A stretch of DNA of 64,000 nt from an uncultured Actinomycetota bacterium. GTDB lineage: Bacteria; Actinomycetota; Acidimicrobiia; Spongiisociales; UBA5794. The notes beneath the pieces were generated by a model. It searched no databases and was not told where the DNA came from. It saw only the letters and a list, made by a program, of their open reading frames with translations. Within the stretch, counting starts at the first letter, position 1. Every line of letters starts with the position of its first letter. This document shows, in pieces, positions 1-64,000 of the stretch. The position numbers and the translations under genes were made by a program. Location: contig CAWEEG010000057.1 in NCBI GenBank assembly GCA_963808015.1, forward strand, positions 10,867-74,866, written 5' to 3'.

Positions 1-250
1 CTTCGAGCATCGGCGTCCAACCTTCGCCGAGCGTCACGGCGTCGCTGATGTCCACCGGAAGCACCTGCGAATAGCGCCACATCGAGGAGAAACTCGGATC
101 GATGACTGCGCCGGGCTCGCGACGCGGCAGCGACAGATCGACGCGCAGCGGCATGCCACATGAGGGGCACACGGTCGCGAGCTCGTCGGCAGGAACCCGA
201 TGGCCGCATCCGAAACAGGTCAGTCCTTGAACAGTCGAAGCGAGCGGCAT
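1..250 (-). CDS. thrC: Threonine synthase, N-terminal part (runs off window)
   Basis: Not in the ORF track. Manual translation MPLASTVQGLTCFGCGHRVPADELATVCPSCGMPLRVD...SMWRYSQVLP...VTLGEGWTPM has the Zn-ribbon and SMWRY/LGEGxTP motifs of ThrC. TACTGT -10 at 258-263. Confidence 0.85.
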   Translation of the reverse strand, partial: MPLASTVQGLTCFGCGHRVPADELATVCPSCGMPLRVDLSLPRREPGAVIDPSFSSMWRYSQVLPVDISDAVTLGEGWTPMLE

Positions 251-368
251 GGGGTGGACAGTACGGTCCGTCGACCATTCGAGCAACGAGCGGCGTGGAA
301 TCACAGCCGGCACCAACCGCCAGGCAGAAGCAAGACCGAAGCCGCACGGCACGCAACCACCACAGCGG

Positions 369-723
369 TGGAGGTGGGGGGAATCGAACCCCCGTCCCAT
401 GAGGTTTCAGCGTCGGCATCTCCGAGCGCAGCCGACAGCGAGCTTTCGGAACCCGGGAGACGCCGTCGGCCGTTTCTCCTGGGCCCTAGTTGGGATTGTC
501 TTACCCCACCGGTCCCAACATCCCGGTGGGGGCATCCTGCATTATTATGCCCGGATCCGGTGAGGCAGGCACCCTCCGGGCGGACACGCTGCGTTAATTA
601 GGCAGCGAGTGCGTAACTTTCGTTGTCGGCACTTATGGTTGTTCCCGGCTCTTTAACGAGGCTCCGGGGACCTCGGCTCGCTTCCGGCGCCTCAACCCTC
701 ACAGTCGAAACCATGTCACCCCC
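369..723 (-). ncRNA. ssrA: tmRNA; tag peptide (A)ADNESYALAA at 598-630
   Basis: 5' GGGGGTGACATGGTTTCGAC pairs with 3' CACCTCCA (G3-U wobble). T-arm GGGGGTTCGATTCCCCC. Internal reading frame ends YALAA-TAA. smpB is nearby. Confidence 0.97.
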
Positions 724-835
724 GCAAAGGGGAACACGCAAGGCGCGTTCAACACCCGAATCGTAGCGCAGCCTGTCGGAGAATCGCCCCCCTCAGTTTC
801 TCCGCTACCAACCGTCCACGGATAGCCTCCCTGGC

Positions 836-1689
836 ATGGACACCGACTCCCCCAGCACCGAACCTGAGGCGACCACACCGGCCGAACGAGGGCAGGAGAC
901 GATCGACGTCAATGCCCAGGAGCAGACCAAGCAGAGAGCGGGCGCTTCGCGGGCCTGCTGATCGCCATGGCGGTCGGCATCGCTGCGGTATTGGCCCTCC
1001 AGGTCTTCATGCTCATCTCCACGAGCCAGACCGACGAACAGATCGCAGCCCTCGACGAGCAAGTCGACGACGTGGCATTCGATGTTTCAGAGGTCCGACG
1101 GTCCGTGGTCGACGTCGACCGGAAGGTTGACGAACTCTCAGCAACGGTTCCGGTTGCCCCGGCGGCTTCGGGTGCTTCAGCCGCTGCGGTTCCCAACGTC
1201 CCGGAAGGAACGTTGCCGCCGTTCGAGCAGGGTCAGCCGGATGCCGCCGCCGGTGTAGTCCTTGGTGAAGTCGCCGGACCCGAGTACTACTCGGAAAGCG
1301 ACGTCACGGTCGATCCATCCGACGGAACCATCCGAGCCTGGATGGTCTGGGCCCACTGGTGCCCGTACTGTCAGCAGGAACTCCCCGGCCTCACCGAGTG
1401 GTACGCCGCAAACGCCGAGAACTACCCGAATGTGGAGCTTCTCAGCGTAACGACGTCAATCGATCCCACCCGCGGCAACCCCCTCGAGCCATACCTCGAC
1501 GAGCTACAGCTTTCGTTCCCCGCAATCGTGGATGTGGATCTCTCTCTCGCCGAGCAGTTCGGAGCGAGTGCGTTCCCATTCTGGGTATTCACCGACTCGG
1601 ACGGAACCACACTGTTGCGTGTCGCAGGACTCCTCGAGGTCGAGCAGGTCGCCGAGATCTTCGGCCAGCTCAACACACTTTCCACGTAG
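836..1689 (+). CDS. Membrane-anchored TlpA/ResA-like thiol-disulfide oxidoreductase
   Basis: TM helix, coiled coil, then WAHWCPYCQQE and AFPFWVF. Track ORF is 967..1689; probable true ATG at 836 (TAGCCT 7 nt upstream) with a 1-nt indel near 940-950. Confidence 0.8.
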
Positions 1690-1699
1690 GGCCCGAACG

Positions 1700-2260
1700 A
1701 TGCCTCGATCATCGTGGAACACCCGGTACCGGGAGCGGAAGGCCCCGATGGATCCCTCCGCATTCGTCCGAGTTGAGGTCGCGCCGCTGCTCCCCGCTGC
1801 CGGTCGCGCCCTCGATCTTGCCGGCGGGGCGGGTCGCCACGCCATCTGGCTCGCAGAACGCAAGTGGGACACAACAATGGTGGACACGTCGGAGGTAGCG
1901 ATCGCCATCGCCGAGAAGCGGGCCGCCGAGGCGAACGCCGACGTTTCCTTCGTACCCGCCGACCTGGCGGTCGATGAACTACCCGCAGGACCGTGGGATC
2001 TGGTGCTGATCGTGCACTATCTGCAGCGTGATCTGTTCCCGAACGTAATCGAGCACCTGGCCGACAACGGACTGCTCGCATTCTCGGTCGCAACGAAGCG
2101 CAATCTCGAGCGGCACGAGCGCCCCGGCCTCCCCTACGTGCTCGACGAACGTGAAGCCCCGTCGCTCGTCGACGGACTCGACATCATCCACTACGCGGAA
2201 GGATGGTCGATCGAAGACCGCCATGAGGCACGCCTGGTAGCGCGCCGACGAGCAGGCTGA
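1700..2260 (+). CDS. Class I SAM-dependent methyltransferase (TehB-like)
   Basis: WNTRY N-terminus, ALDLAGGAGRHAIWLA motif I, HYLQR. Confidence 0.85.
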   Translation: MPRSSWNTRYRERKAPMDPSAFVRVEVAPLLPAAGRALDLAGGAGRHAIWLAERKWDTTMVDTSEVAIAIAEKRAAEANADVSFVPADLAVDELPAGPWDLVLIVHYLQRDLFPNVIEHLADNGLLAFSVATKRNLERHERPGLPYVLDEREAPSLVDGLDIIHYAEGWSIEDRHEARLVARRRAG

Positions 2261-2275
2261 GCAACCGACTCCGAC

Positions 2276-2734
2276 CTATCGTCGATGGCTCTTGGCGCGG
2301 TCCATCTCGCGCTTCTGCTGGCGCTCCACGAGTTTCCTGCGCTTGTCATAGGTGTGGCGGCCTTTGGCCAGAGCGATCTCGATCTTTGCGAGCCCGTGGA
2401 CGAAGTAGATCTGTAGCGGGACAAGGGTGAGACCCTGTTCGTGGACCTTGCCGGTCAGCCGATCGATCTCGCGTCGGTGAATCAGCAGCTTCCGCTTCCG
2501 CTCGGGCTCGTGACCGCCTGACGTCGCATACGAGTACGGGGCGATGTGGGCGTTTTCGAGCCACAACTCGCCGTCCTGGAGCGTCGCATATGCGTCCTTG
2601 AGCTGCACCTGGCCGGCGCGCAGGCTCTTCACCTCGGAACCTCTCAGGACCATTCCTGCCTCGAACGTGTCGAGGATCTCGTAGTTGTGCCGGGCGCGCC
2701 GATTGGATGCGACGACTTTTCGACCTTCAGCCAT
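2276..2734 (-). CDS. smpB: SsrA-binding protein SmpB
   Basis: NRRARHNY, EAGMVLRGSEVKSLR, RKLLIHRREI, YDKR. Confidence 0.98.
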   Translation of the reverse strand: MAEGRKVVASNRRARHNYEILDTFEAGMVLRGSEVKSLRAGQVQLKDAYATLQDGELWLENAHIAPYSYATSGGHEPERKRKLLIHRREIDRLTGKVHEQGLTLVPLQIYFVHGLAKIEIALAKGRHTYDKRRKLVERQQKREMDRAKSHRR

Positions 2735-2772
2735 AGTGAAGGAAGCCTAGGGGCGTGTCGGAGAATGCACCC

Positions 2773-3969
2773 TCAGAGGTACTTGGCGGGATTCACGGGG
2801 TTGCCGTTGATACGGACCTCGAAGTGGAGGTGCGGCCCCGTAGACACACCGGTCGAACCGACGTAGCCGATGGTCTGGCCTCGTTTCACCGACTGCCCTG
2901 CCGAAACGGCGAACTTCGACTGATGGCCGTAGAGCGTCACCATGCCACCCCCGTGATCGACCATGATCGTGTTGCCGTAGCCGCCCTTGACGCCGGCGAA
3001 GATGACGGTTCCCGACGATGCGGAAACGATCGCTTGTCCGCTTCCGCCGTTCATATCGACACCATTGTGCATCAGCGAGTACCCATGGATCGGATGGATG
3101 CGGGGCCCGAACCCCGACGAGATCGCACCCGGCACCGGGCGGGCAAGCGTACCCGGTGCAGAGCCCAGGGCTTTGGCCTGCTGCGCGATGAGCTTCTTGA
3201 TCGACGCCTGTTCCTTCTCCAGGGACGAAATCTCACCCTCGATCTCCTCGATCTGGGCGTCATACTCCGCGAGCAGCGAACGCTGGTTGAGGTACTCGTC
3301 TTGGAGTGCGTCACTCGTGCGCTGCATTTCGTTCTGGAGACCGGCCAGGTGTTCTTCGGCCGCGTGAAGCGCAACGAGGTCAACCGACAGATCGGCTTCA
3401 TGACCCGCGATCTGATCGCTGGCTTCCTGCTCATCAACAAGCAGCGTCTCGAAACGCTCGACGGTCTCCGTGCCATCTGCGGTGATGCGATCGAGATAGA
3501 CGAGCCCGACGGCGATGTCCGTCCACACCTTTGCCGACAGGGCCACGGCCGGTACTCCCAAGCCGACGCTCATGTAGGTCTCAACGGCGTGATTGACGGC
3601 GTCATCGCGCGCGACTCCCAACTCCGATCTGGTCATCGCAAGCGATTGGTATTGCGTGTGGAGATCTGTTCTGACGTCTCGCAGAGAGCGTTCCTTCTGC
3701 ACGAGATCGGACTCCACAACCAGCAGCTCACCGCGCAGGGACGTCAGCGACGCAAGCACCTCGTCCATACGATCCTGTGTCTCCTGGATCTCGCGAGCAA
3801 GCGAGCTGCGGTTCGAGGCCACTGAGTCGATCTGGCCACTCAGCGACTCGATCCGTTTCCTGACGCTCTGCAGGTCCTCCCCGAGGTCGTCGGCGCCAAC
3901 AGCGGGAGCGATCGCGAACAGGAGAACCAGGGTCAGACCGGAAGCGAGGAGTCGGCGCGCGCGTGTCAC
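2773..3969 (-). CDS. Secreted coiled-coil M23 peptidase (EnvC/murein hydrolase activator-like), putative FtsEX partner
   Basis: Signal peptide from GTG 3969 overlapping the ftsX stop, long coiled coil, HNGVD and GPHLHFEVR M23 motifs. Confidence 0.88.
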   Translation of the reverse strand: MTRARRLLASGLTLVLLFAIAPAVGADDLGEDLQSVRKRIESLSGQIDSVASNRSSLAREIQETQDRMDEVLASLTSLRGELLVVESDLVQKERSLRDVRTDLHTQYQSLAMTRSELGVARDDAVNHAVETYMSVGLGVPAVALSAKVWTDIAVGLVYLDRITADGTETVERFETLLVDEQEASDQIAGHEADLSVDLVALHAAEEHLAGLQNEMQRTSDALQDEYLNQRSLLAEYDAQIEEIEGEISSLEKEQASIKKLIAQQAKALGSAPGTLARPVPGAISSGFGPRIHPIHGYSLMHNGVDMNGGSGQAIVSASSGTVIFAGVKGGYGNTIMVDHGGGMVTLYGHQSKFAVSAGQSVKRGQTIGYVGSTGVSTGPHLHFEVRINGNPVNPAKYL

Positions 3970-4853
3970 GTTCGCAGGTACTTGTGGACCGTGAGGCTCA
4001 GGCCACTGCCGATGAGACCGGCAAGCACCCCGAACAGCAGGACCAGCGCAGCCTGCGAGTAGAGGTAGTCGTGTTGAACGGCGACGTTGATCCAGTCGGG
4101 CAGGTCGGTCAGGCGATCGACTGCCAGTTGCTGGGCAACTACAACGAATCCGACGGCTAGGCCCGCCCCAATGAAGCCCTCGATCGCACCCTCGAGGAGG
4201 AACGGAACGCGAATGAACCAATTCGACGCGCCGACGAGTCTCATGATCTCAATCTCCTCGCGCCGCGCATAAATCGCCATGTGGATCGTGTTCGCGATCA
4301 GAGCGACCGCTGCCACCCCGAGGGCGAGTGCGAGCAACCAGAACATCACCTGAAGGCCATCTCTGAGGGAGATCATGGCGTCGATCGCCTGGCCTGCGGA
4401 TTGCACTCGCAACAGGCCGGGTGTTGCTTGGAGGCGGGTGACGATCGTCTGATAATCGTCGGGATTGACCGGTTTGATTCTGAGCGATGCAGGGACAATG
4501 TCGGGGCTGTCCTCGATGACCCGGAGGGTCGCCGGCTGGTTCGAGAGCAGTACGCGCGCCTCATCGAGCGCATCCGCCTTCGAGACGAAGTACACGCTCT
4601 CAACCTCTTCCCATGCCTCCATCTCGGCCTGCATGTCGGGAACCGACGTCAGCGCGTCGTCTTGCACGAATGCGATCACGCGTACGTCCTCGGCCCATTG
4701 CAGCGTGTTGATGCGAACGACCTCTCCGAACACGAGTGTTCCGAAGGTGAGCGTGAGTGAGATGAATACGGCGAGCACCGCTCCGAGCACCACCAGGCCG
4801 TTCCGGCCGATGTTGGTAATGGCTTCCCTCACGACATACGCGATGCGGCTCAT
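3966..4853 (-). CDS. ftsX: Cell division permease FtsX
   Basis: IANTIHMAIYARREEIEIMRLVGASNWFIRVPFLLEG; follows ftsE. Confidence 0.96.
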   Translation of the reverse strand: MSRIAYVVREAITNIGRNGLVVLGAVLAVFISLTLTFGTLVFGEVVRINTLQWAEDVRVIAFVQDDALTSVPDMQAEMEAWEEVESVYFVSKADALDEARVLLSNQPATLRVIEDSPDIVPASLRIKPVNPDDYQTIVTRLQATPGLLRVQSAGQAIDAMISLRDGLQVMFWLLALALGVAAVALIANTIHMAIYARREEIEIMRLVGASNWFIRVPFLLEGAIEGFIGAGLAVGFVVVAQQLAVDRLTDLPDWINVAVQHDYLYSQAALVLLFGVLAGLIGSGLSLTVHKYLRT

Positions 4854-5882
4854 TGCTGACCCTCTTCGCCAGAAAAGACCTCGTCCGCTGACAAGGCGTC
4901 ATCGTCAGAAGAGGCCTCATCGGCCGGCTCACCCTCTTCGTCAGAAAAGGCGTCGTCGTCAACTTCAACCTCGTCACCAGACGAGGCGTCGTCGCCAGAC
5001 GAGGCGTCGTCACCAGACGAGGCGTCATCGGCCGGCTCATCGGGTGGAATCTGATCATTGGCGGACGAGGCCGTGACCGTGAGCTCTTCTGATTCGACAG
5101 TCGTGGACGACTCGGCGTCGACGGTCGTGACGATCTCCACCGATTCGATCGCCTCTGCGCCGATCGTGACGTCGTCGGGCATCTCGGCTGGTTCTGAAAT
5201 GGCGGTTTCGTAAACCCCTCGGCTCTCGTCGCGGCAAGATGCGACCACGCTCGAGTTGAACCACCCGGCGTCGCATGGCGTCGACGATCGCGTGGTCGTG
5301 TGTCGCCATGACGACTGTGGTTCCCGTCCGGTTGATCCGGTCGAGGATCCTCATGATGCCGACCGATGTTGCGGGGTCGAGGTTCCCTGTCGGCTCGTCG
5401 GCAAGCAGGATGAGTGGACGATTAACAAAAGCGCGCGCAACCGATACACGCTGCTGCTCACCACCGGAGAGTCTGCGCGGCAGCCTGTCGGCCATCTCCG
5501 ATAGGCCAACGAGCTTAAGCACCTGCGGAACCTGGCCATCGATCGCCGAACGAGACTTCCCCGTCACTTCCATGGCGAACGCGACGTTCTCGTAGACGGT
5601 CTTGTTCGGCAGCAGCTTGAAGTCCTGGAAAACGGTGCCGATCGACCTGCGCAGGTGTGGGATCTTCCAGCCGGGGAGGACCGACGCGTGTTTGCCGGCG
5701 ATCCAGATGTCCCCGTTCGTCGGGCCTTCTTCGCGCATCATGAGACGGATGAGCGTCGACTTCCCGGACCCCGACGGGCCCACGAGGAACACGAACTCAC
5801 CTTTGTTGATGTCGAGATCGACATCTTTGAGGGCCACGACACCACCGTCGTAGACCTTCGTAACATTCTCGAGACGGATCAT
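4850..5882 (-). CDS. ftsE: Cell division ATP-binding protein FtsE with acidic C-terminal extension (1-nt indel near 5237)
   Basis: [28 protein letters not shown]. The conserved RDESRGVY end lies in ORF 4850..5248, whose stop overlaps the ftsX start. Confidence 0.92.
4972..5030 (-). repeat. 18-bp coding tandem repeat (DDASSG x3) in the FtsE tail
   Basis: (C)CAGACGAGGCGTCGTC unit repeated three times. Confidence 0.8.
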
Positions 5883-6051
5883 GAAATCCCTATCGCGGCT
5901 GCGTTGTCCTACCCCACCCGCCAGCGCGAAATCAGGTTACCCGCGACCCCCATATAGGTGGGGTATTGCCGAGCAGCGGCCGAGTGAGGCCAGGCACGCG
6001 AGGTACAGACACAGGTAGGAGTGACCGGACCTCCGACGGTGAATGTGACGG

Positions 6052-7159
6052 TTAGTCGGCCTGTTCTCTTCTCCACTGGAGATAGCTGTCGACCAAGGAG
6101 TCGAGGTCACCGTCGAGAACACCCGAGATGTTGCCGATCTCGTGGCCGGTTCGCAGGTCTTTGACCATCTGATACGGCTGGAGGACGTAGGAGCGGATCT
6201 GGCGGCCCCATCCGGCCTCGGTCTGGTCACCGCGGATCGCATCGACCTGTTCCTGCTGATCGGCGCGGGCCCGCTCGGCCAGGCGAGCCGCGAGCAGTTG
6301 CATCGCGCGCGCCCGGTTCTGCGTTTGAGAGCGCTCCGCCTGACAGCTCACCACCACACCCGTTGGAAGGTGAGTGAGGCGCACCGCCGAGTCGGTCTTG
6401 TTGATGTGCTGTCCACCAGCGCCCGAAGCCCGGTATGTGTCGACGCGGAGATCGTCCGGATTGATCTCCACCTCCTTGATGTCGACCTCAGGGATCACGT
6501 CTACGCCGGCGAACGCCGTGTGACGTCGGGCATTCGAGTCGAACGGGCTGATACGGACGAGCCGGTGGACTCCGCGCTCGCTCTCGAAGATCCCGTAGGC
6601 ATGGTCACCCTTGACCGTCAGCGTCGCAGACTTGATGCCGGCCTCGTCACCGACCATGTACTCGTCGACCTCGAACGAGAGGTCGGTGCGTTCGACGTAG
6701 CGAAGATACATGCGAAACAGCATGTCGGCCCAGTCTTGGGCATCGACACCACCTGCGCCGGCGTGTACCGACACGATTGCGGTCGAGTCGTCGTACTTGC
6801 CGAAGAAGAGCGTTTCTCTTTCGAGACGGCTGAGCGTGGTCTCGGTTGCTTGGAGCTCGGCAACCGCGTCGTCAAGACCGGAAGGATCGTCTTCTTCGAC
6901 CGCAAGTTCGATCAGGACCTCTGCATCGTCGAGAGCGGCTTCGAGTGTCGCCACCTGTTCGATCGTCCGCTCATGTCGGGAGAGGGTTCGCGTCACCTCG
7001 AGGGCACGATCTTGATCGTCCCACAGCCCCGGTTCGGAAGCTTGCGCCTTCAGCTCTACGAGGGCCGCCTCTTTTCCTGCGACGTCAAAGGAACCTCCTG
7101 GCATCGTCGAGCCGAGAGCGCAGTTCGTTGAGGAGGGATCGGAGGTCGTTCAGTTCCAT
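6052..7159 (-). CDS. prfB: Peptide chain release factor 2, programmed +1 frameshift
   Basis: SPF and GGQ motifs. Upstream frame MELNDLRSLLNELRSRLDDARRFL ends at AGGAGG TTC CTT TGA C. Confidence 0.97.
7084..7099 (-). promoter_or_regulatory. RF2 autoregulatory frameshift site (internal SD AGGAGG, 3 nt, CTT TGA C)
   Basis: Exact canonical motif read on the minus strand. Confidence 0.95.
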
Positions 7160-7185
7160 AGTTGTCAGAGCGTACCCGGTAGTGG

Positions 7186-9211
7186 TCACTGAACGTCTTC
7201 GGGACCGGCATCAGAGCCGGTGACGACCTTGAACCAATCGGGTCCGGACGTGCGGCCGGTCTGCAACGGTACCCCGGCTTCCGTGACGATCCTCCCTGTG
7301 TTCTCGTCCGCAAGATCTGTGCCCCGGTACTGCGGCGAAGCCGGAGCATCTTCAGCGTTCGATGCCTTGATTCGCTCGGCACGTTCAAGTTCGAGCGTGA
7401 CCAACTGCTGCTCGATCGCCTCGATCTGTTCATCGGTGATGGTTTCGAAGCCATAGGCCCCACGAACCATCCGAGCCATGTCGGCGCGATAGTCGTGTCC
7501 GAACGACCCGAAGTGCCCCGGCACGGTCACCATCGCGTTCATCGCGTCGATCGCCACCTGGAGAAATGTGCTGATCGGCGTGAAATCCATATCGTCCGGC
7601 ACGCCACGGCCCCGATCCTGCGCCCAGCCACTCCGGTTCCCGTACCACCACGTCTGGGGACATCACAGCGATCGGATCGTTGTCATGGCTCAGGACGGCC
7701 GCGCGTAGCCGGTGGCGCTCCTCAGCGGTCAACGCCTCGATCTGATCCGGATGGTCGAATACCCCGACGGATCCATCTGGCACGAGATTCGAACTCCCAG
7801 CGGCCATACCGTTGCGAGACCACTTGGCGAGCCCGGGGAGACCCACCCACAGTGCCTTGTCGATTCCGTAGTGATCGAAGCCCTCGATGCCCTGATACAT
7901 GACCACATCGGAACTCGCCCAGGCACCGAGGCTCTCGCCGAACACGAACACCTTCGGGCGCCGCTCGGGCGGACGTTCGGCGAGGCGTTGGCGCACACTC
8001 CATAACAGCGCGCGGAACTGGTGCCGTCCCAGTGCCACCTTCTGCACCGAAAGAAACGACGGGAATCGTCCGTATTGGATCACGCATGTCGCAATGTCGC
8101 CTTTGGCGAGGAACTCAGCACTTTCGATCATGGTCTGGTCGACCCATCCGGTTCCGGTCGGTGAGATCAGCAGGAGGTTCGAGCGATCGAACGCACCCGT
8201 CCGCTCGAGTTCAGCCATCGCCATCTCAGTGCGGCCCATCGAGTACATCGGTTCGGAGTTGTATCCGACGAACACCCGGATCGGAGTCTCCGCTGCCGGT
8301 TCGTCGAGGACTTCCTCGATCATGTCGGGTGAAACCACATCGGTGACGTAGCGGCGACCCTGCAAACCCAGGCGGGTGAACGGGGAGGTGCTGTCCTTGG
8401 AACCGGAGACCAGCGGCGAGATCGGCGGCATCGCGTATGAGGGTTCGACCTTCTCGTTGGCCCGACCGACGTAGCCGACACCAGCGTTGTAGAGCGAGAC
8501 GGTCGCCCCGACCCACATTGCGGCGTTCGCGAGCCCTGCTATGGCCCGCTTTGTGCGACCGGGACCGAGGTATCGAACGAGCGAGTTCCTCGATCCGACG
8601 TAGCCCTTCGCGAGTCCCGATCCGACCGCATAGGTGGCCCATCCGACACCAATCGCAGCCGGGAGTTCGTTCTTCTGTTCCACCGGCCACCGTTTGATGA
8701 CCCGCTTCCGCTCCTTCAGGTTCTTCCCTGCCAGCGCAACGAGCCCAGCGCTGATTGCGGCAGCGGAGACGATGGGTCTGACGACGCCACCGTTGCGGGT
8801 GGACGTGATCGTCGCCTCACCCGCTTCATGGACCGCTCCTGAGACAGCGACAGCGGCGACCACCTGTCCTGCGCTTCGCGCCCCTGATCGCCACAGCGAC
8901 TCCCCCTCCCGAACCGGAATCATCGCCAACCCGGCACCGGCCAGGCCGACACCCACGCGAATGGCGAGCCTCTTCGAAAGCCCCGCACCGGCAGGGGTGA
9001 TCGTCTGTGTGCCCCGTTCGACGACCCCGCCCAAGCTGCGAGCTGTGAGCCCTGCGAGTCCCATCATGATGCCCTGCTGCACCGAGCTTCTCGGCATAAG
9101 CGATGGTTCGAAGGACATTGCCATCGCGACACCCTCAAGAGGGCCCGCGGGAGACGACACCAGTGGGTTGATGTAGTCGGCGATTTGGACGACGGCTTTT
9201 CTGGCATCCAT
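7186..9211 (-). CDS. Membrane-bound alpha/beta-hydrolase (Abhydrolase_9-like), indel near 7610
   Basis: SFEPSLMPR, LGLQGRRYV, PTGTGWVD, FGESLGA, HDNDPI. C-terminus with FGHDY is in ORF 7186..7602. TAGGAT 7 nt before ATG 9211. Confidence 0.85.
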
Positions 9212-9231
9212 GGTCCGGATCCTACCGCCGG

Positions 9232-11885
9232 TCAGGAGAGAGGTTCGGCCCCAACGGCGCCGTGACAGCGCTTGTACTTCTTGCCGGATCCGCATGGACA
9301 CGGAGCGTTTCGGCCGACCTTCTCGCCGGACCGGACGACCTGCCTCGTCTTCATCTGCTGGACAGATTTCGCCGAAGAGGTAGTTACCGATGCCTGCGGG
9401 GCTTGCTTCTGCTGGACCACGTCAACGTGGAACATGTAGCGGGTGGCGTCGTGTTTCACGGCATCGACCAGTTCCTCGAAGTACGCAAAACCTTCCCGCT
9501 GGTACTCAACGAGCGGGTCGCGCTGCCCCATGGCACGCAACCCGATGCCGGACCTGAGATAGTCCATCTCCGCGAGATGCTCGCGCCACTTGTTGTCGAT
9601 CACCGACAGGACGACGGTCCGCTCGAGTTGTCGCATGACATCGTCGCCGAACTGCTCTTCCCTCGCGGCGTAGACGGCGTCGGCGTCGGCAACGTAGGCC
9701 TCGATGATCTCATCCGACGTGAGCGAGTCCGGGTCTGAGAACGACCCCTCTCCGATGGTCGTGTCGTAGAGGGCCTTGATACGCACTTCGAGATCGGCCC
9801 AGTCCCACTCTGACGAATCAATACCGGCGGTCATTCCTTCGACCTCGAGTGCGATTGATTCGGCTCGCCAATCTGCGAGGAGTTCAGCCGTGTCCACATC
9901 GTCGAGGATCTGGTTGCGCCATTGGTAGATGATCTGCCGCTGGGTGTTCATCACCTCGTCGTATTTGAGCACGTTCTTGCGAATCTCGAAGTTCTGCGAT
10001 TCGACCTGGGTTTGGGCCCGCTCGATCGCCTTCGACACCATCTTGTGCTCGATGGGCACATCGGGCGGAATCTTCAGCCGCTCCATGATCGAGGCGACCC
10101 GTTCGTTCGCGAACCGGCGCATCAGGTCATCCTCTAGAGAGAGGTAGAAGCGTGACTCACCGGCGTCACCCTGTCGGCCGGAACGACCACGCAACTGATT
10201 GTCGATGCGGCGCGAGTCGTGCCGTTCGGTCCCCAGCACATAGAGGCCGCCGGCGTCGATCACCACTTGCTTCTGTTCTTCGATCTCCGATTCGTATCGC
10301 TCGATAGCGTCCGCCAATGCCTGTGTCGTATCCCGGATCGGATTCCGGGATCTCCTTGCGAATCAGCTCACCAACGGCGAGTTCTTCTGGGTTCCCCCCA
10401 AGCTTGATATCCACACCGCGACCGGCCATGTTGGTGGCAACGGTGACCGCACCGGGTTGTCCCGCTTGAGCAATGATGTGCGCTTCACGCTCGTGCTGCT
10501 TGGCGTTCAGCACCTCGTGCTTCACCCCACGCTTCTTCAACGTCGCTGCAAGGCGCTCGGACTTCTCGATGGACACGGTTCCGACGAGAATCGGCTGCCC
10601 GTTCTTGCTCCGCTCTTCGATGTCATCCGCCAGCGCTGCAAACTTGTGGTCCTCGTCGAGATACACGACGTCGGCCTGGTCCATTCGAGCGATCGGCTGG
10701 TTGGTCGGGATCTCGAGAACGTCGAGACCGTAGATCTCGTGGAACTCGCCGGCTTCGGTGACGGCGGTTCCCGTCATCCCCGCCAGCTTCTCGTACATGC
10801 GGAAGTAATTCTGGAGTGTGATCGTGGCGAGCGTCTGATTCTCTTCTTTGATCGCGACGCCCTCCTTCGCCTCGATGGCCTGGTGAAGACCCTCGGAGTA
10901 GCGGCGGCCCTCGAGCACGCGGCCCGTGAATTCATCGACGATCATGACCTCGCCGTTGCGAATCAGGTAGTCGACATCTCGTTGGTACAACCCCTTGGCT
11001 TTCAGGGCAACATCGAGGTGGTGGATGAAGTCGACGTTGGCATGGTCGTACATGTTCTCGACGCCGAGGATCTCTTCCACCCGCGTGACCCCGGTTTCGG
11101 TCACGACAACCTGGCGCTTCTTCTCGTCAACCTCGTAGTGCTCATCCCTCCTGAGCCTGTCCGCGATGCGAGCAAACTCGCGGTACCACTTGCCGGTCTC
11201 GCCCGACCCTCCCGGAGATGATGAGCGGTGTCCGTGCCTCATCGACCAGGATCGAGTCAACCTCGTCGACTATCGCGTAGTGGTGGCCGCGTTGCACGCG
11301 GTCCTCCGGGCGCATCGCCATGTTGTCGCGGAGATAGTCGAAACCGAACTCGTTGTTCGTCCCGTACGTGATGTCGGCGCCGTACGCAGGCATACGCTCG
11401 TGCGGCAGCATGTCGGCTTGGACGAGCCCGACCTCAAGGCCGAGAAAGCGGTGGATCAGTCCCATCCAGTTCGAGTCGCGCTTGGCCAGGTAGTCGTTGG
11501 TCGTGACGAGGTGGACCCCTTCACCGGACAGAGCGTTGAGGTAGGACGGCAACGTCGACACCAGCGTCTTGCCCTCACCGGTGCGCATCTCTGAGATCAT
11601 GCCTCGGTGGAGTGCCCCTGCGCCGATGATCTGAACGTCGAATGGCCGCTCGCCGAGCGTTCGTTTCGCGGCTTCCCTCACGACCGCAAAGGCCTCTTCT
11701 TCGAGATCGTCGACCGGTTCACCGGCGCCAACGCGGTTGCGGAACTCAACCGTCTTCGCGACGAGGTCGGCGTCGCTCAGGATCTCGGTCTCGGGTTCGA
11801 GCGCGTTCACGCGCCCGACCAGAGCCTCGAGTTCTTTGAGCCGCTTGCCCTCACCGATCCGGAGAGCTTTGGAGAAGATGGACAT
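9232..11885 (-). CDS. secA: Preprotein translocase SecA (split over three frames by indels near 11205 and 10318)
   Basis: [57 protein letters not shown] motif [14 protein letters not shown]. Confidence 0.97.
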
Positions 11886-12107
11886 GTGATCCGATGATAC
11901 GGGGATAAGGGGGTTTGTTGGGCCGCGTGTGGAACGTTTGCGCGTTCCGACTGAGACCGTTGGCCACCAAGACCAGAGCGCCGGATGCGACTCAGGTCGG
12001 TCGTTGACGACCAGACCGACTCCCCAAGGGAATCATCCTCATTCGCCCGGCCACATCGCCCAACGTCTGCGAGCCGTGAACTCACGCTCGACGGGACGTG
12101 GTGTGCC

Positions 12108-12503
12108 CTAGTGGTGATGCTCGTCGGCGTCGGCCTCGGCCTTGGTTCGATGCACCGTGCCATCGGGGTGTTCCGGAGGGGAGTAGATCGAATACAGCTT
12201 CAGGTCTTCGTCCCCGATGTTGACCACGTTGTGCCACACGCCGGCGGGGACGATCACGGCCCAATCGTCCTCGATCTCGTGGCTCTCGTCAACACCGTCG
12301 ATTGACTCACCGAAGTCGACACGTGCGACTCCCTGTTCCAGTCTCAGGAATTGATCCAACTCTGAGTGGGCCTCCCAGCCGACTTCTCCACCCGGCGGAA
12401 CCGACATGACGGTGAGTTGGCTGTGTGCGCCAGTGTTGACCACCGTCCGGAAGTTGTTGTTGTCTGTGGTGAGTTCCTCGATGTTCGCGACCCATCCGAG
12501 CAT
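12108..12503 (-). CDS. Cupin domain protein
   Basis: GWEAH...DQFL, VPAGVWHNVVN, LYSIYSPPEH; SD-like GGAAAGGGG before ATG 12503. Confidence 0.88.
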   Translation of the reverse strand: MLGWVANIEELTTDNNNFRTVVNTGAHSQLTVMSVPPGGEVGWEAHSELDQFLRLEQGVARVDFGESIDGVDESHEIEDDWAVIVPAGVWHNVVNIGDEDLKLYSIYSPPEHPDGTVHRTKAEADADEHHH

Positions 12504-12677
12504 GGCGCCCCTTTCCTCAGGTGGTGATTCTACAGGCCGGCATCCATGCCCCTGCCGGCGAGCGGTACCGCTGGGTGAAGTGCGTCGCTGCACGTCGGTG
12601 GAGACCAACCCACGACGATTGCGCCATGAAGGGACCCTGCTGTTGCGGGATCTGGCGGTAGCCGGCGACTCCGCTGC

Positions 12678-13328
12678 TCACGAAAGTGTGATCAGGTCCT
12701 CACGTACTGCGTACAACACGGCTTCGCTTCGCGAGTGCAGGCCGAGTTTGTCGAGGATGTTGCGGATGTGGTTCTTCACCGTGTTCTCGGAGATGAAGAG
12801 CAGCGTTCCGATCTGACGGCTCGTTTGGCCTTGTGCCACAAGGGAGAGCACCTCGATCTCACGCCCTGTGAGAACGGGTTTCCTCGATTGCAGAAGTTCC
12901 TGATGCCGGAGGAGCTGGCGGGTCACGTCGAGGAGTTTGCCTGCCATGTTCGGAGACACGGCCGCTCCCCCACCGTCAACAGCCTTGAGTGCACCCACGA
13001 GGTCCTCGAACGGCGCATCCTTCGTCACGTAACCACGAGCACCGGCTTTGACCCCCACAAGCAGGTCTTCCTCGGACTCGCTGGCGGTGAGCAGAATGAC
13101 ATTCGCGCCTGGCGCAACCGCGCCGATCTTCTCGACCACCTCGAGGCCCGAGATTCCCGGCATCAGGATGTCGAGAAGGACCAAGTCCGGTTGATGTTCC
13201 TCAGCGGCCGTGACAGCGGCTTCCGCACCACCGGCCTCGGCAACAACCTCGAACCCAGCATCGCGGAGTGCGGATGCGAGGCCCGCACGGAACAGCGGTA
13301 CGTCGTCTACGACGAGCAGTCTTTTCAT
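12678..13328 (-). CDS. NarL/LuxR-family response regulator
   Basis: Receiver domain (VVDD, DLVLLDILMP) plus LTGREIEVL...TVKNHIRNILDKL HTH. Confidence 0.93.
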   Translation of the reverse strand: MKRLLVVDDVPLFRAGLASALRDAGFEVVAEAGGAEAAVTAAEEHQPDLVLLDILMPGISGLEVVEKIGAVAPGANVILLTASESEEDLLVGVKAGARGYVTKDAPFEDLVGALKAVDGGGAAVSPNMAGKLLDVTRQLLRHQELLQSRKPVLTGREIEVLSLVAQGQTSRQIGTLLFISENTVKNHIRNILDKLGLHSRSEAVLYAVREDLITLS

Positions 13329-13352
13329 ATCGTCTCGGCCACCCCGGCTCGG

Positions 13353-13901
13353 TTATTCCGGCTCAATCATCCCGAGATCGCCGTCCCGTCGGTAGTAGAT
13401 CACCGACTGCTTGCCTGTGTCTCCGTCGAGGAAAACGAAGAAGTCGTGTCCGAGCATCTCCATCTGCAGTGCAGCTTCCTCGACCGACATCGGCCGCATC
13501 GTGAATCTTTTCTTCCTCACAACAACGGCATCTCGGTCCAGTGAGTCATCGACCGGATCCTCCATCGGGTTGAGGTCTTTGTGGCTTGCCTTGCGAGATC
13601 TTTGAATGAGTCGCTCTTTGAGCCTTCGGAGTTGGCGTTCGTATTTGTCTGATGCGGTGTCGAGTGCCGCCCGAGCGTCAAAGGCGTCGGCTTCGACGCG
13701 CACGATTTGCCCAGCAGCATTGGACGTGATCTCAACGCGATACCGGGCATCGGTCTGCCTCGGGTTCCCGTTTTCGGAGAACTCGACGTCAACGCTGGTG
13801 ACATCGTCGAAGATCCTCCCAGCGTGCTCGACCTTCTCGTGAGCGAGTTCGCGGACATCGTCGGCGATCTCGGTATTCCGCGCATGGATCCGAACGTTCA
13901 C
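13353..13901 (-). CDS. hpf: Long-form ribosome hibernation promoting factor (HPF/RaiA)
   Basis: GTG start after AGGAG; S30AE domain plus PMSVEEAALQMEMLGHDFFVF...YRRDGD C-terminal domain. Confidence 0.93.
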   Translation of the reverse strand: MNVRIHARNTEIADDVRELAHEKVEHAGRIFDDVTSVDVEFSENGNPRQTDARYRVEITSNAAGQIVRVEADAFDARAALDTASDKYERQLRRLKERLIQRSRKASHKDLNPMEDPVDDSLDRDAVVVRKKRFTMRPMSVEEAALQMEMLGHDFFVFLDGDTGKQSVIYYRRDGDLGMIEPE

Positions 13902-14617
13902 TCCTGCTCCCTTCCGTGACACACGTGGCCCCGCGTCGGCCCATCCGGACACGTCAAACCGACTGAGTCGATCATTCGAGCGCGGAGGGTGCTCCGGTCG
14001 ATCCGACCGCTTGACGGTGAAACCGCCACTACACCTCCAGATGGGCCAATTCCTTGTTCCACTCTACTCGCGCAGGTCGCCACCAGGACAAGAGTCGGAA
14101 GACCCCGAAGTGCGACCGCTGCCGCACGGGCCGTCGCTCCGGTCGTGAGGACATCGTCGACGAGTGCGGCACCTTGCGGAACCGGTTCTCCCGTCGCTGC
14201 GAACGAGATGGCGGACCGCTGGCTTCTGGTGCGCCCGGCGTGTCGGCGCCACCACCAGCGTGGCCGGACACCGGCAACAACCGGCAGGCCGGTTCGGTGT
14301 GCGATTGCGGCTGCGAGTACTGCGGCGGGGTCCACGCCGTATCGGAATGCTCGGAGCCTCGCCCGGGGTATCGGCACAAGCGCGGTCGCTGTGGCAGGAA
14401 GACGATCCGCCATGGCGTCGGCGAGAGGCCCCGCGGCGGCAACCACCGCCCGGTACTTCAACGCATGGACAAGCCGTCGAGCGGTTCCTTCATGCAGGTA
14501 TCCGGCTACCCCGAGCAACCCCGGCTCAACCGTCACCTCGGGAGCACCCTGAAGCCCAAGACGGCAGCGAGCACAAAGATCCCCAGAACACGGCATGGTG
14601 CAGGCGAGACAGAACAT
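13898..14617 (-). CDS. comF: ComF-family phosphoribosyltransferase-like protein
   Basis: N-terminal Cys cluster, LVHALKY, LVDDVLTTGAT. The last ~50 codons overlap the hpf leader and look like read-through. Confidence 0.85.
   Translation of the reverse strand: MFCLACTMPCSGDLCARCRLGLQGAPEVTVEPGLLGVAGYLHEGTARRLVHALKYRAVVAAAGPLADAMADRLPATATALVPIPRARLRAFRYGVDPAAVLAAAIAHRTGLPVVAGVRPRWWWRRHAGRTRSQRSAISFAATGEPVPQGAALVDDVLTTGATARAAAVALRGLPTLVLVATCASRVEQGIGPSGGVVAVSPSSGRIDRSTLRARMIDSVGLTCPDGPTRGHVCHGREQE
13902..14055 (-). ncRNA. Candidate structured RNA / 5' leader upstream of hpf
   Basis: 12-bp closing stem (14036-14047 with 13938-13949), further internal pairings, and a TAGAGT -10 at 14061-14066. 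Confidence 0.55.
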
Positions 14618-14657
14618 AGGACAACGGTACCGGGAGCGAAAGACAGATTCTCAGCAT

Positions 14658-14763
14658 AGACCTAGACCACTTAGACCCGAGACGCTAGACAAGACCGCCG
14701 CGGCCAAGATGTCTCGTGTCTCGAGTCTCGTGTCTCGGGTCTCGTGTCTCGTGTCTCGGTCTC
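14658..14763. repeat. Bipartite inverted heptamer array, copy 1
   Basis: Degenerate AGACNN(N) arm at 14658-14696, short spacer, then about 8 GTCTCGN units at 14711-14763 abutting the ahcY stop. Confidence 0.85.
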
Positions 14764-16011
14764 CTACGTTCCTTCTTCCCACGACTCCAGGTACTTCGCT
14801 TGCTCTTCGGTCAGTGTCTCGAGCGTCGCGCCCATCGCGGCGAGCTTGAGACGGGCAACGTCTTCGTCGAGTTCACGCGGCAGGGTGTAGACATCCGGCG
14901 GCAGGTCACCGCCTCCGTCCACGAGCCACTCAGCCGCAAGAGCTTGGTCGGCGAACGACATGTCCATGACGTCGGCGGGATGCCCTTCGGCGGCGCCGAG
15001 GTTCACCAGCCTGCCTTCGGCCACCACGATGATCCGCCGACCATCGGCCAGTTCATACTCCTCGAGGTTGTCGCGAATCTCCCTACGGGCAACGGCCATC
15101 CCGTCGAGTCCCTTGAGATCCAGTTCAACGTCGAAATGCCCGGCGTTGGCAAGGATCACGTTGTCCTTCATGACGGCGAAGTGCTCGGGTCGGAAGATGT
15201 GAATGTCGCCCGTAGCGGTAAGGAACACGTCTCCGACCGGGGCGGACTCCGCGGCCGTCATCACCCGGTACCCCTCCATCGCCGCAGAGAGGGCGCGGAT
15301 CGGGTCAACCTCGATCACAACAACGTTCGCACCGAGACCCGCCGCACGGCGGGCGATACCCCACCCGCAATCACCGAATCCTGCCACGACCACCGTTCTG
15401 CCTGCGAAAAGGATGTTGGAGGCCCGGAGGATCCCGTCAAGAGAGGACTGTCCGGTCCCGTGCCGGTTGTCGAAGAGGTGTTTCGTCGCAGAGTCGTTGA
15501 CCGCGACCACCGGGTACCGCAGCACACCGGCGGCTGCCATCGCCCTGAGGCGAAGGACACCCGTGGTCGTCTCCTCGAGTCCCCCAAGGATCGGCTGAGT
15601 CGTTCGCTCCCTGTGCAGGACCGTTGTGGTATCCGCCCCGTCATCGAAAACGATGTGCGGCTCGGTATCGAGGATCGCGTTGATGTGCCGGTAGAACGTC
15701 TCCGAGTCCTCCGCTCGGACGGCATAGACGGGGATGCCGTCGTCGACGAGAGCCGCGGCGACATCATCCTGTGTCGACAGCGGATTCGATGCACAGAGCA
15801 CCACCTCCGCTCCCCCGGCACGCAGCGTCTTCATGAGCACCGCAGTCTCGGTGGTGACGTGCATACACGCCGCAACCCGAATACCTTCGAGGGGGCGTTC
15901 CGCCTCGAAGCGCTCTCGAATCGTCGCAAGGACCGGCATCCTGCGATCGGCCCAGGCAATCCTTTGGTGTCCCTCTCCGGCGAGGGTTGGATCGGCGATG
16001 TCGTAGTTCAC
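14764..16011 (-). CDS. ahcY: Adenosylhomocysteinase
   Basis: ASNPLSTQDD, EETTTGV, KHLFDNRHGTGQS, NAGHFDVE, EGRLVNL, GHPADVMDMSF. Confidence 0.97.
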   Translation of the reverse strand: MNYDIADPTLAGEGHQRIAWADRRMPVLATIRERFEAERPLEGIRVAACMHVTTETAVLMKTLRAGGAEVVLCASNPLSTQDDVAAALVDDGIPVYAVRAEDSETFYRHINAILDTEPHIVFDDGADTTTVLHRERTTQPILGGLEETTTGVLRLRAMAAAGVLRYPVVAVNDSATKHLFDNRHGTGQSSLDGILRASNILFAGRTVVVAGFGDCGWGIARRAAGLGANVVVIEVDPIRALSAAMEGYRVMTAAESAPVGDVFLTATGDIHIFRPEHFAVMKDNVILANAGHFDVELDLKGLDGMAVARREIRDNLEEYELADGRRIIVVAEGRLVNLGAAEGHPADVMDMSFADQALAAEWLVDGGGDLPPDVYTLPRELDEDVARLKLAAMGATLETLTEEQAKYLESWEEGT

Positions 16012-17001
16012 GGCTTTCCTTTCGCGAGCATGATCTTGAATTCCTCGAGTGTTTCAACGGGTGTCGGATCGACGCCTGCGTCCTCGGCCATGAAGACGGA
16101 GGCGACATCCCCAACGACGGCAAGGCTGAAGAACCGCGCCAACGGATCGATCCCGGCAGACCGAACCTCACCGACCCGGCGCACATTGCCGAACAGGACC
16201 GTTCCGCACAGATCGAGGCGTCTCACCACAGCGGGGTGATCCCCGGAATCCCGGAGGTAGACCAGCCCGAACCCTCCGCTGGCCTCAGGGCGCCAACCTT
16301 CGAGTTCGTTGTGGTTCATTTCCGGCACGGTCCCCGAAAAGGCCGGGGCTTTGGTGTTCTCGTTGATCTGAGTCTTCCAGCGATACGCTGCGGTAGCGCC
16401 GACGCCGCGGCCTCCGTAGATGACTGCGGTGCGGTTCGCGAGACCGGCTGCGATATCTCTGCCGAGCACGAACGCTCCGCCTTCGCCCCCATCGAGGAGC
16501 TGCTCGACCGTGTCCGCCGCTTCGTCCAAGGCTCTGTCGACCGAGGAGAGTTGACCGGCGGCGGCCAGCATCGCAGCCACGGCTGCGGTCTGAAAGCCAA
16601 CCCCGGCTCGTGGCTGGAGGCCACCGGGGACCTGGGCATAGGGCAGGCCACGATCGGATGCGATCTCGGCGAGACGCCCACCCGATGCCACCGCGGCAAT
16701 GGAGAGCCCCTCGGAGATCGCAGCGTCTACGCCGGAGAGCACCTCTTCGGTGTTGCCGCTGTAGGAGACCGCAATCACCGAGGCACCGCTGTCGGCAGCC
16801 CAGTTCGGCAACCCATAACCACGATGAACGACCATGGGCACCCGCGGTGAGGCGGCCTGGGTCGCGACCGTCGCGGCCATGGCCGAACCGCCCATGCCAA
16901 GCAGCACGATCGGTCCGTCGGTTCGAAGCGGCTCGAGTTCGAGCCCGGTGCCCCACCGAAGCTGTTCGGGCAGGCTCGAGAATGTCATTGATCATCGTCA
17001 T
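16008..17001 (-). CDS. Bifunctional phosphoglucose/phosphomannose isomerase (SIS domain)
   Basis: GMGGSA, SYSGNTEE, RWKTQINENTK, PEMNHNE. Track ORF starts at 16988; ATG 17001 is plausible with an indel. Confidence 0.9.
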
Positions 17002-17180
17002 CGTTCTGCGGGGGTGGCTTCTTCGATCAACATCACCGGTATGCCCTCCCGTACCGGGTATTGGAGGCCGCAGTTCGCGCACACCAGGGCCGGAGGTTCG
17101 AGACGCTCCTTCAGCGTGCCCGCGCAAGATGGGCACTGCATGATCTCAAGCAGATCTTGATCGATCAGATGGTCGGTCAC
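16998..17180 (-). CDS. Trm112-family protein
   Basis: LLEIMQCPSC...C..C...YPVREGIPVML. Confidence 0.9.
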   Translation of the reverse strand: MTDHLIDQDLLEIMQCPSCAGTLKERLEPPALVCANCGLQYPVREGIPVMLIEEATPAER

Positions 17181-18514
17181 GTTCCCTCCTCGATGATGGA
17201 AGCCACAGCGGCGACAAGTTCGTCAACGCCGGCGGCATCGGGGGCCTCCGCATTGAGCCTCAGCTTCGGTTCGGTATTCGATGGTCGCAGATTGAACCAG
17301 CGGTCACCGAGATCAACGGTGAGCCCATCGAGATGGTCGATCGCCGCATCACCGAACGCATCTGCAACGGCGGCGGTTGCGGCTTCCTGATCGACACGTC
17401 GTAGTTGATCTCGCCGCTGCCGACGTAGGGCTCGTAGTCGGCTCTCATCTCCGACAGGGGCCTCCCGTCCTCGGAGAGCACCTGCATCAGCACAAGCAGT
17501 GCGAGGATCCCGGAGTCTGCCCGGTAGTTGTCCCTGAAGTAGTAGTGGCCCGAGTGTTCGCCACCGAAAACGGCTCCCGTCTCTTTCATCACTTGCTTGA
17601 TGAACGAGTGGCCGACCCTTGTTCGCACGGGGGTTCCACCGGCTGCCAGCACTCGTTCGGGGACTGCCTTCGAACAGATGAGATTGTGGACGATGGAGGC
17701 GCCGGCCTCGCGGCTGAGGAACCAGTCGGCAATGAGCGCGGTCGTGGTGGATCCGGGAAGCGGAACACCCTGATCGTCGACAAAGAACGCACGATCGGCG
17801 TCTCCGTCGAATGCGACCCCGAGATCGGGGCGTTCGAGGTCCATCAACGACAGCAAGTCGGCAAGGTTCTCGGGCCGCAGGGGATCCGCCGGATGATTCG
17901 GGAATGTCCCGTCGGGTTCCAGGTAGAGCCCGATCAAGCGCGCGGGAAGACGATCGAACACCGATGGCAGGGCGATACCCGCCATCCCGTTGCCGCCGTC
18001 GGCCACAACCGTCAGCGATGCGAAAGCGTCGGCATCGACCACCGTGAAGAGATGGTCGACGTAGCCCTCGAGGATCCCCACTTCTTCAACGGAGCCCGGC
18101 GTGGCCGCGCCCGGCTGCGGGCGCAATGCGAGCTGCCTTGACCTCCCGAAGCCCGGACTCTTCGCCAACGGGAGCCGCACCGGCGAGGCAGAACTTCAGC
18201 CCGTTGTACTCAGGGGGGTTGTGTGAGGCAGTCACGATGACACCGGGAAGGTCCATCGATCCGGAGACGAAGTAGAGCGCATCGGTAGTGATCTCACCGA
18301 GTTCGGCGACATCAACCCCGGCGCTGGTGATCCCGTCGATGAGCGCAGCCGCGATCGAGGGTGACGAGATCCTGCAATCGCGTCCAACGGCGATCCGGTC
18401 GACACCGGCGAAGACGGCGAATGCATACCCAGCTGCACGTGCCACGGTCTCGTTGATCTGGGACGGATAGAGTCCGCGGACGTCGTAGGCCTTGAAGATG
18501 GTGTCGAGTTCCAT
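17177..18514 (-). CDS. manB: Phosphomannomutase/phosphoglucomutase (indels near 18125 and 17392)
   Basis: IFKAYDVRG, TASHNP, FDGDADR, GGEHSGHYYF; the C-terminal RPSNTEP motif is in a third frame. Confidence 0.93.
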
Positions 18515-18588
18515 GCCAGGATTGTACGGTCGGTCGTGTGCAGGCCGGGTTCCTGTTTTCCCACGCCCTTCCTACACTCACGTTCACC

Positions 18589-19296
18589 ATGGCCTCTGAA
18601 GCACGGACGACCATCTCGGTCGTGATCCCTGTTCACAACGAATCCGACTACATCGCCGGCGCGATCGAGGAACTCTTCGCCGAGATCGCCGACGTCCCTG
18701 CGTCAATCACCGTGCTCATCGCCGAGAACGGCTCGACAGACGGGACGGCCGACAAGATCCGCCGACTGATGCCGACCTATCCGAATCTCGCCTTGCTCGA
18801 ACTCCCAACACCGGATTACGGCGCTGCGATGCGCGAGGGTTTCCTCGCCACCGATGGTGAGTGGGTGGTCAACTTCGACATCGACTACTTCTCGGCCGAC
18901 TTCCTCAGATCCGTGCTCGACGTCGGCCCCGATGTCGATCTGGTGCTGGCCTCAAAACGGGCCGAAGGTGCAGACGATCGGAGGAGCCCGGTTCGCCGGT
19001 TCGCAACGTATACGTTCAACCAGATTCTCAGGTTCGTTCTGTCGTCCGGGGTCTCCGACACACATGGCATGAAGGCGATCCGCCGACGCGTGATCGATCA
19101 AGTCGCCGGCGACGTGATCTCGACACAAGACCTCTTCGACACGGAATTGGTCGTACGAGCCGAACGCGCCGACTTTCGGATCGTCGAGGTTCCTGCCCTG
19201 GTTGAGGAGAAGCGCGAGGCGAAGACGAGCCTCGCCACTCGCGTACCGCGAACGCTCAGGGGTGTATGGCGGATCCGAGCGAGCCTGGACACCTGA
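18589..19296 (+). CDS. GT2 glycosyltransferase (polyprenol-phosphate sugar synthase-like)
   Basis: SVVIPVHNE, ENGSTDGT, DID, SDTHGMKA, FDTELV. Confidence 0.88.
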   Translation: MASEARTTISVVIPVHNESDYIAGAIEELFAEIADVPASITVLIAENGSTDGTADKIRRLMPTYPNLALLELPTPDYGAAMREGFLATDGEWVVNFDIDYFSADFLRSVLDVGPDVDLVLASKRAEGADDRRSPVRRFATYTFNQILRFVLSSGVSDTHGMKAIRRRVIDQVAGDVISTQDLFDTELVVRAERADFRIVEVPALVEEKREAKTSLATRVPRTLRGVWRIRASLDT

Positions 19297-19331
19297 CGGC
19301 GAAGAGGTCGATGCGCTGAAGCGCGAAGCGC

Positions 19332-19790
19332 TCACGCATCGAGTGCGCTGGTCTCCTTCTTGCGGATCGCCTTGTCGAACACAAGGTCCCGGTATGAGGC
19401 GAATTTCGGGATCAGGATCACGATCGACGTGACGAGATACACCACGTTGGCAGCGATGGTCGACAGGGGTCCAAAGAGGCCTTCCGCAAGCCACATGGTC
19501 CCTGCGGTTCCTGCCCAAGCCGCCAGATTCACCAGGTAGAAATTGGCGGTCTCGCGGCCGGAGACCCTTCCCTCCTTGATCTCAAAGGTCCAGGCCCGGT
19601 TGAGGAGATACGACATGAATGTCGTAATGGCGAACGCAGCACTCACGGCAACAACGGACCACCATCCCAGCCTGAGGAAGACGTTGAACAGAAGGAAAGA
19701 AACAACCGTGTTGGCGATACCGACGAGCCCGACCTTCATGAATTGCTCCAGCGCTTCTTTCGTCATGAAGCTGGCGAGGTAGTTCCTCAT
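19332..19790 (-). CDS. GtrA-family lipid-sugar flippase
   Basis: Four TM helices; QFMKVGLVG..NT, SYLLNRAWTF, YRDLVF. Confidence 0.88.
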   Translation of the reverse strand: MRNYLASFMTKEALEQFMKVGLVGIANTVVSFLLFNVFLRLGWWSVVAVSAAFAITTFMSYLLNRAWTFEIKEGRVSGRETANFYLVNLAAWAGTAGTMWLAEGLFGPLSTIAANVVYLVTSIVILIPKFASYRDLVFDKAIRKKETSALDA

Positions 19791-21986
19791 GTGGCGTTCG
19801 CGGAGGGGCGGTGCCGGCGGCGTCGGTACGCGAACACGCCCAATCCCACGAGTGCCGTCAACGTAAGGGCCATCCCGAGGTTCTCGGCAGAAGTGCTCTT
19901 GAACTCAAGGACCACCTGTTCGCTTGTTGGAACAACCACCATCAACGACGGTGCCGCCCGATACGGTCCCTCCGCCCCCTCCGCCGTCCAATTCGGGAAA
20001 TACGACACCTTCACAAGATGCGGCACACCGACCGCCGATAGTCGTGAACGAGATCCTGTGATCGTCGCTGACGACGTCGGTCACCACACCGGAGCCGGCA
20101 GCCGGCTCGACGGAAATGAGGCGTTCATCGACCGTCTCCACTCTGGTCCAGTCGGCCGGTCCTTCTTCGACGAGCCATTTGTCCATGTTGTCGACATCGT
20201 CGTACCACTCGAGCGAGGGATCGAGGAAGTCGCCGCCGCCTGCCCAGACCGCCGGTTCCGATGTGGCTATGTCGACGAGACTGGACGGCGGCAGCGCGAA
20301 GATCCGCCACGGCAAGGCAGCACCCACTTCGGCGAGGCCCTCGGGACGCGCCGCCTCCGCTCCCGCCTCGGTGTAGCTCACGTAGTAGTCGACGTTGTAG
20401 ACGGCGAGGTGTTCAACGCCGCGTTCCATGTTGAAACCTCGGTAGTCGAGACCACGAACGGGGTTTGACGGGCGTTCGCTGACTTCGGAGGCGTTGAGGA
20501 AGTGGAACGGCGTTGTGAGGGAAGACTCGAAGAACAGGCCCTCCATCGAGGGATGCCCCTCGCTCCAGTACGGGAACAGCATGAGCGCCATCGGCGTCCC
20601 GTACTTGTTCATGTCGTTGTTGGCCTCCCACATGATGCGTCCAGGCGGGAGCGTGTCCACCGTCTCCATCAGCGTCCGATACTCGGCGTAGTCCGCCTTA
20701 CCTTCGTACCCTTCGAAGTTCCATTTGACCCATCCAGGGATATCGTGGATCGAGAGTGCCGTCGCAACGAGCACGATGAGCCCTGCACCGAGCGAGAGGC
20801 CGATCTTCACCGAGTTTCGGAGCGGGACACGACGCGAGATCTCGAGCACGGCGAGGCCGAGCGCAATCCCGGCGAACACGTACATACCGAAGTACCAGTA
20901 CGGGAGCAGACGGGCGTTGTAGAGAACCGTCACGCCGATCTTCGGGAGAAGGAAATAGCCGGCAAGCGGCAGCAGCGTGAGCCATGCGAGCACCACCACG
21001 TCGTCCCGCCGGAGCATCGTCCACAACATGCCGATCAGCCCAAGGACGAGGATCGGGATGAACTCACCGGGGAAGGGAGATCCGGGCGTTGCATCGCCCA
21101 CGACGTTGGTCACGGGTGCCCATCCCATGTCGGTCGTCATGCCCTGCAGGAAACGAATGCCGAGCGGGAGCGCCCAGAACGCGCTGAGCGCGAAGCCGAG
21201 CGCCCATGACGAAACAACCGTTCGCGGGCCGTTCCTGCGGAACAACAGCGCGATTGAGACGGCGACCACGATCATCGTTGTCACGATGTGCGTCAACGCC
21301 GTCAGCGCGAGGATCACTCCTGCCAGTGGCGTGAACCTCCGGCCGAGCCGGGTGTCGCGCGAGATGATGCCGAGGTACAGGATCGACAGGGCGAATGACC
21401 ACGAAAACGAGAACTCCCCGGCCAACGTCGACTTGATATTGGCGCCAAAGATCGAGAAGCTCTCCATGAAGACAAACATCGATCCGGTGAGTGCGGCGAG
21501 CGCCGACACCGAACGCGAGAAGCCCAGGAGGCGGACGAATCCATAGGTGGCGATCGGGAGCGCCACCAATCCGACGATGGTCACGAGTTTGAATGCGACC
21601 CCGTACGGCAGGAACACATCGAGCAATACGGTGACGAGCGCGGGAATGGGGAAATAGAAGTAGAGAGCCGGGAACCCGGCATACCACGCACTCGACCAGC
21701 CGAAGATCCGTCCGGACGGGAGCAGCACATCGCGCAGCACCTGGGGCAAGAGCACGTGCGCACCCATGTCGCCGCCGGTCGGGGTGTTGGCAACCAGGAT
21801 CTGCGGAAAACGGATCAGCGGACCTGAGCCAAGTACGCCGAGGAACCCCGACATGATCAGCAGGATGAGCAGCGTCGGCGCACCAACCAGAACGATGATC
21901 ACCCAGGTCGGAACTGCACCTTTGTCCGGAGCCGGCGGCGGCGCGGATTCGTGCTCCTTGAGCGCGGACGCGGACGGAGAGGTCAC
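19787..21986 (-). CDS. Polytopic membrane protein, PTPS-related / GT-C-like (indel near 20035)
   Basis: GGDMGAH, WYAGFPALYFYFP, many TMs; C-terminal VKVSYFPNW...GPYR..P.LMVV is in ORF 19787..20026. Confidence 0.75.
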
Positions 21987-22024
21987 GGGCGGGAGGCTAG
22001 CGAAGGACGCGAAGTAGGTCCGGC

Positions 22025-22210
22025 CTAGACGTCGCGACGGGCGACATCGATGAGTGCGTCGAGGTCGAGAACCTCACCATCACGGTCCCACCACTTCGAC
22101 TCGCATCGGTGGCACGAGCAGAACACCACTTCCGAGCCGTCGGGAAGGGTGAGCTCGATCTGGATCACAGAGTTCTGACCGCACGTGTTGCAGATGAGTC
22201 CATCATTCAT
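22025..22210 (-). CDS. Small Zn-ribbon protein
   Basis: CNTC...CSCHRC..KWW; GGAGG SD upstream. Confidence 0.7.
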   Translation of the reverse strand: MNDGLICNTCGQNSVIQIELTLPDGSEVVFCSCHRCESKWWDRDGEVLDLDALIDVARRDV

Positions 22211-22239
22211 TGTCTGCCTCCCAGGTCAGTATCGTAGCG

Positions 22240-22527
22240 TCAGGCGGGCCCCACCGCCTCAGGAACATCCTCGAGTTTGCCGAGGTAACGCGACCGACGT
22301 CTCCCGTCCTCGGTCCAGTATGCGTACCAATAGGGTCCGTGTGGACACCGGGTGCAACTGTCCTTCCCACACCGGACCAGTTGCTTTCTGAGTTTGACCT
22401 CCGGGCCGGATCCCGGCAGGTCGACGCCGCGACCCTCGAGGCGAGCCTTGGCAAGGATGTAGAGCCGCCGCAGTTCGTGTTCGTCCATCTCTCTGACGGC
22501 TTCGAGAACATCTCGGTCGATAGGCAT
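22240..22527 (-). CDS. DUF6788-like Cys/His protein
   Basis: RCGKDSCTRCPHGPYWYAYW...RSRYLGK; AGGA SD upstream. Confidence 0.75.
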   Translation of the reverse strand: MPIDRDVLEAVREMDEHELRRLYILAKARLEGRGVDLPGSGPEVKLRKQLVRCGKDSCTRCPHGPYWYAYWTEDGRRRSRYLGKLEDVPEAVGPA

Positions 22528-22536
22528 CCTGCTCCC

Positions 22537-22752
22537 CTACACCGTTCCGTAAGTGAACAGGGTGGGTTGGGACCGACGATCGTGAAGCACCCACCCGACC
22601 GGAGCGGTGACACGGTCTGCGTGCGCGGTACACAGCGCGTATCGCGTGCCGGGCTGGGGGGACCCCTCGTGATCAACCAGCCACGCTTCGCGTCGTTCGT
22701 ACGCATAGGTGAGGCTCGAGGTGGGGGTTGATGAACACCGAACGCAAGTCAT
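22537..22752 (-). CDS. DUF3499-family protein
   Basis: CVRC, LTYAY, LCTAHADRVTAPVGW. Confidence 0.8.
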   Translation of the reverse strand: MTCVRCSSTPTSSLTYAYERREAWLVDHEGSPQPGTRYALCTAHADRVTAPVGWVLHDRRSQPTLFTYGTV

Positions 22753-22764
22753 GGCCGTGCGACG

Positions 22765-23184
22765 TTAGGAGCAGGTGGGGTTCGGACCAAGCATTCGATT
22801 CTCACGAGTTCGATTCCTGCCGCTCGAACCGCCTTGGCAAACGACTGCGAGTGGGGAGCGCCGGTCTCGAACATTGTCGAGCGCCCTCTCGTCGAGAACG
22901 ACAATCAGCGGAACCGCTTCGACGTGGTACTGGTCGAACAGGTGCGGTTCCAGCTCCCATGTGACCTCCCGGATCGGTGCGCTGACTCCGCCCACGGTCC
23001 GCATGGCCTCAACACACGTCGAACAATCGGTTGAGGTGAAGATCACGACGCCGGGGCGGTCGCCAAGCCCATCAAGATCCAGCGGTGGGTGTGGCGGCTT
23101 CTGCCACCGTGCGACAAGGCGCACCACGATGATCACCGCCACAACCAGAACAAGCACGAGGGCTACCCGGAGGAACGTGTTCAT
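22765..23184 (-). CDS. Membrane-anchored thioredoxin-like protein
   Basis: TM helix, FTSTDCSTC, YHVEAVP; C-terminus possibly frameshifted. Confidence 0.7.
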   Translation of the reverse strand: MNTFLRVALVLVLVVAVIIVVRLVARWQKPPHPPLDLDGLGDRPGVVIFTSTDCSTCVEAMRTVGGVSAPIREVTWELEPHLFDQYHVEAVPLIVVLDERALDNVRDRRSPLAVVCQGGSSGRNRTRENRMLGPNPTCS

Positions 23185-24695
23185 CCAATCCCCACGCCGC
23201 CGATGAAGGCGACACCTTGCGGACCGGCAATCGTTACTGCGACCGAAATCGGGACATTCGCTTCGACAAGCATGCCCGAGTTGCCGGTTTCCGACAACGG
23301 ATCAACGGGCACTTCGAGGTATGTGCCCGGCGGGATCAGCACCTTCTCCGGGCTGTCGGACGACACGCCGAGTGGACTCAGGGTGACGGTCGCTTCCTCA
23401 CCCGTCGGATTCAGGATCCAGACCGACGTGTCCGCTCCCGGCACAATGCCGAGTCCGGGTACAAGCCACCGCTCGAGCGTTCGGCGTTCCCCGGCATCAC
23501 AGCGAGCCCTTCATACGACACCGGCTCCTCGGGCTCCTCGCCCTCACCCTCCTCCGGATCGGAAGTCTCACCTCCGGCGACGGTCGTCTCCGTCGTCGCC
23601 TCCTCGCCGGCAGGATCCTCGGATGTGGCCTCTTCGTCGGTGGCGCCAGCGTCATCATCCTCAGGGAGCACAACATCGGTTGATGGGAACGTCCCTTCGG
23701 GCCCCGCCTGGATCACAGCACTAACCGGAACATTCGATCGGGCACGAACTGCGAAGGGTGGTTCCGCCAGGTCGGCGAGGTTGATCCGAACGGGTTCAAG
23801 CGGCGAACGTTCCGTCCGTCCGCGTCGAGGATCGGCCCATCCGGGGTGAAGAGGTCAATCGCAACGGTAGCGCCTCCACTCCCGGTCTTCGAGAGCACGA
23901 GGGTCGGTACCAGACCTCGGACGCTTGTCACCGGAAAGTCCCACGTCGTCGACTGACCGGTACCGGGCCATGACGCTCCATCGGTCCCGTTGTTCAACAC
24001 AAGGGTCGGGATCACGATGCCGCTCTCCGATGTCACGGTGAAGCTGGCATTATCCAGGAAGGGGATCACCCGGGAAAGATCCTCGGTCACCCACTATCGA
24101 CCCGGGATATCGATGTTCTCGAACCGGAAAGCGGCGAGCTGCCGAACTCGGTGATGGCCTCGACGCGAACCTTGGCACTCTCGGCGAACGGGTTGAACAG
24201 CTGGAGTTCAAGACTGAACCCCTCGGCGGTGATCCCTCCCACAAGGTGCCACACCTTGGGAACCGAGACCACACACCGGTCGCCGGTGAGGAGCTCCTCG
24301 GACCACATCGCCGAAGTCGTGGACCGCAGGGCCGTCGTCAAACTCCACCACACCCGGCGAAGCGCCTCGCCGAACGATCGCTCCAGTATCCATGCTGCGT
24401 GCGCCGGGACCGTGAGAGCCGTACGTCCTGCCCGTCCGGTTCCTCAGTTGGATTGGGGTTCGGGAGGGTGATCGACGTGCCGATGTTGACCACCGACGAA
24501 AGGTTGAATGCCGAGTCCCTCCAGGCGCCGGCAGCTACCCACGGGCAAAACCACGGACTGGCATCACCTTAAAATGGCGCCCACATCGTCCGACACGGTC
24601 CCGAAACTCGGAGGGCTGAAAGCCACAGGAGCCGTCTGCGCAAATGCCAGCATCCCGAGCACGCCGACCACGATGACAACCGCGACACGCCTCAT
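23181..24695 (-). CDS. DUF5719-like secreted protein, fragmented by several indels
   Basis: Fragments MRRVAVVIVVGVLG..., LQLFNPFAESAKV, WILNPTGEEATV in successive frames; lies downstream of the large GT2 as in other actinobacteria. Confidence 0.55.
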
Positions 24696-27494
24696 CCGAA
24701 TCTCCTCCCGGCCCATGAGAATGCCGCAAGGGCGATGAGCCATACCGCAGCTGTGATGGCCTGGGTACGACGCGATCCAATCGGATCGAACTCGGCCAGG
24801 CCGGCCGAGGCGGGCACGACGTTTACCCAATCACTGTTGCTGCCACTCGCCCGGTCCCCAACGAGCGTTCGCGTCTCACCCATCCTCGAGATCCGAACCG
24901 AAGTCGCCTTCCCCGCTGTACCCCGTGCCATTTCGCTCCCACGCGGTACCGCTGCTGGTGATTGACCGCGTTCTGCTCCCTCTACCTCGTTCTCAAAAGT
25001 CGTGCTGTCGAGACCACCACCGAGGGGCACCAGATCCAACTGACCGACAAAGACGGTTCGCCAGGCGCTCGCGAAAAAATCGGTGTCCTCATCATCGAGG
25101 ACAACGATCCACCGGATGCCGTTAGGGCGCGAGAAGTTCGCCGGCCCGTTTTCGACTCTCCTCCGATGATGAGCCGCAACGTTTCTCTCGAGTGCTTCGT
25201 CGCCGACCGGGTATTCGTGCAGATACGCCTCCCAGGACGCCAGCTTCGGCATTGGTGCCGAAACCAGCCGATACGCCGCGCCGTTTGACCGATCCGGTTT
25301 TCGAGCCGGGCAAGCCCGCCGGGCGCTCCGACGACGAGAATGCGCGATGCTGACGGATCTCCCGGCCGTGCCGCTGTGAACGTGAAAGCATCTCGGTATT
25401 CGTCGTGTGGGAAAACCAGCCCGGCCTCCAACAACCGTCAGCGCCGAGGCAGCTACGAGTAACACGGATCCGGCCGACGGCGACGCCGGCGACGAGACGA
25501 CGCCATCCTCCGACTTCGTGTGTTCTCGTGATCGCCTCGAACGACGGCCCGACAATCAACGCAAGGCCGAGCGTGAACAAGAGCGAGACCGACGGCCTCG
25601 ACCTCTCGTCCGGAATCGAAACCGACAGATCTACGCAACGAACGCACCGCCGACCGCTTGCGATTGCTCCCCAACCTGCCACAAGAGCGAGCCGCTGAGG
25701 AGCTACCAGCAGGGTGGCAAGTGCCGCGACACCGGCCATGATGGCAGTGAAGGACCGGGATGGGCCAGTAGGCAATCCCGTCGGTGAGGAAGCGGGACAG
25801 ATCAGTGGCACCGAGCCACGGGAAGAGGATCGGCACGGCAAGGAGCGCTGCAACTCCCGACACGGCGACCGCTCTCCAGGCGGCTCGGTCCGTCACGTTG
25901 AGGAGCGCCCAGACGAGCGAGCACCGAGGGAGCAATCAGCAAGGCCAGCGGAGCGAACACAGCTACAACGCCCGAGATCGCAGCCACCGCTGCAACTCTC
26001 GCCGCCCGCCCGAGCCACGCCGCCGGGACCGAGCCAGCGAGAAACGCATAACCCAGGGGATGAGGCCAACTGCAAAGACGACACCGACACTCGGTGTGCT
26101 GCGCGATAGCCTGGGCTCCCGAGCGGGAGATGTACACAACACCTGCGAGCGTCCCGGCCACCGCGGCAACCCCCCAGGTTCGAAGGAGCCGAACCATGCC
26201 CCATACTCCGAGAAGCCACGAGCCGGCGGTGAGACCAATTCGGCAATACGACGGTTGTCGAGCAGGATCGTCTGGATCAGGACAAACCCGATCAAGGGGC
26301 GAAGCGGCCAACTGACCCGAGTCCAGCGGGATCCCATCCTCCTGCGTAGGCCCCGACGGCAGCGGGACCCGAGGAAGAACGGCAGGCTGTACCCATCGCG
26401 GGAAGACCGGCGGCCCAGAAACAGCCCGATGCAAGAAGGACAAACAGGAAGGCGACCGCTCCGACGACGAACGACGGTCGCCGGAGCTCGCTGCCGATAG
26501 CTTCAACCGATAGCCGATCCTCGCCGGGAAGCCGATCGCGGATCCGAGCGGAGAGCTGCGAGACGACGATGAGTGCGACAGAGCCGGTGACCTGGTACCG
26601 GAACAGCTCAGAATCACCGACAACACGGCCCCGCCGAGCGGTGCTCCGTGCACGCAAGGTGTTCGGGAGTTTCATCAGGAGACCACGCCCACGCCCGAAG
26701 CCAATCGAAGAATCTCCACTTGCCGAGGAACAACGAAAGAAACGACTGAAGGAGGCCACAGAACGCCATGGGGAGTGCCGACAGAAGCGTTGTCGGACTG
26801 TAGACCTTGGTCATCGCCCGGAGGCGACCACCTCGCTCACGCCACCGGTCGATGCTCCCCCAGTCATCGCTGGCGAGCACTTCAGAAGATGGGACCAGAA
26901 TGATCCTGGCGCCGCGGAGTCGAGCGCGTTGGCAGAAGTCGACTGCCGTTGCGAACGGGGCCATCGACCGATCGGGTCCACCAAGCCCCCGTGTCAGATC
27001 GAGCCTGATAGGACCGACTTCCTTCGACGGCCGCTACATCGCGGAACAATGTCGGACTGCCCTTGGTCTCTCTCTTCGCCGTCGAAGCCCGTGTACGGGG
27101 AATCGAAGATGTCCGTAGCGAACCCCACCGACAACAGCCGGTCTGGATCATCGAGGTCGAGCACCTTGGATCCGGCGACGGAGGCGTCCAGCTGGGTCGC
27201 AGCATGAACCAGCGATCCGAGTGCGTCCGGGCGCGGCTCGACCCCTTCGCGGACCATCCACAGGTGGCTTGCGTCGATGGATGCATCAACGGCGCCTCCG
27301 ATGTTGGCAATCCAGCCTGCGTCGTGCTCGGTTGCGATGCGGCGCGGTGCGCTTTCTCCTCCAACCACGATCATCCGCTGTGGTCCGTACACTTGTCGAC
27401 GGACCGCTTCAATGGTGGATGGAAGATCTGTACCGCTGCGCGCGAGGATCGCGACCGCGACCGAGGTGGGGGGTGCACCCTCCGGAGATGACAT
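24692..27494 (-). CDS. Large GT2-like membrane glycosyltransferase, fragmented by many indels
   Basis: N-terminal GT-A-like fragment (ASVAGSKVLD..DPDRLLSVG, ERDQGQ, DFCQRARLRG) followed by hydrophobic fragments in shifting frames. Confidence 0.6.
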
Positions 27495-28455
27495 GAACGA
27501 GGCCATTCAAGGCTCGAAGTCGACATATTCCAATCCTTTCGCCGTTCTGCTCGCCGGCGGAGTCGGCGGAGCACGCACGGCACGGTCCCTACGGACCCGG
27601 CTCACTGCGGCGCAGATGACGGTTGTCGGCAACGTCGGGGACGACGACCACATGTACGGGGTGCCGGTGTCAGCCGACCTCGACACGCTGGTGTACACAC
27701 TCGCCGGGATCGAAGGACCCGAGGGTTGGGGTATCCGTGGCGACACGTTCACGGTGATGGATCATCTCCAGTCGCTCGGCGTTGACACGTCATTCCGGCT
27801 GGGCGATCGTGACCTATCGATGTGTCTTCTCCGATCGCAGTGGCTCACGTCCGGAGGAACCCTCTCCGGCGCCACAACATCGATCAGGGCCGGACTCGGC
27901 GTCGACACGCCGGTTCTCCCCGCCTCGGACGACAGAATCCGCACACGCATCCGAACCGTCGAAGGTTCGTGGCTGTCGTTTCAGGAGTACTTCGTCGAAC
28001 GTGGCCATCGAGACGAGGTCGCCGAGATCGAGTACGCCGGCGCCGAGAGCGCCGAGCCGGCCCCGGGAGTCATCGAGGCGATCGAATCCGCGTCCATTGT
28101 CGTGATCGCCCCTTCGAACCCTCCGCTCTCGATCCGACCCATCCTCGAAGTACGGGCGATCGCTCGCGCCGTAGCTGAACATCGCAAGGTCGTAGCCATC
28201 AGCCCGCTCTTTGGCGGGAGAGCTCTGAAAGGCCCGGCCGATCGTGTGATGGCTTCGCTCGGCTACCCGAGCGGGAACGCCGGCGTAGCCGCCGCGTACG
28301 ACGGCTTGATCACGGATCTCGTCATCGACGCAGGCGACGCGTCGGACACCGACCAGCTCTCCGAGTCCGTCGATGTTCACATCACCGACACACACCTGGC
28401 CTCACACGACTCGTCTCAACGTTTTGGCCGATGGTTCGAGCGGACTTTCACATGA
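27493..28455 (+). CDS. cofD: 2-phospho-L-lactate transferase (F420 biosynthesis)
   Basis: LAGGVGGAR, NVGDD, DLDTLVYTL, FRLGDRD, FQEYFV, PSNPPLSI, KGPAD. Start uncertain. Confidence 0.95.
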   Translation: MNEAIQGSKSTYSNPFAVLLAGGVGGARTARSLRTRLTAAQMTVVGNVGDDDHMYGVPVSADLDTLVYTLAGIEGPEGWGIRGDTFTVMDHLQSLGVDTSFRLGDRDLSMCLLRSQWLTSGGTLSGATTSIRAGLGVDTPVLPASDDRIRTRIRTVEGSWLSFQEYFVERGHRDEVAEIEYAGAESAEPAPGVIEAIESASIVVIAPSNPPLSIRPILEVRAIARAVAEHRKVVAISPLFGGRALKGPADRVMASLGYPSGNAGVAAAYDGLITDLVIDAGDASDTDQLSESVDVHITDTHLASHDSSQRFGRWFERTFT

Positions 28456-29147
28456 GCATCGAGATCTTCCCCATTCACGGGATTCCCGAAATCGCCCCAG
28501 GGGATGACCTTGCGGCGATCATCCTGCGCGGCCTGGCGGCCTCCGACCTTTCTCTGATCGACCGCGACGTTGTGGTCGTCACCCACAAGGTCGTCTCCAA
28601 GGCGGAAGGTCGGATCGAGGCCGCTGTGGACGACGCCGAGTATCGGCGGCTGGCCGAACGTGAGGCGCGAGCGATCCTTCGCCGTCGCGGAGATCTCATC
28701 ATCGCCCAGACCGAACACGGTTTCATCTGTGCCAATGCCGGCGTCGATCGGTCCAATGTTCCAGACGGGCACGCGGTACTCCTGCCTATCGACTCCGATC
28801 GGTCAGCTCATGGCATCCGGGTGAAGCTCGAACGGGCGACCGGGGCGACGGTCGCCGTCGTGGTCACGGACACGTTCGGCCGGCCATGGCGACGAGGCCT
28901 CGTCGACGTCGCGATCGGCGTCTCGGGCCTCCCGGCCATCCTCGACCTGCGCGGAAGCCCCGACGCACACAATCGCACAATGGATGTGACCGAGATCGCC
29001 GTCGTCGATGAGATCGCAGCCGCAGCCGATCTTGTGATGGGCAAGGCAGACGCAATCCCCGCTGCCGTGGTCCGCGGCATCGACCTCATCGGCGACGGAC
29101 GCGCCACCGACCTGATCCGCCCCCCCGAAGAGGACATGTTTCGATGA
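28452..29147 (+). CDS. cofE: Coenzyme F420-0:L-glutamate ligase
   Basis: GIPEIAPGDDL, KVVSKAEG, CANAGVDRSN, DTFGRPWRRG, DMFR. Confidence 0.95.
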   Translation: MSIEIFPIHGIPEIAPGDDLAAIILRGLAASDLSLIDRDVVVVTHKVVSKAEGRIEAAVDDAEYRRLAEREARAILRRRGDLIIAQTEHGFICANAGVDRSNVPDGHAVLLPIDSDRSAHGIRVKLERATGATVAVVVTDTFGRPWRRGLVDVAIGVSGLPAILDLRGSPDAHNRTMDVTEIAVVDEIAAAADLVMGKADAIPAAVVRGIDLIGDGRATDLIRPPEEDMFR

Positions 29148-29274
29148 GACCCGAGATCAGAGACCCGAGATCAGAGACCCGAGACCAAATCCGTTGTGAC
29201 GTCGCTTCTCTCGTGTCGAAACTCATGTCTGCGATCTCCTGTCTCATGTCTCGAGTCTCTCGTCTCGGGTCTCG
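29146..29274. repeat. Bipartite inverted heptamer array, copy 2
   Basis: GAGACCC/GAGATCA x6 (29146-29187) starting within the cofE stop; GTCTCNN arm at about 29222-29274 ending 2 nt before the next ATG. Confidence 0.88.
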
Positions 29275-29276
29275 CC

Positions 29277-30158
29277 ATGCCTGAGCTTCCTGAGATCGAG
29301 GCGTATCTGCACGCGCTGCGGCCGCGAGTGGTTGGGTCGGAGCTTCAACGGGTGAGAATCCAGAGTTTCTCGGTGCTCAAGACATACGACCCCCCGATTG
29401 ACGCCGTCGCCGCCGTAGGTGTTGACGGTGTTGGACGCCTGGGGAAACGGATCGTGTTTCACCTCGGCGACGGCCTGCACATCGTGGTTCACCTGATGGT
29501 GGCCGGCCGACTTGCATGGCTCGCTCCCGACGCAGCGATCCCACGCCGCTCAGGGTTGGCAGCGTTCGACTTCACGGATGGCACGTTGCTTCTCACCGAG
29601 GCCGGATCGAAGCGAAAGGCCTCGATTCATCTTGTAGACGACGACGGCCTGGCGGATCTCGATCCCGGCGGCCGCGAGATCACCGACCTCAGCGTCGAAG
29701 AGTTCGGAGAGCGCCTTGCCAGAGAGCGCCATGCCCTCAAGCGGACGCTCACCGATCCCCGCCTGTTCTCCGGAATCGGTGGCGCCTTCGCCGACGAGAT
29801 ACTCTGGGCGGCCCATCTCTCGCCGACGCAAATGAGCACCAACCTCGATCCGGACGAAGTAGATCGCCTCTACGGCGCAACCATCAACACGCTGGCCCGG
29901 TGGACAAACCTCCGCGTCGAGGAGGTCGGCGACGGTTTCCCGACGAAGGTCACGGCGTTTCATCCTGACATGGCGGTTCACGGGAAATACGGCGAACCGT
30001 GCCCCGAGTGTGGTGCACCGGTGCAACGGATCGTTCACGTCGGCCGGGAGACGAACTACTGCGCCGGATGCCAGACCGGCGGACGGATCCTGGCCGACCG
30101 AGCCCTCTCACGGCTCCTTAAAGACGACTGGCCGAAACACCTCGACGACACGATCTAG
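29277..30158 (+). CDS. Fpg/Nei-family DNA glycosylase
   Basis: MPELPE start, HLMVAG, SGIG..FADEILW, C-terminal CPECG...YCAGCQ zinc finger. Confidence 0.93.
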   Translation: MPELPEIEAYLHALRPRVVGSELQRVRIQSFSVLKTYDPPIDAVAAVGVDGVGRLGKRIVFHLGDGLHIVVHLMVAGRLAWLAPDAAIPRRSGLAAFDFTDGTLLLTEAGSKRKASIHLVDDDGLADLDPGGREITDLSVEEFGERLARERHALKRTLTDPRLFSGIGGAFADEILWAAHLSPTQMSTNLDPDEVDRLYGATINTLARWTNLRVEEVGDGFPTKVTAFHPDMAVHGKYGEPCPECGAPVQRIVHVGRETNYCAGCQTGGRILADRALSRLLKDDWPKHLDDTI

Positions 30159-30283
30159 TGCCGTGTCCACCAACCTTTGCGCTGTTCTGCCGGCCAGGGA
30201 CGCCGCTCGCGGCGTCCTCGTCCTTGCGACCAACGCCCCTAGCTCGACATCGACACCTCGAACGCTGGTGGACACGGCACTAG
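30155..30283. mobile_element. MITE-like element with 18-bp perfect terminal inverted repeats including CTAG
   Basis: CTAGTGCCGTGTCCACCA (30155-30172) and TGGTGGACACGGCACTAG (30266-30283); internal hairpin GGACGCCG-ctcg-CGGCGTCC. Confidence 0.75.
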
Positions 30284-31224
30284 GGATTCTGCTGGAACCA
30301 GTCGATCGTCTGGACCAGGCCGTCGTCCAGGCTGGTCCACGGCTCCCATCCGAGGGCCTCGCGCGCGTCAGATGAGTCGAGACACGAGCGGCGCTGCTCC
30401 CCGGACCGTGCAGCCGCGTGGTTGGGGCGAGCCGGAGACCCAACGATGCGCGCCATCCGTTCGTAGAGGCCGACCACCGTGGTCTCGATCCCGGTGCCGA
30501 TGTTGAAGTACCGGTTCCCGCCCATCAACGCGGCACGCCAGCAGGCGTCGGTGACGTCTTCCACGAACACGTAGTCGCGCGTCTGGAGTCCGTCTCCATA
30601 GATCGTGGGCGTGCGCCCGCCGAGGAGATCACTGCTGAAGATCGCGACCACGCCGGCTTCACCCAAAGGATCCTGTCCCGGTCCGTACACGTTGGAGAAC
30701 CCCAGTGACGCGTAGTCGAGTCCTGCCGTGCGCTGGAAATAGCCGAGGTAGTCATCGACGATCATCTTGGCGACACCGTACGGGGATTCAGGTTTGCGCT
30801 CGACCGACTCGGGTGTGGGGATAACCGCCGTGTCTCCGACCGTCGCACCGCCCGAGGACGCGAAGATGATCCGATCGACACCTGCATCGCGTGCCGCCAC
30901 GAGGACATTGATCGTGCCGAGTACATTGATCGATGCGTCTCCGACGGGATCGGCAACCGAAGACCGGACGTCGATCTGCGCTGCAAGGTGAAACACCACC
31001 TCGGGAGCGAAGCCGATCAGCACGTCGCGCAGTTCGGGCGTGCGGATGTCCATTTGGTGGAAGTGGACCCGACCTCTCGACCGCGCCGCGGCGAGTCGGG
31101 ACAACGTACCGCTCGACAGGTCGTCCACGACCAACACCTCGGTGCCTTCGTCGATCAACCGATCGACGAGGTTCGAACCGATGAATCCCGCCCCGCCGGT
31201 CACGACGGCCTTGCCGATGCTCAT
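30280..31224 (-). CDS. NAD-dependent epimerase (UDP-glucose 4-epimerase-like)
   Basis: VTGGAGFIGS, HLAAQ, YGVAK, NVYGP, RDYVFVED. Confidence 0.92.
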   Translation of the reverse strand: MSIGKAVVTGGAGFIGSNLVDRLIDEGTEVLVVDDLSSGTLSRLAAARSRGRVHFHQMDIRTPELRDVLIGFAPEVVFHLAAQIDVRSSVADPVGDASINVLGTINVLVAARDAGVDRIIFASSGGATVGDTAVIPTPESVERKPESPYGVAKMIVDDYLGYFQRTAGLDYASLGFSNVYGPGQDPLGEAGVVAIFSSDLLGGRTPTIYGDGLQTRDYVFVEDVTDACWRAALMGGNRYFNIGTGIETTVVGLYERMARIVGSPARPNHAAARSGEQRRSCLDSSDAREALGWEPWTSLDDGLVQTIDWFQQNP

Positions 31225-31934
31225 GTGCCCCTCCGATCGCCGGGAAGCGTAGCGGGGTCATGGAGTCGAACCTCGCCGCTGTTGACAGCTACGACATCGC
31301 CGTTCGTCTCGACCAGGAGCGCACCGTCTTCCGAGATGCCGATAGCTGTACCCGATCCCGAGGGGTACGACACCCGGCGTCCGACCGTGATGCAGACCCG
31401 GCGGTACTCGTCTACCCCCCACGCCTCCGGCGGCCGGGCCATTCGCTCGAGGAACCGATCGACCCAGGCGACTGCGAGATCGCGGGCTTGGATTGCGTTC
31501 GACTCCTGCACAAAGAGGGCGGCCGCTCCGATCATCGGATCGTCCCAGACCATATTGATGCCACAGCCGACAACCACGAGTCCGTCGCCGGATTCTGCGA
31601 GGAGGCCCCCGATCTTCCCCTCCTCGACGACAAGATCGTTCGGCCAACGCAGGCCGACCGTGATTCCGCATCGCTCATCGATGGCCTCACGAACAGCGAG
31701 ACCGGCGACAAGCGGGATGCGGCTCCACGCCGGTGCCGGCCATGTCGGGATGAATGCGAACGACGAGAACAGCGCCCGGTCGGGTTCAACCCAGACACGT
31801 CCCAATCGGCCTCGGCCCTCGGGCTGGTTCTCGGCAATCACCAGGGTTGGATTCCCGCGGTCCGAGAGCGCGCGAGCTTCGTCCTGGGTCGATTCAGCCG
31901 ATTCGAGCTCAACAATCGCGTATGGTGTAGCCAA
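31221..31934 (-). CDS. birA: Biotin-protein ligase
   Basis: STQD, GRGRLGRVW, RWPNDL, KIGGLLAE. Confidence 0.92.
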   Translation of the reverse strand: MATPYAIVELESAESTQDEARALSDRGNPTLVIAENQPEGRGRLGRVWVEPDRALFSSFAFIPTWPAPAWSRIPLVAGLAVREAIDERCGITVGLRWPNDLVVEEGKIGGLLAESGDGLVVVGCGINMVWDDPMIGAAALFVQESNAIQARDLAVAWVDRFLERMARPPEAWGVDEYRRVCITVGRRVSYPSGSGTAIGISEDGALLVETNGDVVAVNSGEVRLHDPATLPGDRRGT

Positions 31935-31976
31935 TCACCCACCTCGATGGTCGAACCTGAGCCTACCGGGAGGCCT

Positions 31977-33528
31977 GTGAGCACCGAAGACCGCATCAAT
32001 AAGCTGCGCACCCTGCGCGAGGCCGCGCTCGCCCCTGCGAACCAGCGCCGCGATCGACCGCCAGCACGACCTCGGCAAGCTGACGGCACGCGAACGCGTC
32101 GAACTCCTTCTGGACAAGGATTCCTTCCAGGAACTCGACATGCTCGTGCGGCATCACGCCGCAGGTTTCGGCATCGAGGACAACCGCCCGCCGGGGGACG
32201 CTGTCATCACCGGATACGGAACGGTCGATGGGCGGACCGTGTTCTTGTTCGCCGAGGACTTCACCGCCTACGGCGGGAGCCTCGGAGCCGCCGTCGCAGA
32301 CAAGATCTGCAAGGTGATGGATCTAGCAATGGACAACGGCGCCCCGCTGATCGGTATCAAGGACTCAGGCGGCGCCAGGATTCAGGAGGGTGTCGCCGCG
32401 CTCCATGGCTACGGGCGCATCTTCGAACGGAATGTACGTGCGTCCGGTGTCATCCCCCAGATCTCGGTCATCATGGGGCCGTGTGCCGGTGGTGCGGTGT
32501 ATTCGCCTGCCATTACCGACTTCGTCTACCAAGTCGAAGAGACATCACACCTGTTCATCACTGGCCCGGAGGTCATCAAGACCGTCACCGGTGAAGATGT
32601 GACGATGGAGGAACTCGGTGGAGCACACGCCCATGCGACCCGGTCCGGCGTGACTCACTTTGTCGTGCCCGACGATCGCTCCGCGATGGAGGAGGTCCGC
32701 TTCCTTCTCTCATTCCTTCCACAGAACAACATGGAGGTCGCCCCCTTCTTCACCCCGCTCGACCGTCCCGAGCGGATGGATGAAGTCCTCACAACGATCA
32801 TCCCCGACTCGCCGAACCAACCGTACGACATGGTTGATGTTGTCGCGGCGATCGTCGATGACGGCGAGTTCTATCAAGTGCATGAGCACTTCGCCCCGAA
32901 CATCATCGTCGGTTTTGCCAGGCTCGACGGCTACACCATCGGTGTTGTCGGAAACCAGCCGGCATCCCTTGCAGGGACCCTCGACATCAGCGCCTCGGAG
33001 AAGGCCGCTCGATTTGTCCGCTTCTGCGACGCTTTCAACATCCCGCTTGTCACCATGGTCGACGTGCCGGGGTTCCTCCCCGGCGTTGGACAGGAGCACA
33101 ACGGAATCATCCGACACGGCGCAAAACTGCTGTACGCGTTCTCCGAGGCAACGGTCCCGCGGGTGACGGTGATCACTCGGAAGGCCTACGGCGGCGCCTT
33201 CCTGGTCATGAACGCCCGAGCGGTCCGCGCCGACGTGGTGTTTGCATGGCCGACTGCGGAGATCGCCGTCATGGGTGCCCCCGGTGCCGTCAACATCATC
33301 CACCGCAAGGAACTGCGGGCGGCGGAGGACGCCGAGTCGGAACGCCGGCGGCTGATCGACGAGTACGAGGATCGATTCAACAACCCGTACGTCGCAGCCG
33401 AACGCGGCTATATCGACGACGTGATCGAAGCCCGCGAGACACGGCCGCGACTGATTCGTGCCCTTGCGATGCTGCGGAACAAGAGAGAGGCCATGCCTCC
33501 GAGGAAACACGGCAACATCCCGCTGTAG
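31977..33528 (+). CDS. Acyl-CoA carboxylase carboxyltransferase (beta) subunit, indel near 32045
   Basis: [52 protein letters not shown]. Confidence 0.95.
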
Positions 33529-33583
33529 GCGCACCAGCCGGACAGATCAACGGTCACGAGTGCCAGGACCGACTTCGCTCCAC

Positions 33584-34363
33584 TCACGGTCGACACGTCC
33601 AATGCGCCCACGCCGGCCGGCCGGCCTCCACGGAATGGGCGACGAGCCATGCCGCCGCTGCAACGTTCGCTTCGGGATCAAGGGGTGAGGAACCGCCGAA
33701 CCCGGCTTGCTCTGAGGCGTGTTCCCACGTGCCGCTGATGAACTGGAACAGACCGGCGGCGCTGCTTCGCGGATTGCTGACGAAGGGGTCGCCGTTCGAC
33801 TCGCAATCGATGATCGAGAGGGCCTCGCCAACGCGCTCCACCGGGAAATACCGCTCGACCAGTGGGCGCCATCGCTCCACGGGATCAGCGGCGGCTTTCG
33901 CGACCGCCTCCTCGTCTGCGTCCGTTGCGGCAGCTTCGCTCGCCGAAGGCAGATTGTCTGCCTCGCTCCGTCGTTCGCTGAGATCCACGACCGTAGCCGG
34001 CACATCGGTATCGGTCGGTGGTCCGAGGACCTCGGCGATCAGCTGATTCACCTCGGGAATCGCGAGCACTCCGGTCCGCTGCCCTGTGTCGGCAACGGTG
34101 AGGACGAGTTCGGCGACGGCGTCGAGTAGCTTGCCCACTCCATCGCCGCCGAGATCCGTCACGTCGGCCAAGAACTCGACAGCTTCACTCCGTCGATCAG
34201 GATCGCCCCCCAACACCGCCTGATCGACGATCTCGAACACGGATGCTGCGTACGCCTGCTCACCTGATCGGGCTCCGGTGTGGTCGGCACGCGCAGCAGC
34301 GGCCGACGACGCGGCAAGGCCGAGCGCGACGAACCACACGATGAAGAAGCGGGGATACCGCAT
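33584..34363 (-). CDS. Secreted lytic transglycosylase (SLT domain)
   Basis: Signal peptide; IIDCESNG, AAGLFQF...TW, NVAAAAWL, WAHW. Confidence 0.85.
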   Translation of the reverse strand: MRYPRFFIVWFVALGLAASSAAAARADHTGARSGEQAYAASVFEIVDQAVLGGDPDRRSEAVEFLADVTDLGGDGVGKLLDAVAELVLTVADTGQRTGVLAIPEVNQLIAEVLGPPTDTDVPATVVDLSERRSEADNLPSASEAAATDADEEAVAKAAADPVERWRPLVERYFPVERVGEALSIIDCESNGDPFVSNPRSSAAGLFQFISGTWEHASEQAGFGGSSPLDPEANVAAAAWLVAHSVEAGRPAWAHWTCRP

Positions 34364-34488
34364 GGGGAGACCCATGAGGAACGTCAGGCTATGGAGCAGA
34401 CCCGGGTACCTGCGGCATTCGTAACCCGGCTCGGTGATCCGGAGTCGGACCGAAGACGACCAGCCCTTCTCCATTCGAACTTCCTAGG

Positions 34489-36243
34489 ATGCTCGCTGTG
34501 AAATCTGTTCTCATTGCGAACCGTGGCGAAATCGCCGTACGCGTGATCCGCGCGGCGCGAGACCTCGGCCTCCATACGATCGCCGTCTACTCGGAACTCG
34601 ATCGCAACGCCCTCCACGTCAATCTCGCCGACGAGGCGTGGAACATCGGCCCGGCACCGTCGGCGGAGTCGTACCTCAACATCTCGCGCATCCTCGAAGT
34701 GGCCCGCGAGTCGGGCGCCGATGCGATCCACCCCGGCTACGGGTTCCTCGCAGAAAACGCAGGGTTTGCTCAGGCCATCATCGATGCCGGATTGATCTGG
34801 GTCGGCCCGTCGCCGGACGCCATCACAACGATGGGAGACAAGATCGCTTCGCGCGTGGCCGCGGATCGGGCCGGTGTTGCATCGGTTCCCGGCACCATTG
34901 AGCCGCTCACAGATGTTGCCGACGTTCGGGCATTTGCCGAAATACACGGTTTTCCTGTTGCCATCAAGGCAGCGCACGGGGGCGGCGGCAAAGGGCTGAA
35001 GGTTGTGTACGAGCCGGACGACCTCGAGTCGGCGTTCGAGAGCGCTCGCCGCGAATCCGAAGCATGGTTTGCCAATCCCGAGGTCTACGTGGAGCGCTAT
35101 CTCCAAAAGCCACGGCACATCGAGGCACAGATCATCCTCGACACGCACGGCAACGCCATGTTCCTCGGCGAGCGGGATTGCTCGCTGCAGCGACGCCACC
35201 AAAAGCTCGTGGAAGAGACCCCCGCTCCCGGGTTCACCGACGTCCAGCGAGCGAAGCTCGAACAGGCAGCACTCGCCATCGCCCGCGCCACCGGATACGT
35301 CAATGCCGGGACGGTGGAGTTCCTCATGGACACCAGCGGCGACCTGTTCTTCCTCGAGATGAACACCAGGATCCAGGTGGAGCACACCATCACCGAGGAG
35401 ACGACCGGTATCGATCTCGTCGCGGAGCAGCTTCGCGTCGCGGCGGGTGAACCGCTCTCGTTCGACACCGTCGAGCGCAGCGGGCATGCCATCGAATTCC
35501 GGATCAACGCCGAGGACCCCGCGGGCGGGTTCCTTCCGACGCCGGGGAAGCTCTCCACGTACCGCGAACCCGCAGGACCATGGGTTCGCGTCGACAGCGG
35601 TGTCTGCCAGGGCGCCCGAATCTCGCAGTACTACGACAACCTCATCGCAAAACTCGTCGTTCGGGGACGCGACCGCGACGAAGCCATCCGCCGCTCGATC
35701 CGGGCGTTGCACGAATTCGAGATCGAGGGAGTTGAGACGACGATCCCCGCCCATCTGCGGATCCTCGAGGGCCCGGACTTCGCTGCCGGAACGATCCACA
35801 CGAGGCTGGTCGAAGACTCGATGGACTTCACCGATCTGGCCACCACCACATCGCCTGCGATCCCGGAGGACGAGGAGCTGAGCGAGCGCGAGATCACCGT
35901 CGAGGTTGGTGGCCGGCGCTTCGAGGTGAAGTACTGGTCACAGGTCATCGCCTCGACAGGATCGGGACAACGGCCCACCCCTCGCAGAAAGGCTCCGAAG
36001 CTGGGCAAACAGGGGCCGTCCAACGGTGAGGAAGGGCTCGTCGTTGCTCCGATGCAAGGCACCATCGTGAAGGTGCACCATGCCGCCGGCGAGTCGGTGC
36101 GCGCAAACGAACCGGTATGTGTGCTCGAAGCGATGAAAATGGAGAACGAGATGACGGCACCGATCGATGGCGACATCGTGGATCTGCGCGTGCAACCCGG
36201 TGACACCGTCACGGCAGGCGCGATCATCATGATCATCAAGTAG
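34489..36243 (+). CDS. Biotin carboxylase/BCCP (acyl-CoA carboxylase alpha subunit)
   Basis: ANRGEIA, HPGYGFLAEN, GGGGKG, ERDCSLQRRHQK, EAMKM. Confidence 0.96.
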   Translation: MLAVKSVLIANRGEIAVRVIRAARDLGLHTIAVYSELDRNALHVNLADEAWNIGPAPSAESYLNISRILEVARESGADAIHPGYGFLAENAGFAQAIIDAGLIWVGPSPDAITTMGDKIASRVAADRAGVASVPGTIEPLTDVADVRAFAEIHGFPVAIKAAHGGGGKGLKVVYEPDDLESAFESARRESEAWFANPEVYVERYLQKPRHIEAQIILDTHGNAMFLGERDCSLQRRHQKLVEETPAPGFTDVQRAKLEQAALAIARATGYVNAGTVEFLMDTSGDLFFLEMNTRIQVEHTITEETTGIDLVAEQLRVAAGEPLSFDTVERSGHAIEFRINAEDPAGGFLPTPGKLSTYREPAGPWVRVDSGVCQGARISQYYDNLIAKLVVRGRDRDEAIRRSIRALHEFEIEGVETTIPAHLRILEGPDFAAGTIHTRLVEDSMDFTDLATTTSPAIPEDEELSEREITVEVGGRRFEVKYWSQVIASTGSGQRPTPRRKAPKLGKQGPSNGEEGLVVAPMQGTIVKVHHAAGESVRANEPVCVLEAMKMENEMTAPIDGDIVDLRVQPGDTVTAGAIIMIIK

Positions 36244-36270
36244 CCGTATCACCGACCGGACGCTTCGGCG

Positions 36271-37824
36271 TTACGCGTGACGGTAGCGACCGAAGACTCC
36301 GACGAGAGCGGCAGACACCTCACCGACCGTTGCCTCGAGCCGGAGCGCGTCGCGAATCGGGTAGAGGAGATTCGTATCTCCGGCTGCTGCTTCTCGAAGT
36401 GCAGTGAACGCCGCATCAACAGCATCCTGGTCACGTGCGGCACGCAGCTTCCGCAGGCGCTCTACCTGATCACCTTCAACCTTCGGGTCGACGCGAAGCA
36501 GGTCATTCGGCTCCGAGTCCGGCGCTTCGAAGCGGTTCACCCCGACGATCACGGTTGAATCGGCTTCGACCGATCGCGCGTACTCATACGCGGCGTCTTC
36601 GATCTCACGCTGCTGGAACCCGGCCTCAATGGCGGCCACCGCGCCACCGAGCTCGTCGATTCTGTTGATGAGATCGAGTGCCTCAGTCTCGAGGCGGTCC
36701 GTGAGCGACTCAACGAAGTAGGAACCGGCGAGCGGATCAACAACCGAGGCGACACCTGACTCGTAGCCGAGAATCTGCTGGGTCCGCAGCGCAATCATCA
36801 CAGCGTCCTCGGTCGGCAGGCCGAGGGCCTCGTCGTATGAATTCGTATGGAGCGACTGGGTGCCTCCGAGAACGGCAGCCAATGCTTGGTATGCGGTGCG
36901 GACAACATTGTTCTGCGGCTGCTGCGCCGTGAGCGTGGAACCCGCCGTTTGTGTATGGAATCGCATCCTCCACGAGTCCGGCGAGATCGCACCGACCCGA
37001 TCCTTCATGAGCCGCGCCCACAGGCGACGGGCGGCACGGAACTTCGCCGCCTCTTCGAACAGATCGTTGTGGGAGTTCCAGAAGAACGACAGACGTGGAG
37101 CGAAGGCGTCGACGTCGAGACCTGCTCGCTTCGCCGCCTCGACATACGCCAGCCCATTGGCGATCGTGAACGCGATCTCCTGGGCAGCTGTGGAGCCGGC
37201 CTCGCGGATGTGATATCCGCTGATCGAGATCGTATTCCAGTTCGGCAGCTCGGTTGCGCAATACGAGAACACGTCGGTGATGAGCCTCATCGACGGTGCC
37301 GCTGGGAAGATGTAGGTGCCGCGAGCGATGTACTCCTTGAGGATGTCGTTCTGCACCGTGCCGCGCACGCGGTCTGGTGCGACACCCTGCTCCTCCGCGA
37401 CCAGTTGATACAGCAGAAGCAGAATTGCCGCCGTGGAGTTGATGGTCATCGATGTTGTGACATCTCCGAGCGGTATCCGGTCGAACAGTCGACGCATATC
37501 GTCGATCGAATCGATCGCAACCCCGACCTTTCCGACCTCACCCACCGACATCGGATCATCTGAGTCGAGGCCCATCTGGGTCGGCAGGTCGAAGGCTACG
37601 GACAGGCCCGTTTGCCCGGCGTCGAGCAGCGTCCGGAACCGCATGTTCGTAGCTTCAGCGTCCCCGAAACCGGCGTATTGACGCATCGTCCAGAGGCGGC
37701 CGGTGTACATCGACGGGTACGGACCGCGGGTGTATGGGTAGGCCCCTGCAGCACCGAGCGCGTCGTCCGGGTCCCAGTCTGTCAGGTCTTCCGGGCCGTA
37801 GGAGGTTTCGCGTCGTTCGCTCAT
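36271..37824 (-). CDS. Methylmalonyl-CoA mutase large (substrate-binding) subunit
   Basis: RQYAGF (Tyr form), [32 protein letters not shown]; no B12-binding DxHxxG domain. Confidence 0.93.
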
Positions 37825-37928
37825 GAATGCCTGGGTCCGGGGTCTATCGGGGGTCTGTTCCTATGCTTTTTCGCGAACCCGATGCTACTTGCGGGAACGA
37901 ACGGCGAAGCGGATACGTCTCATACCTC

Positions 37929-40427
37929 ATGGAACCGACCATTCACGAAGCCCATCGGGATGACAGAAAGCGGCGGCGGCTGCCGGCGTTCATTCTGCTC
38001 GCCGTCGTCACTGTGGTGGGAGCCGGCTGGGTCGGCCTCTTCGGATTCCTCGGCTCCAACGCCGCACTCGGGACCGTCGAGGACATCGAAGAACGCTACT
38101 TCTGCGACGTCACATCCATGGATCTCTCGTTTCCCGACGTGTCGAGGCTCTCTCGAGTGACCACCGCAGACGAAATCGAACTCGGGAAGCTCTCTGAGCG
38201 CAACAGCCAGCCCGTGTCGCTCGACGAAATGCCGGAGCTCGTCGTGGGTGCGTTGCTCTCCGCCGAGGACGACAGCTTCTACGAGCACGAGGGCGTCGAC
38301 TTCAAGGCCATCGTGGGCTCTGCGATACGAGGTGCCGACACCGGTGCCTCGACCATCACCCAGCAGGTTGTGAAGCAGACGTATCTGTCGACCGAGCGCA
38401 CACTCGAACGGAAGATCTGCGAGGCCCAGGTCGCCGCGGAACTCGAGGAGCGGTACTCCAAGGATCAGATTCTCGAGTTCTATGCGAACTCGGTCTACTT
38501 CGGTTCCAACGCCTACGGCGTCCGTGCGGCGGCCCAGGAATACTTCGCCAAGGATCTGGATGAACTCACGATGGCGGAGGCCGCAACACTGGTGACGCCC
38601 ATCCGGAACCCGACGATCTATCACCCCAGGCAGAACCCGCAGAATTCGTTCGCCGTGCGCAACCGGACCATCGACCTGATGGTGGCGAACGGATACGCAA
38701 CTCCAGAGGATGGCGAAGCTGCAAAGCAGCAGCCCCTCGGCGTCGTGCCACACTCGATACGTGAGGAACTCGATCCGCTCGTCATGCTTGCGGTTCGCCA
38801 GGAACTCCTCGATTCCGACGGTTATGGACTCGGCGATTCGTATTCGGAACGCAAGCAGGCCCTCTTCGGATGTCCGGCGGCAGACACCGCCTGCGAGGGC
38901 GGCGGTGGACTCCACATCGAGATCACCGTCGACTACGACCTGCAGACCGAGGCGAACCGCATCCTGAGAGCCTGGTTCCGACCGGAGTACGAGGGGCCGA
39001 CCGGGGCGATCGCAACCATCGAGAACGAGACGGGCGCAATCCGGGTGATCGCGTCCGGCGTTGACTTCGGAGACGATCTCGAGGCCGGTGAACGTCCATA
39101 TGACCTGGCCAGCGCGGGTGCACGGAACGCTGGGTCGGCATTCAAGCCGTTCACCTTGGCCGCCGCTCTCGAGGGGGGTGACCTCTCCGGCCGACCGGTG
39201 ACGCTCGCCTCTCTCTGGGATCGATCCAGCCCCGCGGTTATCGACTGCGGGTACCCATGCTCGGCGGATGGAAACACGTGGACAGTGCAGAACGCCGGTG
39301 GTAACTCGGCGCACGATCTCCAAACCCTCGAGTCGGCGACGTACAACTCGACCAACACCGTGTATGCACGGGTCATCGACGCAATCGGCCCGGAAGCCGT
39401 CGTCGACACGGCACGGCGCCTCGGTATCACATCGCAGTACCTCAAGGCCTTTCCCTCGATCACCCTTGGCGCCGCATCAGTCAGTCCGCTGGAGATGGCC
39501 GCCGCGTACTCGACGCTCGCCAACTACGGGAGCCGTGTCGAGCCGTACATCATCGAGCGGATCACCGATTCCGCGGGAACGGTGATCTACGAACACGCAC
39601 CACACAGCGTCCCCGCGCTCGACCGCTCGGTTGCCGCCGTAGTCGTCAGCACGCTCGAAAAGGTCGTCAGCCAGGGAACCGGCAAACGAGCCGACATCGG
39701 GCGCCCCCAGGCAGGGAAGACGGGGACCGCGACCGACCACACGGATGTCTGGTTCGCCGGGTTCGTGCCCCAACTGACCACAACGGTATGGGTCGGGTAT
39801 CCCGATCGCCCGCTCCCGATGGAGCGCTTCACCATCTGGAACGATCTCGAGGGCGAGACCCAGGACGTGCAGCGAGCGTTTGGCGGCACCGTTGCTGCGC
39901 CTGTTTGGAGACAATTCATGGAGTACGCGACGGCAGACCTGTCACCTGTGGACTTCCCCGAAGAACCGATCGGATCCGACGTCTACCGGATCGTCCCGAG
40001 AACCGTCGTGCCCGACCTCAGCGGATTGAGCGGTGACCAGGTGGCCGACGCGGTCTACGGGGCGGGATTGCGACTCGACCGGATCGACGTAGCTTCTTCG
40101 CTTCCCGGGGGCCACGTCATCAACATCGTCCCTCGCCCCGGTACAGCGCTGCGCCAAGGCGCCACCGTCAATGTGCTGATATCCACCGGCGAACCCGAAC
40201 CGGCTCGTACTCCCAATCTCGTCGGACTACCCCTCGCCGATGTCAGCGCTGCACTCGACGATTTCCGCTCGGAGAACGACATACAGGTCACGTGGACCGT
40301 TGAGTATGCCGTGATCAGCGACGGATCGAGATGGGGCTACGTCATCGCGACCGAACCTTCCGCGGGTTCGGCCATTGCAGACGCCGCAACAATCAACGTG
40401 ATCGTTGGCCAGCAACCGAGCGGGTAG
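37929..40427 (+). CDS. Class A penicillin-binding protein with PASTA domains
   Basis: EDDSFYEHEGVD, GASTITQQ, SAFK, STN, KTGT; two C-terminal PASTA-like repeats. Confidence 0.92.
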   Translation: MEPTIHEAHRDDRKRRRLPAFILLAVVTVVGAGWVGLFGFLGSNAALGTVEDIEERYFCDVTSMDLSFPDVSRLSRVTTADEIELGKLSERNSQPVSLDEMPELVVGALLSAEDDSFYEHEGVDFKAIVGSAIRGADTGASTITQQVVKQTYLSTERTLERKICEAQVAAELEERYSKDQILEFYANSVYFGSNAYGVRAAAQEYFAKDLDELTMAEAATLVTPIRNPTIYHPRQNPQNSFAVRNRTIDLMVANGYATPEDGEAAKQQPLGVVPHSIREELDPLVMLAVRQELLDSDGYGLGDSYSERKQALFGCPAADTACEGGGGLHIEITVDYDLQTEANRILRAWFRPEYEGPTGAIATIENETGAIRVIASGVDFGDDLEAGERPYDLASAGARNAGSAFKPFTLAAALEGGDLSGRPVTLASLWDRSSPAVIDCGYPCSADGNTWTVQNAGGNSAHDLQTLESATYNSTNTVYARVIDAIGPEAVVDTARRLGITSQYLKAFPSITLGAASVSPLEMAAAYSTLANYGSRVEPYIIERITDSAGTVIYEHAPHSVPALDRSVAAVVVSTLEKVVSQGTGKRADIGRPQAGKTGTATDHTDVWFAGFVPQLTTTVWVGYPDRPLPMERFTIWNDLEGETQDVQRAFGGTVAAPVWRQFMEYATADLSPVDFPEEPIGSDVYRIVPRTVVPDLSGLSGDQVADAVYGAGLRLDRIDVASSLPGGHVINIVPRPGTALRQGATVNVLISTGEPEPARTPNLVGLPLADVSAALDDFRSENDIQVTWTVEYAVISDGSRWGYVIATEPSAGSAIADAATINVIVGQQPSG

Positions 40428-40576
40428 CCGCGGTTGGCATCTCCGGCGGTCAACGCCGGGACGATTCTCGAGTCGGGCGCCCACGGAGAGCTCGTCGATC
40501 ATCCTGGGATCCACCGTTCCTTGGGGGCGGTGCATACCGGCTCGGCCGTTGGAGACTGAACGAAAGGTTTCGCGGC

Positions 40577-40626
40577 CTTATCCATGTCTCTTGACGCTTA
40601 TTGATGTTATTTGATATGTATTACGT
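40577..40626 (+). promoter_or_regulatory. AT-rich promoter with TTGACG -35 and TTAT(T)TGAT direct repeats
   Basis: CTTGACGCTTATTGATGTTATTTGATATGTATTACGT directly before ATG 40627. Confidence 0.55.
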
Positions 40627-41103
40627 ATGTCGTTCACAGCCACGGCGGCGCCCGGAGCCGTTCCCCGAGACAGTGCTCGTCCTCCCACCCGTACCGGGGT
40701 TCCCGCGCCACCTCCGGGCGCCGCCGTTCCATCGGGCGGCGCCACACGCCCAACCGCCGCACGCCGGATCACAGTTCAGCCCGCTTTGTGGAGGGAGCGC
40801 CCGCCCGGATTCCCGACGCAGCATCCGTACGTGCGGAGGTTCTGGACCGCCGCCATCGGTTCGGGGGCGGTCGCCGACCTGATGCGTCTCGCCGTCGCCG
40901 CACAACGCGGCCGCCCCCTTCTCCTGCCGACGTCGACCGCGCTGCTCACCCAGGAGGGCCTCGTCTCCTGGAGCCGCGGCCGCCTGCTCGCCGGCATCTC
41001 GGTCCCGCCGGTCCCGGAGCGCCATCTCCGACGGATGCCCCCGTCACTGCAGCGCGAACACCGTCGGATCGTCGCCAACTTGCGAACTGAAGTCGGAGTC
41101 TGA
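40627..41103 (+). CDS. Hypothetical protein
   Basis: ORF behind the AT-rich promoter, upstream of the sirtuin; HPYVRRFWTAAIG motif. Confidence 0.6.
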   Translation: MSFTATAAPGAVPRDSARPPTRTGVPAPPPGAAVPSGGATRPTAARRITVQPALWRERPPGFPTQHPYVRRFWTAAIGSGAVADLMRLAVAAQRGRPLLLPTSTALLTQEGLVSWSRGRLLAGISVPPVPERHLRRMPPSLQREHRRIVANLRTEVGV

Positions 41104-41114
41104 AGACTGGGGAT

Positions 41115-41864
41115 GTGATCGACGATGCCGTCTCAGCGCTTGCGGACCGAACCAGGATCCTCGTGTTCACCGGCGCCGGGATCTCCACCGAGTCCGGGAT
41201 TCCCGACTTCCGCGGACCACACGGGATCTGGAAACGCGTCGACCCCGCGGACTATACGTACGACCGGTATGTGAACGATCCGGAGTTCCGAGTGAACACC
41301 TGGGGTAGCCGTTTTGCTTCCCCCCTCATCGATGCAACACCCAACGGGGCACATCACGCTGTGACCCGCCTCTGGGAGTCGGGTCGGGTGGTCGGTTGTG
41401 TCACGCAGAACATCGACGGACTCCACACCGCCGCGGGTCTTGATCCCGCGTCACTCGTTGAGCTCCACGGCAACGCCCACCGCATCCACTGCATCGGCTG
41501 CGGTGACGAGCCTGACTTCGACAAGGTCGAGCGGCGGTGGAAGTCTGGCGCCGTCGATCCGGAGTGCCTCCGCTGTGGTGGCATCCTGAAGACCAAGGTT
41601 GTGTACTTCGGGGAGGAGCTTCCGCCCCAGGCGACGTACCGAGCGTGGGACATGGCGGAACGGGCCGACGCGGCGATCGTCATCGGCTCGACCTTGAGCG
41701 TCTACCCGGCTGCGTTTGTCCCCCTCGCCGTGGTCGAGAACGGCAATCCGATGGTGATCGTCAATCAGGGTCGGACCGATCATGACTTCCGTGCGACTGC
41801 CCTCGTGGACGGCACAGCGGGCAATGTCGTTCCCGAATTGGTCCACCGACTCACCCGGGACTGA
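41115..41864 (+). CDS. cobB: Sir2-family NAD-dependent deacylase
   Basis: GAGISTESGIPDFRG, TQNIDGLH, ELHG, two CxxC, GSTLSVYPAA. Confidence 0.93.
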   Translation: MIDDAVSALADRTRILVFTGAGISTESGIPDFRGPHGIWKRVDPADYTYDRYVNDPEFRVNTWGSRFASPLIDATPNGAHHAVTRLWESGRVVGCVTQNIDGLHTAAGLDPASLVELHGNAHRIHCIGCGDEPDFDKVERRWKSGAVDPECLRCGGILKTKVVYFGEELPPQATYRAWDMAERADAAIVIGSTLSVYPAAFVPLAVVENGNPMVIVNQGRTDHDFRATALVDGTAGNVVPELVHRLTRD

Positions 41865-41891
41865 CTCTGGACGGGCACTAGCCTCCACGAC

Positions 41892-42947
41892 GTGGACGCG
41901 GTTCGAGCACATGTACCCTCCGAGATCGATGTCGAGGCATTCGCGGTGATCCTCGACATACGTGAGCGCGACCATTTCATCGATCAGATACCAGGTTCGA
42001 CATGGGCCGACGCTCAGGACATCGGCCGAATGGAGCGACTCATACCGGATTCGGCATCACCGGTCCTGGTCTATTGCGGCATTGGCGAGAAGTCGGCTGC
42101 GGTTGCGGACACGCTGCAACAACGCGGCTACACCGGCGTGAAATCACTTGCCGGTGGAATCCGCCGTTGGCGCTCCGAGGGCCACGCGGTCGTTGAATTC
42201 GACGGTGAGCCTCCGGATCGCTACGACCGGCATATCCGGCTCGACGGGTTCGGCCCGAACGGACAGGCCCGAATTCGTGATGCTCGAGTGCTGGTCGTCG
42301 GCGCAGGCGGACTCGGTTCGCCTGTCATCCAATACCTCGCCACCGCCGGAGTCGGGACGATCGGGATCGTGGACGGCGATCGGGTCGATGCCACCAACCT
42401 CCAACGTCAGGTGATCTTCGACGGCAATGACATCGGACTCCGAAAGGCCGAGGCGGCGCGGGCCAGAGTCCGAGAACTCAACCCCGACGTGGACGTCGTC
42501 CCAATCTCCGCGTGGCTCGACACAGGCTCAGCTCGAGAGTTAGCGAGCGACTATCAGCTCCTGATCGACGCATCCGACAACTACGCCACTCGACTCGCCG
42601 TCAACGATGCGGCCGTCGGGCTCGGCGTGCCGTTTGTCCACGGCGCCGCGATCCGTTGGGAGGGAATGGTTGCGGCGTTCGACCCACGAGTCGGCCCGTG
42701 CTATCGGTGCCTGTTCCCGGATCTCCCGGAATACGAAGAGGTGTGCAGCGATGTGGGTGTCCTCGGAGCAGTCACCGGAGTCGTCGGCTCCTTGATGGCC
42801 GTCGAGGCGATCAAGCACATCGTCGGCGCCGAAGATCGAACGGTTGATCGCCTCATCACGTACGACGCTCGGTCGTCGCGTTTCGCCGCGCTGAAGATCG
42901 AACGCTCACAAGCCTGTCCCGTACAAGGCGGGCCGTCATCGACCTAG
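41892..42947 (+). CDS. moeB: Rhodanese + ThiF/MoeB adenylyltransferase
   Basis: N-terminal rhodanese (VYCGIG, SLAGGI..W); RYDRH, GAGGLGS, NLQRQ, CYRC. Confidence 0.88.
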   Translation: MDAVRAHVPSEIDVEAFAVILDIRERDHFIDQIPGSTWADAQDIGRMERLIPDSASPVLVYCGIGEKSAAVADTLQQRGYTGVKSLAGGIRRWRSEGHAVVEFDGEPPDRYDRHIRLDGFGPNGQARIRDARVLVVGAGGLGSPVIQYLATAGVGTIGIVDGDRVDATNLQRQVIFDGNDIGLRKAEAARARVRELNPDVDVVPISAWLDTGSARELASDYQLLIDASDNYATRLAVNDAAVGLGVPFVHGAAIRWEGMVAAFDPRVGPCYRCLFPDLPEYEEVCSDVGVLGAVTGVVGSLMAVEAIKHIVGAEDRTVDRLITYDARSSRFAALKIERSQACPVQGGPSST

Positions 42948-42960
42948 AGGTTCGCGACCA

Positions 42961-43674
42961 CTAGTCAGCGATCGGGAGATGGAGTGCCTGGGACGAGGTC
43001 GGCAACTCGGCGCCGGACTCGGATACGGGAACAGCACTCGGAGGTACCCCAGCAGCCTGGTCCGGGGCGGGAGCGTCCGTCGGGGCCGTCGGTGCTTCCG
43101 CGATTGTTGTTGTCGTCGACGGAGCGGCTGGAGCGGTAACCGGCGGGCTTGTTGTGGTGGTCACAGCCGGCGGCGCCACCGTGGTCGTCGTGGTGGTAGC
43201 CGGCGCCACCGTGGTTGTGGTGGTGGTCGTTGTTTCCGGGGGTGCACCCTTCCTCATGAAGATCACCGTCACCCAGAGCACTTCGCCGTCGCTCGCGACG
43301 CCAACGCCAACGTAGTTGTAGTCGCCCAGGATGTTGGCCCGATGGCCCGAAGAGTTCATGAACGCCGAATGGAGGCTGTCCACGGACGGTCCGGCGCCGA
43401 CGTTCTCGGCCAGCGCCTCCCACCCGGATGCAACACCGCCAAGGTTGCTCGTGTGGTAGATCCGACCCGCAGCCATCATCTCAGCGCTGTGATTTCGGGC
43501 GTCGGGCACCAGATCTGAGTGCACGCTGACCGGCGGCAGACCGGCGGCAGACCGCGAGGCGTTGATCTTGGAGACGAAGTCTCCCTCGGCACCAGCTTGG
43601 GCTGGAAGAGCCATACCCACCGTCATCACCACGAGAGCAACGAGGACGATGGCCAGCTTGCGGACGGTGCGCAC
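42961..43674 (-). CDS. Secreted CAP (SCP) domain protein with Thr/Pro-rich tail
   Basis: Signal peptide; ENVG, FMNSSGHRANIL, VGVGV; poly-Thr linker. Confidence 0.88.
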   Translation of the reverse strand: MRTVRKLAIVLVALVVMTVGMALPAQAGAEGDFVSKINASRSAAGLPPVSVHSDLVPDARNHSAEMMAAGRIYHTSNLGGVASGWEALAENVGAGPSVDSLHSAFMNSSGHRANILGDYNYVGVGVASDGEVLWVTVIFMRKGAPPETTTTTTTTVAPATTTTTTVAPPAVTTTTSPPVTAPAAPSTTTTIAEAPTAPTDAPAPDQAAGVPPSAVPVSESGAELPTSSQALHLPIAD

Positions 43675-43741
43675 GGGTCCTCCCGGACACGGAGAGCATC
43701 AGACTTACCACTCTCTGTATCGGGAGGACCGTCCGCAATCT

Positions 43742-45190
43742 TTACGCTTTCGCCGCCATTTCTCGAGCAAGTTCGACCAATGTCCGCACTCCGAATCCGG
43801 TTCCGCCGGCAGATACGTAGTGCTCCGCCTTGTCCGCGCGAGCAGGACCGGCAACGTCGAGATGGACCCACGGGCGGTCTTCAACGAACTCCGACAGGAA
43901 CAAGGCTGCCGTGATCGCACCCCCGTAGCGGTCCCCGATGTTCTTGATGTCCGCAATCGTGGACTTCAACTGCTTCCGGTAGGACCGCTCGAACGGCATT
44001 GCCCACATGGGCTCGCCGCTGAACCGCGCGGCGGCCTCCACGGCGGCAACGGCCGCATCGTCGTTCCCGAAGATGGCTCCGATGCTCGGACCAAGAGCTA
44101 CCTTCGCCGCACCGGTGAGCGTCGCTATGTCGACGATCAGATCCGGCTCCGACTCGACCGCTATTCCGAGACCGTCTGCCAACACGAGCCGCCCCTCGGC
44201 GTCGGTGTTCAGCACTTCAACCGTCTTGCCCCGGTATGCCACGAAGATGTCGCCGGGTCGTTGCGCGGCGCCACCGGTCATGTTCTCCGACAGCGGAGCC
44301 ACACCGAGCACCCGAACCGGGAGGCCGAGTTCGGCGATCGCCTGCATCGCTCCGTATACGGTCGCGGCGCCGGCCATGTCCGTCTTCATGGCCTCCATCA
44401 TCGCTGCACCCTTCAGGGAGAGGCCACCTGAATCGAAGACAATGCCCTTGCCCACGTAGGCGACTGAGGCCGTGGCGTCCTCTGGTTCGTAGCGAAGGAT
44501 GACCATACGCGGAGGATTCGTCGCTCCTGAGCCGACGGCGAGCAACCCTCCGTATCCGCGTTCGGCGGCTTCGACCTCGTCGACGATTTCGACCGAGATG
44601 CGTTCGTTGAGCGTCTGAGCCCTCTCTGCGAGCACCTCGGGCGCCTGATCGACGGCCGGCTGGTTGATGAGATCTCGCGCGAGCGAGACACCGCGAGCCA
44701 CCGCTGTCGCGCTGTCGATCGCAGCCGCCGTACCGTCCGTAGCATCGAGGAGTACAAGGCGTTCATTTGACCGCACTTTCGGCTCGCTCCGATACTCGTC
44801 GTATTGGTAGGCGCCGAGCAGGTAGCCCACGGCCACTGCCTCGGCTGCCCCCGTGATATCGACGAGGTTTAGCGTCGTGCACACCGTTTGGTACGGGCCG
44901 GCGAATCGGCCGACCGTTCCGGACGCGCGCCGTAGCCCTTCGGCATCCACTTCGTCGCCGAGGCCGACGAACGCCACTTCACGGTACGGCAGGTCGCTGC
45001 CGGGTACGGAGACGAGGTCTCCGGCACCGCCGGTGAACTCGCGTGCGGCAAAGTAGTCATCGAGCCATGGCCCAAGGCGTTCGGCTGCTGCCTCCGCTCC
45101 CGGGCCCCACGTCAAGTCCGCGAACACCGGGACAACAAGGAGGTCACCCTCCCCCTCAAACATCGGTCCGCCTGGGACAACTTCGATCAT
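43742..45190 (-). CDS. pepA: Leucyl aminopeptidase (M17)
   Basis: GKGIVFDSGG, MKTDMAG, NTDAEGRL, ATLTGA. Confidence 0.95.
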   Translation of the reverse strand: MIEVVPGGPMFEGEGDLLVVPVFADLTWGPGAEAAAERLGPWLDDYFAAREFTGGAGDLVSVPGSDLPYREVAFVGLGDEVDAEGLRRASGTVGRFAGPYQTVCTTLNLVDITGAAEAVAVGYLLGAYQYDEYRSEPKVRSNERLVLLDATDGTAAAIDSATAVARGVSLARDLINQPAVDQAPEVLAERAQTLNERISVEIVDEVEAAERGYGGLLAVGSGATNPPRMVILRYEPEDATASVAYVGKGIVFDSGGLSLKGAAMMEAMKTDMAGAATVYGAMQAIAELGLPVRVLGVAPLSENMTGGAAQRPGDIFVAYRGKTVEVLNTDAEGRLVLADGLGIAVESEPDLIVDIATLTGAAKVALGPSIGAIFGNDDAAVAAVEAAARFSGEPMWAMPFERSYRKQLKSTIADIKNIGDRYGGAITAALFLSEFVEDRPWVHLDVAGPARADKAEHYVSAGGTGFGVRTLVELAREMAAKA

Positions 45191-45729
45191 GTCGATTCTC
45201 CTCGGGTTGGGGTCCACTCGCGCTCAACGGCTCGAGCGAGCATGTATAGGTAGTCGGCCAAACGATTCAAATAGGGCACGACGAGCGATTCGGGCTGATC
45301 GGCAAGGTGGCCGACGGACGCCCGCTCCGCCCGCCGCACAACGGTACACGCGACGTCCAGCGCAGCAGCGGTCGGATCCCCGCCCGGCACGACAAACTCT
45401 GTTGGCATGCCGACGTTCGTTTCGATCTCGTCGATCTGATCCTCGAGGTGTTCGATCATCGAGGCCTCGACGCAACTCACGCCGGGTTCGAGCCGATCTC
45501 GATTGGCGGGGTCGGTTGCGAGTTCAGCTGCGACTACGAAGAGAGCACGTTGGGCTCCAAGGATCGCCTGAGCCGTCTCGTCGTCGCTTTGTGCCCGAGC
45601 AACGCCGAGGAACGAGACCGCCTCATCGACGGTTCCGTACGCCTCCGGTCCCTTGGAGTTCTTCGCGACTCTCCCTCCGTAGAACAGCCCTGTTGTGCCG
45701 TCGTCTCCGCGGCGGGTGTAGATGCGCAT
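45187..45729 (-). CDS. PduO-type cob(I)alamin adenosyltransferase
   Basis: IYTRRGDDGTT, YGTVDE, VRRAER, YLNRLAD. Confidence 0.93.
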   Translation of the reverse strand: MRIYTRRGDDGTTGLFYGGRVAKNSKGPEAYGTVDEAVSFLGVARAQSDDETAQAILGAQRALFVVAAELATDPANRDRLEPGVSCVEASMIEHLEDQIDEIETNVGMPTEFVVPGGDPTAAALDVACTVVRRAERASVGHLADQPESLVVPYLNRLADYLYMLARAVEREWTPTRGEST

Positions 45730-45758
45730 CGGTGTGAGGTTAGGACGAGGTCGCCGGC

Positions 45759-46439
45759 TCAGATGCTGCCGGCGACGAGCGAACGTCCAATCGTGACAAC
45801 ACCGAAGGCCACAAGTACCGCCAGATAGGAGAGACCGGTGGCGGCCATCACGCCGGAGTAGCGAGGCTCACGAAGGGATCCCCATACCCCGAGCATGAGC
45901 ACCGCGCAGAACACAGCCAGCGCCGCGTAGACCGCGCTGTACATGGCGTCCTGTCCGGACATCGCCAGAGCCCCCGACGTGATGACGACACCTACCTCGA
46001 AGGCAAGCCCTATGGCCGCGATCGCATCAAGGGTGTTGAGTGACCACCGGGGAAGCGTCGGATCGACGAGGAACCAGTGGCCGAGCAGCATCTCGGTTGA
46101 GATTCCACCGAGGAAGAGCGTGCCGGTGATGAGCAATACGACCGCAACGGGATCGGCCTCCCAGACGGATACAGCGAAGAACCCGGCAGAGAGTGCGAAC
46201 GCGGGCGTTGCGACGTTGCGTGATCGCGCCCCAACCGCCCCGACCAGAGCCAGCACAACACCGGCCCAGGCAATCGTTCCGGCACCCGCCGCAGCGCTCA
46301 GCCCACCGATCACAGCAACAACGGCTCCGACCAGCCAGAGGTATCCCGGACCCACAACTCGCCACCAGGCGACCAAGGCTCCGCCGGCGGCGATGCCAGT
46401 GACCCAAGTGATGAGGATGAGCGCTGGGCTGAGATCCAC
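45759..46439 (-). CDS. Polytopic membrane protein
   Basis: About 7 TM helices; MLLGHWFLV and AATGLSY motifs. Confidence 0.7.
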   Translation of the reverse strand: MDLSPALILITWVTGIAAGGALVAWWRVVGPGYLWLVGAVVAVIGGLSAAAGAGTIAWAGVVLALVGAVGARSRNVATPAFALSAGFFAVSVWEADPVAVVLLITGTLFLGGISTEMLLGHWFLVDPTLPRWSLNTLDAIAAIGLAFEVGVVITSGALAMSGQDAMYSAVYAALAVFCAVLMLGVWGSLREPRYSGVMAATGLSYLAVLVAFGVVTIGRSLVAGSI

Positions 46440-46448
46440 GTCGGCCGA

Positions 46449-48404
46449 TCAGCCGCTGAACCAGTCGACGATCTGTCCGGCCACGGCCTCGGGCGTGAGG
46501 CCCAACTCCTCTGCGATCACGTCGGCCGGCGCTGACATCCCGAACCGGTCGATGCCGATGTTGAGGCCGCCGGTACCGGTGAACCGTTCCCATCCGAACG
46601 TCACACCCGCCTCGATCGAAACCGTCGGGAGGTTGACCCCAAGCACCTCGGACCGATACTCGTCGTCCTGATCGAGGAAGATCTCGATGCATGGCATCGA
46701 GACAACCCGTACCGAGATGCCACGGGTCTCGAGAAGGTCGGCTGCCTGCTCAGCGAGCGGGACTTCGGAGCCGGTCGCAAGCAGCACAACGTCGTCGCCC
46801 GGGCGTCGAACGTATGCGCCACGGGCCACGGCGTGACGGTCTGGCGGATCCTGCGGAACAGGAAGACCCTGACGGGTCAAAACGAGAGCCGTTGGATGAT
46901 CGACGCTGTTGACGGCTTGCTCCCATGCAACCGCAACCTCGGTGGGATCTGCCGGCCGCATCACACGGAGACCGGGCATCGAGCGAAGCGCAGCCAAGTG
47001 CTCGACGGGCTGGTGGGTCGGCCCGTCCTCCCCGAGGAACACCGAATCGTGTGTCCATAACCACACTGCCGGTGTTCCCATGAGTGCGCCGAGTCGCACC
47101 GCCGGGCGCATGTAGTCGGAGAAGGTCATGAACGTGGCGCCGTAGCCTCGAAGGCCACCGTGGAGTGTGATCCCGTTGGCGATCGAACCCATTGCGTGTT
47201 CGCGGATACCGAATCGAATGTTCCGACCGGCCGCATCGGTCGCTGTGAAATCGTCCGAAATCTCGATCCTGCTGTTGTTGGAAGGCGTCAGGTCTCCAGA
47301 GCCGCCGATCAGACCGGGGAACGAGGCCGCAACGTCCTGAAGTACGGCACCCGAGATCACTCGCGTGGCGACCGACGATCCCGCCTCGAATGAGGGAACG
47401 GCCACGTGGACCGGACCGGGCCGGAAGTAGGAGTCGAAGCGACGTTCCAGCGCGGGATCCTCCGCGAAAACGATGTCGCGCCGAGCGACCCAGGCCGCCC
47501 GGGCTTCGCGACCATGGTTCATGCCGCTGCGATAGAACTCGTAGACCTCATCGGGAACCTCAAATGGCGGGAGGTCCCAGTTGAGACCCTGGCGCACCAG
47601 TTCGATTTCCTCGTCACCGAGCGGTGATCCGTGGGAACCCGACGTGTCCTGCTTGTTCGGCGAACCGAAGCCAATGTGGGTCCGGCAGAGAATCAGCGAC
47701 GGCCGCGGATCCTCGTTCGCTGCGGCGATGGCAACCGCGATCGCTTCCCGGTCGTGTCCATCGATCGCGATTGTGTGCCAGCCGTAGGCGCCGAAACGTG
47801 CGGCGACGTCTTCGGTGAAGGTCAGGTCCGTGGTGCCGTCGATCGTGATGTGATTGTCGTCGTAGAGGTATGTGATCTTTCCGAGTCCGAGATGACCGGC
47901 CAGAGAAGCAGCCTCCGCCGTGACCCCTTCCATGAGGTCACCATCCGAGACGAATCCGTAGATGCGGTGGTCGACGAGATCACTCCCGAGCACGGCGCGG
48001 AGATGGGCCTCGGCCATCGCCATTCCAATACCCGTCGCAAAACCCTGCCCCAGGGGGCCGGTCGTCATTTCGATGCCGAGTTCGGGGTCGTACTCCGGAT
48101 GGCCGGCCGTGACCGACCCCAGCTGGCGGAAGTTCTTGAGATCGTTGATTGTGACGGGGAAACCCGACAGATGCAGGAGGGAATACAGGAGCATCGATCC
48201 GTGGCCGTTGGAGAGCACAAACCGGTCGCGATCGGTCCACGTTGGGTTATCGGGATCGACGATGAGGAACTGGGACCACAGGACCGCGGCGATGTCCGCC
48301 ATACCCATCGGCATCCCTGGATGGCCCGAGTTGGCTCGCTGGACTCCGTCAATCGAGAGTATCCGGAGCGCGTCCGTGGCTTGCTGTTCGACAATGCTCT
48401 GCAC
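46449..48404 (-). CDS. tkt: Transketolase
   Basis: SGHPG, RDRFVLSNGH, DGDLMEG, FGIREHAM, GEDGPTHQP. Confidence 0.97.
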   Translation of the reverse strand: MQSIVEQQATDALRILSIDGVQRANSGHPGMPMGMADIAAVLWSQFLIVDPDNPTWTDRDRFVLSNGHGSMLLYSLLHLSGFPVTINDLKNFRQLGSVTAGHPEYDPELGIEMTTGPLGQGFATGIGMAMAEAHLRAVLGSDLVDHRIYGFVSDGDLMEGVTAEAASLAGHLGLGKITYLYDDNHITIDGTTDLTFTEDVAARFGAYGWHTIAIDGHDREAIAVAIAAANEDPRPSLILCRTHIGFGSPNKQDTSGSHGSPLGDEEIELVRQGLNWDLPPFEVPDEVYEFYRSGMNHGREARAAWVARRDIVFAEDPALERRFDSYFRPGPVHVAVPSFEAGSSVATRVISGAVLQDVAASFPGLIGGSGDLTPSNNSRIEISDDFTATDAAGRNIRFGIREHAMGSIANGITLHGGLRGYGATFMTFSDYMRPAVRLGALMGTPAVWLWTHDSVFLGEDGPTHQPVEHLAALRSMPGLRVMRPADPTEVAVAWEQAVNSVDHPTALVLTRQGLPVPQDPPDRHAVARGAYVRRPGDDVVLLATGSEVPLAEQAADLLETRGISVRVVSMPCIEIFLDQDDEYRSEVLGVNLPTVSIEAGVTFGWERFTGTGGLNIGIDRFGMSAPADVIAEELGLTPEAVAGQIVDWFSG

Positions 48405-48449
48405 TACAACCTCCTGTGGTCTTGTCAGCGTACCCCGAGCTGGACTCGC

Positions 48450-49523
48450 TCAGTCAACGAATCGAATCGCTCGCGAAGAACGGTTGAGACGATCTACGCC
48501 GCCATCGGATGCAACAACGATGTCCTCGATCCGCATCCCCCAGCGGTCCGGGAGATAGATGCCGGGCTCGATGGAAAAGGCCATACCCGCTTCGATCACC
48601 TGGGTGTTGCCCTTTACGACGTAGGGCTGTTCGTGTGCGTCGAGACCGATCCCATGGCCGGTTCGGTGGATGAAGAACGCTCCGTATCCCGCCTCGTCGA
48701 TGATGGTTCGGGCTGCGGCGTCGATCGACTCTGCGGTCACGCCGGGGCGGACTGCAGCGATCGCCGCCTTCTGGGCGGAGAGAAGCACCTCGTAGGCGTC
48801 CCCAAAACCGTCTGGCGACTCTCCGACACAGTACATCCGCGTGGTATCTGAGCCGTAGCCACGGACACGGCCGCCGAAGTCGACCACAATTGCGTCGCCC
48901 GGACGGATCGTTCGGTGCGACGCTTCGTGGTGGGGTGACGCTCCGTTGGGGCCGGACGCCACGATCGCAAACGACACCGAATCGTGCCCGGCAGCGAGCG
49001 TCATGTCGGAGACGATGCGTGAGACCTCGCGTTCCGTCCGGCCGGAGAAGCGCACACCCCGAAGTTCGTCTGCGACGTGATCGACACCATGCGCCGCGTC
49101 GCGCAGAGCGGCGACCTCATCGGCCTCCTTGACCACCCGGAGCGGAGCCATGAGCGGCTCGGCGTCCACGAACGTTGCTCGGGGCAGCCGGGCTTGGAGG
49201 GCGATGAGGAACGACGCCCACATCTGGTCCCCGATCGCGATCGTCCCCTTCTCGGGGAGCATCGCAGCCATCAGTGCGTACGGGTCAGCCGTTTCGGCCC
49301 ATGGGTGTACGTCGACGAACGTCTCGACCCGCGGTGCCTCAAGCTCAGGGACGAACAATGCGACTTCGCCCTCCGCCCGGAGAACAAGTGCGGTGATCCG
49401 CTCGAGCGGGAACGCGCGATATCCGGCGAGATACGGCAGGTCGGACCCGACCGAGACAACCAACGCGTCAACTCCGTGTTCCCGCATTGCCCGCTGAGCC
49501 GCATCGATTCGGCCGGCCGTCAT
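48450..49523 (-). CDS. Xaa-Pro peptidase (M24)
   Basis: [32 protein letters not shown]. Confidence 0.93.
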
Positions 49524-51172
49524 CGTGCGGCCTCCAACGAGTCACGTGCGTGGTACGACGACCGCACGAGCGGCCCCGCTTCGACATGAGACAGCCCGAG
49601 CCGCCGGCCCTCGTCCGCGTAGCGCTGGAACTCGTCTGGGTGAACGTAGCGGTCGATCGGCCGATGATGAGCCGTGGGCCGGAGGTACTGACCGATGGTC
49701 ACGATGTCGACGCCGACCGCCCGAAGGTCAGCGAGCGTTCCGAACACCTCGTCCTCGGTCTCTCCCATCCCGACGATCAACCCCGATTTGACGACGCCCG
49801 CCGGATTGACCCACTTGGCTCGGGCAAGGAGTGACAGCGACCGGGCGTAGTTCGCAGCCGTGCGGATATCGCGTTGAAGACGCAGCACCGTCTCTGTGTT
49901 GTGGTTCAAGACCGCAGGTTTGGCCGCCATCACCACTTCGAGGGCCGCGAGGTCCCCCTTAAAGTCAGGGATCAGCACCTCGACCTCGCAATCGGGCAAC
50001 CGTTGCCGGATCTCCTCAATCGTGTCGGCAAAGACACTCGCTCCCCCGTCTGGGAGGTCGTCGCGATTCACCGACGTCAACACGGCGTGACGCAGCCCCA
50101 TCTGTTCGACCGCTGCGGCCGCCCTCCGGGGCTCGTCGGTATCGACGGTTCCTGGCCGGCCGGTCGTGACGTCGCAGAACGCGCACGCTCTGGTACAGGT
50201 GTCACCGAGCAGCATGAGCGTCGACGTTCCGGACTCCCAACACTCGTAGATGTTTGGACATTGGGCCTCTTCACACACGGTGTTCAGATCCATCCCGCGC
50301 ATCAGCTTCTTCAGATCCCGGAACCCCTCAGTGGAGAGATCCGCCCGAACCCGCATCCACTCCGGCTTCTCCGGTTCACCCGGGAGGACACCTCGGACGG
50401 CAATAGGGGTCTCTCCCGGTCGACGAGAGGAGAAGACACCGGCCGCGACCATCGCGTCGACGTCGTATGGGCGAGCCTGCTCGCGGCGAGCGAAGGTCCC
50501 CAGTTGAATCTCGGGCACACCTCCAAACACGTCCACAGCGTGCGGCATCAACGCCTCGACCACCGATTCCATCGGAATTGGTGCGCCAAGGATCTCAGCA
50601 AGAGACGTGACCGGCCTGCCGACGATCCCACACGGCACGATGTGGTCGAAGTACGCAAGATTGGGAGCCACGTTGATGGCGAAGCCGTGCATGGACACTC
50701 CCGACGCCACCCGCACGCCGATCGCCCCGACCTTGCCCCGGTCGGTCCAGACTCCGGTGAATCCTTCCTCCGCCCACGCGGCAACACCCAGATCCGCGAG
50801 TGTTGCGATGAGCATCGCCTCGATTCTGCGGAGATGTCCCACCGAGTCCCATCCCCCGGCAAAGGCCGGGACTCTCACGATCGGATAGCCAACCAACTGC
50901 CCCGGCCCGTGATACGTGATATCGCCACCGCGGTCGGTGAAGACCAGGTTCGCGCTGATCGAGGCAAGCTCGGATGGTTCGATCTTCAGGTTCGAACCAT
51001 CACCATTTCGTCCAACGGTGTACGTGTGCGGGTGCTCGAGCAGCAGGAGGTAGTCGTCTTCCATCCGGCCGACCGACCGCGCCTCCCAGACGGCGCGTTG
51101 GAGATCCAGCCCCTCGTTGTAGGCAACCCGCCCGAGCCACCGGACCCGGAACCGCGGATCGTCTGGGGTCAT
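49520..51172 (-). CDS. lipA: Fused octanoyltransferase LipB - lipoyl synthase LipA
   Basis: [28 protein letters not shown], then [26 protein letters not shown], all in one frame. Confidence 0.94.
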
Positions 51173-52684
51173 CTGAGCTCCTGGTCCCAATCCCACGTCT
51201 CGAGGTTCTTCCGGATACGGTCAAGGAAGAGAACAGCCGTTGAGCCGTCGAATGCCCGGTGATCCCAGGTGAGTCCCAGATATCCGATGTGCCGCACGGC
51301 GATCATGTCGGTTCCGTCTGGGAGTGACACAACCGCAGGCCGCTTCGCGACGGTGTCCGTCGACAGAATCGCGACGTTCGGAAGGTTGATGATCGGAGCG
51401 CTCATGAACGAGCCGAACGGCCCAGGGTTTGTGATCGTGAATGTGCTCCCGGAGATCTCGTCCGGAGTGACATCTCCGTCTCGAGTCTTGACCGCCATCG
51501 TTCGGATGTTCCGCGCAAGGCGCTTCAGCGTTTGCCCATCTGCATCGCGCACCGTCGCCACCAGCAAACCCTTGGACGCCAGGTCGACCGCGACTCCGAG
51601 ATGGACCGCCTTGTGGTCGATACGTGTCCCCGCCTCGAGGTCGAGTGAGCTGTTCACGACCGGGTAGGCCGCAAGGGCATCCATGGTCGCTCGAGCGATG
51701 AACGGCAGATAGGTAAGCGAGAATCCCTCGTCGGCCTTGAACTGCTCGCGCTGGGCACGCCTCGCCTGTTCGACTCGTTCGTAGTCGACCTCCACCGACG
51801 TCCAGACGTGCGCGGCAGTCTGTTTTGCCCGAATCATGTGTTCCGCAATGGTGCGTCTGAGCCGTGGAAGCTCTGAGACCTCTTCATCAGCACCGGTTGT
51901 GATCGTCACCGTTGTTGCGGCAGGAGCCTTCGGGGCGGGTGTCGGCGCCGTCTCGGCTAGCCGCTGCCGCTTCGACCGGCGCTGGTGGTTGAGTCGGCGC
52001 AGGTGCGGGTGCCACAGCTGCAGCCGGCGGAGGTGCCGGCGCGGCGGCCGGCTCGGACACCGGTTCCGGCTGCACTGGTGCAGGCGGAGGCGTCGCGATG
52101 TAGACCTCGATGTCCTTGCGAGTGATACGACCACCGTCACCGGAGCCGGTCACGAGATCGAGATCGACGTCGTGCTCTGCCGCGAGGCGGCGCACCACAG
52201 GAGACAACACGGCTCGACGAGAACCTGACGGAGCCGCGGCGGCGGGTTTCGGACGAGGCGCGACTGGGCTCGGTGTCGGATCCGGTGTCCCGGTGGGGCC
52301 CATTGCCGGTGTGCCGGTGGGGCCCATCGCCGCGGCCGGTGCTGATGTCTCGGCTACCGGGGCAGGGGCGGGTGCTGGGTCCGGTGCGGGCGCAGGAGCC
52401 GGCTCTGGAGCAGGCGCCGGTTCTGGAGCGGGAGCCGCAGCATCCATGGATTCGCCGATCACGGCGATTGGGGTGCCCACCTCAACGGTCTCTCCGGCGG
52501 CCACGAGAATCTCGGTGACCACACCGGACGCGGGTGACGGCATCTCCGTATCAACTTTGTCGGTGGAGATCTCAACCAGCACCTCGTCCTCCACCACGGA
52601 GTCGCCTATGTTCTTGGCCCACGAGAGAATGGTTCCCTCGGTAACCGTCTCACCAAGTTGCGGCATCGTCACGGTCAGGGACAT
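51169..52684 (-). CDS. 2-oxoacid dehydrogenase E2 dihydrolipoamide acyltransferase (indel near 51960)
   Basis: TDKVDTE lipoyl domain, [16 protein letters not shown]3-binding domain, DHRAFDG catalytic motif. Confidence 0.94.
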
Positions 52685-52724
52685 TGGTTTGTGCTCCTTC
52701 GTCTGCAGAGGTTCGTGATCATGG

Positions 52725-54096
52725 CTAGTGAAGGGGTCGTCCGGCGGCGGCGAGCAACGTCTCACCGATACCTTCTGAGATGGTTGGGTGGGCATGGATG
52801 AACGCGGCCGCTTCTTCGGGTAGGGCTTCCCATCCGACAGCGAACATCAACTCGTGAATGATCTCGCCGGCGACTGGATCAACAACCGTGGCTCCGAGGA
52901 TCGGACCGTCCTTCTCCGCGACGATCTTCACGGTCCCACCCGTCTCACCGTGAATGATGGCTCTGCCGACGCCACGCATGCCGTGCGTCGTGACGGCGAC
53001 GTCGAAACCCTGCTCGATTGCCTGAGCCTCGGTCAGCCCAACTGAGGCGGCCTCCGGATGGGTGTAGACGATCATCGGGATAGCTCGATAGTCGACGGCG
53101 GCAACGGCGCCGGTAGCGATATGGGTGACCGCCGCAATCGCTTCCGCGAACGCAACATGGGCGAGCTGCGGTGTGCCGGCGACGATGTCGCCTACTGCGT
53201 AGACCCCAGGAACGGCGGTCTGCATCGTCTCCAGATTCACCGGAACAAACCCGCGGTCGGTCGCGATGCCTGCGGTTTCGAGTCCGATCCCGTCGGTGAC
53301 GGGTGCTCGGCCGACGGCAACGAGTACAACATCGACCTCAACCGTTTCGTCGCCGACCGGAACCGCCACGCCGGTGTGAGAGACACTCGGTGCCCCAACT
53401 TGTATGCCGGTCTTGACGTTGATCCTCTTCTTGCGGAAGGCACGTCCAAGGGCCTTGGCCGCCTCCGGCTCCATGCCGGGGATGATCTGGTCGAGAGCTT
53501 CAAAGAGGTGCACCTCGCTCCCCACATCGGCCAGCATCGAAGCAAACTCGGCACCGATCGCTCCGGCGCCAATCACCGCAACCCGACGCGGTTGACGTGT
53601 CCAGTCGAGTGCCTGGTCACTGGTGACGATTCGTTCGCCGTCGATCTCGTATCCGGGGATTGATCGTGGGACGGAACCCGTGGCAACAATCGTCGCCCGT
53701 GCCGGGAGAGTTGTCGTGGAGCCGTCAGTGAGCCGTGACCTCGACCCCGCCATCGACGATGCGACCTGTGCCTTCGTGAACGACGACACCACGGGTCTTG
53801 AGCAACCCCGACAACCCGCTCACGAGCCCGTCAACGATCTGGTTCTTGCGGGAGAGGGCGGCCGCCCAATCAAGCGTGGGTTCGGCCGAACGCACGCCGA
53901 ACTCCGCGGACCGGGCGACGGTCTGGTAGACGGACGCCGTCTCGAGCCATGCCTTTGCCGGAATGCACCCGCGAATCAGACATGTGCCACCCACCCGTTC
54001 CTTCTCAACGAGCGCGACGGAAAGCCCGAAGTTGTGGGCGTAGAGCGCGGCGGCGTAGCCGCCGGGTCCCCCACCGATGATGACGACGTCGTGCAC
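52725..54096 (-). CDS. lpdA: Dihydrolipoyl dehydrogenase (indel near 53727)
   Basis: [32 protein letters not shown]. Confidence 0.95.
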
Positions 54097-54173
54097 CGCT
54101 CCCTCCAAATGAGCCCAGGTCGAGACTAGCCCGCCCACGCTTGTTGTCGAGACGTCGGTACGATCGCATCGCA

Positions 54174-54260
54174 GTGCAGACCCGCTACCTCATCCTCGCA
54201 TCCCTCATTGCCGGCATGGCGATTCTGATCGCCGCGGCCGTGTGGTTTGCTGGGATCTAG
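54174..54260 (+). CDS. Putative 28-aa single-TM microprotein MQTRYLILASLIAGMAILIAAAVWFAGI
   Basis: TACGAT -10 at 54159-54164, GTG 9 nt later, high-GC3 codons, one hydrophobic helix; fills the intergenic gap. Confidence 0.65.
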   Translation: MQTRYLILASLIAGMAILIAAAVWFAGI

Positions 54261-54272
54261 ATTCGCATCTGG

Positions 54273-55112
54273 TCAGGAACGAGGGGCCCCGAGCAGTCGC
54301 TCAGCGTTGTCGTGAAGGACACGTCGGCGCGTCTCGTCGTCTACGGGCCCGGTCTTCCACCCGTTGAGTGCCGCGTCGAGCGATGCGAAACACCAGTCGC
54401 TGCCGAACAAGCATCGATCCACATCGACGCCGTCAATATCATCCAGAAAGGACTGTCCATCCGTCCCCACGAGGTTCAGCCACACGTTCGACTTGTGCGA
54501 AGCGACCGCGACCGCCTCGTCGTGCCAGAGCCGGCCGAGGTGAGCAATGACGATCTGAAGGTCGGGGAAGGTTGCCGCAATCTCGTCGACTGCCCGAGGA
54601 TCTCCGTGTGACAAGCGCAGCCCCGTACCACCGGGCATGCCGGATCCGAGCCGGGAATACCCGGTGTGGAAGAGGCAGATCATGCCGTGCTCGGATGCCG
54701 CTTCGTAGATTGGGAGGGCCTGTCGCGAAGCCGGATCGAATCCTTGCCCGACCGCATGGAACGCAAGGCCGGAGAGCCCCAGTCGAGCCGCCGAGTGGAC
54801 CCCTGCGACGGCCCGAGCCCCGCGCGCCGGGTCGATCGATCCGAACCCATGGAACACATCAGGGTGGGACGCCACCATCGCAGCAACGTCCTCGCTCGAG
54901 AACGGGCGGCGCCGGGTGATGGTCTCGGTGTCCCAGCCGAGCAGAACCGCCTGACCGTTTCGCCGGCGGTAGTACTCAGCCACGTCGTCGGTTGTGAGCG
55001 TCTCCAGATCGAACCCGGTACGGCCGTTGAGGCTGGCGAGGTAGGGCGCGATCGGCCCGGCGAGCAACCGCTCAACCGGAGGGTGGACGTGGAAGTCGAT
55101 GAACTCGCTCAA
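54273..55112 (-). CDS. Amidohydrolase_2-family protein
   Basis: IDFHVH, FHTG, IAHLG, LFGSDW, NAERLL. Confidence 0.9.
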   Translation of the reverse strand: MSEFIDFHVHPPVERLLAGPIAPYLASLNGRTGFDLETLTTDDVAEYYRRRNGQAVLLGWDTETITRRRPFSSEDVAAMVASHPDVFHGFGSIDPARGARAVAGVHSAARLGLSGLAFHAVGQGFDPASRQALPIYEAASEHGMICLFHTGYSRLGSGMPGGTGLRLSHGDPRAVDEIAATFPDLQIVIAHLGRLWHDEAVAVASHKSNVWLNLVGTDGQSFLDDIDGVDVDRCLFGSDWCFASLDAALNGWKTGPVDDETRRRVLHDNAERLLGAPRS

Positions 55113-55312
55113 TGTGAGCCGAATCCCCGATTCCTGGCCTCTGCCAGAGAATCGGGACCGAACGCCTGCAGGCGTCGCTCGTCAACGAGATCACCCTCTT
55201 CCATCCGCGCTTCGAGTATCGCGAACTGGTCAGGATCGTCGCAGTCGCAAACGATCATGTCGTCGCGCGTCCCCACAAAACGGTTCAATTCGAATCGACG
55301 GAGTCGGGCCAT
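55109..55312 (-). CDS. Small hypothetical protein
   Basis: TATCGT 6 nt before ATG; stop overlaps the next start (ATGA-type coupling). Confidence 0.7.
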   Translation of the reverse strand: MARLRRFELNRFVGTRDDMIVCDCDDPDQFAILEARMEEGDLVDERRLQAFGPDSLAEARNRGFGSH

Positions 55313-55330
55313 AGGCCGACGATAGTCCGC

Positions 55331-55756
55331 TCAGCGTTCGGTGAACTGCACGGCCGCCGCAGCAACGCCACTCCCGCCGGTCTGCACGGTGATCACACCG
55401 TCGACATGGTCGTCGGAGAAGTCGATCCGCCACTCGGTCTCGGAACCGTCGGAGCTCGCAATCGTGTACCCACGAAGTGGAAGGTTCTGATCGTAGTAAT
55501 CAACAACAGCCGGCGTGTCGGCCGGAAACGTCAGAATCATCTCGGTGATACCGCGGGTGGGGTCGACGAGTGTTGCCCCAACGACGACCTCTTCCGGAAT
55601 CGGGAATGATTCCGGCACGGTCTGAGGGACCGTTCCCCTGCCGAGCACCACTTCTGATCCAGCCGTTGAGGTGGTACCGCCCGACGACCCGCCGCATCCG
55701 GCAGCGACGATCGTCACGACGACAACACCAATGAAGACCGGCCGGAATCGAAGCAT
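55331..55756 (-). CDS. Lipoprotein
   Basis: Lipobox AAGC; VPESFPIP, VVDYY...GY. Confidence 0.75.
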   Translation of the reverse strand: MLRFRPVFIGVVVVTIVAAGCGGSSGGTTSTAGSEVVLGRGTVPQTVPESFPIPEEVVVGATLVDPTRGITEMILTFPADTPAVVDYYDQNLPLRGYTIASSDGSETEWRIDFSDDHVDGVITVQTGGSGVAAAAVQFTER

Positions 55757-55782
55757 CGGCGGATCATATGGGATGGCCCAAA

Positions 55783-56193
55783 CTACGTCTCTGGATCAAC
55801 CGGCCCGCCGACTGCGCCGATTGCGCGCAGGTAGTCAGCCTGCAGATCGAGCACGGCGAAGATCGCTTCCGGTTCGTATGGATGGCCCGTCTCGTATGCG
55901 CGGTCTTGAACGAACTGCGCCACTTCAACACCACCCACGACCGCCGGGCCTTCCCGTTTCGATGGTTGTTGGAGGTACAGCATCTGCCACTCGAGGATGC
56001 GGCGAATGTCGGATTGGTCGATCGATCCGACCACGTCGTCTGGCAGGCGCTCCCATATGTAGACGATGGCGTCGTCCACGCCGTACACGGAAACTCCATC
56101 GTCAACCCGACGTCCCCGTTCCTGAAGCATCAAACCAACTCCGAACACGGTGAGCACCAGAACCAGGGCGAGTACGAGCAAGAGAGGACCCAT
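55783..56193 (-). CDS. Membrane-anchored hypothetical protein
   Basis: N-terminal TM helix, C-terminal YLRAIGAVG; TAGCCT 7 nt before ATG. Confidence 0.7.
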   Translation of the reverse strand: MGPLLLVLALVLVLTVFGVGLMLQERGRRVDDGVSVYGVDDAIVYIWERLPDDVVGSIDQSDIRRILEWQMLYLQQPSKREGPAVVGGVEVAQFVQDRAYETGHPYEPEAIFAVLDLQADYLRAIGAVGGPVDPET

Positions 56194-56254
56194 CAGCAGC
56201 AGGCTACCGACAAACCGTCACCGAGTGGAGCGCCCCCTGGTAGCTTCCACCACC

Positions 56255-56827
56255 ATGGATTTCCAAACGGTGCGCTCCTTTTTCGCGCTTCTCGCACTTG
56301 CGGCGAACGCCGCGACGATCGGCGTCGTTGTCATCGGAATCGCCGGCCGGACCGGACCGGGGGGTGCGGATCTGCGAGATCGCGTGTTTGGCGCCGTTCG
56401 CGGTCTCGAGCTTTGGCTGGCATTCGGCGTCGCCACAACCGCCACACTCGGGAGCCTCTACCTCTCCGAAATCGCCGATCTGATTCCATGCACCTTCTGC
56501 TGGTATCAACGTACTGCGATGTACCCGCTCGTCGTGATCCTCGGCATTGCAGCCTGGCGCAAGGACCACGATATCCGCATCTATGCAGCGTCTGTCGCCG
56601 GAATCGGTGCGGTGCTCGCCGCGTACCATCGGCTGATGCAGGCGTTCCCGGACCTCGGCGGCACCGCTTGCTCAACGGGTGTTCCGTGTACGGCTGCCTA
56701 TTTCACCCTGTTTGGATTCGTGACGATCCCCTACATGGCGCTGAGCGGATTCCTGCTCATACTCGCGCTCTTGTGGATTGATCGCGCAAATAGCCCCGAG
56801 CCACAGGCATCATTGCCCGACGCCTGA
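56255..56827 (+). CDS. dsbB: Disulfide bond formation protein DsbB/BdbC
   Basis: GSLYLSE...PCTFCWYQR..MYP, second Cys pair, TIPYMAL. Confidence 0.9.
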   Translation: MDFQTVRSFFALLALAANAATIGVVVIGIAGRTGPGGADLRDRVFGAVRGLELWLAFGVATTATLGSLYLSEIADLIPCTFCWYQRTAMYPLVVILGIAAWRKDHDIRIYAASVAGIGAVLAAYHRLMQAFPDLGGTACSTGVPCTAAYFTLFGFVTIPYMALSGFLLILALLWIDRANSPEPQASLPDA

Positions 56828-56837
56828 GAGGAGCCCC

Positions 56838-57479
56838 ATGGCCGCGTCCACGAAGAACCAACCGTCAGAATCCGGCAACCCACAACCACTCAAGATCATC
56901 GGCATCATCGCCGCCGTCATCGTGGTCCTCTTGCTCGTGGCCGTCGTCGCCGGATTCATCGGTAACGAAGAACCCGGCAATGAGGATGGCGATCCCCAAG
57001 TCAGTGGCCAGCTGCCCCTGATGCCGCAGGACGCTCGAGTGGACGCGAGCGCGAACGGCGAGACGGCGCCCACGGTCATCGGGCAGGATTTCGACGACAA
57101 TGAAGTTCGGATCGAGAACGACGGCCGGGCCAAAGCCATCGTGCTGCTCGCCCACTGGTGCGGTTTTTGCCAGGACGAAGTCCCCGCCGTTCAGGCGTGG
57201 CTCGACGCAGGGGGTGGTGTTGAGGGCGTCGACATGTACTCGGTCTCGACAGCCATGGACTCGAATCGCGACAACTTTCCTCCGTCCGAATGGCTCGACC
57301 GGGAGGGCTGGACCGTGCCGGTCATCCGCGACGACGCGAACAACTCCGTCCACACGGCCTATGGCTCCGGTGGTTTCCCGTTCTGGGTGTTCGTCAACAG
57401 CGACGGCACGGTCGCCTTCCGCGTCGCGGGGGCCACGACGGTCGAGGAACTCGAACTGATCATGGCCGAACTCACCTAG
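56838..57479 (+). CDS. Membrane-anchored TlpA-like thiol-disulfide oxidoreductase
   Basis: AHWCGFCQDEVP, GFPFWVFV; GAGGAG SD. Confidence 0.87.
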   Translation: MAASTKNQPSESGNPQPLKIIGIIAAVIVVLLLVAVVAGFIGNEEPGNEDGDPQVSGQLPLMPQDARVDASANGETAPTVIGQDFDDNEVRIENDGRAKAIVLLAHWCGFCQDEVPAVQAWLDAGGGVEGVDMYSVSTAMDSNRDNFPPSEWLDREGWTVPVIRDDANNSVHTAYGSGGFPFWVFVNSDGTVAFRVAGATTVEELELIMAELT

Positions 57480-57488
57480 GAACGCACC

Positions 57489-58418
57489 ATGGAATTCGGT
57501 TTGATGGTCGAACCCCAGGTCGGCGGCAGCTACGCCGAAATGCGTGACCTTGCCAGATGGGCCGAGGGTCAAGGTCTCGACGCGTTCGCACGTTCGGATC
57601 ACTTCCTCAACCAAGAGGACTCGGCGCCATCCACCGATGCCCTGACGACGTATGGCGGCCTTGCTGAGGCAACGGATTCGATCCAGCTTGTCGTTCTCGT
57701 TACACCGCTCACCTTTCGCCACCCGGCGGTGATCGCGAAGACCGCGGCGACGCTCGACGAGATGAGCGGTGGGCGATTCGCTCTCGGTGTCGGTACCGGC
57801 TGGATGCAGTCAGAACACGATGCGTTCGGTCTCGATCTACCCACGCTGGCCGAACGATTCGATCGGCTGGGCGAGACGCTGGCCTATCTGCGCGCGGCCT
57901 TCACATCGAACGACGGCTTCGGCGGGCAGTACTACCACCTCGCTCCCATCGACGTCCTGCCGCGCCCAGCCAATCTGCCAATCGTGGTGGGAGGAGGCGG
58001 TCCCAGGAAGACGCCGACCTATGCCGGTCAGTTCGCCGACGAGTTCAACCTGTTCGTCACCGACCGCTCCACACTGGAAGCGCGAATCAGCGTCATGCGC
58101 TCCGCAGCAACGGCCGCGGGGAGAGACCCGGATGCCATCAAGGTGAGCTTGATGGGGCCTGCAGTCGTTGCCTCGGACGAAGCTTCGTATCGGACGATGC
58201 TGGAACGCCGTGGTGCACGTCGCGACCAAACCGCCGACGAGTACGAGGCGTTTCTTGAGGATCGCAATGTGCCGCATGGCACACCTGACACGGCGCGAGC
58301 GTCGATAGAGACGCTGCGTTCGATGGGCATCGGTCGCTACTACGTGCAAGAGTTCCGTGGACTCGCCTCGATCGACACTTCGGCTCTCGCTCGCTCGTTC
58401 TCGATCCTGCGGTCCTGA
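57489..58418 (+). CDS. LLM-class oxidoreductase, probably F420-dependent
   Basis: RSDH, FRHPAVIAK..ATLDEMSGGRFALGVGTGW..EH; cof genes are in the window. Confidence 0.88.
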   Translation: MEFGLMVEPQVGGSYAEMRDLARWAEGQGLDAFARSDHFLNQEDSAPSTDALTTYGGLAEATDSIQLVVLVTPLTFRHPAVIAKTAATLDEMSGGRFALGVGTGWMQSEHDAFGLDLPTLAERFDRLGETLAYLRAAFTSNDGFGGQYYHLAPIDVLPRPANLPIVVGGGGPRKTPTYAGQFADEFNLFVTDRSTLEARISVMRSAATAAGRDPDAIKVSLMGPAVVASDEASYRTMLERRGARRDQTADEYEAFLEDRNVPHGTPDTARASIETLRSMGIGRYYVQEFRGLASIDTSALARSFSILRS

Positions 58419-58422
58419 TCCT

Positions 58423-58956
58423 GTGTCCGGCACCACCTTCGACCGGTCGGCGATCCTCGCGGCTCGAGCCGAACGAGACCACTTCCTCGCGGAGCACTAC
58501 GCCTCACCGATCCCCGAAGAAGACCGTGCCGGTTTCGCCGGTGCCGACTACTACGAACCGGACGAGCGATTCGTCTTCGTCGGATCGTTCCGGGAGATTG
58601 CGGCCCAGGTTGCGGTCCCATCATCAACCGGGACCGTGAGCGACTACCGCAGCGTCGGAGTCATCCAGATCACCATCGATGGACATCCCTACGGGTTGAC
58701 GGTCCTCGACGATGGGGACGGTGGCACGTTCCTCGCGTTCGGGGACGCGACCAACGGCCACACCACCTACGGCGGGGGCCGGTACGTCGGCGTCGAGATT
58801 GGCGAGGATGGCAGCGCCATCGTCGACTTCAACCGGGCCGCGAACCCGTATTGTGTCTACGACGAGGAGTACTCCTGCCCGCTCCCTCCCGCCGGCAACA
58901 CCATCGCCGGTCCGATCGAGGCCGGCGAACGGATGTACCACGCGACGTCCGGCTGA
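58423..58956 (+). CDS. DUF1684 protein
   Basis: FGDATNG.TTYGGGRY, DFNRAANPYCVY...SCPLPP. Confidence 0.9.
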   Translation: MSGTTFDRSAILAARAERDHFLAEHYASPIPEEDRAGFAGADYYEPDERFVFVGSFREIAAQVAVPSSTGTVSDYRSVGVIQITIDGHPYGLTVLDDGDGGTFLAFGDATNGHTTYGGGRYVGVEIGEDGSAIVDFNRAANPYCVYDEEYSCPLPPAGNTIAGPIEAGERMYHATSG

Positions 58957-58997
58957 ACCGGGGAGATACGGGTCCGAGTCTCCCTATTCTCGATCAC

Positions 58998-59750
58998 ATG
59001 CCAGAACTTCTCGTCATCGACGATCTCCACGCTTCAGCGGAGGGTATTGAGATCCTCAAGGGTGTCGACCTCACGGTCAAAGCCGGTGAAATCCACGCGA
59101 TCATGGGCCCGAACGGGTCCGGTAAATCGACCCTCGCCAACGTCCTGCTCGGCAGCCCGACGTACACCGTGACCCGCGGAACGATCACCTATCAGGGTGA
59201 GGACGTCACTGAGGCGACTGCCGACGTTCGCGGGCGTGCCGGCATGTTCCTAGGTTTCCAGTACCCGGAAGAGATCCCGGGCGTGTCCGTGGTCAACTTC
59301 CTCCGCACCGCACTATCGAGCCGGACCGGCGTTGACTACACCATCCTCGAACTGCGCCTCAAAGTGGTTGAAGCCATGCGGGAACTCGATATGGATCCGG
59401 CGTTCGCCGATCGGTACCTCAATGAGGGTTTCTCCGGCGGAGAACGCAAACGAAACGAGGTTCTGCAGATGGCGGTCCTGGAACCGGACCTCGCCGTCCT
59501 CGACGAGACCGACTCCGGTCTGGACATCGATGCCCTCAAGATTGTCGCCGAAGGAGTAGGCCGCCTGCGCAACGATGAGCGTGGTTTCGTGATCATCACG
59601 CATTACCAGCGGATGCTCGACTACATCACCCCAGACGTCGTCCATGTGTTCCTCGACGGCCGAATCGTCGCGTCCGGCGGACCGGACCTCGCCGATAAGA
59701 TCGAGGATGCCGGCTACGACCACTATCGGAGTGGAGTCGCGGCGAATTGA
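58998..59750 (+). CDS. sufC: Fe-S assembly ATPase SufC
   Basis: MGPNGSGKST, FQYPEEIPGV, GFSGGERKRNE, LDETDSGLD, ITHYQR. Confidence 0.96.
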   Translation: MPELLVIDDLHASAEGIEILKGVDLTVKAGEIHAIMGPNGSGKSTLANVLLGSPTYTVTRGTITYQGEDVTEATADVRGRAGMFLGFQYPEEIPGVSVVNFLRTALSSRTGVDYTILELRLKVVEAMRELDMDPAFADRYLNEGFSGGERKRNEVLQMAVLEPDLAVLDETDSGLDIDALKIVAEGVGRLRNDERGFVIITHYQRMLDYITPDVVHVFLDGRIVASGGPDLADKIEDAGYDHYRSGVAAN

Positions 59751-60979
59751 TCGATCTCCGGCACCTCCGCGACGACTTCCCAATTCTGGGTCGCGAGGTC
59801 AACGGGTGGCCCCTCACCTACTTGGATTCCGCCGCGACCACGCAGAAACCGATCCAGGTCCTCGACGCGGTTGACACCTACTACCGGACGATCAACTCCA
59901 ACGTGCATCGCGGGGCACACACCCTCTCTGCCGAGTCGACCGATGCCTACGAAGGTGCCCGATCGAAGGTCGCATCGTTCATCAACGCAGCGTCATCGAG
60001 TGAAGTCGTCTTCTCTCGCGGGGCCACCACCGCCTCGACCACATCGCGTACGGGTGGGGGCTCAATCACCTCTCGGAAGGCGACCGGGTGGTGCTCACCG
60101 TCATGGAACACCACGCCAACGTTGTCCCCTGGCAACTGCTTGCCAGATACACCGGCATCGAACTCGTATATCTCCACGCTCGACGAACAGTTTGAGGTGG
60201 ACCTCACCGGCCTCGACGATCTTCTGGACGATCGAGTGAAGGTGGTCGCCATCTCCGGTATGTCGAACGTCACCGGGACGTTGGGGCCGGTGAAGGCGCT
60301 CGTCGACGCCGCTCGTTCGGTCGGCGCACTCATTGTGGTCGACGCCGCACAACTCGTTCCCCACTCCCCCACCGATGTACAAGAACTGGACGCCGACTTC
60401 CTCGTCTTCTCCGGCCACAAGATGCTTGGACCGACAGGGATCGGCGGCATGTGGGGCAAGATGGAGCGTCTCGAAGAGATGGAACCAACGGAAGGCGGCG
60501 GGGAGATGATCGCCGATGTGGGTCTCTACGAATCCCGCTGGGCGCCCGTCCCGCAGAAGTTCGAGGCCGGCACTCCACCGATCGCCCAAGCCGTCGGCCT
60601 CGGCGCCGCAGTCGACTACCTCACAGCCGTCGGCATGGAGACGGTTCGAGACCATGAGCGCTCGATCACCGGGTATGCGCTCAAGCGACTCGCGGAGATC
60701 CCGGACCTCACCGTCTACGGCCCGAGTGATCCCGCCAACCGGGGAGGAGCCGTCAGCTTCTCACTGGCCGATATTCACGCTCACGACATCGCGACCATCC
60801 TCGACCAGTTCGGCGTCGAAGTGCGAGCCGGCCACCACTGCGCGAAACCCCTCATGCGATACCTCCAGGTTCCCGCAACCGCGCGCGGTTCGTTCTATCT
60901 CTACAACACCACCGACGATGTCGACCGACTCGTCGAGAGTCTGCTCGAAGCACGGACGGTGTTCGGGCTCGGATCCTGA
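59747..60979 (+). CDS. sufS: Cysteine desulfurase SufS (compensating indels about 60035-60172)
   Basis: YLDSAATTQKP, SGHKMLGPTG, RAGHHCA; the MEHHAN motif lies in an alternative frame. Confidence 0.94.
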   Translation: MIDLRHLRDDFPILGREVNGWPLTYLDSAATTQKPIQVLDAVDTYYRTINSNVHRGAHTLSAESTDAYEGARSKVASFINAASSSEVVFSRGATTASTTSRTGGGSITSRKATGWCSPSWNTTPTLSPGNCLPDTPASNSYISTLDEQFEVDLTGLDDLLDDRVKVVAISGMSNVTGTLGPVKALVDAARSVGALIVVDAAQLVPHSPTDVQELDADFLVFSGHKMLGPTGIGGMWGKMERLEEMEPTEGGGEMIADVGLYESRWAPVPQKFEAGTPPIAQAVGLGAAVDYLTAVGMETVRDHERSITGYALKRLAEIPDLTVYGPSDPANRGGAVSFSLADIHAHDIATILDQFGVEVRAGHHCAKPLMRYLQVPATARGSFYLYNTTDDVDRLVESLLEARTVFGLGS

Positions 60980-61010
60980 GACACACGTCCCCGGGTATCG
61001 TCTCCCCTGC

Positions 61011-61463
61011 ATGTCATCCCTCGACGAGCTCTACCGCCAGGTCATCCTCGACCACTACCGAAACCCCCGGCGCCGGGGAACCCTGAGCGGACCCCATGTT
61101 CACGCAGAGGGACTCAACCCTTCATGCGGTGACGAGTTCTCGATCGACATACAGATCGAAGACGGCGTCATCACCGACGCAAGGATTCAGGGTCAAGGCT
61201 GTTCGATCTCACAAGCCTCGGGTTCCATGATGACCGATGCCGTTGTCGGCAAGACGATCGCCGATGCCCGGGACCTCACTGCGATCTTCAAGCTGATGAT
61301 GGGTATCGACGAGGGCGACAATCCGCTCGACCCGGAAAGGCCCGGCGCCGTGCTCGGAGACCTCGAAGCGCTACAGGGAGTACGGAAGTTCCCGATTCGC
61401 ATCAAGTGCGCCGATCTGCCGTGGACAACACTGGCGGACGCCCTCGACAGAGCGGAGTCCTGA
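61011..61463 (+). CDS. sufU: Fe-S assembly sulfur-transfer protein SufU
   Basis: LYRQVILDHYRNP, NPSCGD, GCSISQAS, RIKCA. Confidence 0.95.
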   Translation: MSSLDELYRQVILDHYRNPRRRGTLSGPHVHAEGLNPSCGDEFSIDIQIEDGVITDARIQGQGCSISQASGSMMTDAVVGKTIADARDLTAIFKLMMGIDEGDNPLDPERPGAVLGDLEALQGVRKFPIRIKCADLPWTTLADALDRAES

Positions 61464-61515
61464 AGGCCGACGCTGTTTCGAGTCACCCGTCCGAACCGAT
61501 CGGTACGATTGCCCC

Positions 61516-62097
61516 ATGGACTTCACACCGAACACCGCGCTTGTTGTCGTCGATGTGCAGAACGACTTCGCTGATCCCGACGGCTCGCTCTTCGTCGCCG
61601 GCGGGCACGCAGCTGTTCCGTTCATCAACCAACTGATCGAAACCGCTCAGGAGGCTTCGGCAACTGTCGTGTACACCAGAGATTGGCACCCAGACACAAC
61701 ACCCCACTTCGCCAAGGATGGTGGCATCTGGCCGGTGCACTGTGTCGGCGACACGTGGGGTTCCGACTTCCACCCGAATCTCGTGGTGTCAGGACCTGAG
61801 ATCAAGAAGGGCACCGGCGGTGAGGACGGCTACTCCGGATTCTCAATCCGCGACCCCGAAACCGGCGCACAATCGGCAACCGGCCTCGAAGACCTCCTAC
61901 GTGATGTTGACATCACCGATGTCGTTGTTGTGGGTCTCGCCACCGACTACTGCGTGAAAGAGACGGCGCTCGACGCGGTCCGTCTCGGCTTCACAACAAC
62001 CGTGCTCGCCGACGGGATTCGTGCGGTGAACCTGAACCCCGGGGACGGAGCGCGGGCGATCGCGGAACTCGTGAGCTCCGGCGTGGAGGTTGAGTGA
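61516..62097 (+). CDS. pncA: Nicotinamidase/pyrazinamidase
   Basis: VDVQNDF, DWHP, WPVHCV, YSGF, GLATDYCV. Confidence 0.92.
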   Translation: MDFTPNTALVVVDVQNDFADPDGSLFVAGGHAAVPFINQLIETAQEASATVVYTRDWHPDTTPHFAKDGGIWPVHCVGDTWGSDFHPNLVVSGPEIKKGTGGEDGYSGFSIRDPETGAQSATGLEDLLRDVDITDVVVVGLATDYCVKETALDAVRLGFTTTVLADGIRAVNLNPGDGARAIAELVSSGVEVE

Positions 62098-62314
62098 GTA
62101 GCAAGTAGTGAGTAGCAAGTAGCAAGACAGGGCCAAGACACGAGACACGAGATCCGAGACTCGAGACAGGACGCGGAGCGGCCTTCGTCGACTCGTTGTC
62201 CGTTTCGGTTGTCTGGCTGTCAGTTCCCGGCTTCCGAGAATGCCCCAGTTTCGTGTCTCAAGATTTCGGGTCTCAGGTCTCGGGTCTCTCGTCTCGAGTC
62301 TCGGGTCTCGGGTC
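62094..62314. repeat. Bipartite inverted heptamer array, copy 3 (plus GTGAGTA/GCAAGTA array), cut by IS3
   Basis: GTGAGTA/GCAAGTA x5 from the pncA stop; AGACNNG x5 at about 62136-62170; spacer; GTCTCNN x7-8 at about 62255-62314, ending at the IS terminus. Confidence 0.88.
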
Positions 62315-62666
62315 TGAATCTCCCCGGGTTTCGTAGAGGCTCGGTCTATTGGGTCGCTGCTTTGGGGGTTGTGCTTGTTTGACGGTAGTAGGCGGTTTCG
62401 TGGGCGGCGGGGGTAGTGAACTGGCGGCGACCGGGGAGGATCTCTCCGTGGCGGCGCCGGTGGTTGAACCAGTCGACGTATTCGAGGGTGGCGTATTCGA
62501 CGTCGTCGAGGTTCTTCCATGGTCCCTGGCGTCGGATGACTTCGGTCTTGTAGAGGCCGTTGATCGTCTCGGCCATCGCGTTGTCGTAGGAATCGCCGAC
62601 GGAGCCGACTGACGGTTCGATGCCGGCATCTTGAAGTCGTTCGGTGTAACGGATCGACAGATATTG
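62315..62666 (-). mobile_element. IS3-family element (IS6110-like end), 3' part of orfB, interrupted
   Basis: Terminus TGAATCTCCCCGGG at 62315; QYLSIRYTERL...SVGSVGDSYDNAMAETINGLYKTE...WFNHRR in 62346-62666. Confidence 0.92.
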
Positions 62667-64000
62667 GGCGGATTCAACTGGTCGTCGCAACACCTCAGCA
62701 CGGAGGTGTTTGATGGGACGGCAACCTGGGTGGATGGTGACGTTGACGGGGCGTCCGGCGATGCGGTCGCCGGGCCGGCCGCCAGCACGCCGCGATGTCG
62801 AGCGCACGTTCTGGGTGAAGATTGCCGAGGGTTTGTCGAGCGAGGACGCAGCGATGGCGTGTGGTGTCTCGGGTCCGGTTGGTTCTCGTTGGTTCCGCGA
62901 TCGTGGTGGGATGCCATCGATTCAACTCAGTCCGCTGTCCGGCAGGTATCTGACGTTTGCTGAACGCGAGGAGATCGCACTGCTCAACATCCAGGGGGTT
63001 GGTGTCCGAGCGATCGCCCGTGCTCTGGATCGGTCGCCTTCGACGATCTCTCGTGAGCTTCGGCGCAACGCCGCTACACGCGGCGGAAAGCTTGAGTATC
63101 GGGCCGGGATTGCGCAGTGGAAGGCGGAGCTGGTGGCGCGTCGACCCAAGACGGCGAAGCTTGTCACGAACGACCGGTTACGTGTATACGTTCAGGACCG
63201 TTTGTCCGGCAAGATCGAGCGGCCGGATGGCCAAGTCGTTCCAGGCCCGGAGGTGAAGTTCGTTGGTCGGCGGCATGGTCGTCGAGCGGACCGGCGTTGG
63301 GCCAAGGCATGGAGCCCCGAGCAGATTTCGAACAGGCTTCGCGTCGACTTTCCTGCAGATGAGTCCATGCGAATCTCGCACGAGGCCATCTACCAAGCCC
63401 TCTACATCAAGGGCCGCGGCGCTCTGGAGCGTGAACTCGTCGCATGCTTGCGAACCGGTCGGGCGCTCCGTGTCCCACGAGCGAGAACCAACCAGAGGGG
63501 TAAGAAGTTCGTCACACCAGAGGTGATGATCTCCAAACGCCCTTCCGAAGCCGATGACCGAGCGATTGCCGGCCATTGGGAGGGCGACCTCATCATTGGT
63601 TTGAACCGCTCGGCGATTGGCACGCTGGTCGAGCGGACCACGCGTTTCACGATGCTTCTCCATCTGCCACGAATGGAGGGCCATGGCGAGGGGCCTCGGG
63701 TCAAGAACGGGCCGCCCCTGGCTGGCCTGGGTGCTGAGGCGGTTCGAAACGCGATCGCTGCATCTGTCCGGTCTTTGCCGCGAGAGCTCTGGCGATCGCT
63801 GTCCTGGGACCAAGGGTCAGAGATCGCCCAGCACGCACAGCTGACCGTCGACACAGGGCTGCCCATCTACCTCTGTGACCCCCAAAGCCCGTGGCAACGA
63901 GGAACCAACGAGAACACCAACGGACTGCTTCGCCAATACTTCCCGAAGGGCACCGATCTGTCTCGACACGCCCGAGACGATCTCGACGCCGTCGCACTCG
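62667..64000 (+). mobile_element. IS30-family element; transposase 62713..>64000
   Basis: Left end GGCGGATTCAAC...; GGAGG SD then ATG 62713; manual translation gives RYLTFAEREEI, WSPEQIS, ISHEAIY, GHWEGDLI, WDQGSE, SPWQRGTNENTNGLLRQYFPKG. Confidence 0.93.

Follow-up and report, generated by a model that had tools for sequence, protein, structure and literature searches.

Inverted tandem-heptamer cassettes without ORFs between housekeeping genes in a 64-kb stretch of bacterial DNA

Tandem 7-base repeats are a widespread and poorly understood type of bacterial repeat. In eukaryotes, foldback transposons have inverted termini composed of short tandem repeats, with a coding loop either present or absent. 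Excerpts from a report on Xanthomonas (PMC4692102) describe inverted heptamer pairs in two genomes, 70 in one and 75 in the other. According to these excerpts, the pairs are preferred between aligned ORFs and under-represented between divergent ORFs, are located within 50 bp of stop codons, and are mostly transcribed; 83% of them keep their position between species. The intervening sequence of Coxiella contains tandem heptamers (GACAGAT) in strain-dependent numbers, and RNase III cleavage is mapped within its stem, as stated in passages of PMC4990558. In hmw1A of Haemophilus influenzae, an (ATCTTTC)n array makes up one side of a long hairpin in the 5'-UTR. Parts of PMC12721329 describe that this hairpin is cut by RNase III, and that RNase III is also needed for the change of repeat number.

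The window analyzed here is one whole stretch of 64 kb. In it, ORF-less tandem-heptamer hairpins fill three gaps separating housekeeping genes (Table 1). The architecture (GAGACNN)n, spacer, and (NNGTCTC)n is found at exactly three loci, here called cassettes 1 to 3. The pattern GTCTCNNGTCTC has 17 matches in the window, all confined to the three cassette loci, while 100 dinucleotide shuffles of the window gave a mean of 0.49 and at most 3. Tandem Repeats Finder reports period 7 for each of the three cassettes; the sole other period-7 row in the 64 kb (19309-19331, 3.1 copies) is at the score floor. A scan for GTCT/AGAC clusters detected 11 clusters with at least three occurrences, and all of those with at least four are the three cassette loci. 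The purine-rich arm comes first in 3/3 cassettes. All 20 units in the GTCTC arms of the three cassettes keep the 5-base core unbroken, and positions 6-7 are free to vary. Exact unit counts and base-level accuracy are uncertain because several housekeeping genes are split or frameshifted in the window. The spacers are approximately 10-87 nt long, and no common sequence was found when the loops were compared. No target-site duplication was seen on reading the cassette flanks. At the gathering score of Rfam, only tmRNA (366-723) is recognized in the window, and the cassettes match no family. There is no rRNA in the 64-kb window; the cassettes are flanked by protein genes.

Table 1. Positions of the cassettes and their flanking genes in the window.
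Feature	Position	Strand	Remarks
ComF-like gene	13898-14617	-	Downstream of cassette 1; weak NCBIfam match, E 2.1e-06, below curated cut-off
Cassette 1 purine-rich arm	14641-14700		7 AGAC cores, spacing irregular, badly degenerate
Cassette 1 spacer/loop	14701-14710		Short, ~10-15 nt
Cassette 1 pyrimidine-rich arm	14711-14763		Regular, 8 GTCTC units, GTCTCG plus one variable base
ahcY, adenosylhomocysteinase	14764-16011	-	Upstream gene of cassette 1; TIGR00936, E 7.8e-182
cofE, F420-0:L-glutamate ligase	28431-29147	+	TIGR01916, E 2.2e-71
Cassette 2 purine-rich arm	29146-29188		6 GAGAC/GAGAT units; perfect 14-nt period x2.8
Cassette 2 spacer/loop	29189-29226		~38-52 nt
Cassette 2 pyrimidine-rich arm	29227-29274		2 degenerate and 5 clean GTCTC units
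fpg-like DNA glycosylase	29277-30158	+	Downstream of cassette 2; TIGR00577, E 2.7e-37, below curated cut-off
pncA-like nicotinamidase	61516-62097	+	Upstream of cassette 3; NF008623, E 1.2e-42, below curated cut-off
Second heptamer array, GTAGCAA/GTAGTGA type	62093-62126		~4 units, between pncA stop and AGAC arm
Cassette 3 purine-rich arm	62125-62170		6 AGAC/AGAT cores
Cassette 3 spacer	62171-62254		~85 nt, forms small stems of its own
Cassette 3 pyrimidine-rich arm	62255-62315		7-8 GTCTC units

At ahcY, cofE, and pncA, the distance from array to stop codon is 0-2 nt, and two of the three cassettes are placed between co-directional genes. The pyrimidine-rich arm of cassette 1 is flush with the stop codon of ahcY (0-1 nt away), whose protein is full length (residues 3-415 on positions 1-416 of TIGR00936); the start of the ComF-like gene is 23 nt away from the cassette arm. 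The TGA of cofE shares 2 nt with the first GAGAC unit of cassette 2. The ATG of the fpg-like gene, for which the match begins at residue 1 of the TIGR00577 profile, is 2 nt past the end of the pyrimidine-rich arm. The heptamers of the third locus start directly at the stop codon of pncA, and its composite of a GTAGCAA-type array and a GTCTC cassette recurs in two loci of other genomes (L012 and L031).

On folding, both strands of the cassettes give long imperfect stems. The arms of cassette 2 are 79% complementary over 39 nt, and those of cassette 3 are 92% complementary over 25 nt. The fold of cassette 1 has -57.4 kcal/mol on the minus strand (z = -2.1) and -58.2 on the plus strand (z = -3.2); cassette 2 has -60.7 kcal/mol on the plus strand (z = -4.3) and -68.5 on the minus strand (z = -5.6); and cassette 3 has -88.3 kcal/mol (z = -2.8). 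In the window, the variable positions 6 and 7 of one arm do not mirror those of the other as complements, and thus the stems are helices of 5-13 bp interrupted by small internal loops. Neither a sigma-70-like promoter nor an intrinsic terminator (a short G+C stem with a T-run) was found at any of the three cassettes, which is consistent with read-through transcription. The original prediction considered the three loci as one family with a fixed core and two variable last nucleotides, foldable from either strand, abutting gene ends, and akin to the STRR-type tandem heptamers of bacteria; the shared architecture, the stable folds, and the period of 7 at all three loci bear this out. Its spacer lengths of 14, 34, and 80 nt were roughly right, but it folded the GTAGCAA array into the third locus.

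The cassettes are not peculiar to the genome of the window. The four-unit GTCTCNN pattern is seen in at least 121 stretches in species genomes of many phyla, while simple arithmetic (20 fixed bases, 596 Gb) gives a chance expectation of about one match. The heptamer architecture is present in more than 100 independent assemblies and also in finished plasmids. Among the matches listed, 105 GTCTC loci have at least 200 nt on each side; 24 of them have a strict inverted partner arm within 200 nt, and 81 are unpaired. Because most GTCTC arrays elsewhere are unpaired, pairing is not obligatory for this type of repeat. The gene-free GTCTC cassettes at the listed loci start with the purine-rich arm in 18 cases versus 6 (binomial p = 0.023). 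In total, 43 inverted period-7 pairs were found in the listed loci and the window, and many of them use other heptamers, several within ribosomal-protein operons. One locus (L015) contains five cassettes with four distinct heptamer flavours within 4 kb. GAGAC is one flavour among many of a general inverted-heptamer phenomenon. Where the flanking genes on both sides are supported by a family match (n = 14), 11 pairs are co-directional, 3 are convergent, and none is divergent. In a Thermomicrobiales MAG, cassettes occupy the gaps S3/L16, L14/L24, and S8/L6 of ribosomal-protein operons, and a Saccharibacteria MAG has a cassette in the ribosomal-protein gap S8/S14.

Short-period arms embed four-helix-bundle genes (TIGR02436/PF05635) near-universally. 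All 14 genes examined adjoin short-period arrays, with period 7 in 11 cases and period 8 in three, and Tandem Repeats Finder detects arrays on both sides of 13. Complementary arms flank the ORF in nine of the 14; seven were recognized from the nearest arrays, while those of L131 and L128 were paired by hand from the array list. Of the 13 genes that have an array upstream, 10 have the purine-rich arm on the 5' side of the ORF, a polarity shared by the gene-free GTCTC cassettes. One of the 14 genes sits in an intervening sequence of 23S rRNA (LSU model, 2526.7 bits). Several others are squeezed into operon gaps of ~30-40 nt, such as cmr2/cmr3 and cas6/cas4. At one locus (L039), GTCTC/GAGAC arms enclose a four-helix-bundle gene, occupying the gap of two convergent ORFs and touching both stops; the order of its arms is the reverse of that in the window. 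The link between heptamers and TIGR02436 genes, which the original prediction had named, is real in other genomes, and its question whether some pairs enclose a small ORF is answered there by the TIGR02436/PF05635 genes, including one with GTCTC/GAGAC arms.

We lean towards the interpretation that the cassettes are heptamer-armed, ORF-less foldback hairpins, which would be transcribed and cleaved by RNase III and would change in size through slippage. Transcription would occur as part of the neighbouring operons, and the RNA may fold into imperfect duplexes of ~30-40 bp. RNase III would cut these duplexes, and the neighbouring cistrons could thereby be uncoupled or the mRNA ends set. The number of units may drift via slipped-strand mispairing, and the complementarity of the arms might be upheld either by selection on the stem or by hairpin-templated correction. 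An mRNA-processing element, proposed among the original functions, is the one with the best precedent, given the studies of RNase III on stems with heptamer arms. Points against this interpretation are the unpaired state of most GTCTC arrays elsewhere, the interruption of the stems by internal loops, and the badly degenerate purine-rich arm of cassette 1.

A neutral origin is less probable. The repeats could be by-products of polymerase slippage that were inverted by hairpin-templated (quasi-palindrome) correction, have no function, and are tolerated only where they are harmless. Heptanucleotides are reported to be the most frequent of the long simple repeats in numerous prokaryotes, and polymerase slippage has been proposed for them (Mrazek 2007, in the summary given in PMC4679880). 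A sense strand can be inferred for 26 cassettes; the sense RNA folds more stably than the antisense in 8 of them, less stably in 11, and equally (within 1.5 kcal/mol) in 7. This gives no hint of selection at the RNA level, which counts against the transcribed-hairpin interpretation and favors neutrality. The different heptamers of L015 fit a local origin and not a dispersed element, and arrays halting exactly at the coding sequence are expected if selection on the genes alone bounds them. However, slippage alone generates identical neighbours and decay alone affects all positions, whereas the window units keep the core intact and vary at positions 6-7. Also against neutrality, a single flavour is common to all three window loci, and effects on expression or processing are published for other heptamer arrays. 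The 18:6 bias in arm order hints at constraint, as does the fact that no cassette separates divergent genes.

It is improbable that the cassettes are non-autonomous relatives of a mobile module whose autonomous form has an Avd-like four-helix-bundle gene between two arms. The gene-free cassettes would then be deletion derivatives or copies generated in trans, perhaps through a reverse transcriptase and the templated addition of heptamers. The occurrence of all examined four-helix-bundle genes amid short-period arrays, in part within narrow operon gaps, and the placement of L039 flush with both stops are in favor of such a module. The family weakly matches the DGR Avd model (E 2e-08), PF05635 has been characterized as Avd-like (PMC10053308), and mobility of intervening sequences has been suspected for a long time, as mentioned in passages of PMC4990558. 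In its extended form, which is likewise doubtful, heptamer-armed hairpins would correspond in bacteria to foldback elements; an Avd-like gene would lie in the loop of the autonomous form, and the much more numerous gene-free cassettes, those of the window among them, would be its non-autonomous progeny. In this scheme, the hairpins would be copied or maintained by the four-helix-bundle protein, perhaps assisted by a host reverse transcriptase or by RNase III, with heptamer units being added from a short template. If true, intervening sequences, STRRs, and inverted heptamer pairs would have a common explanation. Against it, a 14-sequence profile run on six-frame translations (pieces of 25 aa or longer) detected no four-helix-bundle gene or remnant in the window or the spacers, and the window cassettes have no fitting reverse transcriptase or transposase with them. 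Only 2 of 80 listed array loci having 2-kb flanks contain a four-helix-bundle gene, and the empty or scar forms suggested by the original prediction are not evident from these searches. Unlike copies of an element, the loops share no sequence and the heptamers can differ within one genome; the lack of visible target-site duplications and the opposite arm order of L039 also argue against it.

Arrays bound by a protein, that is, a regulator, nucleoid, or partition protein reading GAGAC every 7 bp, are very improbable. A conserved core flanked by variable bases would suit binding, and heptamer repeats of Nostoc influence regulator binding and translation according to the abstract-level account of a preprint (10.1101/2022.06.06.494920). 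But the cassettes are at gene 3' ends and avoid divergent, promoter-bearing gaps, consecutive sites spaced by 7 bp face different sides of the helix, none of the neighbouring genes encodes a candidate binding protein, and unrelated heptamers have the same architecture in other genomes. We give almost no credence to a relic or decoy of restriction-modification at the type IIS site GTCTC, the BsmAI/Alw26I site, or to an assembly artefact. Outside the cassettes, GTCTC (86 versus 89.3 Markov-expected) and GAGAC (94 versus 93.7) are neither avoided nor enriched, which speaks against the restriction-modification idea of the original prediction. The frameshifted housekeeping genes show that assembly errors occur in the window, but an artefact is contradicted by the recurrence of the architecture in independent assemblies and finished plasmids.

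Among the known systems, REP/BIME are palindromic elements located outside genes at their 3' ends, where they can influence the fate of the mRNA, and their placement is akin to that of the window cassettes. They consist of many near-identical 20-40 bp palindromes with a conserved head, associated with a RAYT gene, whereas the arms in the window are simple 7-mers and no Y1-transposase domain was found among 64 ORFs of the 64 kb. Unlike REP/BIME and eukaryotic foldback transposons, the window has no transposase, and its loops share no sequence. The STRR heptamers and the TAACTGA repeats of Beggiatoaceae (PMC4679880) are, like the cassettes, intergenic and near start or stop codons; they have genome-specific flavours and are also found in ribosomal-protein operons. 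These arrays are described as almost all direct, with 1 of 170 sets inverted in Beggiatoa (PMC4679880), in contrast to inverted pairs at 3/3 loci in the window. The hmw1A hairpin, as far as the excerpted source describes it, has a non-repetitive, G-rich partner arm and is a phase-variation switch of an adhesin, while both arms are arrays between housekeeping genes in the window.

The 23S intervening sequences and S23p modules share with the cassettes a long stem formed by complementary, heptamer-bearing ends (Azospirillum, L126; Coxiella, in passages of PMC4990558), the purine-rich arm in the first position, and, for the cassettes presumably, insertion into transcribed DNA. The S23p module has a PF05635/TIGR02436 ORF in its loop, which the window cassettes lack, and intervening sequences are located in helix 25 or 45 of 23S rRNA and not between protein genes. 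The GGGAATC inverted pairs of Xanthomonas, in the excerpts of Rehm et al. (2015, PMC4692102), are also built from period-7 units with conserved and free positions. They likewise consist of two nearby arrays in convergent orientation, and are intergenic and near stop codons; their copy number varies, as that of the cassettes may do. Their units contain a G-tract and are interpreted in those excerpts as forming quadruplexes, preferentially with four units, whereas GAGACNN/GTCTCNN of the window has no run of three G. The cassettes probably belong to a cross-phylum class comprising the Xanthomonas heptamer pairs, the stems of 23S intervening sequences, and the arms that enclose TIGR02436/PF05635 genes.

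The three-locus architecture of the original prediction, in which a (GAGACNN)n arm, a spacer and an (NNGTCTC)n arm follow one another, is present as described in the window sequence. The window cassettes contain no ORF and belong to a cross-phylum class of foldback hairpins with heptamer arms. In Tandem Repeats Finder, all three (cassettes 1, 2 and 3) have a period of 7, and the sole further period-7 row in the 64 kb has 3.1 copies and lies at the score floor. The pattern GTCTCNNGTCTC is matched 17 times, against 0.49 expected and a largest count of 3 in 100 shuffles, and all 17 matches are confined to the three cassettes. A density scan of the window revealed no further cluster with four or more cores outside these loci. 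These statistics exclude chance for the three cassettes. The purine-rich arm (GAGAC/AGAC units) precedes the pyrimidine-rich arm (GTCTC units) in every one, whichever strand is read.

Cassette 3 is a composite of these arms and a GTAGCRA-type array. The same composite is seen in L012 (1940–1973) and L031 (around 880–920), two loci of one MAG. In cassette 3, L012 and L031, no array complementary to the GTAGCAA-type one was apparent on the opposite side.

Three genes of the window, all on the minus strand, are broken. secA (9235–12032) is divided among three overlapping ORFs, while the phosphoglucomutase-family gene pgm (17263–18571) and an lpdA-like pyridine-nucleotide-disulphide oxidoreductase gene (52728–54189) are each split in two ORFs. 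This suggests frameshifts by assembly indels, or pseudogenes. Since these split genes make indel errors likely in the window, the exact numbers of repeat units listed below may be off.

Features of the three cassettes, their predicted folds and selected genes of the window
Feature	Position	Strand	Description
Cassette 1, purine-rich arm	14641–14700		7 AGAC cores, degenerate
Cassette 1, pyrimidine-rich arm	14711–14763		8 regular GTCTC units; short spacer between arms
Cassette 2, purine-rich arm	29146–29188		6 GAGAC/GAGAT units; loop after
Cassette 2, pyrimidine-rich arm	29227–29274		GTCTC units, 5 clean and 2 degenerate
GTAGCAA/GTAGCGA-type heptamer array	62093–62126		Separate array directly upstream of the GAGAC arm of cassette 3
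Cassette 3, purine-rich arm	62125–62170		6 AGAC cores, then a loop of ~85 nt
Cassette 3, pyrimidine-rich arm	62255–62315		7–8 GTCTC units
Cassette 1, predicted fold		minus (sense)	-57.4 kcal/mol, z -2.1
Cassette 1, predicted fold		plus	-58.2 kcal/mol, z -3.2
Cassette 2, predicted fold		plus (sense)	-60.7 kcal/mol, z -4.3
Cassette 2, predicted fold		minus	-68.5 kcal/mol, z -5.6
Cassette 3, predicted fold		plus	-88.3 kcal/mol, z -2.8
ahcY	14764–16011	minus	NCBIfam; end 1 nt from cassette 1
tmRNA gene	366–723	minus	Rfam, 179 bits
smpB	2279–2746	minus	Near the window start

NCBIfam confirms the gene names originally given to the flanks. On the other side of cassette 1 from ahcY, a ComF-like gene starts 23 nt past the repeats. 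At cassette 2, the cofE TGA runs into the first unit, and the start of fpg lies 2 nt beyond the last one. The heptamers of cassette 3 are immediately 3' of the pncA stop. ahcY and cofE cover their family profiles end to end, and the profile match of fpg begins at residue 1 (NCBIfam). Given these flush stops and starts and the extent of the matches, the cassettes exactly occupy the gene gaps, with no truncation of genes. Simple scans detected neither a sigma-70-like promoter nor an intrinsic terminator at the cassettes, and an Rfam scan of the window gave no match at them, its sole match being the tmRNA gene elsewhere.

The 64 window ORFs annotated by Pfam are ordinary housekeeping genes, and no reverse transcriptase, Y1 transposase or Avd-like protein is among them. 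The window is 63% G+C and encodes cofD/cofE, a PASTA-domain penicillin-binding protein and SufU, a content that would suit Actinomycetota or Chloroflexota. In a single ORF (49523–51220, minus strand), a radical-SAM domain accompanies the catalytic domain of a lipoyl ligase (LplA/B) (Pfam), perhaps through a fusion of lipB and lipA or through an error that joined two genes. Just downstream of cassette 3 (62346–63999), NCBIfam identifies an IS30-family transposase and an IS3-family transposase fragment, the latter with a match limited to the C-terminal part of the profile.

The predicted stems are helices of 5–13 bp interrupted by small internal loops, because the 5-base core always pairs and positions 6 and 7 are not mirror-complementary between the arms. 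Fold energies gave no signal of RNA-level selection: among 26 cassettes, each with an inferable sense strand, the sense strand folds more strongly than the antisense in 8, more weakly in 11 and equally in 7. This set leaves out three convergent cassettes (L043, L051 and L070), those with no Pfam-supported flank (L060, L067, L073 and two cassettes in L071) and every locus with just 300-nt flanks (L081 onward). A fourth gene-boundary hairpin of the window (30155–30283) contains no heptamers. It is non-repetitive and fills the space separating fpg from the epimerase gene that converges on it, with a perfect 19-bp outer stem and both stop codons within its CTAG ends (-65.5 kcal/mol, z = -5.3).

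A scan of species genomes yielded at least 121 stretches of four GTCTCNN units, where about 1 is expected by chance according to our own arithmetic. The matches listed, which are neither a census nor an unbiased sample, include Verrucomicrobiota, Acidobacteriota, Chloroflexota, Cyanobacteriota, Bacteroidota, Gemmatimonadota, Planctomycetota, Omnitrophica, Saccharibacteria, Armatimonadota and others; the genome from which the window comes is absent from them. Among the matches listed, 105 loci have at least 200 nt on either side. A partner arm is found in the order GAGAC then GTCTC at 18 of them and in the reverse order at 6 (binomial p = 0.023), and the GTCTC array is unpaired at the remaining 81. 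Of the 121 arrays listed, 84 are uniform at the two free positions and 37 are mixed; the window cassettes are of the mixed, less common kind.

GAGAC is one flavour among several. Other period-7 arrays are common in the fetched loci, often as inverted pairs (Tandem Repeats Finder); 38 such pairs were counted in one pass and 43 cassettes, window included, in another, with gaps mostly of 0–125 nt. A Thermomicrobiales MAG (L015) has five cassettes with four different heptamers in 4 kb (351–3815), all in successive ribosomal-protein operon gaps: S3|L16, before L14, L14|L24, before S8 and S8|L6 (Pfam). A Saccharibacteria MAG (L006) has two (675–742 and 2739–2806), and the gap S8|S14 is again occupied by a cassette (Pfam). 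Among cassettes with family support for both flanking genes, the neighbours are co-directional in 11 and convergent in 3, and in no case divergent.

In two fetched loci, a gene is present between the arrays. In L039 (Holophagaceae MAG), a 117-aa ORF follows 13 GTCTC-core units and precedes 6 GAGAC-core units; the module takes up the whole space between two convergent ORFs and abuts the stop codon of each. L030 (Ignavibacteriales) has 8.6 AGGAGAC units 5' of a 126-aa ORF; another ORF of L030, of 135 aa, has no NCBIfam match. The L039 and L030 ORFs belong to the four-helix-bundle family TIGR02436 (E = 2.9e-29 and 5.6e-37, respectively), match PF05635 as well, and weakly match the Avd model of diversity-generating retroelements. 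Among 19 between-array ORFs compared with Pfam, the one in L039 was the sole match. TIGR02436 is reportedly tied to heptamer repeats in a database comment.

A forward test by tblastn with the L030 protein returned 30 plasmid records, 12 of which were taken for taxonomic spread; with L030 and L039, 14 four-helix-bundle genes were examined. The expectation that heptamer arrays flank TIGR02436-like genes held: short-period arrays adjoin the ORF in all 14, with a period of 7 in 11 and of 8 in 3 (L124, L128 and L130; e.g., AGGAGATA, GAGGGCAG and GAGATAGG). Arrays are on both sides in 13 of 14 (Tandem Repeats Finder). In 9, the ORF lies between complementary arms: the nearest arrays supply them in seven, and in two (L131 and L128) they were matched by hand. 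L129 and L030 have direct arrays with an additional inverted partner, and L133 has irregular arrays and adjoins an IS element. Among the 13 modules with an upstream array, 10 have a purine-rich 5' arm, often with AGGAG-like units. The purine-rich arm stands first in these 10, in 18 of the 24 GTCTC cassettes that are paired and in 3 of 3 in the window; L039 is an exception. Several four-helix-bundle genes are inside operons with gaps of ~30–40 nt; on cyanobacterial plasmids, gene and repeat arms are wedged in cmr2/cmr3 (L124, 7956–8385) and cas6/cas4 (L129, 1285–1966). In an Azospirillum lipoferum plasmid (L126), the gene is within a 23S rRNA gene and therefore represents a classical intervening sequence, with heptamer arrays as arms.

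To our knowledge, bacterial tandem heptamers have been recorded for decades with no accepted function. Heptamers are described as the commonest long simple repeats in an earlier finding summarised by MacGregor (2015, PMC4679880), who reports TAACTGA direct repeats beside start codons, some in ribosomal-protein operons. Two Xanthomonas genomes are reported to contain 70 and 75 pairs of inverted GGGAATC arrays, which prefer gaps between aligned ORFs, are rare between divergent ones, lie within 50 bp of stops and are mostly transcribed; 83% keep their position from species to species (Rehm et al. 2015, PMC4692102). The Coxiella intervening sequence is reported to contain tandem GACAGAT heptamers whose number differs among strains, and RNase III to cleave within its stem (Warrier et al. 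2016, PMC4990558). In a 5'-UTR hairpin that RNase III cuts, an (ATCTTTC)n array is described as one of the two arms, and RNase III is required for the change of repeat number (Nucleic Acids Research 2025, PMC12721329). Heptamer repeats are also reported to regulate recF and recO expression in Nostoc (preprint 10.1101/2022.06.06.494920). PF05635 is described as similar to Avd (PMC10053308), and PMC8700078 mentions four-helix-bundle proteins, not repeats. In the literature searched, no general link of S23p, TIGR02436 or four-helix-bundle proteins to heptamers was found, except in the Coxiella paper.

By analogy with such systems and by placement, RNA-level processing by RNase III appears to be the best-supported mode of action of the cassettes. 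A cassette would be transcribed together with its flanking genes, its RNA would fold into a hairpin and be cut by RNase III, and the number of units could shift by slippage. Evidence against this reading is that the sense strand folds no better than the antisense, that most GTCTC arrays elsewhere are unpaired, and that cassette 1 has a degenerate left arm. A serious rival is that the cassettes are purely neutral products of slippage; however, the intact core next to free positions 6 and 7, the bias in arm order and the way divergent gaps are avoided all point to constraint.

It is also possible that the cassettes are an "empty shuttle" form of the gene-carrying cassette. A 14-sequence four-helix-bundle profile, compared with six-frame pieces of the window and 121 loci, matched L030 and L039 alone, so the window, spacers included, gave no such gene or remnant. 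The restriction-modification role once proposed for GTCTC fails, because GTCTC and GAGAC are at expectation outside the cassettes, with no avoidance.

If RNase III processing is true, the cassettes would represent a widespread and evolvable cutting of operon transcripts between cistrons, ribosomal-protein operons included, with stem length tunable via repeat slippage. For annotation, they account for gene gaps without a Shine-Dalgarno sequence, promoter or terminator. The link to heptamers is a concrete handle on the role of Avd-like proteins outside diversity-generating retroelements. The window and the fetched loci unite three usually separate literatures, on heptamer repeats, on 23S rRNA intervening sequences and on sporadic four-helix-bundle genes. 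Cyanobacterial and Xanthomonas heptamers, intervening sequences and four-helix-bundle genes have one architecture in common: two complementary arrays, the first of them purine-rich, around a loop that may or may not contain an ORF.
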